The notes beneath the pieces were generated by a model. The model was not told where the DNA came from and ran no database searches. It saw only the letters and a program-made list of their open reading frames with translations. DNA of 64,000 nucleotides. It comes from Cyanophora paradoxa CCMP329. Taxonomy: Eukaryota; Plantae; Glaucophyta. Of the stretch, positions 1-64,000 are shown piece by piece. Each line of letters starts with the position of its first letter. Position 1 is the stretch's first letter. The position numbers and the translations under genes were made by a program. The stretch is from positions 1-64,000 of the forward strand of contig QPMI01000668.1 of assembly GCA_004431415.1 (NCBI GenBank), written 5' to 3'.

Positions 1-18
1 TTGGAGTATTGCAATACT

Positions 19-365
19 TCGACAGAATCTGCGACAGAATCAGTCGATAAAATTCGACAGAATCGGTCGACCGATTCTGTCGAATAGTCGATCGACTGAT
101 TCTGTCGATCGACTGATTTTGTCGACTGATTCTGTCGCAGAATCAGTCGATAAAATTCGACTGATTCGGTCGACCGATTCTGGCGCAGAATCAGTCGATC
201 GACTGATTCTGTCGATCGACTGATTTTGTCGACTGATTCTGTCGCAGAATCAGTCGATAAAATTCGACTGATTCGGTCGACCGATTCTGTTGCAGAATCA
301 GTCGATCGACTGATTCTGTCGATCGACTGATTTTGTCGACCGATTCTGTCGCAGAGTCTGTCGAT
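19..365. repeat. Left subterminal tandem array, ~107-bp unit rich in GTCGAC/GATTCTGTCG palindromic motifs
   Basis: CGCAGAATCAGTCGATAAAATTCGAC recurs at ~136 and ~243, with a degenerate copy at ~32. Confidence 0.9.
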
Positions 366-767
366 CTAGATCTGTTGTGTTTTTATTTTTCAACCTAATC
401 TGCCGATCCATATCTTAATTATAATAAGCCAGTTTTATATATTTCTTATAATTTGTGGCCTGGCCCTAGGCTAGGCCTCGCTGCTGCATGCGCCTGCTGT
501 CTACGCGTACGTATACTGGGGTCCTGAATCCTGATCGATATATATATAATATATACTCTCTCGGGCCCAGGCCAGGCGCTGCCCGGCTCCAGCAATCCAG
601 CAGGCCCGGGCGCCTTGTGCCCACCTGCCTCTGGTTGCTCTGCAGTCTAGAACTAGAGACCGGCGGACTGTAAATTTAGCTATAGGCAGCACATCAACAC
701 TGAATCATGCAGCGTGGGGCCTAGCCGAGCAGGCTGAAGGGAGAGGTACTAGGGATTCACATGTAGT

Positions 768-3700
768 ACTAGTAATTAACTAGTAAGGGCGAGTCATAAG
801 CCGGAGGATAACGGGTGAAGCGATGCGGCCCGCACCAGGTCGTTCTGCACCTCGCCGCGCTCGCTGCGCAATGCATCGCGGTGAGCGAGAGCTCGAATCG
901 AATGGAAAGAGCAACGCCGGCACGCAGGCGGCTATGCATGCGCACCTCGGCGAGGAGAGGAGAGGGAGAGGAGAGCACGAAAGCGGCTCTCCTAGGGCGC
1001 CCGGCAGCCCACGACCGCGACCGCTGATGGCAAGGGCGACGCGCTCGCTGCGCTTGGAGAGTCAATCGAAAGAAAAGAAGCGTCCGCGCCGGCGAACGAC
1101 CGCACCTCGGCCCGAGCGGCCGAAAGCATGATCTCCGAGGCGCCCGGCAGCCCGCGACCGCGACCGCGAGGGCGAGGGCGAGGGCGAAGAGCTCGCTGCG
1201 CTCGGATCGAAAGAGAAGAAATATGCGCGACAGCAACGACCGCACCTGCGCCCGAGCGGCCGCAAGCATGAACTCCGAGGCCGATCCAGCAGCCACCGGG
1301 CCACACGTCCGGAAAGCGGCACGCGCTGCGCTGCGCACGCCGCCGGCGTTACAACAAGATCAAAGGGCGAGCAGTGGAGACAAGAGCGAGCACCTGGCCT
1401 GCGGAAGAAGGCGCCGGGCGAACTGGGCGGTGGTGTTCTGCTCGCGGGACCAGTCACGCCCGCTCCCTGGCCGCCAGCGAAATGAGGGATTGAATCAAAG
1501 GAGAGGAAACGAAAAGCACCTTGCTTCGCCTCCGCAGCGCCGCCTACGTTCCGCGCGTGCCTGTCAGCGGCAGAACGCCCACTGGCGACAGCCGCGGGAG
1601 GAATGGACAAAAAAGGCAACAAGGAGGTCGACAGCGATGCGTTCGCGAGCGTTCGCGGCCGCAACCGGGCGCCAGCCACCCTGAAGCAGCGCTCTGCGTT
1701 TGAAATCAGGCGGGCGACAGGCGGCGAGAGGCGCCAGAGGATGCAAGAGAGGACCTTCGAGCATCGTTCGCGCTGGAAGCCGACGAAGTTCGCTGCGGCG
1801 GCAGCAAGTCCGTTCGACCTGGTTTGAAAAGCGGAATCAGAGACGCGGGCAGCGCTGCGAGACCCCGGAGGAGCCAACGAACCGAGCCGCTGTGAGAGTG
1901 AAGCGCGTCCGCGCGGCAGCCTTCAGTCGAGGCTGCAGCTGCTGGCAGCAAGGCACATGAAGGCGCTTCAAGCAGCAAGTTTGGGGTACACGACTGTTGG
2001 GAAAGCCTTGTGAGGCCCACAGCGGCAGGGCCGCCGCGGCAGCCGCGCCGTAGTATAGCTTTTCGAAGCCGCCTGAAGCGATTGCCAACGGCTCGACCTG
2101 GCCCTCGGTCCGGAGCGCCTCCCGCTGCGGCACCTTCGCGCGTGCTCGCAGCACGCAGCGCGAGGCAGCTACAAGCACGTGAGCTTGTAACCATGGGTCC
2201 AGCTCCCCCCGTAGCGTCGTCCCTGCGCCGCGCCGATCCACAGCTAGATCGACCAGGCCCGCAACCCCGCGCTGGGTGACTTCGCCGTGCTGGCCGGGTC
2301 TTTGCGTGCCTTTCAGCTCACTTACATCCGCAGTATCTCTACCAGACAGCCCCGCGGTCGATTTGGAGGGTTGAGGTGCACGCCGGCCGGCGGAGCTCTC
2401 TCACATGTTTCGGTTCATAGCGCGTCCCTCTAAGATGCTCACGCAGTGCCTCTGACTCTGGACTGGCCGGGCGCTGCGTGAGCGCGCGGACCGACGCAAC
2501 CTCCCGATCGGCGGTCGCCTCGGGTGCGCCTACCAAGCACAGCATTTGGCCAGCGACGCGCGAGCGCGTAGCTGACGAGGCCCAGATCGCCAGGATGGGT
2601 GAGCCGCCTCAGATCGTCGCAGTTTGGGAGACATTCTTCTACACTGCCTGGGTGAGCCGGCTGGGCCCGTTCGCGTCGCTGACGGGACGCGTACGCGTCG
2701 CTGACGGGGCGCGCCGGTAACACAGGATACCGGAAACGCCGCGTGAAGCCCATGGGCTGGGGTGCGGCGGTTGGCGACGCCGCTCGCGGGGGGGCGGATC
2801 CGGAGGCGCGGCAGGCGGCCGCGTGAATTCCAGGATAGGGCGGAGGCGCTTCCTGCGGCGCTGCAGCTCGCGGAGGCGGGCGGCGGCCGGAGGCGCGGCG
2901 CGTGGCGGCGCGGCTCGCCGGGCGGGGCAGAGGCGCGGCGGGCGGCCGCACGGCTCGCCAGGCGGGGGGGGGCGCGGCGTGGCGTCGGCGGCTCGCCGGG
3001 CCGGGCGGAGGCGCGGCGGGCGGCCGCGAGGCTCCGCTGGGCGGGGCGGAGGCGCGCGGGCGCGCGAGGCTCGCCAGTGGGCCGGGGCGCGCGGCGCGGC
3101 GCGGCTCGCGAGCGGGATGGATCTCGCGGCGGCGGCGAGGCTCGCGGGCGGGGCAGACGCTCGGCGGCGGCCGCGCGCCTCGCGGGCCGGGGCGGAGGCG
3201 CGGCGGGCGGCGCGCGCCTCGCTGGGCGGGCGGAGCGTGGCGGGCGGCGCGGCGGCTCGCGGGGCGGATGAGCGCAGCAAGCGCGTCGGCGGCTCGCCGG
3301 CGGGCGAGGCGCGGCAGGCGGCGGAGGCAGCTCGCCGGGCCGGCGGAGGCGCAGGGGCGGCCGCGAGGCTCCGCTGGCGGGCGGAGGCGCGGCGGCGGCG
3401 GAGCGGCTCGCGGGGCGGACGGAGGCGCGGCGGCGCGCGGCGGCTCGCGGACCGGGGCAGACGCTCGGCGGGCGGCCGCGCGGCTCGCCAGGCGGCCGGG
3501 GGCGCGGCGGGCGGCGGCGCGGCTCGCCGGGCGGCCGGGGGCGCGGCGGGCGGCGGCGCGGCTCGCCGGGCGAGACTGTGGCGCGGCGGGCGGCCGCGAG
3601 GATTGCTGGGCGTGGCGGAGGCGCGGCGGGTCGCCGCGCGGCTCGCGGAGCGGGATGGATGCTCGCGGGCGGCGGCGAGGCTCGCCGGGCGGGCAGACGC

Positions 3701-3950
3701 TCGGCGGGCGCCGCGCGCCTCGCGGGCCGGGGCGGAGGCGCGGCGGGTGGCGGCGCAGCTCGCTGGGCGGGCGGAGGCGTGGCGGGCGGCCGCACGGCTC
3801 GCCAGGCGGGCCGGGGGCGCGGCGGTGGCGTCGGCGGCTCGCCGGCGGGGCGGAGGCGCGGCAGGCGGCGGAGGCAGCTCGCCGGGCCGGGCGGAGGCGC
3901 AGCGGGCGGCCGCGAGCTCCGCTGGGCGGGCGGAGGCGCGGCGGCGCGTC
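768..3950 (+). repeat. Left arm of a ~3.2-kb internal inverted repeat
   Basis: Reverse complement of ~7050-10317. The peptide MKSGGRQAARG... appears identically at 1700..1960(+) and 9151..9411(-). Confidence 0.9.
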
Positions 3951-4200
3951 GGCGGCTCGCCGGGCGGGCCGAGGCGCGGCAGGCGGCGGAGGCAGCTCGC
4001 CGGGCCGGGCGAGCGGGCGGGCGGCGCGCGGCTCGCTGGGCGGCCGGAGGCGCGGCGCGCTGCGGCGCGACTCGCCGGGAGGGCCAGAGGGCGGCGGGCG
4101 GCGGTGCGCAGCGCGGCGGCCGCTGCGCGGCTCGCGTGGCAGGGCGGAGGCGCGGCGTGCAGCGGCACGGCCCGCCGGGCGGGCGGAGGCGCGGCGGAGG
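2865..4200 (+). repeat. Extremely GC-rich degenerate minisatellite (GGCGGAGGCGCGGCGGGCGGCCGCG..GGCTCGCC units); further blocks at ~4995-5735(+) and ~7050-8240(-)
   Basis: Reiteration is visible directly. It generates spurious R/A/P/G-rich ORFs in all six frames. Confidence 0.9.
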
Positions 4201-7045
4201 CTCGTGGGGAAGCCTGCAGATGCTCGCTCTGTACCGTAGTACTCTTGCGTAGATCATCGGATATGCACCCCGCCCATTTCGAGGGTGGGGAATCCGAATC
4301 TGAAGTTCTCGTCAGCTCGTCCGTTCTCATATGCTCAGCGCGGCGACTTCGCACTTCTTTGCACATGATCATGATCATGAGTCTCTAGCTGCCATTAAAA
4401 GAATACTGGGTTCCTGGCACATGTAAGCACCCGGAGATGATATCAGCGCCCACTGTGTATCTGTAGAGTATTTGACGAGAAGCTCAGGGCTCCCGGCATT
4501 GCGGCGGGAAGAACGACTCCCTTATAGGGTTTCTCCCGAGATCAATTTTGAGAGCCGATTCCCAGTCCGCCCGTGCCTTCCAGCTCAGATGCCAACGGAT
4601 ACGAGTCATTTGATAGCGTGTTAGATAGGGCCTCAACGTGATTACCGGCTGCCGGGCTTCTATTCGCATTTCCTGGCGCGCGGGAAGGCCTCAAAATGCC
4701 GCCAAAAATCATTGAATAATGGCGACTTGCCCTGCAAAATAATGCACGGCACGCTACGAGCTAGCTTGCGGCCTGCGCCGACCTCAAAATCAAATCCAGC
4801 TGGCAGCACTGTCAAGAACCCCGAAAGCGTCTCATCGCCCGATGTAACTTGTCAGATAAGATGCTATCCTTGTGATTTCTGTCCTCGAGGCCTCTTCGGG
4901 GCAAGTTGACAATCTCGGAGAGCTCGCTTGACCTGACGCCGCTCCGTCATCTGGGTCCGCGACTGACTCCACATTTGCACCCCGCCATTTCGAGGGCGGC
5001 TCGCGACCGGGCAGACGCTCGGCGGGCGGCCGCGCGGCTCGCCAGGCGGCCGGGGCGCGGCGGGCGGCGGCGCGGCTCGCCGGCGGGCGGGGCGCGGCGG
5101 CGCGGCGCGGCTCGCCGGCGAGACTGTGCGCGGCGGGCGGCCGCGAGGATGCTGGGCGTGGCGGAGGCGCGGCGGGTCGCCGCGCGGCTCGCGGAGCGGG
5201 ATGGATGCTCGCGGCGGCGGCGAGGCTCGCCGGCGGGGCAGACGCTCGGCGGCGCCGCGCGCCTCGCGGGCCGGGGCGGAGGCGCGGCGGTGGCGGCGCA
5301 GCTCGCTGGCGGGCGGAGGCGTGGCGGCGGCCGCACGGCTCGCCAGGCGGCCGGGGCGCGGCGGGTGCGTCGCGGCTCGCCGGGGGGCGGAGGCGCGGCA
5401 GGCGCGGAGGCAGCTCGCCGGCCGGGCGGAGGCGCAGCGGGCGCCGCGAGGCTCCGCTGGCGGGGCGGAGGCGCGGCGGCGGCGTCGGCGGCTCGCCGGG
5501 CGGGCCGAGGCGCGGCAGGCGGCGGAGGCAGCTCGCCGGCCGGGCGGAGGCGGGGCGGCGGCGCGCGGCTCGCTGGGCGCCGGAGGCGCGGCGCGCTGCG
5601 GCGCGACTCGCCGGAGGGCCAGAGGGGCGGCGGCGGCGGTGCGCAGGCGCGGCGGCCGGCTGCGCGGCTCGCGTGGCAGGCGGAGGCGCGGCGTGCAGCG
5701 GCACGGCCCGCCGGCGGGGCGGAGGCGCGGCGGAGGCTCGTGGGAAGCCTGCAGATGCTCGCTCTGTACCGTAGTACTCTTGCGTAGATCATCGGATATG
5801 CACCCCGCCCATTTCGAGGGTGGGGAATCCGAATCTGAAGTTCTCGTCAGCTCGTCCGTTCTCATATGCTCAGCGCGGCGACTTCGCACTTCTTTGCACA
5901 TGATCATGATCATGAGTCTCTAGCTGCCATTAAAAGAATACTGGGTTCTGCACATGTAAGCACCCGGAGATGATATCAGCGCCCCACTGTGTATCTGTAG
6001 AGTATTTGACGAGAAGCTCAGGGCTCCCGGCATTGCGGCGGGGAAGAACGACTCCCTTATAGGGTTTCTCCCGAGATCAATTTTGAGAGCCGATTCCCAG
6101 TCCGCCCGTGCCTTTCCAGCTCAGATGCCAACGGATACGAGTCATTTGATAGCGTGTTAGATAGGGCCTCAACGTGATTACCGGCTGCCGGGCTTCTATT
6201 CGCATTTCCTGGCGCGCGGGAAGGCCTCAAAATGCCCGCCAAAATCATTGAATAATGGCGACTTGCCCTGCAAAATAATGCACGCACGCTACGAGCTAGC
6301 TTGCGGCCTGCGCCGACCTCAAAATCAAATCCAGCACTGTCAAGAACCCCCGAAAGCGTCTCATCGCCCGGATGTAACTTGTCAGATAAGATGCTATCCT
6401 TGGTGATTTCTGTCCTCGAGGCCTCTTCGGGCAAGTTGACAATCTCGGAGAGCTCGCTTGACCTGACGCCGCTCCGTCATCTGGGTCCGCGACTGACTCC
6501 ACATTTGCACCCCGCCCATTCGAGGGTGGGGACTCGGAATCCGAATCTGAAGTTCTCGTCAGCTCGTCCGTTCTCATATGCTCAGCGCGGCGACTTCGCA
6601 CTTCTTGCACATGATCATGATCATGAGTCTCTAGCTGCCATTAAAAGAATACTGGGTTCCTGGCACATGTAAGCACCCGGAGATGATATCAGCGCCCCAC
6701 TGTGTATCTGTAGAGTATTTGACGAGAAGCTCAGGCTCCCGGGCATTGCGGCGGGAAGAACGACTCCCTTATAGGGTTTCTCCCGAGATCAATTTTGAGA
6801 GCCGATTCCCAGTCCGCCCGTGCCTTTCCAGCTCAGATGCCAACGGATACGAGTCATTTGATAGCGTGTTAGATAGGCCTCAACGTGATTACCGGCTGCC
6901 GGCTTCTATTCGCATTTCCTGGCGCGCGGGAAGGCCTCAAAATGCCCGCCAAAAATAATGGCGACTTGCCCTGCAAAATAATGCACGGCACGCTACGAGC
7001 TAGCTTGCGGCCTGCGCCGACCTCAAAATCAAATCCAGCACTGAG
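4200..7045 (+). repeat. ~700-bp direct repeat unit in about 3 copies (~4265-4990, ~5800-6510, ~6510-7045 partial) forming the spacer of the inverted repeat
   Basis: CACATGATCATGATCATGAGTCTCTAGCTGCCATTAAAAG occurs at ~4362, ~5897 and ~6608. Copies differ mostly by 1-bp indels. Confidence 0.9.
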
Positions 7046-7049
7046 AGCC

Positions 7050-10000
7050 TAGTGCCCGCCCGCCGCACCTCTGCCCCGCCCGGAGAGCCGCGCCTCCGCC
7101 CGCCCGGCGAGCCGCCGACGCCACCGGCCGCGCCCCGGCCCGCCTTGCGAGCCGTGCGGCCGCCCGCCGCGCCTCTGCCCCGCCCGGCGAACCGCGCCGC
7201 CGCCGCCGCGCCCCCGGCCCGCCTGGCGAGCTGCCTCCGCCGCCTGCCGCGCCTCGGTCCCGCCCCGCGAGCCACCGCCGCCGCCCGCCGCGCCTCCGCC
7301 CCGCCCAGCCGAGCCTTGCGGCCGCCCGCCGCGCCTCCGCCCCGCCCAGCGGAGCCTCGCGGCCGCCCGCCGCGCCTCCGCCTGGCCCGGCGAGCTGCCT
7401 CCGCCTCCTGCCGCGCCTCCGTCACGCCTCGCGAGCCGCGCCGCCGCCCGCCGCGCCCCCGGCCCACCTGGCGAGCCTCGCCGCCGCCCGCCGCGCCACA
7501 GTCTCGCCCGGCGAGCCGCGCCGCCGCCCGCCGCGCCCCCGGCCCGCCCGGCGAGCCGCGCCGCCGCCCGCCGCGCCCCGGCCCGCCTGGCGAGCCGCGC
7601 GGCCGCCCGCCGAGCGTCTGCCCCGGTCCGCGAGCCGCCGCCGCCGCCCGCCGCGCCTCCGTCCCGCCCGCGAGCCGCCTCCGCCGCCGCCGCGCCTCCG
7701 CCCCGCCCAGCGGAGCCTCGCGGCCGCCCCCTGCGCCTCCGCCCGGCCCGGCGAGCTGCCTCCGCCGCCTGCCGCGCCTCCGCCCCGCCCGGCGAGCCGC
7801 CGACGCCGCTTGCTGCGCCTCCATCCCGCCCCGCGAGCCGCCGCCGCCGCCCGCCGCGCCTCCGCCCCGCCCAGCGAGGCGCGCCGCCGCCCGCCGCGCC
7901 TCCGCCCCGGCCGCGAGGCGCGCGGCCGCCCGCCGAGCGTCTGCCCCGCCCGGCGAGCCTCGCCGCCGCCCGCGAGGATCCATCCCGCTCCGCGAGCCGC
8001 GCCGCCGCCCGCCGCGCCCCCGGCCCACCTGGCGAGCCTCGCCGCCGCCCGCCGCGCCTCCGCCCCGCCCAGCGGAGCCTCGCGGCCGCCCGCCGCGCCT
8101 CCGCCCGGCCCGGCGAGCCGCCGACGCCACCCGCCGCGCCCCGGCCCGCCTGACGAGCCGTGCGGCCGCCCGCCGCGCCTCTGCCCGCCCGGCGAGCCGC
8201 GCCGCCACGCGCCGCGCCTCCGGCCGCCCGCCCGCCTCCGCGAGCTGCAGCGCCGCAGGAAGCGCCTCCGCCCTATCCTGGAATTCACGCGGCCGCCTGC
8301 CGCGCCTCCGGATCCGCCCCGCCCGCGAGCGGCGTCGCCAACCGCCGCACCCCAGCCCATGGGCTTCACGCGGCGTTTTCCGGTATCCTGTGTTACCGGC
8401 GCGCCCCGTCAGCGACGCGTACGCGTCCCGTCAGCGACGCGAACGGGCCAGCCGGCTCACCCAGGCAGTGTAGAAGAATGTCTCCCAAACTGCGACGATC
8501 CGAGGCGGCTCACCCATCCTGGCGATCTGGGCCTCGTCAGCTACGCGCTCGCGCGTCGCTGGCCAAATGCTGTGCTTGGCAGGCGCACCCGAGGCGACCG
8601 CCGATCGGAGGTTGCGTCGGTCCGCGCGCTCACGCAGCGCCCGGCCAGTCCAGAGTCAGAGGCACTGCGTGAGCATCTTAGAGGGACGCGCTATGAACCG
8701 AAACATGTGAGAGAGCTCCGCCGGCCGGCGTGCACCTCAACCCTCCAAATCGACCGCGGGCTGTCTGGTAGAGATACTGCGGATGTAAGTGAGCTGAAAG
8801 GCACGCAAAGAACCCGGCCAGCACGGCGAAGTCACCCAGCGCGGGGTTGCGGGCCTGGTCGATCTAGCTGTGGATCGGCGCGGCGCAGGGACGACGCTAC
8901 GGGGGAGCTGGACCCATGGTTACAAGCTCACGTGCTTGTAGCTGCCTCGCGCTGCGTGCTGCGAGCACGCGCGAAGGTGCCGCAGCGGGAGGCGCTCCGG
9001 ACCGAGGCCAGGTCGAGCCGTTGGCAATCGCTTCAGGCGGCTTCGAAAAGCTATACTACGGCGCGGCTGCCGCGGCGGCCCTGCCGCTGTGGGCCTCACA
9101 AGGCTTTTCCCAACAGTCGTGTACCCCAAACTTGCTGCCTTGAAGCGCCTTCATGTGCCTTGCTGCCAGCAGCTGCAGCCTCGACTGAAGGCTGCCGCGC
9201 GGACGCGCTTCACTCTCACAGCGGCTCGGTTCGTTGGCTCCTCCGGGGTCTCGCAGCGCTGCCCGCGTCTCTGATTCCGCTTTTCAAACCAGGTCGAACG
9301 GACTTGCTGCCGCCGCAGCGAACTTCGTCGGCTTCCAGCGCGAACGATGCTCGAAGGTCCTCTCTTGCATCCTCTGGCGCCTCTCGCCGCCTGTCGCCCG
9401 CCTGATTTCAAACGCAGAGCGCTGCTTCAGGGTGGCTGGCGCCCGGTTGCGGCCGCGAACGCTCGCGAACGCATCGCTGTCGACCTCCTTGTTGCCTTTT
9501 TTGTCCATTCCTCCCGCGGCTGTCGCCAGTGGGCGTTCTGCCGCTGACAGGCACGCGCGGAACGTAGGCGGCGGCTGCGGAGGCGAAGCAAGGTGCTTTT
9601 CGTTTCCTCTCCTTTGATTCAATCCCTCATTTCGCTGGCGGGCCAGGGAGCGGGCGTGACTGGTCCCCGCGAGCAGAACACCACCGCCCAGTTCGCCCGG
9701 CGCCTTCTTCCGCAGGCCAGGTGCTCGCTCTTGTCTCCACTGCTCGCCCTTTGATCTTGTTGTAACGCCGGCGGCGTGCGCAGCGCAGTGCGTGCCGCTT
9801 TCCGGACGTGTGGCCCGTGGCTGCTGGGATCGGCCTCGGAGTTCATGCTTGCGGCCGCTCGGGCGCAGGTGCGGTCGTTTGCTGTCGCGCATATTTCTTC
9901 TCTTTCGATCCGAGCGCAGCGAGCTCTTCGCCCTCGCCCTCGCCCTCGCGGTCGCGGTCGCGGGCTGCCGGGCGCCTCGGAGATCATGCTTTCGGCCGCT

Positions 10001-10317
10001 CGGGCCGAGGTGCGGTCGTTCGCCGGCGCGGATGCTTCTTTTCTTTCGATTGACTCTCCAAGCGCAGCGAGCGCGTCGCTCTCGCCATCAGCGGACGCGG
10101 AGCGATCGCAAGCTGATCTTCTGCCTCCTCTCCTCGCCGAGGTGCATAGCCGCCTGCTTGCCGGCCTTTTCCTCTTTCCATTCGATTTAAGCTCTCGCTC
10201 ACCGCGATGCGCATGGCGCAGCGAGGGCGGCGAGGTGCAGAACGACCTGGTGCGGGCCGCATCGCTTCACCGTTATCCTCCAGCTTCTGACTCGCCCTTT
10301 GTTGCCTAGCAACTAGG
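7050..10317 (-). repeat. Right arm of the internal inverted repeat
   Basis: 10251-10300 AACGACCTGGTGCGGGCCGCATCGCTTCACC region mirrors 785-845. Mirror ORFs occur on opposite strands. Confidence 0.9.
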
Positions 10318-10827
10318 GACGAACGACTAATTGAAGCCGCGCGCGAGCGGACGGCGTCGGGCTGGAGTGCGTGCGGCTGCATCCGGGGCCAGGGTAGGGT
10401 TTATATTTGCAGGACTAGGCAGGGCTAGGCGGCAGCCTAGGCCAGAGTAGGGATCATATTTGCGATGTGACAGCATGTATGCATAGGTGTGTGCATGCAG
10501 ATCATGAATTAGGCGGCCCGCACGATATGTGAAAATAGGTGGCCTGCAGATCAACTAATTTATATAGATGCAAAAAGCCAATGCCAGATGTACATGTGTT
10601 CTGGCCCGCCTATAGCTAGTCATGGGCCGTCAGGGCCTATATATATATAGTGTAGCTGACCTAGGCCTGTGCATGCGACCTGCAGCTGGATCCCCCGGAG
10701 ATCCTCCACTAGTACTGGCTCAATATTTATACAAGATAATATACAAATCAATAATCTTAATATGAAGAATATTAATCAATTTATCGACAAACCTGGCGAT
10801 ATATCAATATATATTAATATATCAAGT

Positions 10828-11168
10828 ATCGACAGATTTTGTCGACCGATTCTGTCGCAGAGTCTGTCGATAAAATTCGACAGAATCGGTCGACCGATTC
10901 TGGCGCAGAATCAGTCGATCGACAGAGTTGGTCGATCGACTGATTTTGTCGACCGATTCTGTCGCAGAGTCAGTCGATAAAATTCGACAGAATCGGTCGA
11001 CCGATTCTGGCGCAGAATCAGTCGATCGACAGAGTTGGTCGATCGACTGATTTTGTCGACCGATTCTGTCGCAGAGTCAGTCGATAAAATTCGACAGAAT
11101 CGGTCGACCGATTCTGGCGCAGAATCAGTCGATCGACTGATTCTGTCAATCGACTGATTCTGTCGACC
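10828..11168. repeat. Right subterminal tandem array, same ~107-bp unit
   Basis: GCAGAGTC(T/A)GTCGATAAAATTCGACAGAATCGGTCGACC recurs at ~10857, ~10964 and ~11071. Confidence 0.9.
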
Positions 11169-11192
11169 AAGTATTGCAATACTCCAAAAGTG

Positions 11193-14100
11193 CAGATATA
11201 TGCAGTCGCGATTTCGATTTTGATAAGAACGAAATTCGGAAACTTACAATTCAGTATGGCATTGTGACCGAGGTAAGTTCATTGTGTTTTTGATGTAATT
11301 CTTTTTTTTGAAAGTGATTGATCTTCAGAGTCATATTTTCCATCGTGGTAGATTGGTTTTCCTTGTATTTGAGGATGCCGCATCTGCGGATTTGTTTTAT
11401 GTACGTGTTGTGCGTGCCATGCTTTACTGCTGGTGTTGATCATAATGTGCGGCAGAGTCATGTGAATGACGACTTCGGGAATAAGTTCATCGTTTATTTT
11501 ACAACTGTGGAGGAGTTGAAGTACAGAAAGACATTGGATGAGATTTCTTCTTATGCAAATGACGGCAATGTGCTTCACCTGTACTTCACCTACGAGGTAC
11601 TGGCTATTTTGTTCGTAATTTCACGTGCATGACGCAACGTAGACTTGTGTCATATCTCTTTCTGAATTACGGGAGGTATTATTGTCTTTCGATATAACGG
11701 TACAATGTTTTTCTTTTTTTTTTCTCTTGTCAATGCGTTGCTCAGATGAGGGCCATATGTGTATTTCGGTATCGCGGTATCATACAAGCAAGGATTTCGT
11801 TCGCATCTTTTTTGGCCATGTCTAGTGCTCGAACATTTTTACGCGGGTAAATGAGCTTGTAATTTTATTTTGATAACTGTATTAACGCAATGAGTGTAGT
11901 TTCACGCATGTGCGCGTGTCGTGTTCAACGAATTCGGACATTGTGTCGGATTCTGTATACTTGAACGAGTACCAACTGTGGACGACTCCCGACTTCATTT
12001 GGCCAGAGCCCAAGAATAAATGTGCGTATGTTTATGGCGTTGATCATCGCTTTTATCCTGATTTATATCAGGTGTTCTGAGAATTGGCAAGACACCCGAT
12101 CGCCGCGATGATGCTGTGAATGTGGTGTTGATTGTATCAGACACTGTTTGTCGATATTTGCTGAAATCTCATCAAAAAGGTGAAATTCTTTAGATAATTG
12201 TTCGTATCTTGCTATACATGGGGTTTGACGTCATTTGTAGATATCCTGGAATTGGCCTACACTCCTGAACTTGACCCAAAATTCAATCCATATCCTGTGT
12301 CCCACAGATGTGGATTCTTTGATGATCTGGTTACGAAATGGTGGAAGTTGAACAAGAATCCACAGTCAGATGACGACAAGAAGCCTCATGCAATCAAGAA
12401 GTGGGAAGAAGCACGAGACAGCTTATTTCGTGCAATTGTCAATCGCGAGAGAGACTGTGAAGAGAAAGCTGGTCGTCCTCGTTCTGTTGAATTCTCATAT
12501 GATTTTTGCATCGATGACATCTTTGAAGATTTAACCATATACTCTCCATTGGGTACACTTAATTTTAGTAGTACGCTCGAACAATACAAGATTTGATTTT
12601 TATGTCTTCCATGTGCAGCCCGGGCTTTATTCGGGTGGCGTCGTCCTGTGATGTTGACATGTGCAACGGAGACATGCCTTTTCCAGGTGCATCGAAAATG
12701 ATGTTGTAATGATTTTCTTCTTTGCTGCTAATTTTTACCTGTTTTGAAGAGTCAACATCATGATGGAATTGCCATATCATGTGTTGATCTACGAATGGAG
12801 CAAGCGTATGTTCATCAAGAAGGCGAATCTCTGTTGTGGGATATGAACCTTGAAGCACATGATAATTTTTCATCACAATTAAACATGGTGCATGTTTTGC
12901 TGTTTTCGGTTCGTATTGAAATGAAATGCCATCAGATGAAGGGCTTCGCTTGTCGGGTGTGTTCTGGAGAATCAAAAATAGAGTGGTTAAATACAGCTGG
13001 TCCCCTTCCTCCAGCTGTTGCGATTCGATTGGACTGCCGCACATGTGGATTTCAGCTAATGGAACTTCCTCGAAGACTCATGGTTAGAACAAGTTGTATA
13101 TACTGTTCTATATTCGTGCTTATATTTTGGCGCAGTTAATGGAAGATATCTTTGGGAGCGATAAACGGGACATTGAGTACAATCTTACAAATGCCATTTG
13201 TAATTTCCCGGAACATAGAGATTCGTACAGTGTCTTGTGCATAGGTTCTTGGTTGACGACTCCTGGTGTGTGGGTCTACGATGATGTGCACTACAAGGGG
13301 AATCTGGTGTACTGTGGTGTCAATTTGGATGCAGTTGCTCTGGATTCTATTGATGGTTTCGACCTTCAACATGTCGAGTACCTTGTCTTCACCCGAACCA
13401 CCACTGAATACGACCATTGTTCAGGCAATTTGTCGAAATTGCCCAGAATCTTGGTCACACATGTTTCGTCCAAGTCGGTGCGATTGTTTTGTGAAGTTGC
13501 ATCCTATTTGCTCAAACAATTGTGCACAGAGCTCTGAGGACGAACGGGAACCGGAGTGTGCACCAGACATTGCAGATCCAACTCTAAGTCAGGTGGATCG
13601 CAAAGCTGCGAATACCATACAATGATGTGATATTCACGCTCGGGCAGAGCGCGAATGGCGATGAGGAGGAGGCACGCTACCCAGAAGATGACGTCAAAGA
13701 TGATGTCGAGACTCGCATGCAGCTGCAGGTGGAGAACGTGATTCGAGAGGAAGACGCACATCGGCCCCAAGAATCGCTAGAGGAAGCAGGCCGTGTGGAC
13801 GAGAGCAGTCGGCAGCAGCCCCTGTCGCAGGAGCAGGTGCGACGTGTTCAATAGTTTTCTGGGGGTGGAGCCGGGAAAATAGGGTGGTGATGGGGGAGAG
13901 GGGACATGGCTGCAGTGGTTTGTTTGACTTTTGACGCAGGAAGCGCCTGTGAACCGCAAGATTGAAGACTCTGGTGCTGTGGATGAGCTGGGGCAGGTGG
14001 CAGAGAGTTCAGGTCATTCACGCGTCGCTTCTGTCGGCCCTTCTGATGTGAACCATCTTGCCCAAGACCCGTTGTCGCCAGAGTGTGTGAACGAAGAAGA

Positions 14101-15000
14101 AACATATTTGAATGCTGGTATGTGTGATCGTCATCTTTAATTTGTTCTCCATACATCATGCTTACTCATTACAGATCTTGTCCGAGACAATGGAAGAAAG
14201 ATAATGCACCTTTCTTCAGTCATGTCATCGCTAGAACAAGAGAGTATGCACTATTTCAACTATCCAGAATTCTCGTTCTACTGTGTCAAGATGCAGAAAT
14301 GCTTGGCCTACCTCCAGAAAGCACGTTCAGCACGGTTGAACAGCATGGGTTCTGATCTTCATTCAGAAGTGGATGCGACAGCTACTTTGTTTGCAGATGC
14401 TCTCGCCAAGGAGCTGGAGTTCAGCATCCCATCAATGATGGGCACTGTTGCTTCCTTTTACAGCCAGAATGAAGTCGATGCTGCTATACTCGAAGCCGAG
14501 TGTGTGAACAAGCGTATGGCAAAATGTGTGGAGCTTACTGCTGTGATGTACGAACTGGACCAGGCAATGGCCGAAGTGAAGAAATCGAGCTTCAGTGCAT
14601 TTGCCACCTCAACAACGGTGTTCAACCAGTTGCAAACAAGGGACTACGTTGTGGCAGCACATATGGTGGTCGACAGCAGAAAGCTGGGCATGGAGTCATT
14701 GCGTCGAGCTCAACAGGTTTTGCAACGTAACAATGCCACCGTGTGGTGACAGAGCTCTCTACTTTCCCTGCCATCCCGTTGTTATCAACTGTGATAAGCA
14801 CCCACAAGTCATATTTTGCAACAGTCAAAAAGAATGTACAGAATTTCGTCAGTCAAGCTCAATTTTGGTGGGCGAAGGTCAGTGGAGCAGTTATTTCAGG
14901 GATTGAGGATGCATGTTCATGTCTACAAGATCAGTTTGATCCCCTGAGAATTCCTGTTTCCAGTGCAGGTATGCAATATTCAACATTCTCTTTGTCAAAA
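11193..15000 (+). CDS. Multi-exon coding region of unknown function in the Helitron (5' part cut off by the TIR element)
   Basis: Open exons (e.g. 12240-12575, 12744-13085, 13136-13620, 14204-14970) are separated by short GT..AG introns. Includes a CRVC..CRTC motif and acidic stretches. No family recognised. Confidence 0.5.
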
Positions 15001-15019
15001 TGTTGAATAAAAGACAGAT

Positions 15020-16120
15020 GAAGCATCCATGAGATCAAGAGACAAAGATGTCATACTTTTCAAATATGGAGATAAACCGATGAATCTCGAGGTATGTCTC
15101 ATTCAGTTCCAACATATTCGGTAATTAAAAAAAATCAGGTGATCTCTCGGCGGGATTGTCGATCAGTTGAACCAGATCGTTGGGTCACTGATGCTATAAT
15201 CGGGTTCTGGACCCAGTATGTTAACTCTTCCTTTGTGGTGATATATTATGTCTGACATCCGGGGTCAGGTATATGGAGACACTGTTCCCTAATGACAGTG
15301 TTCATGTTTTTGACACTAAGATGTACACGAAGCTGGTCAATGAGGTACGCATGTATTTTGCATCCGTGTAGAATCTATCAGATATTGCAACAACAGAAAG
15401 GCGTTACCGAATCTATGCTACGCAGGTTCAGAAAATGCGGAAATATACTGGACAAGAAGGCCGTGGGTGTCTTTATCAACATTCCAAAGTGAGTATGTGT
15501 TTCACTGTTGTCAATTTCAATTAATCCCACTGCACAGTTCCCATTATGTGTTTTGCGTCATGCTCAACTTCCAGAATATCTCTCGTGATGTGGAAGACGC
15601 TTCCATGGAACCGTGCATTTTGTGCTGCGACTCTTTAAAAGGCGAATGCGATTGGGCCACGATTTGTCAAAATTTGAAACTGTACGACACATTTCCTTTT
15701 TCGAGATTTCGAATCTAATATGGGTCTCAGTGCTTGGTTCACACTGTGGAATGATACATCCATGTACTCAGACTTTCTGCGAACTGCAGTCGATCCTCTT
15801 CGTAAAATTGAGTATGTGGACGTACAGGTACATGCTTTCAGACTTCGAAAAATTACGAAATGCACGTTGAATGAAAGCAGATGTTACAACAGTCCAACTA
15901 TTCCGATTGCGGTCCTTTTTGTATGAAACTGAGTCAACTCCTTCGTAATAAGTTGGACATTTTCCAGCCTTCGCGCACATCGACTGGGCTTTGGCTGTCG
16001 GTATTTCTTTTTTGTACTATAATATGATTTCAACTGATATCAGACAGCTCGAAAATCAGTTTGCTGCATCAGATATCGATGCTGTCCGATCCGAATTGTC
16101 AACGGTCATTCGGGAAAAGG
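15020..16120 (+). CDS. Ulp1/SENP (peptidase C48) SUMO-protease domain #1, spliced, Ulp2/SENP6-7-like
   Basis: Exon-stitched peptide: VISRRDCRSVEPDRWVTDAIIGFWTQ / VHVFDTKMYTKL / VFINIP-SHYVFCV / PCILCCDSL / LQQSNYSDCGPF, giving an H-D-Q-C catalytic set. Confidence 0.75.
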
Positions 16121-19104
16121 TACCAGTACTGTTTTATTAATGTCTTTCGTTGTTTCATATAATGTCCCATATGACACGCACCTTATCAGACAGCTATATA
16201 TATCGAATCCCAAATTGGAGACAGGAAAAGTGCAATGGTTGAGAGAAGTGAACAAATGAGACATCTAATCGCGAAATTGGTGCTCGTTTGTTACGTAAAT
16301 TGGTATGCCTTTAGGCTGACATTACAAATAGGCTGAGAACTCGACTCCTGGTTCATTATTATCGGGAAGTATCTTTGAACAGAGTGATATCATCCATACT
16401 GCCGTCAGCAGTCCACCTAGTGGCTCGGTCTGGAATGTCTCATGCACGATGTGTTCCACTGCACCTCTTCATACTCCTATCATTTTGGCACCGTGCTTGG
16501 CTGTCGATTTACGTGAACTGCTGCTATCGTCTGGACTACCTTTGCCTGGTTTGACGATGACAGATGCGTTTTTGAGGAGTAATGTATCCAAGATCAACGA
16601 GGCTCGGATGTTGCTTGCTTCTGCATCAGGTTGTTTTTGCTTTCAATGTATTGTGCATGAATTTATTGTGAAAGGTACTTACCTTTTACACGTGTAGTTT
16701 ATATTTTAATTTTACTGTGGGCAGGTTTCCATTCCTGCAGCCATTGTAAGCAAATGCACCCACCTGTGTGCAGTGTCGAAGGCACTATCGGTTTCTCGGT
16801 GTGCAGCTGGATCGATTCACGCATTCGGTTTGGAGAAAATCGAGAAGGTTTCTCACCCTATATTTATGTGTGTGTGTAAATGTTGACTTTGAGCTCAGAT
16901 ATTGGGATACTCAAATCACGGGATGCAGATATATCGGCCAGGCTACAAGCTGTTTTCAACCGATGTCTGACTTCAAAAACGGTAGTTCATGCTCCATCTG
17001 CGCCTGTTTTCGACGTTGCTTCAGAGCTACACCGTGACAGTCTTTTATCTGAGCAACAACACGACGACACCTTTTCGTTTGGTGGCGATGAAGATAATCA
17101 TGATTCGGTATTTGATATATTCCCGATGCTGAATTTCAATCATTTTCAGTGCTTTTTTGATTTACAAAGTTGTACAGGCCGGTATTCCTCCAATTGAGTC
17201 GTCCTCTTCTCAACGTATTGCTGCGGTTGAACCGCCCTCACGATTTCCATCGCAAACAGTCCCAGTATATGTTCGTGCACCGTCTTCACATTTGAATTCG
17301 TCTGCAAACTCAGGTCCATAATTTGCCTGCAATTGCAATACGCATTTTGTGTACTGCTATTTAAGATAGTATTTTCGACTCTTCAGATCAAGTGCCTCTT
17401 ACACATGCACCTGTTCATGAGGCTGCATCGCAATCACAAGGTGACACACAATCGTACTTATTATCGGCATAATTTAATTCCTCGTAATACAGTTCCTGCC
17501 GCCCCAAGACTTCCTTCCGAAGCTCCTCTCGAGGAGATTGGTCAGCCGTCTCAGCCTGATAGTGCACATGGACCCTCTTCAGAGTCGATTCGTGATGATG
17601 TTCCTCAACCACATACCGAGTCTCATGGTGATCTTGAACCTGATGCCGGAAATGAAATCTTTGAAGAGACCACCCTTTCTGACGGTTCTCATGAATTTTA
17701 TTCATTCGATTGGCGGTTTTGTTAAGCTATCGCAGCCCTGGAACAGAGCAAGCTTCTACATGATGTAACCATTGATAAGTTCCTCCAGTATTTCCCAACT
17801 TTCACCGATGACATGCCTGTTGTGGAGAATGAGCCTGCATCGGAGAGCAATCAGGAAGCAGCAGAAATCACATCCCATCCACAGAACGGCAAGCATGATG
17901 ATTCGTCCTTTCATTCTTGAAATGATACATATCCCGCGCAGTGATTTTGAAGCTGCTGTCAGTACCGTCAAATTCGTTGGCATCTGCGTCGGGCCCAGTA
18001 ACATCACATGGTTTTGTCATTGGCTCTTCAATTGATTCATCGGTGGTCAATATACTTGCTAAGGCATCGTCGGATGTGGCACTCAGAATATTTCAACTAA
18101 TGGCGGTGTTATCTCTCTTTCTGTATTCAGGGAGGGTTAAGTGTCTTCGAACCAGCTTTTCCAAGCAGCATCTTGCAAAGATAATCGCCAAAGGTGCAAA
18201 GTCGATTCAGAGTCAAGTGTCTAATCGGTGGAGCAAATATGGAGAAGCACATCTGTTTCGAGAGATTGAGATGACCATCAAGCATATATTCAACTTCAAA
18301 GAAGGAGGTAATGAGAAAGACTTCCTGAACAAGCGGATCCGAAAACTCTGCAGAGTACGGTTTTTTGTCTATTATTGAATGTGTGCGTAATGCTTACAAT
18401 GAATTCAGCTCGGGTATATTTTTGCAAGTCGACCAGGGCTCATGACATTGTTCACATCGAATCCTGACTCAAACGATATCTTCACTGCAAACACTCTCGT
18501 GAATTTGTTGCTGGACATGCAGAAACTGAATGCTTTCGAGCAAGTCAAACAATGCTTGATTGCACGTGGCGCAATCAATGGACGGCGTGTGGACGATCGA
18601 GTTTTTGACAGAGTAGTACTCTCTGAACTAGAGTTTTTGCCCACGAACGATGCTTGTTCAGAGTACGACTGGTTTTAGTATGTATTTCGTATACAAATTT
18701 CAGATCATAACAGCATTGCACCCAAATCACGAGAGATTGTTGATCTCTCCAGTAATGACCTTCTCTCTCTGCAATCACGAGAGATTGCTAATCCGTAAAC
18801 ATCTCCGTTTACTCGAATTACGGTGTACCCTGCTCGAAAAAGTGTACCCTTGCCTCCGAACTTGTTCTAGTTGCACTCAGCTACATCTCGATCCCGCAAT
18901 CTGTGGTGAGTGATTCTTCTACTGTGAACTTCATCTGTGCTTTGCGTACATGTGACAACCTCGGCAGAGTCGCCCTCATGCATGAACCCTGAACTAATTC
19001 AGTGTGCACTCCTGGCAACACTTATTGTGTGGTGCGTAATGTTCATTCTGCTTTTGTACTACCTCATGCTCACAGCGGTGCGTTGATGCTTTGTTCAGAT
19101 TATC

Positions 19105-20420
19105 ATGCCTAGACTACCTGCAGGAATTTTGGAAGGTGTCGACGTGGACACCCAGTCTCCTCCTTGTCCGAAGCCGTCATGCAAAGGAGGGAGATGCTTG
19201 CATTGCACGGCCCACTGTTGTCAGCCCAAAGATTTATGCAGACATGTGCGGGAACATCGGCAGGGTTCGCTTATTCGATACCAGTGGAACAAGAACAGTT
19301 GTTGGTTGGACACTCTTCTCCTCTTACTGGAAATTACCATTCTATCTCTTGCTATTCACGATTTAGCTCCGACAGTATCTGATGTAGACGAGGTGCACAT
19401 CATTGGTGCAAGTGTCAAACATCTCGTACTCAAGCTACTATCTGAACCTTTTGGAACTTCTGTTGACACTTCATATCTCAATTCTGAACGAGATTTCATC
19501 CGGGAAAAATTAACACCGCATCTGCTGCCTGCTGAATTCCGTGCCCAAAAAGAGCACATAGATTCATCATCATCCTTCAACATACTGGAAGCAATCGATC
19601 GTGTTGCATTTTTCTCACGCACAGGTGCTATACAATTCATATTCAATCAGAAACAGTACTATATTACTCATTTCGTACTATTCCTGCTTCCAGTCTCCAC
19701 TATTTTTGGTCTACATCGAACAACTGTCCGATCTTGTCAAACATGTGCCAGCTCTACAACCAATACATCCTGGCGGAATCATAATTATGTTCATGCTACA
19801 CCATTACCACATTACATAACGGATACTGATGACGGATTATTATGGCGGTTTGGAGATCAAATTGCTGCAACTTGTTTTACAACAACAACCGTGGTGCACT
19901 TCTATGTTCATTTTGTGCGCTTGCTTATCCTTACATGATTGTTACATAGGCTTCTTCAAACAGTCAGTGCCTTCAATGCAAAGCCGCACGTACCGCAGAA
20001 CGCTGCTATGATGAATTACCTCTGGCCTTTACTGTGGCTACTGCAAACGCTTCATATGAGTTGCAAAACTTTCCCACGTCATTACTAGTGTGTTACTTGC
20101 ACACTAATTCAAGTATGTCGTAATTTCAATATCTGACAGTGGGTGTGCAGGTTCCAGATTTTTCCTCACAACATCATGTATTCAGGGAATACTGCCTCTC
20201 GACAGTGGTTGGGTTTCCTCGTCAGAATCACTACAATTGCATATTTTCAACTTCTATTCAGGGGCAATCTGGAATCTTTCTGTATGACGACCTGGCATCA
20301 GTGGGCACAAATGGAAGTTTGCAGTACATCGCACCTACGTTCAATTCTCTTCAACATACCCCATGTGCCAAATTCAAGCTTGCTGATATTGCTGCCTTGG
20401 TCTTCACGAAAACGAGCAAC
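19105..20420 (+). CDS. USP-fold cysteine protease domain (USPL1/C98- or C19-like), preceded by a Cys-rich segment
   Basis: Cys box YQWNKNSCWLDTLLLLL (~19280), CQTC..CLQC zinc pair, His box NHYNCIF...FLYDDL (~20230-20295). Confidence 0.6.
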
Positions 20421-20551
20421 GTTTCAAGTACTGTAACAGCTAATCATATATCTATTAAACGGAAAAATCATCTTCCGGAAGGTGCTGTTTTTCCAAAAGA
20501 TGCTGTTATTCCGGGTGCAATTCCTACCAATAGAGGTGCAAGACATCATTC

Positions 20552-21400
20552 ATGTTCACTAACATTTTTTTCTCTTACCGATCTTCAGCTTCGCATTCGA
20601 CGAAGCAAAAATTTATTGGAGTCGCTGATTCGATTGAACTCGACAGCACTGAACGGACGCGTATAACAACGAATGGTTGGTTTACCGGCAATATTATAAA
20701 CTACTACATTGGGCTTCTTAACGATGAACATCGGAGCTTTCGTATACCGCAAGCCAGAACGCATGTTGCTGTGGACACTCTGTTCCTTCCTCGATTGGAA
20801 GGAATGAATACAGGGATGTGCGGAATCTATACTGCTGAGCAAGCACTGCAGAAGTATGAACTCCGTGATCTCTTTCAACTTCACAATCTCCTCATCCCAT
20901 TGAATGTTCGGAACCAACACTGGGTATTGATTGTCATCAATATGCACGACTTCAGTGCCATATGGTTGGACCCTCTCGAATCTCAAGAATATACACCTTT
21001 CGAATTTCGTCAATCACGCATGCGCATCATTCATACCTTCCTCATGCAATCGTGGTCGTTACTATATGGTCATACCCCATTTCCAGGATCGAACTCCCTG
21101 ATCGTCGCCACGTCACCTACATCCTACCTGCCATCGTTCCTGTATCCATTCCAACCCAATTCCTTCGACTGCGGACCTTTTATCTGCATGTACATGAAGA
21201 TGTGCATGCGAAATTCGCAGATGCATCTTAGTAACGTTCATCTGGGCGGATTTCTCAGCACTCACGGGCCCATGGTTCGAGACGAAATCATGGAATCCAT
21301 TAATACCAACACTATCATTCGAACTGGCAACCGTTACAATGGTGCATGTGTTGTCGTTCCTAGCACGCTGTTCACACTGAAACACGTCCCTAGTGTTTAA
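20552..21400 (+). CDS. Ulp1/SENP (peptidase C48) SUMO-protease domain #2
   Basis: GWFTGNIINYYIGLL ... LLIPLNVRNQHWVLIVI ... WLDPL ... QPNSFDCGPFICMY. Confidence 0.85.
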   Translation: MFTNIFFSYRSSASHSTKQKFIGVADSIELDSTERTRITTNGWFTGNIINYYIGLLNDEHRSFRIPQARTHVAVDTLFLPRLEGMNTGMCGIYTAEQALQKYELRDLFQLHNLLIPLNVRNQHWVLIVINMHDFSAIWLDPLESQEYTPFEFRQSRMRIIHTFLMQSWSLLYGHTPFPGSNSLIVATSPTSYLPSFLYPFQPNSFDCGPFICMYMKMCMRNSQMHLSNVHLGGFLSTHGPMVRDEIMESINTNTIIRTGNRYNGACVVVPSTLFTLKHVPSV

Positions 21401-21499
21401 TACAAGTCAATATTCAAGAACTAAAGTGGATCCCGTCGTCTCCCCCATGAAATCTACTACGTCATGTGACAACACTCGATCTACAAAACAAGATAGCAG

Positions 21500-21630
21500 A
21501 AGGTTCTATTGTGGATTTCCAGCTTGCAAGAAAATCTGCTTCTCCACATTAAACGAACTACATCAACACCTGAAAGGTGAGTTGTCCCCCGTTGCTCTCC
21601 TCCATGCTAATTATATTGCGTAGAACATAG
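21500..21630 (+). other. C2H2-type zinc finger upstream of Rep
   Basis: FYCGFPACKKICFSTLNELHQHLK, intron, then EH. Confidence 0.5.
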
Positions 21631-21687
21631 TTCGGAGACTCTTTCATTGCAGGACAGGAATCTGGTGGACATCGAATTGAGCAGTTC

Positions 21688-24600
21688 GTGTATATTACAA
21701 AAGAGTATTTCCTTCTTAATATTTTTGCAGTTCTCCAACGAAAGCAACGCGAGTTGGAGAAAAAGGAAATTCGTGCGAACACAAGTGATTTACCATTCGA
21801 CGTGACAGAAGAACAGCTGTCGTCGGCAGCGCAACGAATGTGGGATTTCCGCGAAGACAAGGCCAAGTTATTTAACGCAGAATTTTCAGCCGTATCTACG
21901 TACTGCATATGCGCTGTCTGCGGAGAACGAAAACCATCTACCAAGTTTCTGAAACAAGACAAGAATCGAATGTACTCTTTGCACAATGCCATTTTCCTTC
22001 CCTTGTTGACTGCCATTGAATCTTCGCAAGTGCGTTCTTTTCTTCCGTTTCTAACGATCATTTTCTCATGCTGTTATCGCATGCAGCGCCAATCTTCGAC
22101 CCAAATTCCTGCAGAAATCGTACACATACTTTTTTACCCAACAATTGTTTCATTACTGAAAACGCTTCAGGTGGCCCAACTTCTTCATGCAGCTGGCATC
22201 GCCCACAACAACGTATTCCATCCTCATGACATCATTCAAGATCGTTTGAATTCTATTATTCGTTCAAATGTCGGTCTGGTGCGCGTTGTATACACTGTCT
22301 TATCCAATTGTGAGTTTTCACGATCACTGCATCAGGAAACTGATCTTCGAATCAAGAATCTGTCGTCTTTTACAGCACAAATGTGTGCCTCATGTCGTGA
22401 GTGTTTGCAAAAAGACAATAAACCTCCAAAGTTCTGCAAGGCCACTGGTTTCGATTTTGGCGATATACCTCCCGAACTTGCAGAACTCACGGTACGTTCA
22501 CATGATTTCACATGTCCACTCTACACTCATCCCTGTTTTTGAATAAAAGGAGGCAGAGGCTCGGACAATCTCAATAGTGCTAGTCACTTCTACACTGATT
22601 CCTACTATTGGTCGTCAAAAGGCGAGTCGAGGGTGCACCATGACTTTCATCAACGACATCCCAGAATTTTGCAAAAAGCTTCCCCGACCAGAATCAGACA
22701 TACAAATGGTGTGGATCAGGTAAACGACACCTCATTAAGTAATGCGCGCACACTATTAACTTTGGATCAGATATCCAGGAACTGCTGCAAAGATGCCATG
22801 CATGGCAAATTTGCGACCTGACAAAATCTGGAGTGCTTTGATTTGGTTGAAAGACCACAATCCTTTGTACTGCGATGTCGAAATCGACGAAGACCTACTG
22901 AACTCATGGAGGCACAAACATGTCATATCAATACCAATTGCAGAAGCAAATGATGATCTCAACAATGATGTTTCAGCAGATGCGGCAGATGATGGACTCG
23001 AACAGCAACCACGAGCTGATCGTGGCGAGAATGTAGCAGAAGACGAACTTCCTGAGATAAGTGACCACTATCTGATTCCTACACCTCCTGCCAAGGGGAT
23101 GCCAGAAGATGTTGCCATGGCCTTTATCCGGAAAAAGTGCGGTTCTAAGGTACAGAACTATTCTTTTCCCCTCATTTTCAAATCTGATAATATCCAAATC
23201 TGGAAACAAATGACACTGGTTACGATCCAACCAAAGTCCACATATTCAACGCCAAGTCTGACCTCGAAATGTGCAAAGAGTACGAGGAGGGAGATCTGTT
23301 CGCATTGGCGTTTCCTGTTCTTTTCCCATACGGCCGTGGATCTTTCTTGAAATGGAAAAGAGGACCAGTCATTGCACATCAGCGAGAATACTTCGCATAT
23401 CTCCTGCGATTTTTCGACTACCGCTTTCAGCGATGCGCTCCATTTCTCTTCTTTGCACACGACCTCCTCCAACGGCATAAAATAGGTCATTCCAGCTATT
23501 CATTGCCATATCTTTACCATTTCCCACGATTTTCTAACGTTTCCCAGATGGCATTGCGTCTACTGTCTCCAGAAAATTGGAAAACAGTCCAATCAGTTTT
23601 TCGTCCCTCCCATCGAAGACCGATTTAATGGATGCTACCACTCAATGGAAATTCAAGCAGGCTGCACGGGATTTTCTCACGTCCTTGCAGCCATATTGGT
23701 CGACGTATGTGTATGAACTTGACATTGCCCTTCAGAATTTGACTCTCTTCTCAGTGTTAAAGGATCTCCGGGAGAGATGAAAGAAGCCAGGCAGAAGGCT
23801 TTTGGAATGCTAGAAGGCTCTGCTATGCCTCACATACGAGTGCCTACGATTTTCTCCACTACGTCCCCTGCTGATATTTTTTGGCCGGAGTTTTTTGTTG
23901 CATGCGGATATGCATCTTCCATCGAAGATGCCAAAAATCTATCCAGCTGACGTAGATTTCAGGCCCTCTCCGAGTTTCCAGCCCTTGCAGCGGAGATTTT
24001 CATGAATCGGTGGGACCTAATGCTTCATGTTGCATTCGGAGGTACTATGCCGTTGTAAATTTACTTAAGTCATGTTCGTTGCTTACCTGATTCCCAGCTG
24101 ATAAGACAAGGACAACAAATCGCCCAGAAGACAGATATGGCATCCTTGGTGACATTCAAGATTTTTTCTGGAGGGTCGAATGTCAGACCAGAGGAAGCCT
24201 TCACGTTCATGCCATCATGTGGTCAGTCTTATGGGGATTTTCACGTGACGACATCATCAACCTGCAACGGAACTGGAAGGGAAAGGAGAATACCATGCTA
24301 GTCTCGGATCCGGTCGATTCCAACATTGCAACCTACAGTCAAGATGGCAGAGAGCTTCTTGCTAAAATACTTGATTTATATCTGTCATGCATGTTACCAG
24401 ATGGCACACCTACACACACCAGCGAAGAACTCAGTGGGGTGATTTCAGCCCCTGTCTTTCTGTTCTGTTCCCTTTGCAATCTGTTCCAATGACCACATCG
24501 TTTACAGAACCCCCATTTGCATCCATCCGCCAAGCCATACGTCCCAGCCGACAGTCCGATGGATCCTGCCCGACTCCAGGACACAGTTGACTTGGTGACT

Positions 24601-27600
24601 CACTGCGTCACCCATCACTGCATCCCGAAGTACTGCTTTAAGAAAGGGAGTCATTGCAAAGTTCTTCAACGAAACGGTGATATTCGCGAGAAATCAGAAG
24701 TGCTATTGGCAACGTCTTCAAATCGAGTCGAGGAGACATTCAAGGTACCCATAACCACTGTTTGTTTCAAATAAGCATCTCATGTGCACATCATCTGCAG
24801 ACATGCATGAAACGTAACACGACCAATGTAACAATTCATGCCCCCCATCATCTCTCCATCTCCAGATCGAATGTACATGATGATTTTATCAGCAACGAAT
24901 ACGGATGCGGAGAATACGTTACGGCGTACACCACTAAGATGGATCTTGGCCTGGATGGTCTCATCAAAGTGTGTGGACACGCGTTACAACGGCTACCTCC
25001 CAACACTTGCCCGAACTTGCAGACCTGTTTCAAGACTGTCATGAAAGCTGCAATTGGCAGTCAAGTCGTTCATGCCCAAGCAGCATGTATTACACTACTT
25101 GGTTATCAACACTATGAGGCTTCACGTGCTTTCGAGACCATCCGCATCCCCTTTCCGGATTCGCCGAAATGGTTCATCCGTTCAGATGACGACCTAGACT
25201 CCAAACCCGACGACGAACACTTCGACGATATCTCCAAAACAAACACTTCACAACTGATTTATGCCAACCGCCCGACCAACACTCATGCTTGTAACATCCA
25301 CAATTTTGATTTCGACAACCTTAGCTACAAAGAATTCAGGTGCCAATTCTACCACACCAAGCATGATGCTACAAGTGAGAGATGCAACACTCGCTACCCT
25401 ATCCGTATCCAAGATCCGAACTCGGTTAAACCGGATTACTACATCATGCAGAGATCAAAATCAGCTGTGGTTCTAGTACATCCGAACATTCCGGCCGACT
25501 TCACAGATGAACGGTGCGCCCACCCTTTCAGTGTCCTCTTTCACATTCAATTCATTATACGTACAGCTTTTGTTTTTCCGCGTTGTTTCTTCATGTTCCT
25601 TGGCGCTCCACCGAATCTCTGCTTTCGCCTGGAACCACCGCCCGGCAAACCTTGGCAGCCATTTGGGGTTCATTGCCTCCTCGAGTACAAGACTCGATCG
25701 CCAAGAAGGCGCTCATCGAAGAACTTTGGAAGGAAAAAGCTGATCTAGATAAGCCGATCACAGGCAACTCTTCTACCGATGCAACCCCCATGTCGTTCGA
25801 AGATTTTGCCCTTCGTGCGGCGATACTGGAGGACAGAAATGTTGAAGTGTATGCCTCCACCAGCATCATGGATCTGTGGCAGCGAGTTCGACCCATTATT
25901 GCAGATGACATCAATGTCTACGAATCAGCCGCCAACTACTGGTCATCGTGCAAAAATATCGCCAAGAAAGCTCGACAGGACTTTAATGCCACGAAGGCTA
26001 TGGAGGCTGAGGCACTCCGACAGGCACGGTTACAGGACACCAATTCCAATCACAGCGACACATCCTTGCTCACGGATCCTGCTTTCATTGGGTTGGATAT
26101 CCACGGCCAGCAGCAGGCCTTGTCAATTATCCATGAACACACACTGGGACCTCGTTCCACAGCCCAACTTCTCATGGTTATTCATGGAGGCGCAGGGGTT
26201 GGCAAGAGCAAAGTCATTGCCGCAATTGACCACTACCTTTTTCGCAATGCTTCATTCATGCCTACATCACGCTTCGGGCCAATTGTTATCGTTTCCATCA
26301 CCGGCACAGCAGCTTCAAATGTCGATGGCTACACCATTGCATCCGTGTTCGGGAGTGCTCCCTCTAAAACAGGCCGTCAACACCTGTTCTCGAAAGACCC
26401 CCATAAATCAGCTCAAGAATTGAAGGGTACAAGCACCATTATCATTGAAGAGTTCAGCATGTGCTCTGCTGATCAGCTCGTCTGGATCAACCACGTCTGC
26501 CAATTGTCAGCTGGCTCAGATTCATCTCTTAAGGATGCCCCCTTCGGTGGTAAGAACGTTATTTTGGTCGGCGACCTATACCAAGCTATTCCAGTACGAG
26601 GATTTTCAGTTGCAAGACTGTTCTCGGATCTATCTCAAGAATCGAACGCTGCGGTTCTGATGGAAGCACGTCGTCTATACGAACTATTTAATGTCGTCAT
26701 CGTTTTGGAGCATATTCACCGCCAGCTCGAAGGCGATCCGCTCGGGCTCATGTCTCCAGCTATTCGAACTGGGAGCATGACCAACGAGCAGTGCGCTCTT
26801 CTCAACACACGATTCGTGGCAAACTGGGAAGACCCAAATGCAGGAATCCCCAAGAATGCATGGCATGTGTGCTACACAAATGACCTTCGCAACGAGATTA
26901 ACAACAAATGTCTTAATGCTCTGACGCTACACGAAGCTCCTATTTGTTTCTGGGCAAACCACTTCATCATGTCAGCCACGGGAGACGATCGCAAGCGCAA
27001 GCGTAATGTACATGATCCAACAGATCTCAGCCTCGATGCGAACGCCATCCAGTCTGCAATTTTCTCAAAGGCACTTGACATGCCCGAGAGCGAATTCCAA
27101 GATCACAATTTCATCGTATTGTGTAAGGGTACGCAAACTTTTCACCAACCTCCCTTCAAAAGCCAACATTTGCCCCAGGCGCCCAAGTTATGGTTACCAC
27201 CAACCTGGCAACCGAGCTCGGCCTCACCAATGGTGCTAGAGGAACTGTCGAAACGTTCCTCGTGTACACCAAATCCGATCATCCTCAAACCCGAGAAGAA
27301 GCTTTCAGAATGCAAGGCAACAACTTCTGGAAACCACCAATTGTACTCGTCCGATTTCCCTCATCAGTGTACAAGGGCCCAAATTACAACTTGGAGTTTG
27401 CAAACATACCCCACATTCCTGATACATCTCTCGTACCAATCCCCTATTATCGCAACACGCTCCATCGCATGACTGTGAAAGCTGGCACGCCCGAAGGGGG
27501 CCGAATTACCAGTGTCGTTGAGAGAAGCCAACTCCCGTTGACTCTTTCATTTGCTTCGACCATCCACAAGGCCCAAGGGCAGACCACAGCTCATCTCGTC

Positions 27601-27849
27601 GTCCACGCGGATAATGGCATGCATCAACCAGGACTTGCACATGTCGCTACTACACGATGCAAAACTTTGAAAGGGCTCTTCATTACGCGACGGCGGATGA
27701 CTCCTGACATGTTCCGGAGTGGGCGACGCAAGACTATTCAGGCAAAGAAAGACGTCATGGATTATGTCGACGACGAAGACGTACGTTTCAAACGCTTAGC
27801 AGATATCACGGTCCAGACTTATGGCTTGACTCCCTATCGCAAACTGTAG
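21688..27849 (+). CDS. Helitron RepHel (DUF6570, HUH/Y2 Rep, PIF1-family helicase), multi-exon, with an in-frame TGA at 23948
   Basis: CASCRECLQKDNKPPKF..GFDFGDIPPELAELT; ALIWLKDHNPLY; LAFPVLFPYGRG; PTIFSTTSPADIFWPE; FWRVECQTRGSLHVHAIMW (24162-24222); EYVTAYTTK; Walker A GGAGVGKS; IIEEFSM; GDLYQAIPV; QLPLTLSFASTIHKAQGQT; HVATTR. Confidence 0.93.
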
Positions 27850-28149
27850 CCATCTCTTTTGTAATGACAAATTCATATTACTGTTGATCAAAGAATTATG
27901 CCACCCACGTAAAAGCGGATGCAAAGGCGATTTCCGCAATTGGACAGTTCATTTTCACACACAATCTCATTTCGAGCAAATACATCCAGCACACACATTA
28001 ATCCCGTCTTTGTTTTTCTTCGGTGTCTTGCACCCCTTGCATTTTGGGCATTTTGCGACTCGTTTCTTTGCACACGACGTAGCACAATCTGGAAGATCCT
28101 GTACGCAGTGATCACGACCACATTAAATACAGATAAAGACCGCAGTTAC

Positions 28150-31100
28150 CTTGCTTGACTTCCTTTCTTCAGACTGATAAAAGTCAGAACTCCATCCAGC
28201 ACTCAGTACGCACAACGCACCTGAGATTCCGCCGGAGGTCCACCAGAAGGAACAAAATCAAGTGTCGTCCGGATTTTCTTATTACCAATCTGCCCGCTCG
28301 AAATCAATCATACAAAAAACAACACAGCAATCGAAATACCTCAGCAGTACTACTGCTCAACCCGAGTCCAATCAACGGTCCCCTAAATGCGGGAGATGAT
28401 GGCACAGGGGTTTTATTTCCCGTCGAATCTCCAGCAGGTTTCTGGGGCGTGCTTGCAGTTGACTCAGATCGCGTAATTTCAGGGATAAAAGCACTGCATA
28501 AGTTACAGTGAAAAGCCACAAGCAACACTGATTCACAGAGCTTACGTTGACATCAGATGTTCCATTTCTTCAATTTGATCCAAGCAGGCCCCTTTGAATA
28601 ACTCTTTCACTGAATTTCCAACCTAGTACCAAAATCAAATTCAGGCATTATTGAACACATGAATATTTAAAAAGCATGCACGTACTCGTAAAGTTGAAAC
28701 CTTCGTGGTAGACGTCTGCAACGACGTGATTGGCTCACCACCAGTATTCGGAGTGTACTTGTTGGCCTTCACAACCACTTCCGTGATTGCCACAAATTTC
28801 CCAAGCAAAGCATCGACAGCTGTTTCATGGTTCAAACCTGCAGTCGCCAACGTGTCGCCATCCACAAAATTTGTGCAATGTCCACTGCATCCAATATCAA
28901 TACCATCATCACACCCACGTATTCATGAAAAAACTAGCTCACTACTGGTCGCTCAATTGCAGTCGAATGGACCCATTTGGCTTTCCATTCGAATTGTTGC
29001 AACATTTTACAGAGTCCACACGGCCGAAAACATCTGCTAGTTGTCAGTGTGAACGCCCAAATCATAAAGCAGGAACTTACTTCGAATGAGAGGATCACCG
29101 AGAGGTTTCAAGTTTCCATCAAAAAAAATCGTCAAATTCGGTGCATGAATTACCATGGAGGCATTCCAGTACGGAATGTCCAGAATTTTATCTATGATCC
29201 CAGAAGAAATGGATTTATAATTCCCGTCGTCGACACTCTGCCAGGAATTCAGTCCCATCCACCCTCGGGTCCTAAAAAGGCCTTACCATGACCCAGATAT
29301 CGAATGCGCTTGATGTTACATCGACCTTGTAAGCGCAACCCGTCGGGAAAATATTCGACACACTGGATCCACCACTCTTGACACGCAGATCATTAATTGC
29401 TGAGCCAGACAACGCAACCTTATTGCCCATAACAAGCACCTGCAATACATAACATGGCGCATCACGAAAACCTGCAAAAAAGACGCATGCAACAGCACAA
29501 GCATCTCACCATCACAGCAGAGTATGGGGGGGGGTACCCATGGTAGCATTAGGTTGTATGGGACTGCGGCCCCCCCCCCTGACCATTCTGTGCAGTAACC
29601 ATCAGCGCGCCGGGCGACGCGCTAGCACACTCGTCGTCCTTAGCTATGCCTTCCGGGCAGTGTGAAAGCAGTCCGGCCGACGGGGGCGCTCTGGCTCGGG
29701 AGATCGACTTGTAGCTAGTGCGGGTCGGCCGGGCCATCGGGGAGGCGCCCAGCAACCAGCTCACCGCATCATTAGTGAGCCTGGCATGCCGCATACGAGC
29801 GGGCGCGCCACGCCCCGCCGCCTCTGGTCCGCTGGACTCTCCGAAGAGGTAACCGCCGCGCACTGCGAACGAAGGATCGGCGGAAGCTGACCACCGGCGT
29901 CGCAGCGCCGACGCAGGACGTTACGAACGTAATGTGCATCTGATGAGAGTCTGCTGGTGCGCTGGGCTAGTCGCCGCGCGACCGGCCTGACCGACGCCCC
30001 CGCCAGGAGGCCGTGCACCAGCCGCGCATCTCGCCGGCGGGGCACAGGTGCAGCCTCGCCTTGCATATGCGACTTAGCTAAGCTAACAGTGCTGATCAAT
30101 GCTCGCAGCGCGCGCCGGGCGCCGCTCCTGGGCCGCCCGCTCTTGGTGGTGGTCGCCGCCCCTACGGAGTCGCCGTGGTGCGGGCGCGACCTTTTGCGTC
30201 CTTTCTTCAGCTTTGTTTTGATGTATACTGCATGCAGGCAAGCTGGGCGCACGGTGGGGCTCTTCGGGGCGGGCGTTTCTGGCGGAGAACGCCACCTGGT
30301 CCCCCTTCTTGGCCAGATCCCGCTGCTCCCCGTCGCTCTCCGCGTCTCCCTTGGATAGCGCATCGTCTAGATGGTTATGTACAATGAATCTACGCGTTTC
30401 CCCGCCGCCGCGCCCGCGCCCCCGTCCCAGGATTTGGGTGCCACCACTGCACTGCTCCAGCAGAGCGCCCTGTGCGCCCAGCACGTCCTAGGGCGGCCGA
30501 GATGGATGGAAACATAGTATATTACATAGAAGCACATTCGGGAACGATCCAACGCGTCCGGGAAGCGCGGGCAAGGGGTCCGAGCCTGACCCCAAGTCCT
30601 TGCCACCACCACCGCCAGCCACCGAACGCAGCACGGCGCCCTGCACAGCATGCGCGCGGTACGCAACATAGTTAGTCTTGCGTAGGAACGCAGCTGGCGC
30701 GTGGGCTCTGCTGGGATGCGCACCGGAAGCGACCAGCACTGCGGCAGTGGCGGGCACCAAGCCAGAACGCGCGGCGGAGCCGCCCTGTGCTCCCGGCGTA
30801 AGCTATTGACACAGCTAATGCCGCCTATGTGCTGCGGGCGACCGGCAAGGTCACAGGTGACCGGCAGCGGGCGAGCGGGCGGGCGCAGCGGGCGGACGGG
30901 ACGGACTTCACCCCCGAGAGCGGACGATGGCGCCGATCGTCATGAAGCATGTTCAACATCTAAGAACACTGTAGAAGCACGTTAGGCCCGCGCAGCAAGA
31001 GCGCCCGGGTCGCCGCACCTTCGAGAGCACGCCGCTCGGCGGGCGAGCGGGGCGGGCGGGCTGTTGCACCGCCAGCGATGTTTATATGACCTATGCGATG

Positions 31101-31950
31101 CTCCAGATACGCTGGCTGGTAGCCCGGCCGCCGCCGCCGCCATCCGACCTCGCTGGGCGCGCGACCAAGTCCGAAGTCCGACCCAGACGGACAGGGCTGA
31201 GAGCAGACGACCAACTGGATCTCGGTGCTCCTAGCTCCTAGCCAAAGCGGCCCGGCGATCTGACGCAGGCTCTTCAAACCCGACGCAGCCGAAGTTGGCT
31301 AGCTTGCCCTGTTACTGCGTACCGGGGGGTGCCACTTTCCCCGGTTTTTCCCATACAAGCCCAATGCTACCATGGGTACCCCCCCCATACTCTGCTGTGC
31401 ATACTTTGACCGACACACAATTTCATAGTCTCTTCCACCACAGATGTAAATCCTGATTGCGTCATAACGCATCCCAAAACACCGTTCTGCGCCCACTGGT
31501 CATCACGCATGCAACTCTTTGCCCTACAAACGCCTGCACCTTGTCGTTTACATACAGAAACCCAGGAGCTGTGGACCGACGGAACAGAAATGTCGACACG
31601 CAATCTAACGCTTTCGATGAACTTGGCACTGCCTGCAGCAACTTTTCCGATCACAAGGTTCAGATCGACCATACCATCACAAGTTCTCACCAGCAGCTCG
31701 GACACACTTTTCACCTTCGATACGTCGAGATCTATCGATGCGCGTGCTGCAGCCGCTGACGCCGACGCCATCGCCATGCCTACTTCGACTGCTTCAGACT
31801 CTATGGGTACGTTACAAACGTTCCCTGGGTACAGTATATCCATCTTCCCACCTTCGTCATTTCCATAGGTCGTACACAGAACGACTACCGACATCGACCT
31901 TCACTTTCATAGTTCCAAAACTCCAGTACCAATGGTAAGAATCGGACCTT
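28150..31950 (-). CDS. Putative OB-fold ssDNA-binding (RPA70-like) protein, multi-exon, interrupted by the TIR insertion at 29513-31399
   Basis: SIRLQLSD|SGHCTNFVDGD...LLGKFVAITEVVVKANKY...TSLQTSTT resembles the RPA OB-fold pattern, with a C-terminal CNLC. Helitrons are known to carry RPA-like genes. Confidence 0.45.
29513..31399. mobile_element. Non-autonomous TIR element (1,887 bp), CAC-terminated, 3-bp TSD (CMC/CACTA-like)
   Basis: ~50-bp TIR CACAGCAGAGTATGGGGGGGG(G)TACCCATGGTAGCATT..TTGTATGGGA at 29513 and inverted ending at 31399. TSD CAT at 29510-29512 and 31400-31402. GC-rich interior, no transposase. Confidence 0.9.
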
Positions 31951-32859
31951 CCTGCCCTCCATTCGCGAGACTAACTCAACAGCAGAACGTCTTGACCACT
32001 ACAGATCACGAACCCAATGACAGCACTCATGAAGCAATTGCAAGTGACTCACATTTCGATGACGAACCTCCTCCGTTGGAACCTGACAACGATCCTCTAC
32101 CTCACCACGAACTTCATAATTTTACGCCTGCTCAGGCTGCCGCAGTTTACATATTCACTTATTTATTCATGCCCGAAGACTCTAGCACATGGTTAAACTT
32201 GATCGCCCATGTGCGTGAAGAATAAAAAAAGCGTCGAGAGTCATATAAATAGCTAGCCTCTCTCAACAATATAATCGCAATTCAATGTGTCACACAAGCA
32301 CCTGTCCGTCCCGCCCCTCCAACCTCGCTCTCCCTCGCCTCGCCCGACGCACTTTCTCCTCACCCCACCCCCGGTCTCACTCCCCTTTCCAATTCCTCTC
32401 CCTCGCCATGCCCCCCTACTCCGGATCCCATCCCCGCTCTTCCTTTCTGGCCGCATGGGACCTCGCCCCCCCTCACCCATCTTCTTGCCCCTCCCCGGCC
32501 ATTCATGTCTCGCCCTGTCTGACTTCGTCCTGCCCCAACCTGTTCCGCCCTGTTCCGCACGGCCCCCCCTGATGCCCCACGTCGCAACCCAACCCAGTCA
32601 CGCCTCAGGCCCCCCCCCCCCTCCCCCCCCCCACGAATCCCCCGCGCGCCTCTGCGCTCTCCTCAACAACCCCACGCGCCGCGTCCCGCATCACCCCCGT
32701 CTGTCGCCACGCCCTGCTCCAAACCCGCTCAGTCTCACCTTGCTTTGCCCCGCCCTGATCCGCCTCACCATGCGCCTTCCTGCCCCTCTTCGCCCACCAA
32801 CATCCAGCCATCCCTGCCCTCCCCCGCAACCCGCCCCCCAGCACCCCACCCTGCTGCCG

Positions 32860-34990
32860 CGACAGTTCATCAAATCAAATCGTTGGTTGCAGCACATGAA
32901 TTCACAACGACAAAATTCCAGGCAGGCGATCACTGCTGGTTGATCTGAAAAAACTGCAAAACTCGTGAACACACATAAACAATTGCAATATTTCCAATCA
33001 CGAACCCTCTTCTGGTGCATAACTCGGTTTTTGATAGTGTAGGAAAATGCATTGCACCATTTCTTGTAATCGTCCACTGAGAAAGCAAATGGTCCAGTGG
33101 ACGAGAACCGTTTCTCCTTAATCGCCATGTGTTTCACAAGCAAATCCCGGATATTCCCGTACATGTTCCTCACCGCCTCCGCTGAATGCCCATCGCATGC
33201 GTACACATACAGCAGTCCAAAAAATTTCAGCAGCTACGACATTATAGGTGAAGCCATCAGATCACGTATGCCAAACATGCATACCGGATGGATCTCCGAT
33301 ATATCTGTCTCCTCTTGCTCTTCAATCTCGTTCATCTTCTTCAAAATTGACGCAAGGGACTGGTCTTTATAAAACCTGCTCACCTGTTTCAGCCTTTTGA
33401 ATTTCATAACAATTCATCACACCTGTAATTCGATCTTGTACGAAGATCCAACTGACGCAGAATGCGCAAAGGCGAGTCCATGACCATTGCTTCCAGCTCC
33501 ACCGAAGAGAATTCCAAATTCGTGCTAAACACGTAAGCAGCAAAACCAAAATCTTCTACATATTTCTTCGCTCGCTTCGGAGATATCACTTTGTTGAGGA
33601 CCTCCAGTATCTCCTTTTTGACCACGAATCGTACGGACCGCTCCTCGTTCACGAAGTCCAGATTAAAATACAGACCATGAGAAATTACACATACGCATGC
33701 TGGAATCGTAGCATGCACAATCTCCGGCTCCAACCCGTGCACAAAAAACTGGCATGCCGGCATGTCGAAGCCTTTTACGACCGATTCAATATCGCAATGA
33801 TCCAGTGGCGTCACCTGAGGCAAATCAACCTCAAGTAATGATATCGAACACATCCGAGTCACCTGGATAGTAGGAATTCCAGGAGCATGAATTTGCACAC
33901 CAAAGACAAAATCAGAAGTCATACATCCCACGGTCGACACCCTTGGCAGGAAGACGAAACGAAGTTGGTCTTCGGCTTTCATTTTTGCGGCCAGGTATAT
34001 CATATCTAGAATTTCCAGGAAGTCTTTGTGGTCCCGAGCTTGCACGTACAAGTCCACATCTTGCCTGCCGAACCGAAAAGACAACAGTTATATACGTCGC
34101 ATACATGGATGTCGGACCCCTACACTCACAACGAATACTCGTACGCAGTTCCAGGTAACAGTAATGCCCGAGCAACACATCCGCCTGTAAAACAAAATCC
34201 ACACGCTCGAACCCCAACAATGTGAAAGGCATAAATACCTGCTATGAAGATTTTCCTTTTGATCGAAACACATAAATTGTCCAGCAGAGCTGCACTCCGA
34301 ATACGTTCGGCAACCACCCTTTGCGAAGACATGTATCCCTCAACGATAGGAATCCCTGGTCCAGCCATCACATTCGACGTACGCCGAACACTGCGTGTAC
34401 CATCACCATGCACCTGCGGCCCCATGATCGCCATCTCCTTCAAAAACGCGACATAAACATCAAATATATCAGACAAGCGCACCTCAAAGCTCCCAGACAA
34501 AACAAACACCGAGCCTGACTTATACAATTGCTCTAGCTTTACGCCAGACTTATCCAAAAACTGCGCTAGCGCTGCTCGAGGATGCGTAGCACATGATGAA
34601 TGCACTGCGTCGAAGAACCGGACGTTATGGTTCAAACCGACGATCATCTCAAACTCGAAGTCCGACTGTGCGAGTGTACCCCTCGCCGTCCTCCGCCCCC
34701 CCCCCCAAAAAAACAAATTCGCGATCGCCACCTTCGATTCCCTCTCCGATGCGTTCAAAACACATGTTCAGTCTTCCTGTCATAACCTGAACTGCCCCGG
34801 ATAAGCAGACTTCTTCGACACGATGCCGATCGCGACGCTTTCGGGGTACAACTCTCCGACCACGGACTTCTCGTCCGAGGTCGATTCCCTGTACCCGGAG
34901 GTTTTTTTTTCCCGCCGTCCGCCAATTTGCGATCGACCCTCGCATTCGGGCAAACTCTGCACCACGCTACCGGTACGCTTCCTCTTCGTG
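32860..34990 (-). CDS. Pol-beta-superfamily nucleotidyltransferase-like protein (virus/phage-type), multi-exon
   Basis: FTGGCVARALL ... QDVDLYV ... PTIQVT ... VVKGFDMPACQFF ... KRAKKYVEDFGF, matching the GG / DxD / FD..CQ / R..KY...GF signature order. Confidence 0.6.
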
Positions 34991-35429
34991 AACACAACCC
35001 GCGCACTTAGCCCGCTCCACCGCTCAGACTCTTGTCGTGCTCTGCGACTGCGACTCGCGTCGCAGACACGCGGTCAACCGGTTCGTCCTCCGACTCTGCT
35101 GTTTACGCGTCCCCTCCCCATTTCCCAGATCTGACCTACTGCTGCGCAGCGCGTGGCGTGTTCGAACGCACTGGTTCGCACACCGCAGCCGAACCAACTG
35201 AATCCCGCCGCCCGCCCTTTAGTGCAACTCTCTGCTTCTGTTATCTCTCACCTTCGCGCGCAGCAAACGTCCCTGTCGCAGCGCCTTCCGCCCTTCAAAC
35301 TCAAGAGAAGCCAGCCGACCCAAGTTAGAAGCCGCGAGAACGATCGCTTCTCATCACGATCACATGTGCGAACAGTGTGACCCCCGATATATGAGTAGAT
35401 GAACCCTGCAACAGGTCAACGAATCGATC

Positions 35430-36287
35430 TCATGACTCGTCCTCATCAGATGAGGGGCCAATAGCCATAAAACAATGCCCCAGAACAATCACGAAGCTTG
35501 ATCTTTTTCAACGCGAAAAGATAACCAACGGCACGTACGCAAAAACCATAGCTACTCGCGGCCATCGAACAAACTACCGCGTTTCTAAAGCCCGAGGTGC
35601 ATCTCTTCCAAATCTTTCATCAGCTATGGCCAGCAACTGACCTGTGCCCTGCTCAGCTATGTACCTAGTGCAGAACGACCCAATGATTGACTTCGACGTG
35701 AACGACCTTGACCTCACCGACTTCTTTGCGAACATCGTCAGCAGCAGTGTCCCCAGTGCAAGCGATCTTCGTACCAATCCTACCCGCACCTTCTCTGAGG
35801 TGTCCCTTCTTCATCCTGATTCACCTGAACGCATTCAAACAGCTGCACGCACTTCCAAATGTACCCACCTTCAGGCACCTTACCCTTTCCACATTCTTCC
35901 TCAACCGGACTGAATGATCCATTGCCCTCACAGTGTTTCGACGTACAGCTCCATCTTCTCGCATGCTTGCAACGAGAAGACGAGAACGACAGCCCAAACG
36001 TTTCAGAAGCCTACGTATGGTATGGCTTCCAAATTCGTTTCAAAAATTCGACCTTCATCTCCAACAGGTCATGTCCAATTGAGGGATGCACCGAACTTGC
36101 CAGGGTTCGCGACATCGTACCCGACTTCTATATGCAATCCATACTCGATGGGGTGCGCACATCTTCTTCTTTGCAGATTCATCATCGTCGCCCTGACTAC
36201 CAGCAGTGCACCTCAACAAGCACAACTTCTGTGCGCATCTACAATACTGGAACCTGGGAACGTTGTCCCAATCACCAGGAAGACTAG
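35430..36287 (+). CDS. SP-RING (zf-MIZ) SUMO E3-ligase-like protein, copy 1
   Basis: VSLLHPDSPERIQTAARTSKCTHLQ|CFDVQLHL...SCPIEGC...DIVPDFYMQSILDG...VRIYNTGTW. Start is approximate. Confidence 0.75.
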
Positions 36288-36429
36288 ATATCCCGTTTTG
36301 GTTCACGAATCACTATTTCACGAATGAATACCCACAATGCCCGCGCTTCTTTCCAGCTACGTGGAATGCATATTCTTAAATCATGCACAAGCCACGATCC
36401 CGGGAAACATTTACAAAGTGATACCCTGC

Positions 36430-37062
36430 TTAATCAGAGTCGAAGTCAAAATCAGCAAGTATCGCCTTGATTTCTTCCAGCTTGTCGATGGCCAGATCTC
36501 CCTTCGACACATGCCCCTCCACTGGCATGTATGTTCGCAGTTCATCCTCCAGTGAAACAACACGATCTTGCAATGTACGGACCCACCCCCAGGCGTCGTC
36601 CAGCTTCACTTTCACAGGGCACGACTTGCCACACCAGCACGAGTTGGTAGGGTCGGCACAGCACCAAACCAGACGCTCCCCTGCCAGCGCCTCCGCTGCT
36701 TCAATTGCAACTTTCACGGCATCCTCCGTTGACTTTTCCTGCATGGCTTGCTGAAACTTTGCTGCAGCAACCGAGCGCCTCGCTTTGCTGTCACGCTCGC
36801 CTGGATGAACATCTCCATCTCCTAGCGGTGGGCACTCTGAATCGAATTGAAGCCGCTGACTGAAGCTCTTCCACCACTTGTGTCTTGGCTTACATGAGCG
36901 TTTTCTCGGAACCTGCTTCCTCCGGTACTTCGGCTTGCTCTCGGCATCATCATTAACAGCTGAATCTGCAAATACATCATCCTTCTCCTTGACTTCCGAC
37001 GGTTGCCCAGAAGCCGAACTCATACCAGAGGACGAAGTCATCGCCTGTTTCGACATAGCCAC
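36430..37062 (-). CDS. Orphan protein X1 (basic N-terminal patch, WCCAD..CGKSCP motif); paralog of 38663-39301
   Basis: Clean 210-aa ORF with strong similarity to X2. It may have a short upstream exon. Confidence 0.7.
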   Translation of the reverse strand: MAMSKQAMTSSSGMSSASGQPSEVKEKDDVFADSAVNDDAESKPKYRRKQVPRKRSCKPRHKWWKSFSQRLQFDSECPPLGDGDVHPGERDSKARRSVAAAKFQQAMQEKSTEDAVKVAIEAAEALAGERLVWCCADPTNSCWCGKSCPVKVKLDDAWGWVRTLQDRVVSLEDELRTYMPVEGHVSKGDLAIDKLEEIKAILADFDFDSD

Positions 37063-37662
37063 CTACAAAACGGCCGCAACGTTAGTGATCTACTGCCTTC
37101 AATAGGGCTTACATGACCAGGCGTACCGAACTCAGATTACGGGCACTTCTGCAGCAGCACGGAGACTACGAAGCAAAGCACAACTGTGTACCCACTCAAA
37201 TCTCGCGATCGCAACTTCAGGCCTTCACCTTTCCTCGCATTCCGATGCCCGATGACATTGACAACATTCCAACAGCACCGTGAACACGATACATGACGTT
37301 CTCGATCTCCGCTCGCGAACGTGTTGGTACACAATCGGCGCAGGAAACACTAGTACCCCTTCCGGGTTTTTTTCCGATCAACTCACTAGCGCTTCCCGCT
37401 CACCAACTGCGCGCTAGCGCGTCGTATTTCCACGTCCAAGCTAAAAAGGATTCGTCCGCGAGCACCGCGCCTGTAGGCTTGCGAAGCATCGAAGTGCCGA
37501 CGTCAAGCAGAACTCGCCGTGCGCATCATACGAGCGCACCGAGATACTATCCCAATAGGTGCCGGAATACGGCCTGCGACCTACGTCCAAAGCTAAGGCT
37601 GTTCTTCCTAATACGGGCTCCTCGCGAAATCTCGCAGTCGAACGTCCAGCCCTACAACAACA

Positions 37663-38438
37663 ATGCAGAGATCAACATTCAGAGCTAAAAAGAAGCCTCT
37701 GAAGCCTTCGGCGCGCCACTATCGACCGGAAGCCACGCGCGACCCTGCACCGTTCCAGGGATTGGTGACTTCGCTCGAGACGACTACGGACGAAGACTAC
37801 AATGCTCTCGCCGCCAATGGCACGATAATCAAGCGATTCCTCGACCTCGATCACCGCATCACCTTCAGGCCATGGTACAAAGGCAAACAATATGGTGCAT
37901 GCCTCCCATACCTCTTCCACTCTTTTCTTCGTCAATCTCACCTACATCGCAGCTACTTCTCGAAATGAGAGTATACGACTCCCACTGAAAATTCCTTTCG
38001 GAGACGGCCGTATCCGAGTGCCTGTTCAATCAGTGTTCTGCAATCACCCGCACGTGCGCTTTCTCCTACCCAAAAAAAACCTCAACCTAATCTGAACACA
38101 GTGCTTTGATTTCCACGACCACATCCTTACATCTCATTGGTACCCAAACCGAATTCTGACTAAAGATAAAAGCACCCTCCATTCCCCCTGTTCTTATTCC
38201 TTTCTACAGGGTGTGTCCTTTCTGGTTTTGTGAGGCGAGGGCCGAACTCCAGGATCTCATTATCGACGAGTTCTTCATGTCGCTCCTTGATGGTGTACGC
38301 CCTTACACTATCCATCCACTACAGCTTCCATCACCCTTTTCCGAGCAGACCTCGACTCTGGAAATGGCCGTCGAAATAGATCCAGAGGGCAAGTGGACCC
38401 CTTGCTCATTCGACGCCATCACCCCCAGCAATGACTGA
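37663..38438 (+). CDS. SP-RING (zf-MIZ) SUMO E3-ligase-like protein, copy 2
   Basis: IRLPLKIPFGDGRIRVPVQSVFCNHPH|CFDFHDH...VCPFWFC...DLIIDEFFMSLLDG...AVEIDPEGKW. Confidence 0.8.
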
Positions 38439-38662
38439 GCACGCTCTCATTTCCACGTCCCCTTCCAACCCTCATCCACCCCGTGCACTCCCGAAGCCAT
38501 CGCCCCCCCCACCCTCCCCCCCCCCCTCCCCCTTCCCTTTCAACCTGACAGGGCCTGTTCCCTACCGTCCTGTATCTATCATCCTGTGCTCACAATATAC
38601 AGTTATATTCGAATTCACATAGCAGAGTCCACGTATTCAATTCCATATACCAAGGTCCATTA

Positions 38663-39301
38663 CTACAAGAACATATCTAAAATTTTCTGGACTTCCTTCA
38701 TCTTAGAAACTGCCGACTCGGAATCACTGCTGCCTCTGTTCAACACACGTTGAATGAGCTGTAGCGTCCTAATAGCCGCGTCGCCCTCGTCAGGATCGTA
38801 TTCCCGCGTGCTCTCCGCCATCTCCAAAACTTCTCCGTGATATCTTTTGGCCCAAGTCCATGCTTCGTCCACCTTGATTCTCACGGGGCAAGACTTGCCA
38901 CAATTGCGCCAGCTGAGAAAGTCGGCACAGCACCACACAATCCGATCTCCGGCCAGCGCCTCACAGGCACCAATAGCAGCTCGTAAGGCAGCTATATCAG
39001 ACTTTTCCTCTAAGGCTGCATGAAACTTGGCTTGTGCAACTTCTCGTCTGGCATCTTCAGGCCTGTTGCCAGGATGCATTTCCCCAGGCGCCAACGCTGG
39101 AAGCACAGAGTCGAAATGGAATCGCTGACGATGGCTTATCTCCCAATCGAAGCCACTTCTACTCTCCATCATCGCTGTTTGCTTCTTCCTGGTCTTCCTT
39201 TTTCCCGCGACTGCTCCATCGCCGAGCGCAGCAACTGCATCTGCAGTACCGGTAGATGAGCTCCCTTCCCGAGGCGACGACATGTCTAGCAGCCTCTGCA
39301 A
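38663..39301 (-). CDS. Orphan protein X2; paralog of X1
   Basis: RFHFDSVLPALAPGEMHPG..AKFHAAL..EALAGDRIVWCCAD..CGKSCPVRIKVDEAW versus X1 RLQFDSECPPLGDGDVHPG..AKFQQAM..EALAGERLVWCCAD..CGKSCPVKVKLDDAW. Confidence 0.7.
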   Translation of the reverse strand: MQRLLDMSSPREGSSSTGTADAVAALGDGAVAGKRKTRKKQTAMMESRSGFDWEISHRQRFHFDSVLPALAPGEMHPGNRPEDARREVAQAKFHAALEEKSDIAALRAAIGACEALAGDRIVWCCADFLSWRNCGKSCPVRIKVDEAWTWAKRYHGEVLEMAESTREYDPDEGDAAIRTLQLIQRVLNRGSSDSESAVSKMKEVQKILDMFL

Positions 39302-39800
39302 GAGCGAAGTCCGGAAAGATAGGGGTACAGCCTACATTCCCGGACCCGTGGAAGCCAGCCCAAGCGCTACACGAACAGCTCGTGGCACCATTCATAGCGC
39401 GCTCAACCGCCGTCGCAATCTCCAGCTAGGACAGCCCACCGCCTTACGCGAAGCAACGCGTACAGTGCTCGACGCTGGCCTTCGCCAGCGCCAGCGCCAG
39501 CGAAGTCTCGCCGGGAGGAGCGGAGGCGTGGTGGGCGGCGGAGCGGCTCGCCGTCCGGAGCCCGAAGCATCGGCGCAGCGGGCAGCGCACGGCGCCTGCT
39601 CGAAGGAGAGGGCGACGCGGCGCGGCGGGGCGGCTGGCTGCGGCGGGGCTCTCCAGCTCCGAACTACCGCTCGGCTCACCTTCGCAGCGTGCTCCTTACC
39701 CCAGCTCAAGGTAAGCATGATCAGAACCGATCCGCTCCTGCCATATAAGGAAGCACACCTCCTAACTTTAAACGTGTCATCAGGATCCGCCTACTAGCGC

Positions 39801-40582
39801 ATGGCGAGAACAAAAGCGTGCGGTGGGATCTCACCTGGGATGTTCAGGGGGACGATGCAGCGGATCGACCAGCCCAATGACTATAGAGGACCGATCCGTG
39901 ACTATAGTCGCTTCTCCGACGTAACTACGCTTATGCGAGACACCCCGCCTGTTGATCGCATCAGAATCGTTCAAGATGGAACAGTTCTGCAGCGATTCCT
40001 GCAAATCGAACCTATCCACGTCTTCAGGCCATGGAACGACGGACGTGAATTCGGTATTTCCCCTATTTGCCCCTACACTTCTTCTTTTCACGCCTATGAC
40101 ACTCGCCAGCTACCTCTCGGGCACGAGATGCTAAAATCCGTCTGCCTCTGTCGTGCATATACGCAAACGAACGCATCCGAGTGCCAGTTCAATCCGTGTA
40201 CTGCGTTCACCCGCACGTACGTGGTCTCAATCTCATCATCACATTCCAATTCCCTTATCCCTCACCAGTGTTTCGATTTCAACGAGCACTTGATATACTC
40301 CCTCCATAACGAAGATTGGTAAGCTGTTCGTTCTGCACTCGTGATCACACTGAATACCAATAGGATCTGCCCATTCGAATTCTGCCAGAGACAAGCGGGT
40401 CTTCATGATCTCATCATTGACGAGTTCTTCGAATCCATCCTTGCCGGGGTATGCACCAAATTTACCTGCACATCTCCTCATACTTGACATCATCAATCCA
40501 GACATCGGATGCAGATCTGGCTGTCGAAATAGACAACACAGGACAATGGCTGCCATGCCCTTCCACCAATCTCACTGAATAG
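39801..40582 (+). CDS. SP-RING (zf-MIZ) SUMO E3-ligase-like protein, copy 3
   Basis: RIRVPVQSVYCVHPH|CFDFNEHL...ICPFEFC...DLIIDEFFESIL...AVEIDNTGQW. Confidence 0.8.
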
Positions 40583-40834
40583 AATACAGTTTCCAAGCAG
40601 GGCCCGACCCCGCCCCGCCCCGCCCCAACGTGCTTCCCGACGCCCCGCTTCCCCTTGCTTCATCCTGCCCCGCCCTTCCCTGCCCCGACCAGCCCAGCTC
40701 CACCTCCCCCCTCCCCCCGCCTTGCCCCCCCCCCCCCCCCCTTCACCTTGAACCCCCTCCCCAACCCACCCCGCAGCTCACACCCCCCTTACTTTTGACC
40801 TGCCCTGCCCTGTGCTCATATTCTGCATATGTAT

Positions 40835-41551
40835 TCAAATCCATTTGTCATACTTCATGTAGTTGTTCACTCGCTTTGCTATCACTTCTAACACATCTTT
40901 CTTGCAAAGCAACGAGGCAGTTCCAAGTTTTTCCAAGACAGTGTCCTTCAGCAGAGGAGACAGATCCTCCTCAGAAGCATGCCGTTTATGACAGGATGCA
41001 CACCTGCATCCTCTACCTACGAAATCAGGAATGTCCACATCAGAGAACAAATCGTGCACGAAGCACATCGTCTCCTCGACTGCGCTCGAGGAACAAGTAC
41101 ACTTAGCATACATCCCAAACCTTCTAAAAGGTACTTCCAAAAGTTACCTGTGGTGCAATGGTGTCGATCGAGCTTCACCAACATGTAGTAACACGAAGTG
41201 TCCATATACCCAGCGACGCTGGAAAAGTCGAGATTGCCACGAACGCTTGGGATTACAGCTGCAACCACACGGGGCATTTAGACAAATCATGACACACGGC
41301 GGAGATTGAAGGCAGTAACCACCTCCAATGGAAGAGACAATGGCAAAATCCCAGACCTCGGAAGGCGGCAGACGACAAAGTACGGGCGGAGATACCATGA
41401 CCCAATCGTCGCTGCCTATAAGAATAGCTGGTAGGAATTCCGATCGACCGTACAGCGGTAAGATGGCTGCCAGGTCACTTCTGGAACAAACGCGCGCTTC
41501 CATCTGCCCAAGGCGGGACCTGAGCTGTGCGAACGCAGAACTCTGCTTCAA
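40835..41551 (-). CDS. Unknown Cys/His-rich protein, multi-exon
   Basis: Overlapping minus-strand ORFs ending CTC...CFVH...CRCASCHKRH. Confidence 0.4.
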
Positions 41552-41920
41552 TCGTTGCCTCTGAACGGCGACTGGTCTTGCGAAATGCCCGGATCTGAGC
41601 TATCCTCAGCGGACGACAACAACCGAACTGTCGTACATACTACGAGAGCACCTTCAGCCGATGAACAGCCGGACCGCCCGGCGGCCTGCAAGTGCAGTAG
41701 CGTCAGGCACCACCGCCATGACGAGATAGAGAGCACGATTGCGCGAATCGAACCTGACGACCTGCAAACCACTGTACTCGCCTCCTCAGCTCCCTCGTGC
41801 GACGGTCGTAACCGCCTGATCCGAACGGCCCACTGCTTCCACCTCGCCGCCGCTCGGTCTCTTCTGCGATTGCAAGGAGAACGAAGTGCACCGTACCCCC
41901 AAATCGGCCGTCTCCGCCCG

Positions 41921-42847
41921 ATGAAGCGGCATTCCGATTCCTCAGAGTCGCATAGCCGCAAAACTCGCTCGATTAAATCAACCGGCAGCAAATTCCGACC
42001 GCTCCGCCCGGCCGAGTTGGCCAGCATCCACGATGGTAGCTGCGCAAGATCCATCCTCACCCTCCGACGTCTGGACAACTATTGGTTCTTCAAATCATTC
42101 GGTGTGTCCCTGCGACGCCCCGATGCGCGCCTCACCAGCAACACCCTTAAATTACGCAGCTAATCCCTGCGCGCCTCATGCCTGTTGCCTTGGCATTCCC
42201 CAGCCATATGGCAGATCGAGACCGGCAACTACGACTGCTTTCCCCCGGAGGACCACGACGCCAGCAAAATTTTTGAAAGAAACATCAAAAAACGCAGCAA
42301 GGGAACCTCGGTCGCTTCGGATACAAGCTCCAGATCTCAGCCTCAGCCATCGTCAAGTGCATCAACCCCTAATTCAAAATCACATGTCGTCACTCTCCTC
42401 GACCCCTCTACGAACGAGCTCATCACGTCAGCAGTGCGATCTAAGCAATGTCCGCACCTAGAGGTGCATTTCTCCACGAACACCGATCTTCCTTTCCGTG
42501 GCCTGATCATCTCATTCGCAGTGTTTCGACCTTCAAACCCACCTGAACACATGCGCTGGCCGCGAACAAGAACTTGACTACTCTAAGCAACTCTGGTAAG
42601 CATTACATTCCGTCATGCCCCCTCTTTCACAGATTTCCCCCTTCAGGGCGTGCCCAGTGCCCGGGTGCACATCTATTGCTACCATTCCAAGCCTCGAACC
42701 CAACTTCTTTCTTCAGTCTATTATAGATGGGGTGCGACCCCCTCCATACGACCTCATCCATGTCTCACACCCCTGCAGTGTGCCCTCACTTCCACCACAT
42801 CAGTACGAATTTACCAAGACGGAACCTGGACACGCTGTGCCCCCTAA
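41921..42847 (+). CDS. SP-RING (zf-MIZ) SUMO E3-ligase-like protein, copy 4
   Basis: VTLLDPSTNELITSAVRSKQCPHLE|CFDLQTHL...ACPVPGC...NFFLQSIIDG...VRIYQDGTW. The N-terminal exon IHDGSCARSILTL..NYWFFK is homologous to the other copies. Confidence 0.75.
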
Positions 42848-42899
42848 GCCATACTCAGAAAAGAGGCACGCTGTAAATTTTTCTTTTCAAACGACCCCA

Positions 42900-43790
42900 C
42901 TAGACAGGCTTCCATTTCCCATCGCGTCCAATTTCTACTGCCTTATGTTCGTCACTAGTCTGTGCATTCGAGAGTCAATACAAAGATCCCTTTCACAAAA
43001 AGAATCGAAAAACAAACCCCGTCAAGTATGGACAGAAAAAACTCGTCGATGATCAAATCCTCAATCTCAGCCCTTGCTCGGCAATCCCTCACAGGGCACA
43101 TCCTGCTCGATATCAAACACCAATCCAATCTAGGAAAAGAGGAGCATACCAGGACCCGCCAGTCAAACACGTCTCCAAGTGGAGATTGAAGTCGAAACAC
43201 TGTCGATCATTGAATACCAGTCCACTGCCATAGCAGACATCACTTACGTCCGGATGATAACAGTAAACAGACTGCGTCGGAACACGGATTCGGGACTCCG
43301 TCCCCGGATGCCGCAGAGACACATCCACCCTCCCATCTTCCTCATTCGCCCCCTCTCCAGTGGCCGCGCGCGCTTCTCCCGGCTCGACTGGCCTATACGA
43401 ACATGCTGCGTGCACATCTCAGCAATAGTCGCATACAGTGATGTACAGCTCGGCGGCGCGGCAAGGCGGGGAGAGCTGGGTCGGAGCGTAGCCGGGGCGC
43501 GGCGAACGAGCCGTGTCGACACTGAGAAGGCCTCGGACTCACTAAAGAGATATGAGCGCACCGTACTCGCGACCTTCCATCCAAATCCGATAGCATGTAC
43601 GATGGCCCAACTCTAGAAACATGCCCAGAACTATCCCCTTACGAATCTTGCCCACAGCCTCCTCTGCCGATAGGCTCCTCAACTCCGTGCTCAAATACTC
43701 CCTAAGATCGCTGAACTCCCCGCGGACCTCCTCCCGCGCGTACGTCCCTCGCCGCTCAGGTCGGCTGCTCGTGCTGCTCCTCGTCGCCAT
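42900..43790 (-). CDS. SP-RING (zf-MIZ) SUMO E3-ligase-like protein, copy 5
   Basis: MATRSS...FLELGHRTCYRIWMEGREYG; VSLRHPGTESRIRVPTQSVYCYHPD|CFDFNLHL...MCPVRDC...DLIIDEFFLSILDG...AVEIGRDGKW. Confidence 0.8.
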
Positions 43791-43924
43791 GCACGATCCC
43801 GACTCTCCGCTGACGACGCTGCTCGATCGGCTGGCACTTCTGCGTTCGCCCCCACTTGCCACCGGCAAGAGGGCACTTGTACCCCGGCCGTGCCACTGCA
43901 GCGGCGCCGCTGCTGAGCGCCGCG

Positions 43925-46803
43925 GCGCCGCTTGCTGCCCTCGCAGGCTTTCCGACATGATGCTTTCCTCGCGTGTGATCCGGGTGGAGCATGTTTTCGT
44001 AGCACGGTCATACGACCTCGTCGGGTCAGGCGACCACTCGGCCAGGTGCACTCAGGCTCGCGAGTACGTCCAAGTACCCGCGGAACAAAAGCTTCAGTAC
44101 GCACCTCGGCTCGAGCACAGCTCGGTGCTGCAAAGGGAATGGCGTTCGTCGGGAGCCCAGCATTGCTGCTCTCTGCAGGCCGAATGGCGCCCGGCCTTGC
44201 CCGCTCAGCGAGGGCGGCGGACGGCTTCGTGAAGACGACTGCGCGTGGCCAGCCGTCTGCGGCCAACACGTTTTTCCAGTTTGTCGGCGAGATGGACGCA
44301 AAGACGCTGGTGGCCACTTTCGAGCAAGGCAGCCGCGCTGCCAGGAACATGTCGTCCATCTTAAGCAAGGCAAAGGGCTTCCTCGCTGGACCCGCCGCCG
44401 TACGTGCGCCGTACGCCGCAGCCAATCTTGCGGTTGACGCGAAGCCCGGCAGGCGGCTCTCATCGACATCCTGCAAGCCGCGGCAACGGGCGGCGCGGTG
44501 ACCTACGTCGCGGTGCGCGCGTGTTCTGGCTTGCATGGTGGCGCAGACGTGGAACTCATGCGCTGGGGACAGTCCGCCGTGGCGCAGGCTCTCCTCCCGC
44601 CGGAGACTCCTTGGCGCGAGGCTATCATCACCGGGGCCTCGGTCGCGGCGGGCGTTGCTGTGAGCGGTGGTTTTTCCCTCGCCATGGCCGGCGGTGTGCG
44701 TGGACTGCTGAAACAATCGTGGAAATTCTTCATCAAGCTCGGCGCCACCATCGTTTCCTCGGTCTCCATGTCCAAGTGCGCCGCTCCGTCCATTCCAGGG
44801 GAGCCGTCGGGCCTGAAGCGGGCGCGTCAGGTGCAGGTTTGTGGACCGCCTTCTCGCCGGCGTCCGCCGGCCGGCGGCGCCGGCGCGCGCCGGCGGAGCG
44901 GGTCCGGAGGAGATCGAGCTCGAGGTGGTGAATCTGCACCCGTACGAGTGCGGCGTGTGCCTGGAGCCGTACGCTTCGGCCGACCCGAACCGCCGGCCCT
45001 GCACGCTCCCTTGCCAGCACGCCTTCTGCCGCCGCTGCCTCCGCGACCTCGGCCGCAAGCGGAACTTCCACTGCCCCGCCTGCCGTGCGGTGGCCGGCGG
45101 GTTTGACTACGCGAACCCGCCCTTCACCCCGTCCCTGTGCGACATGATCGCGGAGCGAGGTGCGCGCGCTGCCGCACTGCACGCCGGGGCGCCTGCAGAC
45201 CGCGCGCTGGGCCCGCCGCAGAGCGGCAGCTGCAGGTCGACCTGGCCGACGTGCATCCCACGCGCCGTGCGCGCTGCGCGGCTCGGCGGGCCTCGCCGGC
45301 GGGCGTGACCGGCGGGGCGCGGGGTGAAGCTGTGCGAGGGGACCCTCAGGGGGCAGCCGGTGGCGCTGGAGTTCCTCGCGGAGGCGGACCCCGCCGCCCG
45401 CCGCCGCCTCCTCCGCAAGGCCCTCCGCATGGCGTGCGCCGCCCCACCGCCCGCGCAGCGCCGCGTGCACGCGCCCCCGTCAGCGGGCGGGGCCGGGGCA
45501 CAGGAACGTGCGGGACCCGCACGTCGCGACGGTGTATGGCGTGGCGGAGGGTGCGGACGGGACGCTGGCGCTGGTGCGCGAGCTCGGGGACCGCAGCGCC
45601 GCGGAGCTCCTCGACTCGCGCGACCTCCCCACGCGGGAGCGCCTCGAGATGGGTGCCCGGCGCGGCGGCGGCGCCCTAGGCCTCGGGGCCGCGCCCCGCT
45701 CACGCCGCCTCCGCGCAGCGCGGCAGCTCCTGCTCGGCCTGCGCGCCGTGCACAAGGAGCGCATCCCGCACAACAACCTGAAGCTCGAGAATGTGCTGCT
45801 CCGCCCCCGCCCGCCCGCCCGCCCGGCATCGAGCTCGGCAGCGGTGCAGATGCGCGCGCTCCGGCCGGCAGGTCTTCGACGCGCCGGACGCTCACGTGCC
45901 CCCGGTCTTTAAGCTCGTCGACCCCGAGCCGGCCGCCCCGGACCACGTCCTCACTTCCGCCGACTGGTCGCAGGCGGACCGGTGCACGCCGGCGGCCCCC
46001 GCCCCAGCCTCCCCACGAAGCTCTCCCTGATCGTCTCGCAGGGCCTCGCTGGCCGCGGACGTGCGCGCGGCGGCGCGCCTGGTCGGGCAGCTGCTCTCGT
46101 GGGCCCCGCGCCCCGCGCCGGCCGGAGAGGCGGCCCCGACGCTGGGGGAGGCCGGCGGGCCGGCGCCCGTCCCCCGCGAGCTCCTCGTCCCCGCCTGTGC
46201 GCCCCGCCGGCCCCGCCCCGCCTCGTCCGAGAGAGCACCGCCCCCGCCCGTGACCGACGGCGCGCAGGGCTCCCCGCCGAGGCCGCCGACGCGCTGCGCC
46301 ACATGCACGCCGCCGGCGCCGGCCCGGACCGCGACCCGGGGCGGAGCCTGGCCGACGCGGCGCTCGCCTTCGCGCGCGCGGCCGGCGCGGCCGCCGCCGC
46401 CGCCGCCGAGGCGGACGCGGAGGCGGCGACGGCGCTGCTGGCGGGCCTCGAGCCGGCCGCCGACGCCGCGGCCGCCGCACGCGTCACGCAGATGACGATG
46501 CTCGCGATGAGCGCCGACCACGAGGCGCAAGGGGCTGCGGCGGCGGCCGCACAGCTGGCGGCCGGCGAGGAGCTGGAGCCCGGCGAGGTGCGAGCAGCCC
46601 CAGCGCGCACTCCGCCCCTCGAGCTCGTCGGGCCGAGCCCACTGGTACCGAGCTTGTTCTCGCGCGCAGGTGCACGCTGCCGCCGCCGCGGCAGTGACGA
46701 AGGCGTTCATCACCCGAGGCGCGCGGGACAGTCAGCGCATCATCGCTACCAATCATGGCCCCGCCGCTCTGGCAGCTTAGACTCGCATTTGGACACGTAC
46801 TAA
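43925..46803 (+). CDS. RING-finger plus kinase-like (probable pseudokinase) protein, multi-exon; 5' end unclear
   Basis: C3HC4 RING ECGVCLEPY...PCTLPCQHAFCRRC...CPAC (~44945-45085), then kinase fold GTLRGQPVALE..HVATVYG..LLLGLRAVH..IPHNNLKLENVLL..FKLVDPE. Confidence 0.7.
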
Positions 46804-47379
46804 AGACGCAGGTCCGGGCTACAAGTGTGGGAATGTACACTGCGGCCGCCGCGGCCGCGGGCCCAGCCAACCAGCGAGCTGGCCGGCCGGGCCCTGCGTG
46901 GCCCCCTAAGGAGAGTAATGCGCCTCCCCGCGGACACTCTGGCTAGCTAAATAGCTAAAGGTGCCCGCACGCGCGGCGTGGTGCTGCATCGCGTCTTGTG
47001 GCGGCGGGGGTCGTCTCAAGGCGGTGGCGGGAGCCCCTACAGGCCCTTGGGGGGGCCCGACATGGAGTCAGCCTGCGCCGGGGGGGGGGCGAAAAGGGGT
47101 CAGATCGATACATCGAACGGTCTCGATATCCAAATCAAAGCGAACGGGGGCGCACTCGCTCCTGATCATGCCAAGAAGAGCGCGACACGCGCCGCGCGGT
47201 GCCCGGGCGCGGTTCGGAGCTTAGACTCAGCTTCCTATGACAGCCGACGGCCGGCTCTCTGGTTCAATATCAATTGCAATGTAGACGGCCCTCTCGACAG
47301 TGTCATTTTTTACACGTTGCAAATTGTGTGATATTCCCGACGTGTACCTCCTCCACGCAATTCAAACCTAGCTAGGCTT

Positions 47380-47878
47380 GCGATCCCTGCGACCCCTCGA
47401 GCTCGAACGAGTCGGCCAGAGACAAATCTAGACCCTCCTCGTCGTCGTCCTCCTCGTCGTCGTCCTCGTCGAAATCGTCCTCCGTGCCCTCGCCTTCGTC
47501 CGACGCGTCGCTCTCCTCGAGCTCCGATATCGATGTCGATTCTTCGCCTCCGGACGCGGCCGCCGCCGCCGCCTCCTGCGAATTTCAAGACTCTGAGAGG
47601 CCGCAGAACTCGAAGAGGCCGCGAAATCGCGACATCCGGCTCGAATTTCGCGCACGCGGGCCTCGCAGTAGCGGTCCCAGGCGGCGTCGAGGGCGCGCGC
47701 CTCTGCCCCGGAGCCGCCCCCGGCGCGGACCTCCAGCTCGACCCGCGCCAGCAGCGCCGCCGAGGCCGCCACGCCCGAGACCAGCGCCGCCGCGCCCCGC
47801 AGCCCCCGCCCGATCGTGAGCCGCACCTGCCGCACCAAGAACACGCGTGTGAGGCCTCGATTGCGAGGCACTGATCAT
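47380..47878 (-). CDS. Small hypothetical protein with acidic tail
   Basis: Exons ALLARVELE..ALDAAWDRYCE and ...DEGEGTEDDFDEDDDEEDDDEE. Confidence 0.35.
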
Positions 47879-50179
47879 GAGCTGAGCAGCTGAGCTGTCT
47901 TTTCAAACAGCTGCAGAGATGTATACGTAAATTTCGCACCTGTGCCGTCGACTCCAGCACGAGCGTGTTCAGCATGTCCAGAACATCCACTGTGCGCGCC
48001 ACACGTTGCAATTGACGAATTAATTCTTAGCCAAAAATGCTATAACTAACTAGCATTTCTGAAGATCTAAGTCCAGGTCTAGATCTAGGGTGCGCGCACC
48101 GCCGGAGGCGTCGGGCCAGGAGGGGAGGTGCAGGGAGAGGAGGCGCAGCGTGGGCACGTGCGCGCCCCCTGAGCCCCGCTCATGGGCCAGCCCCTCGTGA
48201 TCAGTGTCATGACTGGAGCGAAACGGGATAGAGCCATGGGCCAGAGCTATAGCTATATGTGAGGTGCGCACCGGCGATCCAGCGCAGATCATCCTCGTCG
48301 ACGTTCGTGCCGCAGATCTGCAGCCGAGACTACGTATGAGTAGGCTCGCGCTTGCAATTGCTCCGCCGGGAGTGAATGAGCGCTGAGCACCTGCAGCCTG
48401 CGGAGGCCAGCGAAAGCCCCTGGGGGCCAGGCGCCCGGCAGGTGGCAGTCGTGCAGGCACAGGCTCGGGCCCGAGCGCCCGCGCTCCTCCGGCTCCCCGA
48501 GGGGGGCTGCAAAAAACGCCCCCAGTCAAGCTCAGAGCTAGAACATCCTTCGCGAGCTCCGCAAAAGTCACTGCAGATTTGAAAAGTACTCATTGACTTT
48601 TCTTTGCACTTCTTATATATTCGAATTCGAACGCGAAATTAAGCGCACCTGCGAGGATCACAGCGCAGGCCGCCGCGAGACGGTCGGCTGAGTGCATTTA
48701 AATTTAGACTTTGCACAGATAATTCGCGATGAACGTTCAGGTATCGAGGCACTGGCATACCTTCGGCGCCCTCGATATCCGCGAGCTTGATCGAGAGGTG
48801 GGACACCTGAACCCCCTTTTAAACGTCGACGGAGCTCGGATCAGACTCGAGACAGACTTCGAGGCGGGCGTCTAGATCTAATCTTGCATTTAAGTTGCCT
48901 CATTTTGGACGAATGCAAATTAAATTAAAATGCTGGTGGACGCGTACGGCGGCTGCGAGGATGTGTAGGGGCGCGGCCGGCCGGCCGACGGAGTTGAGCT
49001 CGATGCGGCGTACGTAGCGCAGCGAAGGCAGAGCCCGCAGCAGCTCCTGCGCATGCGGGGTCGCGCGATCGGCCCAGCGCTATATATAGGTAGCCGCGGA
49101 CGCGAAAACGATTCGAGCGCGCTAGCCCATCGATTTCTGCTTCGCGATCGACGTCGGATACCTTGGCTTCGGCGGAGGAGTGGAAGACAAGGCCGGCGTA
49201 CAGCGCCCGCAGCCCCGCGTGCACTGGTTTCTGCTCAAAATGAAGGGGACGATTATGAAATAGAAATGAAAGGAAGAATAAACATATATAACGGTCATGA
49301 TCAGCTGCAGCTGTCGATTCATTTTCGCACCGCCACAGCGCGCCTCAGGGATTCGACTCCCTCGAGGGATTCGAGCTCGAGCTCCTGCAGAGCTTGCTCG
49401 ATATCCTCGATTGGATCCGTGACATCCGATACCGATCCTCCAGATTCGGATATCGACCCCGAACTCTCAGACAAAGCACCGACTTCTGAGTCTTGATCGG
49501 TACCGGTCGATTGCGACATCTGTCGAGGGCTCAAGCTTGCAATTGCACAGATTAAAATTGCCCAAGTTGAATGATCATAACGGCAAGCTCTAGCCCCGAG
49601 AAAATGAATTTGAAAAATGGAAGCTGTAAACGCACATGCTCTAAATTCGGGTCTGAATTTCCTTGGTCCGAAACGGCTTCGAGTCTAGAGGGCTCGCCAA
49701 AAGCTTTGAGGACCTGATGATATCCGATGAAGCTCGATGAGCACGAACCTCAAGCTTTCTTCAAATTTTATCTGATAGACTCTCAGGAGTCTATATCTGA
49801 GAAAGAGGCGCACATCTGGGACTATCATGTCGAAGGATCTTGCGCGATGCGCAATACGAAGGCCGCTGAATCTGCTCGCGAATCCGGAGGCATGCGCAGA
49901 CGTCGACGTACGCCCGCACCCGTCAAGATCGCTTGGGCTTCGGCTCCACTCGAGTATTCTGAGATCGCGGAGCTGCGAGACCTCGACGGTCACAAATTCG
50001 AACCCTATTGCTAACTGCGCTGTGCACGCAGATCTAAAATTTATTTAGTTCGAGAAATTGATCCGCATACCTGAGGGGCGTAGGTGGCCAGGCGAAGACG
50101 AGGAGCGAGTTTAGGCCACAAGCTGCCACAAGAGTTTAGGCCGAGTTTAGGTCGACGCCGCGCCAGGCCAGTAATGCAA

Positions 50180-50916
50180 TTAAAGCGCTCGCTCAAAATT
50201 GGGGTCATGGGGTAGGGCGAGGTCGAGCCGGAGAAGGGCCGCGGGCAAAAGCCCCGCGAAAGATGGGTGACCGACGTCGAACGTGCCCCGAGCGGGGCCG
50301 TGAAAGAACGCGAGCGCCAAAGTCAAGTGCTCCATGTCCTTGAAAAGGGGGCCGCTGACCGCCTGTCGCGCCTCCTTCGCGTTGAGCACCCGCTCAGGCC
50401 ACGAGGCGAGAGCCGCCCTCGCTTCGTCACGTCGTCTCATGAGAAACAGCCGCCTGGAATTTTTCGCTGGCATCCGGATCTTCAAATGAGAGGCGCCCGG
50501 GCTTCCGAAGGCCGTGCCCGAGAACAGGGAGTCAGATGTTTGCATGGCCGTTTTTTTCACGACCATCGGGTGCCGGGGGAGCGCCACGAGATCTTGCTCT
50601 AGCTTTGTGATGTGCTGCAGCAGCACTTTCCGCGGGTCACCGTGCTCGACGCTCGCCGCGACCCTGCGAATTCGCAAATTTTCAATATTTTGCGCCCGGC
50701 CGGCGCCGCGGGCCGGCCGCGGGCGTGCGCGGCGCACTGGAGGAAGACGTTTCGCGGCAGCGGGCTTTGCAGTGCAATTGAACGCCAGCGCTTGCACACG
50801 GCGCTGGCGCGTGCACGGTCTTCGGCCGGGAGCGACGAAAGGCTGAGAAAGAGAATCTCATCGGGCAGGGGCACGTCTGGCCATGAAATCGATTCGGGCT
50901 GCGTCTTCAAAGCCAT
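50180..50916 (-). CDS. F-box protein
   Basis: N-terminal LPDEILFLSLSSLPAEDRARASAVCKRWR, followed by intron(s). Confidence 0.75.
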
Positions 50917-51213
50917 GACCGGCGCCGGCGCTGGCAGCGCCGCGTCCGGTCTGCGATTAGATATTCCGAGTTCTGGCGCACTATATAGCTAGAGAGAGAC
51001 TCGAAGCCTAGATCTATATATATGGCTAGAGAAAGAGCTGGGCATATAGCTAGAGATTCACTACAGATATTCAACAATTAAAGAAGCTCAAGCTTAAGCT
51101 AGATCTAGAGGAGATCGATATCGAGCTCGAGGAAAGCTATAGCTAGCTATAGCTATACAGATCTCTAGATCTAGATCTAGATGAGCGCGATCTAGATATA
51201 CAGATCTCAAAAA

Positions 51214-54200
51214 ATGAGCGCGCCGCGCGTCAGCGTCGTCCAGTCGCTCGCCAGGCCCTTCGCAGGACGCGGGGAGCGCTGCGACGTCGTCTCGCGAATC
51301 CCTGAGGTGCGCGAAACTTCGCGAAATTTTGCGCCCGACCGACGCCGGCGGTCGCAGAGCGCGCGCATCGTGCTGATCGGAGAGGCCTCACACGGGACTG
51401 AAGAGTTCTATTCGATTCGCGTGCGCGCATGCAAAATGGCTTGAATTCAAAGTGCGAAAGAACTGACCCTGCATGTGCATCAGGCGGAGATGACGAAGCG
51501 GCTGATTGTCGAGCGCGACTTCAATGCAGTCGCCGTCGAAGCTGATTATCCGGTCATCCAGCGCGTCCAGCGGCGTCTTGCCTCATGCCTTTATACTTTC
51601 GCGCCAGGACGCGGCCAGGGCGAACCGCTACGCGCAGGGGGTCGGGTCCGACAAGAACGCGGAGCAGGCGCTGCGGGACTTCAAGCGGTTCCCGACGTGG
51701 TGGGCTTTAAATCTCGAAATAGATCCGGATCTCCGTTCACTTTCGCGCATTCATTGACGAGATGGCTAGGATGTGGCGGAACCACGTCGTGGCAGATTTT
51801 CTTGTGAGCCCTGCGGCCTTCACTTTATTTCCAGCTGTCGGCTGGGCTCAATTTTGCAACCTTGGAACTCGGCTCACGGTCGCGGGCTCTGTACTTGCAC
51901 ACAGGAGTGGCTACGGGAGCACAACGCGGGGCGGACGGAGGGCCGCGAACCCGTCCGCTTTGTCGGGATGGACCTGTATTCGCTGCAATCGAGGTGCGGC
52001 CGCGGTCTATGTGCCGTCTTCGGAACTCACACCGGTCCTTTTTGGACGTCGACTGAGGTTGATTTCGCAGCGCCGAGGCGGTGATAAACTACCTGAAGAA
52101 GGGTGCCTGAGATTTGATTTGCATATTGCGAAAATCGCGATCTAGCCCGGGCTGTTCGAATTCGAATTTTCGAATTCCGCAAAACTTCACGAGCTTCAAA
52201 TTCATGCGGCCGCAGTTGATCCGGCAGCCGCGCGCGAGGCAAAAGAGCAGTGCGTGAAGGCTGCTGGAGCGTCCTGATGATGCTCGTCTGCAGCTGACCT
52301 CGAGCTCTCTGCCAGCTACGGCTGCTTCGACCGCTTCGAAGGGGACCCCCAGGTACCTTGAAGTTTCCTATTTCGAAATTCGACTCGCGCTCGGCGAGCC
52401 TCGGAGCCTACGCCTCGAACTCGCTTCGGAATTGTTGATCATGAGCTGAACTTGAAGCTGGCGCTCGCGACAGTCCTAATCCTAATTTTAACCGATTCCG
52501 AGTGACACCCGGGCGCATGGGATGCAGGCGTACGGGATGGCGACCGCGTACCGCATTGCCCGCTCCTGCGAGCGCGACGGTGCGCGCGCGGGCGCCGCGG
52601 CAACGAACGTTGCGAGCTCGAGCACGAGCGTCGCGTCGCGCGCTGGAGGCGCTAAATCTAAGGGCGCGTGTGCACCGCGCGCGCGCGCGGGCAGTGCTGG
52701 ACGTGCTGCTGGACCTGCAGCGCCGCTCCATGGACTACGTCCGCTCCGCCCCCGGCGCGCCCGCCCCCGCCCCGACCCCCGCCCCAGGCGCCCCTGATCA
52801 TGAGCATCCCTCTCCCACGCAGAGCGCGAGGGGGGCCGCCGCCTCGCCGAGGACGCCCTCTTCGTGCGCGCCTCCCGCCACGCGTGTTGCGAAATCGAAT
52901 CTGCGCCTCGCTGTCGTGACTACGGCGGCCGCCTGCAGGACGCGGAGATGAACGCCGAGCTCGTCAAGGCGCGCGGGGATACGGCGCCTGCATGCAGCTC
53001 GCCATATGCATGGATGTGCCTCCTCTGAATTTCTGATTCGAGTTCGGGCCCGCGCGCCGCGCAGGATGCCGAGGAGTACTATCGCGTGCAGTTCGGGCGC
53101 GTGGCGCTTCAAATTGCTTGTTCTGCCGCGAAATTGATTTTCCGGTGGTGGTGCAGGGGCCATGTTGAGAGCTGGAACAAACGCGACTGGTGCGGCGGGG
53201 CCCGCTTTACGATTAAATTTGTATGTAATGCCGCACGTGGACTGAACTCTGCGAATTCGGGCCGCGGCGGGGCCCGGGGCGCGCAGGCACATGCGCTCGA
53301 CGGTGCTGCGGCTGGACGAGTTCCTCTCGAAGCGGACGGCGGCCGCGGGGCACGCCCCCCGCATCGTCCTCTGGGCCCACAACTCCCACCTCGGCGGTCC
53401 GTTCGAAATTAGATTCTCGCACCCGTCTCTGGCCTCTCGTTCGGCTTTAATGTTTTCAATTTTGTCTTGCAGATGCCCGTTACACCGACGCATCTCAGCG
53501 AGGTAAATTAACTTCAAAGCTCGCACATACCACGATCATGATCACTTGGTGCACGTGACTGGCCGTGAACGCGCGCGCGCGTGGCAGGGGAGTGGAACGT
53601 GGGGCAGCTGATGCGGGAGGCCTACGGCGAGGAGAACGTCTGTATCGTCGGCGCGCCCCCGGCGATCCCCGATCGCGACCCGCGACTTAAATTTGCCTCA
53701 GCTCGAACTCGCCACGGGCTAACGTCCTGCATTTCCCCCGCAGGCTTCACGACCTACACGGGCACTGTCATGGCCGCCCGTGCGCCCTACGCCTCGGCCC
53801 CGGCTTCAAATTCATTTGATCTCCACGGGTACCGGGGCGCCTGACTTTCTCGGGGGGCAGACGAGTGGGACGACCCGGCGCAGAAGTTACAGGCCCGTCG
53901 ACCGTCGGAGGCTCAACGCGGTGGAGGGATTGATTTAATTTGCTGAGCGTGGGGCGGGCCGGGGCGTGTGCAGGTGCGGCCGGCGATGAAGGAGAGCTGG
54001 GAGGCGGCCCTCCACGACGTCGCCCTCGCCCGCGTGGCCCGCCCCGCCCCGCCCCGCCCCGCCCCGGCCCCCGGGCTCACGCTCGCGCTGGACTCGCGCA
54101 GGGCGGCTCCCCCGACTTCCTCCTCGACTTCCGGTGCGCTTCGGATCTCGCGGGCCGGGGCCCTCCCGCTCGCGCTGAGAGGCCGACGCACTTGGAGCTC

Positions 54201-54829
54201 ACGGCCCCGGGCCGGGGCGGGGGCGCATGTGCAGGGGCGAGCCCGAGCTGATGCACGAGTTCGAGGGCGAGGGGGCCGCCGGTCCGGGGGCGGGGCCCTC
54301 CTCCATCCCCCCGGGCCCCGGCCCGAGCTCGGGGCGGGGGCGGGCGGCCCGCGGGGAGGCCCCGCCCCGCGCCCCCGGCCCCATCGAGAAGCTCGAGCGC
54401 TTCATCGGTCTGCCCAGCCCCACGCCCTAGGCTTGATGCATGAGCCCCGCCCCGCCCCCTTCTCAGCGGCCACGGGGGCGCCGCGCGCAGGGGTGATCTA
54501 CCGGCCGAAGACGGAGCGCTGGTCGCACATGTCCGCCGCCCGCATCGCCCGCCAGGCCCGCGCGCCCTCCTCCCGCCCCCGCCGCCTCGCTCTCGAGTTA
54601 ATTTGAGTTGGCGGCAGTTCGACCTCTGCGTCCACATCGACGAGACAAGCGCCCTGCGGCCCCTCGACCCCCTCTAGATCTGAGCGGGGGACCCTCGGGG
54701 ACGGAGGAGTTCGAACCCTCCTCGAACGTAGAGCGGGGCACCGCGATTCTGGACACTGAATTCGGAGCGCCCACGTTTTTTTTTGCCAAAGCCCATATCA
54801 AGGGCAGGACGATTGTATTAGTTCAGTAA
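51214..54829 (+). CDS. Erythromycin-esterase (Ere/TIKI superfamily) family protein, many introns
   Basis: IVLIGEASHGTEEFY; FNAVAVEADYP; FKRFPTWMWRN; FVGMDLYSL; SWNKRD; IVLWAHNSHLG; WNVGQLMRE; VIYRPKTERWSH; FDLCVHIDET. Confidence 0.9.
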
Positions 54830-56787
54830 CTTTATCGTACGCACTACCGGTTCGAACTAGGCCGAACTCTGGGTCAGAGCATAACCTGAGGCCGGGACAC
54901 AGGGATAGGCGCTTCGACGCTACGGCTGAGCGTTTCTCTTGTAGGGGGAGGCGTGGTAGAGGGCCGTTGTTGTGATTGTAGATGCGGGGGTCGTGGCTCC
55001 GAGGGGGCCTTTGTCGTACGTGGGGAAGCGGGAGTCGTGGCTCCGAGAGGGCCCGTCTTAGCTGGCGGGGGTAGAGGGGTGGGGGGGAGGGGTGGGGGCG
55101 GCGCGGGCGAGGGTAGCGGGCGCGCCCCCTTATTTTTATTGTGCGTGGGGCGCGGGGTATTTTATGAGCCTGGGGGGGCGGGTGGTGGCGGGCGGGGTAG
55201 CCGCCCTAGTGGGATCGTGGGGGGAGGGGCGTGAGGGAGGCATAGGCCGCGGGGCTAGGCTGTCGCTAGCGTTCGGGCCAGGGGGATTTGCTTAAGGGGT
55301 GGGGCGGGCCCGCAGAAGGGCAGGGCTGTGCGCGAGAGCGGGGTAGGGGGTGTCATTGCTTCATGGGGCTTTCTAACTCTGGAAAGGAGGACGGTGGGCG
55401 TTCATAATGCCCCTATCGTCGGCAGTCATGCTACCGCAATTCATGAAGAGAGAGAAAAGAAAGAAAGCTGAGGCCGAAACGGCTAGGAAATCGAGGCCAC
55501 GGGGGCCGAAAGAGAGGGGAGAATCTACACTGCCGCGTTGTCGGCGGCGGCCGCCGATATCGATATCGCAGGAGCCCCTCAAGCTCGCCGACCGTATAGG
55601 AGGCTTGCATCGCGGGGGGGTGTCAAGGGGACCGGTCGCCTCGTGGGAGAGGGGCCGGCGGGCATGAGGGGCGGGCGGCGCGGGGCCTGGCAGCGACCGC
55701 CGGGGACGCACTGTCCGCCGCTCAGCGGCTGGGAAGACTTCGACGGAGCCCGGGGATTCCGGGTCCGATAGTGGGCGAGCGCCATCAGGCTCGGACCCCA
55801 CGAGGGCGGGACCCGGCGAGGCCGGGCCCTGAGGCAGGCGAGCGCCGTCTGGCTCAGACCCCGCGGTGGTAGCTGGGCGAGCGTTTGAGTGCTCATGCGC
55901 CCGGGTATGCGTAGGGGGTCGTCGGCTTGCATGCCGGCCGTCGGCTTGCATGCCGGCGCCAGCGGCGCCAGCAGAGGCGGCGTCGCAGCGGGCGGGGGAG
56001 CAGGGCTCGGGGCTCTGTCCATCGCCGCGTCTTGGGGCGCTTGCTCCGCGTCCCGCCAGAGGCCTGCGAGCGTCGCGCACGCGTCACGGAGAGCCAAGTG
56101 AGCGGGGGGATGCGGCTCCGTGGTTCTTGAGTGTCGTGCTGGCGCGGGCGGCCCCGCGCACGGGCCGCCGGCGCCGGCGTGCTCCGTGGCAGTACGGGGC
56201 CGGCGTCAAAGTTCATAGAGGAGGGGCGCGGGCGGAGGGCGTGAGCGACGGGCGCGGGGAGGGTCCCGCATGATCGGCGGCAGCGGAGCCGGGTGCGTTG
56301 GCAGAGCCGCGCGTCCGACTGCGCGGAGTCGAGTCGACTTGTGCGTCGTGCGCTGTGGACGTGGGCTCAGGCGAGCCGCGCATGCGCGGGTGGCATGCGT
56401 TGGCGGGAAGGCGGGCGGAGCGAGGACGGGAACTTAGACGAGCGTATGTTGGCTCTGGATGTTGTGTGGCGTCTTTCGGGCGCGCTCGGAGCGGCAGGAG
56501 AAGGCGGCGGGGACCGGCCCGTTTAAACACGTTACCGCGGGAGCTGGCGCGAGTTGCGGGGCCACCAGGGGCGCCGCTGCTCTTCTAGATGTATGTGGTG
56601 TCGCTGCGGCTGTCGTTGCCCGCCCGGCTGACCGACTTTGCGCGTTCGGGCTGTGTTGGTCGTAGGGCGTCGGCGCCGCGAGTTTTGGGACCGGCAACGT
56701 GCAGTGCTAACAGGCACCCGCGTTCGGGAAGCCCCACTGCGCCGGCTTACTCGCTCGCGGGCCTTCGCGCAATTTTCCGGGGTACCC
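54777..56787 (-). mobile_element. Non-autonomous non-LTR retroposon (~2.0 kb) with poly(A) tail and 15-bp TSD
   Basis: TSD TCGGAGCGCCCACGT at 54762-54776 and 56788-56802, with a T-run immediately inside the left TSD. No RT or endonuclease motifs seen. Confidence 0.85.
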
Positions 56788-57043
56788 TCGGAGCGCCCAC
56801 GTATACATGTACACGCGGCCCGCAATTGCAACCGCAGCACTCTCCCTCCTGTAAGTAGGCAGCAAATAGCGCTATTCGCATATGAGGAGACTCGATGCAG
56901 GCAGCCAGAGGTAGATCAGATAGATCGGCATTCATCGTAGGAAGTAGAGGTAGATTAGTCTCTCGGCATTCATCGTGTAAATAATCGCACACAGCCTCTC
57001 ACGCGCGCCTGCAGGTCGGAAGGAGCGGGGGCGGGGGCGGGGC

Positions 57044-58601
57044 CTAGTAGTGGGCGTGGGCGGGGGCGAGGGCGGTCTCGAGGGCGGCGTGGAGGGCGGC
57101 CTCGCCCTCGGAGACGGCGAGGCGGCCGGCGAGGGCCGCCACGGGCACCGCGAGCGCCCCCTCGCGCTCCAGGCCCCGCAGCGCCCCCGCGCACCGGTGC
57201 CCGTCCTTCTCCGTCGTCACCAGCAGCGCCGCCCCCGCGGCGGCGGCCCGCGCGGCGAGGGCCGCCAGCTCGCGGGGCGCGAAGGGCCGGTGGTCCCGGT
57301 AGAGGGCCGACCCCACCAGCGCCGCCCCCGCACCCTGCCCCGCGCCCCTCCCATCAGCGGCTGTTTCACGAGGGGGCGAGGGGTGGGGGGGGGGGGGGGG
57401 GTACCCGAGCGGTGGCGAGGAAGGCGGCGGGGCAGCCTACCCCCGCGAAGGCGAAGGCGGGGAGGCCCCGCAGGAGGCCCGCTCCGTCCGGCCCGGGCCC
57501 GGGCCCAGGCCCCGGGGGGGCGGGCAGCGGCGGGAGCGGCGGGCCCGCGAGGTGCCTGAGGCCCTCCGGCTGATCGCGCGTACCCCTCGGTCGGGGTACC
57601 GGCACGGAGGGAGAGAGGGATACGCAGCGCACCTCGAAGCGCGTGCGGACGACGACGGCGCGCGGGTTCCACTCCGCAACCTGTTTCATTCGGGGTCTCG
57701 AGGGGGTACGGGCGGAGGGAGCTCGAGGTAAAGGGGGAGAAGGGGTACAGCAGTTCGATGCGTACCTGTGCTGCGATGCGCTCCACTTCGGGTAGGGGTA
57801 CGAGATCCGAGTGGTGCAGGGCCACGACCTGGGTACGTGAACGGTGAGCGGGGCGGCCTTGGGTGGAGACGTAGGGGGGCCGGGCGCGCGTGGGCGCGGG
57901 CGACGCCGCTCGGGGCGGGCTCGCGGAGGGTGCCGCGGGGGATGAGGCGGCCGCCGCCGAAGGGGTCGAGGCAGGAGAGCATGAGGAGGTCGAGGTCCCG
58001 CTCCAGCTGCCCCCGCGCCCCGCTCCCTCAGGCGACCCGCGGCGCCGGCGCGGTCGGGGGCGGGGGGCCGGAGCGCGGGCGCGCCCGCCAGTGCTGGAGG
58101 CCGTCGTCGAGGACGGCGGCCGCGCGGGGCCGCGGGACGCGCCCGCGCAGCTCGGCCAGAGCGGCGGCGGCGGCGGCGGCGCGGTCGGCCCCCGGCGCGA
58201 CGAGCGCCGCGGTGCCGGCGAGGCGCGCGCGGTGCTGCGGCACCTCGTCCCCGCCGTAGTCCTGCGCACCGCGCCGACCGCTCGGCGCCGCCGCCGGCTG
58301 TGCGTCGGGCAGCGCGCCCGCGCACCCGGAGGAGGACGACGGGCGCGACGCCGCGGGCGAGCGCCTGCCGCGCGATGTACTCCGTCATCGGCGTCTTGCC
58401 CGTCCCTGCAGCCCCCGCCCGGAGGTCGCGGCGGCCCCGACGCGCGCGGCAGGCCCCCGCAACTTCCGACGCACCGCCCCAGGTCACGTTGCCGACAGAG
58501 ATGGTGGGCACAGGCAGCCTTGCACGCCGCAGCAGGCCGCGCTCGTACGCGCCACGGTGCAGCCGCGCGCCGGCCGCGTACAGCAGCTCGAGCACCTCCA
58601 T
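57044..58601 (-). CDS. lpxK: Tetraacyldisaccharide 4'-kinase (lipid A 4'-kinase), multi-exon
   Basis: LPVPTISVGNVTWGG|TGKTP; RGYG..GDE; VLDDGLQH; LIPRGTLREP; YRDH; LVTTEKD. Confidence 0.9.
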
Positions 58602-59078
58602 GCCGCCCCGCCGGCCCCGGCAGCTCGCGCTCTGCTCGGGATGTTCGCCGGCCGAGCTGCAGAACGAATTAGAGCAGACCTGGGAACGAAGCCGGCTGTA
58701 CCCTTGCGGGAAGCCAACAGCCAACCGACCACCTTACGCGTTGCGCAACATAGAGCGCAGCACACCTGCACGCGCATGTACGAAGATGCTTGAGTCCCAG
58801 CGCGATGCCTCCGCGTAAGCTCGGCCCGCGGAGCTGCAGCTGTCAGCCTTCAAGGGCTTGAGCTTTCCAGTTAGCTGGAGCTGTCAGCCCTGCGGTCGTG
58901 CCTGGAGAGGCAGCAAGCGCCATTACACACTTACCAAAACCGCGGCTCTCCCGCAGCTGTCAGTTGCAGCAGCCAGCTGCAGCGCATCGACGTGACGGCG
59001 CGGACGTCAGTTATGCTGCAGCCGCTGACTTGCCGGCGACGCTAAGCTGTGCGTTCACGCGCAAATTTAAAGCACAAC

Positions 59079-62044
59079 GATGCAAGAGGTCCTCGAGTTG
59101 CACGCACGATCCTCTCGCGCGGATCCGGAGGAAGAGGAAGACGAATCGGAAGGCCGGCCGCACAAGAAGCAGATCCCTGCTGCCGGAGGGGATGACCGGA
59201 TATCCGAGGAAGAGGATGAATCGCGTGCGTGCCTAGGCCTGTCTGCCTTAGAGCGGCAGGGGCGCGCAGCTCTGATGGGGGCGCGCGCGCGCGAGCGGCT
59301 ACAGCCATGCGGCCGACGCTGCAGCGGCGGGTCGCTATTCGGGCGTCTGTCATCAACGAGACGGTTCTCCGCATGGGGGTCCGCGCCGCGACCCCGCGCC
59401 AGCGAGCCGCGCTGACCGCTCCGCTTCCGCGCCGACGCGCGCCAGGCGCTCAACGTGGAGGATGTGCCCACGGTGGTGCAGGAGGAGGCCCCGCGGGCGC
59501 CGTTCTTCGCGCGGCCGCGGCCGCCCAGGCGGCGGGCGCCGCCGAGCGGGGCGGAGCAGCGGGACTCGGCGCTGCAGACGGCCCTCGCCGAGCTCTGCTG
59601 CTGCGCCCTCCCCCAGAGGGTGCCCCCGCGCCCCCAGCGACCCCCCGGCCCCTCCTCCCTCACCCGGGGCGCACGCTCCGCAGGCCGCCCCCCCGTTCCG
59701 GGCGTCGCCGGAGGAGGCGAAGGCGCTCCTGCTCGACCTGGAGGCCCACGCCGCCGCCCTGCGCGCGGCGGCCGCGGCCGCCGCGGCCCCGGCGGGAGGC
59801 GTCGACAGCTTGACGCTCCCCGAGGCGCAGGCCTCGCTCGCCACCGTGCGCGCGCCCCGCGAGCGCTGCCGCGCGGGGCGGCGAGGGGCCCTCGGCAGGC
59901 GCTCTGCGACGCGCGGCTGTGCGGGACGGAGCTCTTCCGCACCTTCCTCGGGCGCCGCCGCCTGCGCGGCTACCTCGGCCTCCTCCGCTCCTCCGGGCCC
60001 CCCGGCGCCCGCCTCGTGCCCCGCCCCCGCGCCCTCCCCCCGCCACCGCCGCGCGGCGGGGCCGAGCGGTGGCGCGCAGGTGAAGGCAGTGGCGCGGTGC
60101 CTGGCGGGGGCGCTGGCGAGCCCGCTGCCGGCGGCGCCGGACCTGGAGGAGGGGGCGCGGGGGCCCTCGGCGGGGGCGCGGGGGCGGCGTGGGCGGAGGA
60201 GGACGTGGAGGCCCTCGCCGAGAGCGCCACCGCCTTCCTCGAGGCGCGCCGGGCGGGCGGGGCGGGCGGGGCCGGCGGGGGGCGCTGAGGCGGGCCGGCG
60301 CAGGCGTTCACGACGAGCGCCGTGCGCATGGACCCGCACCTCTTCGACCTCGAGGAGGGCCCCGCCCTCCAGGCCCGCCCCCGCCCCGCCCCGCACCCTC
60401 CCCCGGCCCGGCCCGGCCCGAGCCCCGCGCGCGCAGCTGGCGACGCGCGTCGGCGAGTTCGCGCAGCCGTTCGAGGTGCGCGCGCGGGGCGGGGCCTCGG
60501 GGGCCGGGGCCGAGCGGGAGCGGGGCGGGGGCAGCGGACGGGGCGGGGGACGTGGGCGAAGGCGGCGTACCTGCGCGCCCTCGCCCTCCGCCTCTTCGAG
60601 CACCGCCACGAGGCCGTCCACGCCTACTACCAGGCCCGCCCCGCCCTCCCCCGCCCCGCCGCCCCTCCCGCCTCCCCCAACGCACCTGGGGCAGGCGTGG
60701 GCGGGGCTGCGGGGGGCGCAGCTGGTGCCGTGCCCGCTGGAGGCCCGCCTCATCCCCGACCTCGCCGACCTCCTCTGTCCGCCCCGCCCCGCCCCGCCCC
60801 GCCCCGGTGCCGGCTCGGGCGCTGAGCGAGCGGGCGGGGGCTGCGGGGGCAGTCGAGACCTTCCGCCACCGGGAGGCTTTCCACGGTGCCCCCGGCCCCC
60901 GCCATGCCCGTCCCCTCCCTCGCGCCGAGCCGGGCGCGCGCTGGCAGTGGCGCAGGCGGGGTACGAGCTGGGGGGGGACCCCGAGGCGGCCGCCCTGTCC
61001 CGCTACCGCCTCGAGATGACCCTCAGCGCGCCCCGTCCCCGCCCCGCCCCGCCCCGCCCCGCCCCCGCTCACCTCGCCCAAGGCGCCGTGCGGCGGTGGA
61101 AGGGGGACGCGGGGGCGGCCGAGCGCCACGCCGCGCGCGCAGTCGAGGTCGCCGAGGCCCTCGGCCCGGGCTACCGGCGCGCCCGCCCTCGCCCCCTCCC
61201 TCCTCCCTCCCTCTTCCGCCGTGACCGGCGGGCGGGCGGGCGGGCGGGCGCAGGCAGCTGCTCGTACAACCGCTCTTCGCGCTCATGATCCTCGGCGTCC
61301 ACCGCAGTGCGTCGCCTTTTAACCCATTTCAATCCGAGAAGCCGCCCCGCGCCGGCGCCGGCGCCTGCCGGGGGGAGCTGACGGGGCGGGGCCCCCGCCG
61401 GGGCGCGCAGTGTCCCCCGAGACGACGCGGGACCGGCTCGTGCGGTGCGCCTGCCAGCCGCGCAGCGCCCCCCGCCTCCGCCGAGCGCCTCCGCGCGGGG
61501 CAGGGTGACGGGGGCGATGGTGGCGCTCGAGGAGGGGGCGGACGGGGCGGACCCCGACCCCTGCCTCCCCGACCTCGACCAGGTCCCCGCCGGCCCCGCC
61601 TGCCGCCTCCCCTCCGTCCCGCCCCCCCCGCTCGCTCGCTCACCGCCGCCCTCGGGCTGGGGCGGGGCAGCCGTCGTGCCTGCGCTACTCGCTGGCCTTC
61701 AACCCGCCCTCGCTCCTCATCAACGGCTCCAAGGCCTACGCCGTCGCCGCCCAGGCGCGCGCAGGCCTCCCACCCCGCCCCGCCCCGCCCGGCGCCGCGC
61801 CGCCCCGAGCGGGGCGGGGCAGCACTCGGAGGGGGCGCGGGCGAGCGTCGTCTCGGCGCACGTCTTCTACAACCTGGGGGAGTACCACCTCCTCGCCGGT
61901 CCGCCACCGCCGCGCCCCCCGCCCCCCCCACGTGCACCTGAGACGCCTCCCCCCGGCGCAGGGGACCTGGCGTCGGCGACGAAGGCCTTCGAGAAGTGCG
62001 CCGCCGTGTACGGCGGCCGCTACGCCCACTCCTTCCCCCTCGAG

Positions 62045-62083
<39 letters not shown>

Positions 62084-62661
62084 CCGCCCCGTGGGAGGGT
62101 CTGAGGCGGGGGGCAGCACCCGCGGCGGCGGCGGGTGGTGGAAGTGCTTGCGCAGCTGCGGCGCGGCGAGGAGCCGGCCTCGCGCTACGCGCCATTTGCC
62201 GCCGCCCGCGCCACCGCCTCGCCGGAGCCGTCCCCCACCGGCTCGCCCCACTCCGACCCCTCCGCCTCCCCGCCCCCCGCCCCCGCCGCCGGCCCCGCCC
62301 TCCCCGACCCCGCCCTCACCCCGCCCCCGCCGCATGCCCTGCCGCGGACTGCGGCCCGCGGCCAGCCTCGCAGCCGCCCGCGGCGGAGGGGCCGGCACCC
62401 GCGCAGCCGCCCTGCGAGCAGACGCCGCCTCAGGGGCAGGGCGGGTGTGGCGGCGAGGCGGAGTGCGGGGGCGGGGCGCCGGCCCCGTGGGCGCCCCCCG
62501 CGATGCCGCCGGCGCTGCGCGAGCAGATGCAGGGGCAGCAGGGGCGGCGCGAGGCTGCGGGGGCCGTGGTGCAGTGCGTCAATGTCCAGCCAGCGCAGCA
62601 GCTGCTCGCCGCGCTGTGGCGCCGCCCCGAGGAGCCCCCCGAACCCGACCCCCGCCCGTAG
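59079..62661 (+). CDS. TPR-like helical-repeat protein, multi-exon
   Basis: GDAGAAERHAARAVEVAEAL; SAHVFYNLGEYHLLA|GDLASATKAFEKCAAVY; host-type GC introns. Confidence 0.5.
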
Positions 62662-63375
62662 CAACCGATCGCGAGCCGCGAGAGCGTAGCGCCTCAGGAA
62701 CTCCAGGAACAGAGCTAGCCTAGAAGCGCCAGGACCCAGAGCCAGATCTAGAGCTGAGTATTCAATAGAGTATGAGTCTCAGAGTCTTTAGCAACGTTAC
62801 CAACCCGGTGATCATGACCGGCCCAGCTAGAAGTTCGACATCGAAAATTCGGCAGTGATCATGATCGTGATCATGATCATGAATCTTGAATGTTCATGGC
62901 TCGTAACGGGGCGACGGTTGCGCGTGCCCTCGGCCTCGACCGTCGGACGTCACGGCCCCCGGAGCGCCGCCGGGGCCGCACCCCGGGCCTCGGGCCGGCA
63001 ACATCCGGGCCTCGGCCCTCGAGCCCCTCACCAGTGAGTCGCCACGCCCACTGGGCCAGTGGCATCGTACGGCCGCGGGCCCCGGGCGTGGCACCGCACC
63101 TCGGACCGTCGGACCGCGGGGATCGATCACTGCGCGCAGCTTCGCTGCGGCCGCGGCGGGCCCGGGCCATTGGGTACATCAGCGGCTCATGATCATGATC
63201 AGATGCGGAAGGCGCCGCATGCAACGAGTGCCCACCCTGCCACGCACGGCAGCTGCCCCTACACGGATACTGAAAGCTGCGCATGCTGGGCGCGGCGGGC
63301 CAACAGCTGCTCATCATCGGTGACTGTACGCAATTAGTTAGAGAGCGTGCAGCGAGAGAGCTCTGGCATGTGGAG

Positions 63376-64000
63376 CTAGGAGGAGGGCCCGGCGAGCTCG
63401 GCGGGGGCGGGGCCGGCGCCCTCGAGGCGGCGGCAGAGGGCGCCGGCGAGGGTGGCGGCGAGGCGCGCGGCGCGCGCCTGCAGCGCCGCGAGCTCCCCTG
63501 CGCCGCGAGTGAGCGCCTCGACGGGAGAGGGGCGGGGGCGGGGGCGCGGCACCGGGCGGGAGGCCCTCGGCGGCGGCCTCCACTGCCGCCTCGGCGGCGG
63601 CGACGGCGGCGAGGGGTCGGGCGGGGGCGGCCCCCCGCGGCGGGCGGGGCGCCCGGCGACGGGCTCCGCGGGATCTTGTTGCACGCGCGCCGCCCCGCCG
63701 CCGTCGCCGGGGCGGGGCCCCCGTCGCCCTTCTCCGCCGCGAGGGGCGGCGACGAGGCCTCCGCCCTGCGCGCGCGCCCTCAGAGGGGGGCCGGCGGGGC
63801 GGGGAGGGGGCGAGGGGGCGCGGCGGACCCCTCGAAGCAGACGCGGCGGGCCTTCACGGGGGGAGATGGGTCTGCCTCCCCCTCCGCCGCTGCCGGGGGT
63901 GCGTGCGCCTGAGCGGAGGGCCGCGCAGGCGAGGCGCCAGGGGCCCACACGCGCGCACCCTCCTCGGGCGGCGGGCACCGCTTCAGAATGCTGCGCGGGC
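63376..64000 (-). CDS. 3' exons of an unidentified host gene (continues beyond the window)
   Basis: Terminal exon ELAALQARAARLAATLAGALCRRLEG...stop, with host-type introns. Confidence 0.3.
   Translation of the reverse strand, partial: PAQHSEAVPAARGGCARVGPWRLACAALRSGARTPGSGGGGGRPISPREGPPRLLRGVRRAPSPPPRPAGPPLRARAQGGGLVAAPRGGEGRRGPRPGDGGGAARVQQDPAEPVAGRPARRGGPPPPDPSPPSPPPRRQWRPPPRASRPVPRPRPRPSPVEALTRGAGELAALQARAARLAATLAGALCRRLEGAGPAPAELAGPSS

What the first reader, a model, noticed from the sequence alone, without database searches (positions are those of the whole stretch)
11193..43880. Giant Helitron carrying a putative SUMO writer-and-eraser toolkit
Seen: one compositionally uniform, lower-GC block contains RepHel, two C48 protease domains, a USP-fold protease domain and five SP-RING genes. 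Known: C48 (Ulp1/SENP) and USPL1 are SUMO isopeptidases; SP-RING proteins (Siz/PIAS, Nse2) are SUMO E3 ligases; SUMOylation takes part in transposon silencing and ssDNA/RPA repair signalling. Single Ulp1-like proteases are known in transposons, but I know of no Helitron with an amplified SP-RING array. Inference: this >32-kb element encodes both removal and addition of SUMO, possibly as an anti-silencing or repair-rerouting system.
Basis: partly seen in the sequence, partly recalled or inferred. Interest (0 to 1): 0.92.

Follow-up and report, generated by a model that had tools for sequence, protein, structure and literature searches.

The report
Helitron island with SUMO-enzyme genes
A 33-kb stretch of foreign-looking DNA holds an intact rolling-circle transposon gene, two SUMO-protease-like genes and five real SUMO-ligase-like (SP-RING) genes, but nothing yet shows that the ligase genes travel inside the transposon.

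Summary
RepHel is real and is of the HLE2 (Helitron2/Helentron) type: DUF6570, an HUH Rep split over three exons, and a Pif1 helicase. One C48 protease is firm and a second is weakly supported. Five SP-RING genes are real. All keep the zinc ligands, share two intron positions and have working splice sites. They fall into two subfamilies at about 30% identity.

The "USP-fold" call has no support from any profile, structure or homologue search. It rests on motifs only, and that module occurs twice, each time upstream of a C48.

The block is not uniform in GC. It runs 41-49% on the left and 45-61% on the right, and a 1.9-kb GC-rich transposon with inverted ends interrupts it. It does share one oligonucleotide and codon signature that differs from the host.

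C48 and UCH cargo in Helitron-like elements is already published. An SP-RING array is not.

"One >32-kb Helitron" is unproven. I found no ends and no second copy. None of 82 distantly related loci carries such genes. The left edge abuts a foldback structure that reaches the window edge, and the right edge is a gradient. I put the chance that the SP-RING array belongs to the same mobile unit at about 0.35-0.4.

The parts
10721..11192 (.). 107-nt satellite made of strongly palindromic units, at the left edge of the low-GC block. An inverted counterpart lies at window 1-360.
11886..13537 (+). Orphan spliced gene. Its C-terminal module (13094-13537) is a paralogue of the His-box-like module at 20139-20666. 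This is copy 1 of the putative Cys/His-box protein.
   Evidence: no Pfam hit
14204..14749 (+). Orphan ORF of 181 aa with no family match
15076..16024 (+). C48a, a second Ulp1/SENP-like protease split over several short exons. Support is weak.
   Evidence: The Cys-box exon hits Pfam C48 at E 0.006. The N-terminal exon's best PDB hit is Ulp1 at E 0.012.
19105..20666 (+). It carries NKNSCWLD and HY...FLYDD motifs. The fold is not verified.
   Evidence: negative results
20552..21400 (+). C48b, a Ulp1/SENP-like cysteine protease with the HW, D and Q..DCG catalytic motifs present
   Evidence: Pfam PF02902 E 1.1e-14, 55 bits; SENP2/SENP1/Ulp1 in the PDB
21631..27849 (+). Spliced RepHel gene: DUF6570, HUH Rep (Helitron_like_N) and a Pif1-like SF1 helicase. 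This is the HLE2 architecture, without an endonuclease domain.
   Evidence: relatives
28307..31900 (-). Orphan gene or genes on the opposite strand, interrupted by the nested transposon. They bridge the sequence just downstream of RepHel and the right half of the block.
29514..31399 (.). Nested GC-rich non-autonomous DNA transposon, not part of the system. It has inverted ends of about 50 nt starting CACAGCAG and a 3-bp CAT target-site duplication.
32694..34767 (-). Three orphan ORFs of 180, 227 and 213 aa with no family match
35644..36287 (+). SP1, an SP-RING gene of subfamily B. Its CTHLQ|CFD motif is identical to the PIAS motif.
36433..37056 (-). unk210, an orphan single-exon gene with a WCCAD..CGKSCPV motif. 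It is a paralogue of unk222.
37663..38435 (+). SP2, an SP-RING gene of subfamily A
38666..39283 (-). unk222, an orphan paralogue of unk210 at 41-43% identity
39801..40582 (+). SP3, an SP-RING gene of subfamily A
40838..42078 (-). Orphan ORFs on the opposite strand with no family match
42185..42844 (+). SP4, an SP-RING gene of subfamily B
42958..43960 (-). SP5, an SP-RING gene of subfamily A, convergent with SP4. Its 5' exon lies in DNA that is already 60-65% GC.
   Evidence: zf-MIZ E 4.2e-6

Best explanation
The interval is a 33-kb island of foreign composition built around an apparently intact autonomous Helitron-like element of the HLE2 (Helitron2/Helentron) group.

**Shown**
- A multi-exon RepHel gene carries DUF6570, an HUH nuclease domain and a Pif1 helicase.
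- Upstream on the same strand lie two diverged copies of a two-part module: an orphan Cys/His-box protein followed by a Ulp1/SENP-type C48 protease.
- Downstream lie orphan genes and five spliced, divergent SP-RING genes of PIAS-like sequence. These alternate with orphan genes on the opposite strand.

**Inferred**
- RepHel nicks and unwinds the element for rolling-circle transposition.
- The C48 enzymes remove SUMO or a related modifier from host or element proteins.
- The SP-RING proteins bind charged Ubc9 and direct SUMO to targets.

Together these would let the island rewrite SUMO marks that many eukaryotes use for heterochromatic silencing and for the SMC5/6 (Nse2) response to foreign or single-stranded DNA.

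**My commitments**
- RepHel is an HLE2 element: 0.95.
- The protease modules are its cargo: about 0.7.
- The SP-RING array belongs to the same mobile unit: about 0.35-0.4.
- The SP-RING array is of mobile or foreign origin rather than an old host cluster: about 0.6.
For: - RepHel domains and motifs.
- The closest library relatives share the DUF6570-Helitron_like_N-PIF1 architecture, and one has a fused UCH domain.
- The literature reports Peptidase_C48 and UCH stably included in Helitron-like elements, and names DUF6570 as the HLE2 marker (PMC11417382).
- C48b is firm.
- The proteases sit on the same strand directly upstream of RepHel.
- All five SP-RING genes have invariant ligands, shared intron positions and canonical splice sites.
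- The tetranucleotide signature and GC3 are the same across the protease, RepHel, orphan and SP-RING genes, and differ from host exons.
- The only host-like DNA inside the block is a nested transposon with a target-site duplication.
- A gene on the opposite strand spans that insertion and ties the two halves together.
- RepHel and the SP genes have the same kind of roughly 50-nt GT-AG introns.
Against: - No Helitron ends were found: no inverted match of 12 nt or more beyond chance between the left edge and 27.8-44.3 kb, and no perfect hairpin of 9 bp or more downstream of RepHel.
- No second copy or close relative exists in any collection. The best helicase hit among 1.84 billion representatives is 31% identical.
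- None of the 82 distantly related Helitron loci (571 kb) has an SP-RING motif or any similarity to the cargo.
- The SP paralogues are only 28-33% identical, so the array is old.
- The right boundary is a GC gradient, and SP5's first exon has an intermediate GC3 of 0.69.
- GC, CpG and TpG statistics differ somewhat between the left and right halves.
- No enzyme activity or substrate is known.
Confidence: 0.55

Rival explanations
1. The whole 11.2-44.0 kb is one giant Helitron that transposes as a unit and carries both the SUMO proteases and the five-gene SP-RING array as cargo.
For: - One compositional class runs across the block.
- No host-like DNA lies between RepHel and the array, apart from a nested transposon with a target-site duplication.
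- Seven SUMO-pathway genes within 33 kb form a functionally coherent set.
- Every gene is an orphan or highly divergent, as is common for transposon cargo.
Against: - No ends, no hairpin and no second copy were found.
- The cargo sits on both strands, behind orphan genes.
- The right edge is gradual.
- The left edge is unresolved, because a foldback structure runs to the window edge.
- Related elements show no such cargo.
Confidence: 0.35
2. The SP-RING/orphan cluster is a fast-evolving host gene family that sits in a small, transposon-rich, low-GC pocket. An unrelated Helitron carrying its own protease cargo inserted beside it.
For: - The paralogues are old, at 28-33% identity, and form two subfamilies with conserved introns and ligands, which points to long purifying selection in place.
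- The right edge is a GC gradient, and SP5's 5' exon is partly host-like.
- GC and CpG/TpG statistics shift between the halves.
- No related Helitron carries SP-RING genes.
Against: - GC3 of the SP genes (0.46-0.69) matches RepHel (0.51-0.53), not host exons (0.71-0.92).
- The tetranucleotide signature of the array correlates 0.78 with RepHel and 0.23-0.60 with the flanks.
- SUMO ligase genes landing next to SUMO protease genes by chance is improbable. This is inference.
Confidence: 0.25
3. The island is another kind of large mobile or horizontally acquired element, with the Helitron as a passenger or a later insertion. Candidates are a different giant transposon, an integrated virus-like element, or part of a large inverted duplication.
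For: - The composition is foreign.
- There are many orphan genes.
- The block abuts an 11-kb foldback structure with inverted satellites, and the mirror symmetry reaches the window edge.
Against: - No hallmark gene of any other mobile element or virus was detected in the ORFs scanned.
- The genes carry spliceosomal introns like those of RepHel.
Confidence: 0.1

Closest known systems
HLE2 Helitron-like elements (Helitron2/Helentron group) with captured protease domains, as surveyed with HELIANO (PMC11417382)
   Same: - The transposase has DUF6570, Helitron_like_N and PIF1.
- Peptidase_C48-type protease genes lie next to RepHel. The survey also reports UCH, but my UCH call is unverified.
- The closest library relatives have the same architecture, one with a fused UCH.
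   Different: - The helicase is at most 31% identical to anything in the library.
- There is no endonuclease domain.
- The protease module is duplicated.
- No ends could be defined.
- An SP-RING gene array in the same island is not among the captured domains named in that paper's main text. Its supplementary table could not be read.
PIAS/Siz SUMO E3 ligases (SP-RING, Pfam zf-MIZ)
   Same: - The first half aligns to the start of the PIAS2/PIAS3/SIZ2 SP-RING and to zf-MIZ positions 1-25.
- C-x-H-x2-C-F-D is invariant, and in SP1 it reads CTHLQ|CFD.
- A G-x-W motif follows the finger, as in PIAS/Siz. That comparison is from memory.
   Different: - These are small proteins, and no SAP or PINIT domain was detected.
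- The last ligand pair is C-P-x3-C, whereas I recall C-P-x-C for PIAS.
- No single exon reaches the Pfam cut-off.
- There are five divergent paralogues in a 8.3-kb array beside a transposase.
Nse2/Mms21, the SP-RING subunit of SMC5/6
   Same: Both are small SP-RING proteins. The C-P-x3-C spacing of the last ligand pair, followed by an acidic/hydrophobic helix, resembles Nse2 as I remember it. This is a lead, not a test.
   Different: No zf-Nse hit was returned. The first half is PIAS-like. No SMC5-binding N-terminal helices could be assessed.
Ulp1-like proteases carried by other DNA transposons (for example Mutator-like and Ginger elements; PMC2836005 listed)
   Same: A C48 protease is encoded beside a transposase.
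   Different: The carrier here is a rolling-circle element, the protease is duplicated together with a second Cys/His-box module, and SUMO-ligase-like genes lie in the same island.

Membership tests
Helitron-like element, HLE2 group | RepHel protein with an HUH Rep nuclease plus an SF1 Pif1-like helicase | tested here: met
   Helitron_like_N appears in three colinear exons. PIF1 scores E 8e-12. The HUH and Y..Y motifs were read directly.
Helitron-like element, HLE2 group | DUF6570 N-terminal to Rep, the marker of HLE2 according to PMC11417382 | tested here: met
   DUF6570 scores E 6e-7, 30.4 bits against a cut-off of 24.3, and a second piece scores E 0.013.
Helitron-like element, HLE2 group | Defined ends: short terminal inverted repeats, a 3' hairpin, and insertion between T and T | tested here: inconclusive
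   The only inverted match was 12 nt, at chance level. No perfect hairpin of 9 bp or more occurs downstream of RepHel. The left edge is masked by a satellite/foldback structure.
Helitron-like element, HLE2 group | Several copies that share ends but have different flanks | not testable with these tools
   The source genome is not available. No copy was found in the window or in the collections.
Helentron subgroup | AP-endonuclease (Exo_endo_phos) domain fused to RepHel | tested here: not met
   No such hit in any RepHel ORF.
Peptidase C48 (Ulp1/SENP) | Catalytic domain with the His, Asp, Gln and Cys motifs, scoring above the Pfam cut-off | tested here: met
   C48b scores 55.3 bits against 20.7 and aligns to SENP2 with HW and DCG in place. 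C48a has only weak exon hits.
Peptidase C48 (Ulp1/SENP) | Specificity for SUMO rather than NEDD8 or another modifier | not testable with these tools
   This needs an enzyme assay. The best PDB hits are SUMO proteases, but SENP8 also appears for C48a.
SP-RING (zf-MIZ; PIAS/Siz/Nse2) | Ligand pattern C-x-H-x2-C ... C-P-x(1-3)-C, with the CFD and Trp landmarks | tested here: met
   The pattern is invariant in all five genes once the two conserved introns are taken into account.
SP-RING (zf-MIZ; PIAS/Siz/Nse2) | Score above the Pfam gathering cut-off (33.5 bits) | tested here: inconclusive
   The domain is split over three exons. The best single exon scores 26.9 bits, and four of the five first halves hit model positions 1-25. 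The spliced product was deliberately not joined or searched.
SP-RING (zf-MIZ; PIAS/Siz/Nse2) | Ubc9 binding and SUMO E3 activity | not testable with these tools
   This needs biochemistry.
PIAS/Siz proper | SAP and PINIT domains N-terminal to the SP-RING | tested here: not met
   The N-terminal exons of SP2, SP3 and SP5 have no Pfam hit.
USP/UCH (C19) or USPL1 (C98) protease | A recognisable USP fold with Cys box and His box | tested here: inconclusive
   Motif-like strings are present in two paralogous modules. Against that:
- no Pfam hit
- no PDB hit
- no homologues
- no similarity to a Helitron-borne UCH domain
- a structure model with pLDDT 40

The most novel reading that the evidence does not exclude
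A lineage of rolling-circle transposons carries its own SUMO toolkit. This consists of a small family of SP-RING E3 ligases in two subfamilies plus duplicated Ulp1-type proteases. The element would use it to rewrite SUMO marks on host silencing or SMC5/6-type restriction factors, or on its own RepHel. That would make it a first case of a transposon-encoded SUMO writer-and-eraser system.
Probability: 0.3. Interest if true: 0.82.

Novelty: new variant of a known kind. Interest (0 to 1): 0.55.

Why it matters
SUMO is central to transposon silencing and to the restriction of foreign or extrachromosomal DNA by SMC5/6, whose own E3 (Nse2) is an SP-RING protein. Viruses are known to subvert SUMO. A transposon that brings its own E3 ligases as well as proteases would extend that arms race to transposable elements. 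It would also supply compact, divergent SP-RING enzymes for study.

If the array is instead a host family, it is still an unusual, rapidly diversifying cluster of minimal SUMO-ligase-like genes sitting against a Helitron.

Either reading can be tested directly with the source genome and a few enzyme assays.

Tried and rejected
**Searches that found nothing**
- Word-indexed protein searches with the helicase ORF, the orphan unk222 and the Cys/His-box ORF returned nothing close.
- The exhaustive HMMER search with the helicase gave a best hit of 31% identity. The contigs of two relatives (P0010, P0035) were short metagenome pieces with no informative neighbours.
- Scans with the helicase in viral contigs, and with the DLIIDEFF/CPxxxC exon profile in metagenome contigs, gave no confirmed relative. 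The five-gene exon alignment was too divergent to search with.
- The HUH-motif profile retrieved 80 metagenome Helitron loci, but none had SP-RING motifs or cargo similarity.
- Exact-product look-ups of the two single-exon orphan genes found no record.
- Searches for terminal inverted repeats and hairpins found nothing beyond chance.
- Rfam returned no match.
- A regex for an E2-like HPN motif found nothing.
- Literature searches found no paper linking Helitrons with SP-RING or PIAS.

**Tests of the USP fold, all negative or unusable**
- Pfam, PDB and BLASTP/hhalign against a Helitron-borne UCH domain gave no support.
- The single-sequence AlphaFold model had pLDDT 40, so I ran no fold search on it.

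**Ideas rejected**
- That the 66%-GC stretch at 29.5-31.4 kb marks the end of the element. It is a nested transposon with a target-site duplication.
- That a run of 6-bp palindromes at 10660-10716 is a cloning-site relic. Equal or higher densities occur elsewhere in the window.

**Step deliberately left out**
All SP-RING, C48a and RepHel evidence is exon by exon.


Full report
**Setting.** The window is eukaryotic. Its flanks are very GC-rich (65-80%), and a low-GC island runs from about 10.6 kb to 44.0 kb. Genes in the island are split by short GT-AG introns of about 45-70 nt. I could not name the host. Its exons have GC at third codon positions (GC3) of 0.71-0.92.

**RepHel.** The + strand between 21.6 and 27.85 kb encodes a RepHel transposase.
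- DUF6570 scores E 6e-7, with a second piece at E 0.013. PIF1 scores 8e-12, alongside AAA_19, AAA_30 and UvrD_C_2.
- Helitron_like_N is found in three colinear exons covering model positions 1-30, 87-128 and 164-190.
- The HUH motif (SLHVHAIMW context) and the tyrosine motif are readable.
- One intron, at 27129-27178, restores the helicase frame exactly.
- An exhaustive HMMER search of 1.84 billion representatives gave a best hit of only 31% identity at E 5.5e-21.
- Four hits were scanned in Pfam, three of which align from the start of the query. All four have the DUF6570-Helitron_like_N-PIF1 architecture, and one carries a C-terminal UCH domain.
- By the criterion of the HELIANO survey, where DUF6570 marks HLE2 (PMC11417382), this is an HLE2 element. 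It has no endonuclease domain, so it is closer to Helitron2 than to Helentron.

**Proteases.** C48b (20552-21400) is a solid Ulp1/SENP domain.
- It scores 55 bits in Pfam.
- It hits SENP2, SENP1 and Ulp1 in the PDB, with the HW and DCG catalytic motifs aligned.

C48a (15076-16024) is fragmented into short exons.
- Its N-terminal exon has Ulp1 as best PDB hit (E 0.012).
- Its Cys-box exon hits C48 in Pfam (E 0.006).
- I accept it as probable.

The "USP-fold" domain is a different matter.
- The ORFs at 19105-19938 and 20139-20666 carry strings that resemble USP Cys and His boxes.
- Against that, there was no Pfam hit, no PDB hit, no homologue, no similarity to the UCH domain of a related Helitron, and no usable structure model.
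- I did find that the His-box-like module has a paralogue at 13094-13537 (E 7e-6 in pairwise comparison).
- The left half of the island is therefore two diverged copies of a two-part module: Cys/His-box protein followed by C48.

C48 and UCH domains are already reported as stably captured in Helitron-like elements.

**SP-RING genes.** There are five: SP1 35644-36287, SP2 37663-38435, SP3 39801-40582 and SP4 42185-42844 on the + strand, and SP5 43960-42958 on the - strand.
- In each, the finger is split into three exons by a phase-0 intron after C-x-H-x-x and a phase-2 intron inside the Trp codon before C-P-x3-C.
- Nine of the ten donor/acceptor pairs are GT-AG, and one is GC-AG.
- C, H, the C of CFD, C and C are invariant.
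- Four of the five first-half exons hit zf-MIZ model positions 1-25, with E from 4e-6 to 0.08.
- A profile of the five first halves hits PIAS2, PIAS3 and SIZ2 exactly at the start of their SP-RINGs.
- No single exon reaches the Pfam cut-off.
- By the N-terminal exons, SP2, SP3 and SP5 are related at 28-33% identity. By the motifs of the finger and the tail, SP1 and SP4 form a second subfamily.
- The genes alternate with orphan genes on the opposite strand. Two of these, unk210 and unk222, are 41-43% identical paralogues with no relative anywhere.
- These are real genes that have been maintained for a long time.
- No SAP or PINIT domain, and no E2-like gene, was seen.

**One block?** GC is not uniform. 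It is 41-49% on the left and 45-61% on the right, where C-rich tracts give a strong negative GC skew. The 66%-GC stretch at 29514-31399 is a nested transposon with inverted ends of about 50 nt and a CAT duplication. The island was therefore contiguous before that insertion, and a gene on the opposite strand spans the insertion site.
- Tetranucleotide signatures of all sub-blocks correlate 0.5-0.83 with one another and 0.03-0.6 with the flanks. The SP array against RepHel gives 0.78.
- GC3 is 0.36-0.69 for all island genes, against 0.71-0.92 for host exons.
- The island is therefore one compositional class, foreign to the host.

**One Helitron?** This is not shown.
- No terminal inverted repeat or 3' hairpin was found.
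- The left edge at 11188 is the outer end of a satellite of palindromic 107-nt units. An inverted twin of that satellite lies at window 1-360, around an 11-kb structure with inverted arms at 785-3980 and 7087-10299. The symmetry reaches the window edge, so the true left limit cannot be seen.
- The right edge is a GC gradient inside SP5.
- No second copy exists in the window or in any collection I could query.
- The 82 distantly related Helitron loci (571 kb) carry no SP-RING motif and no cargo similarity. This is weak negative evidence, because those loci are short and remote.

**Verdict.** The Helitron with Ulp1-type cargo is a new member of a known kind. The SP-RING array beside it is unreported in the literature I could search, and its function fits suggestively with the proteases. 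Whether it is cargo of the same mobile unit remains open, and I put that at about 0.35-0.4. The proposed anti-silencing or repair-rerouting role is inference from general knowledge of SUMO biology.

Noticed in passing
window 1-11188: This is an 11-kb foldback-like structure. Inverted 107-nt satellites lie at both ends (1-360 and 10721-11188, both ending in the palindrome AGTATTGCAATACT). Inverted arms at 785-3980 and 7087-10299 are about 94% identical overall, and several unique segments are 98-100% identical. The symmetry runs to the window edge. It may be a foldback transposon, a segmental palindrome or an assembly fold-back.
   Followed up: partly
window 29514-31399: A nested GC-rich (66%) non-autonomous DNA transposon with inverted ends of about 50 nt starting CACAGCAG and a 3-bp CAT target-site duplication. 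It interrupts a gene on the opposite strand.
   Followed up: yes
window 2750-5750 and 7040-8360: Large arrays of a 39-41-nt, roughly 80%-GC minisatellite, in opposite orientation in the two arms of the foldback structure.
   Followed up: no
window 11886-16024 and 19105-21400: The protease region is a diverged duplication of a two-part module, Cys/His-box protein followed by C48. The His-box-like parts (13094-13537 and 20139-20666) match at E 7e-6.
   Followed up: partly
window 36433-37056 and 38666-39283 (- strand): Two orphan single-exon paralogues, 41-43% identical, with a Cys-rich WCCAD..CGKSCPV motif. They alternate with the SP-RING genes. The word-indexed search run with unk222 found no homologue.
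   Followed up: partly
window 32200-33000, 38440-38560, 40600-40800: C-rich tracts that would translate as proline-rich sequence. The last two follow SP2 and SP3. Their C-richness probably contributes to the higher GC and the negative GC skew (about -0.22 to -0.31) of the right half of the island.
   Followed up: no
window 44817-45305 (+), 51196-53503 (+), 57047-57436 (-): Host exons with high GC3. The first is a C3HC4 RING-finger protein directly beside SP5. The second set looks like an erythromycin-esterase-like protein by motifs (GEASHGT, WAHNSH). The third carries a TTEKD motif reminiscent of LpxK. All three are motif-level readings only.
   Followed up: no
window 62036-62080: A run of about 35 consecutive C residues inside 77-80%-GC host DNA.
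   Followed up: no
window 10660-10716: A dense run of 6-bp palindromes (CCTAGG, AGGCCT, GCATGC, CTGCAG, CAGCTG, GGATCC, ACTAGT, AGTACT) that looks like a cloning polylinker at first sight. Equal or higher palindrome densities occur elsewhere in the window, so it is probably not special.
   Followed up: partly
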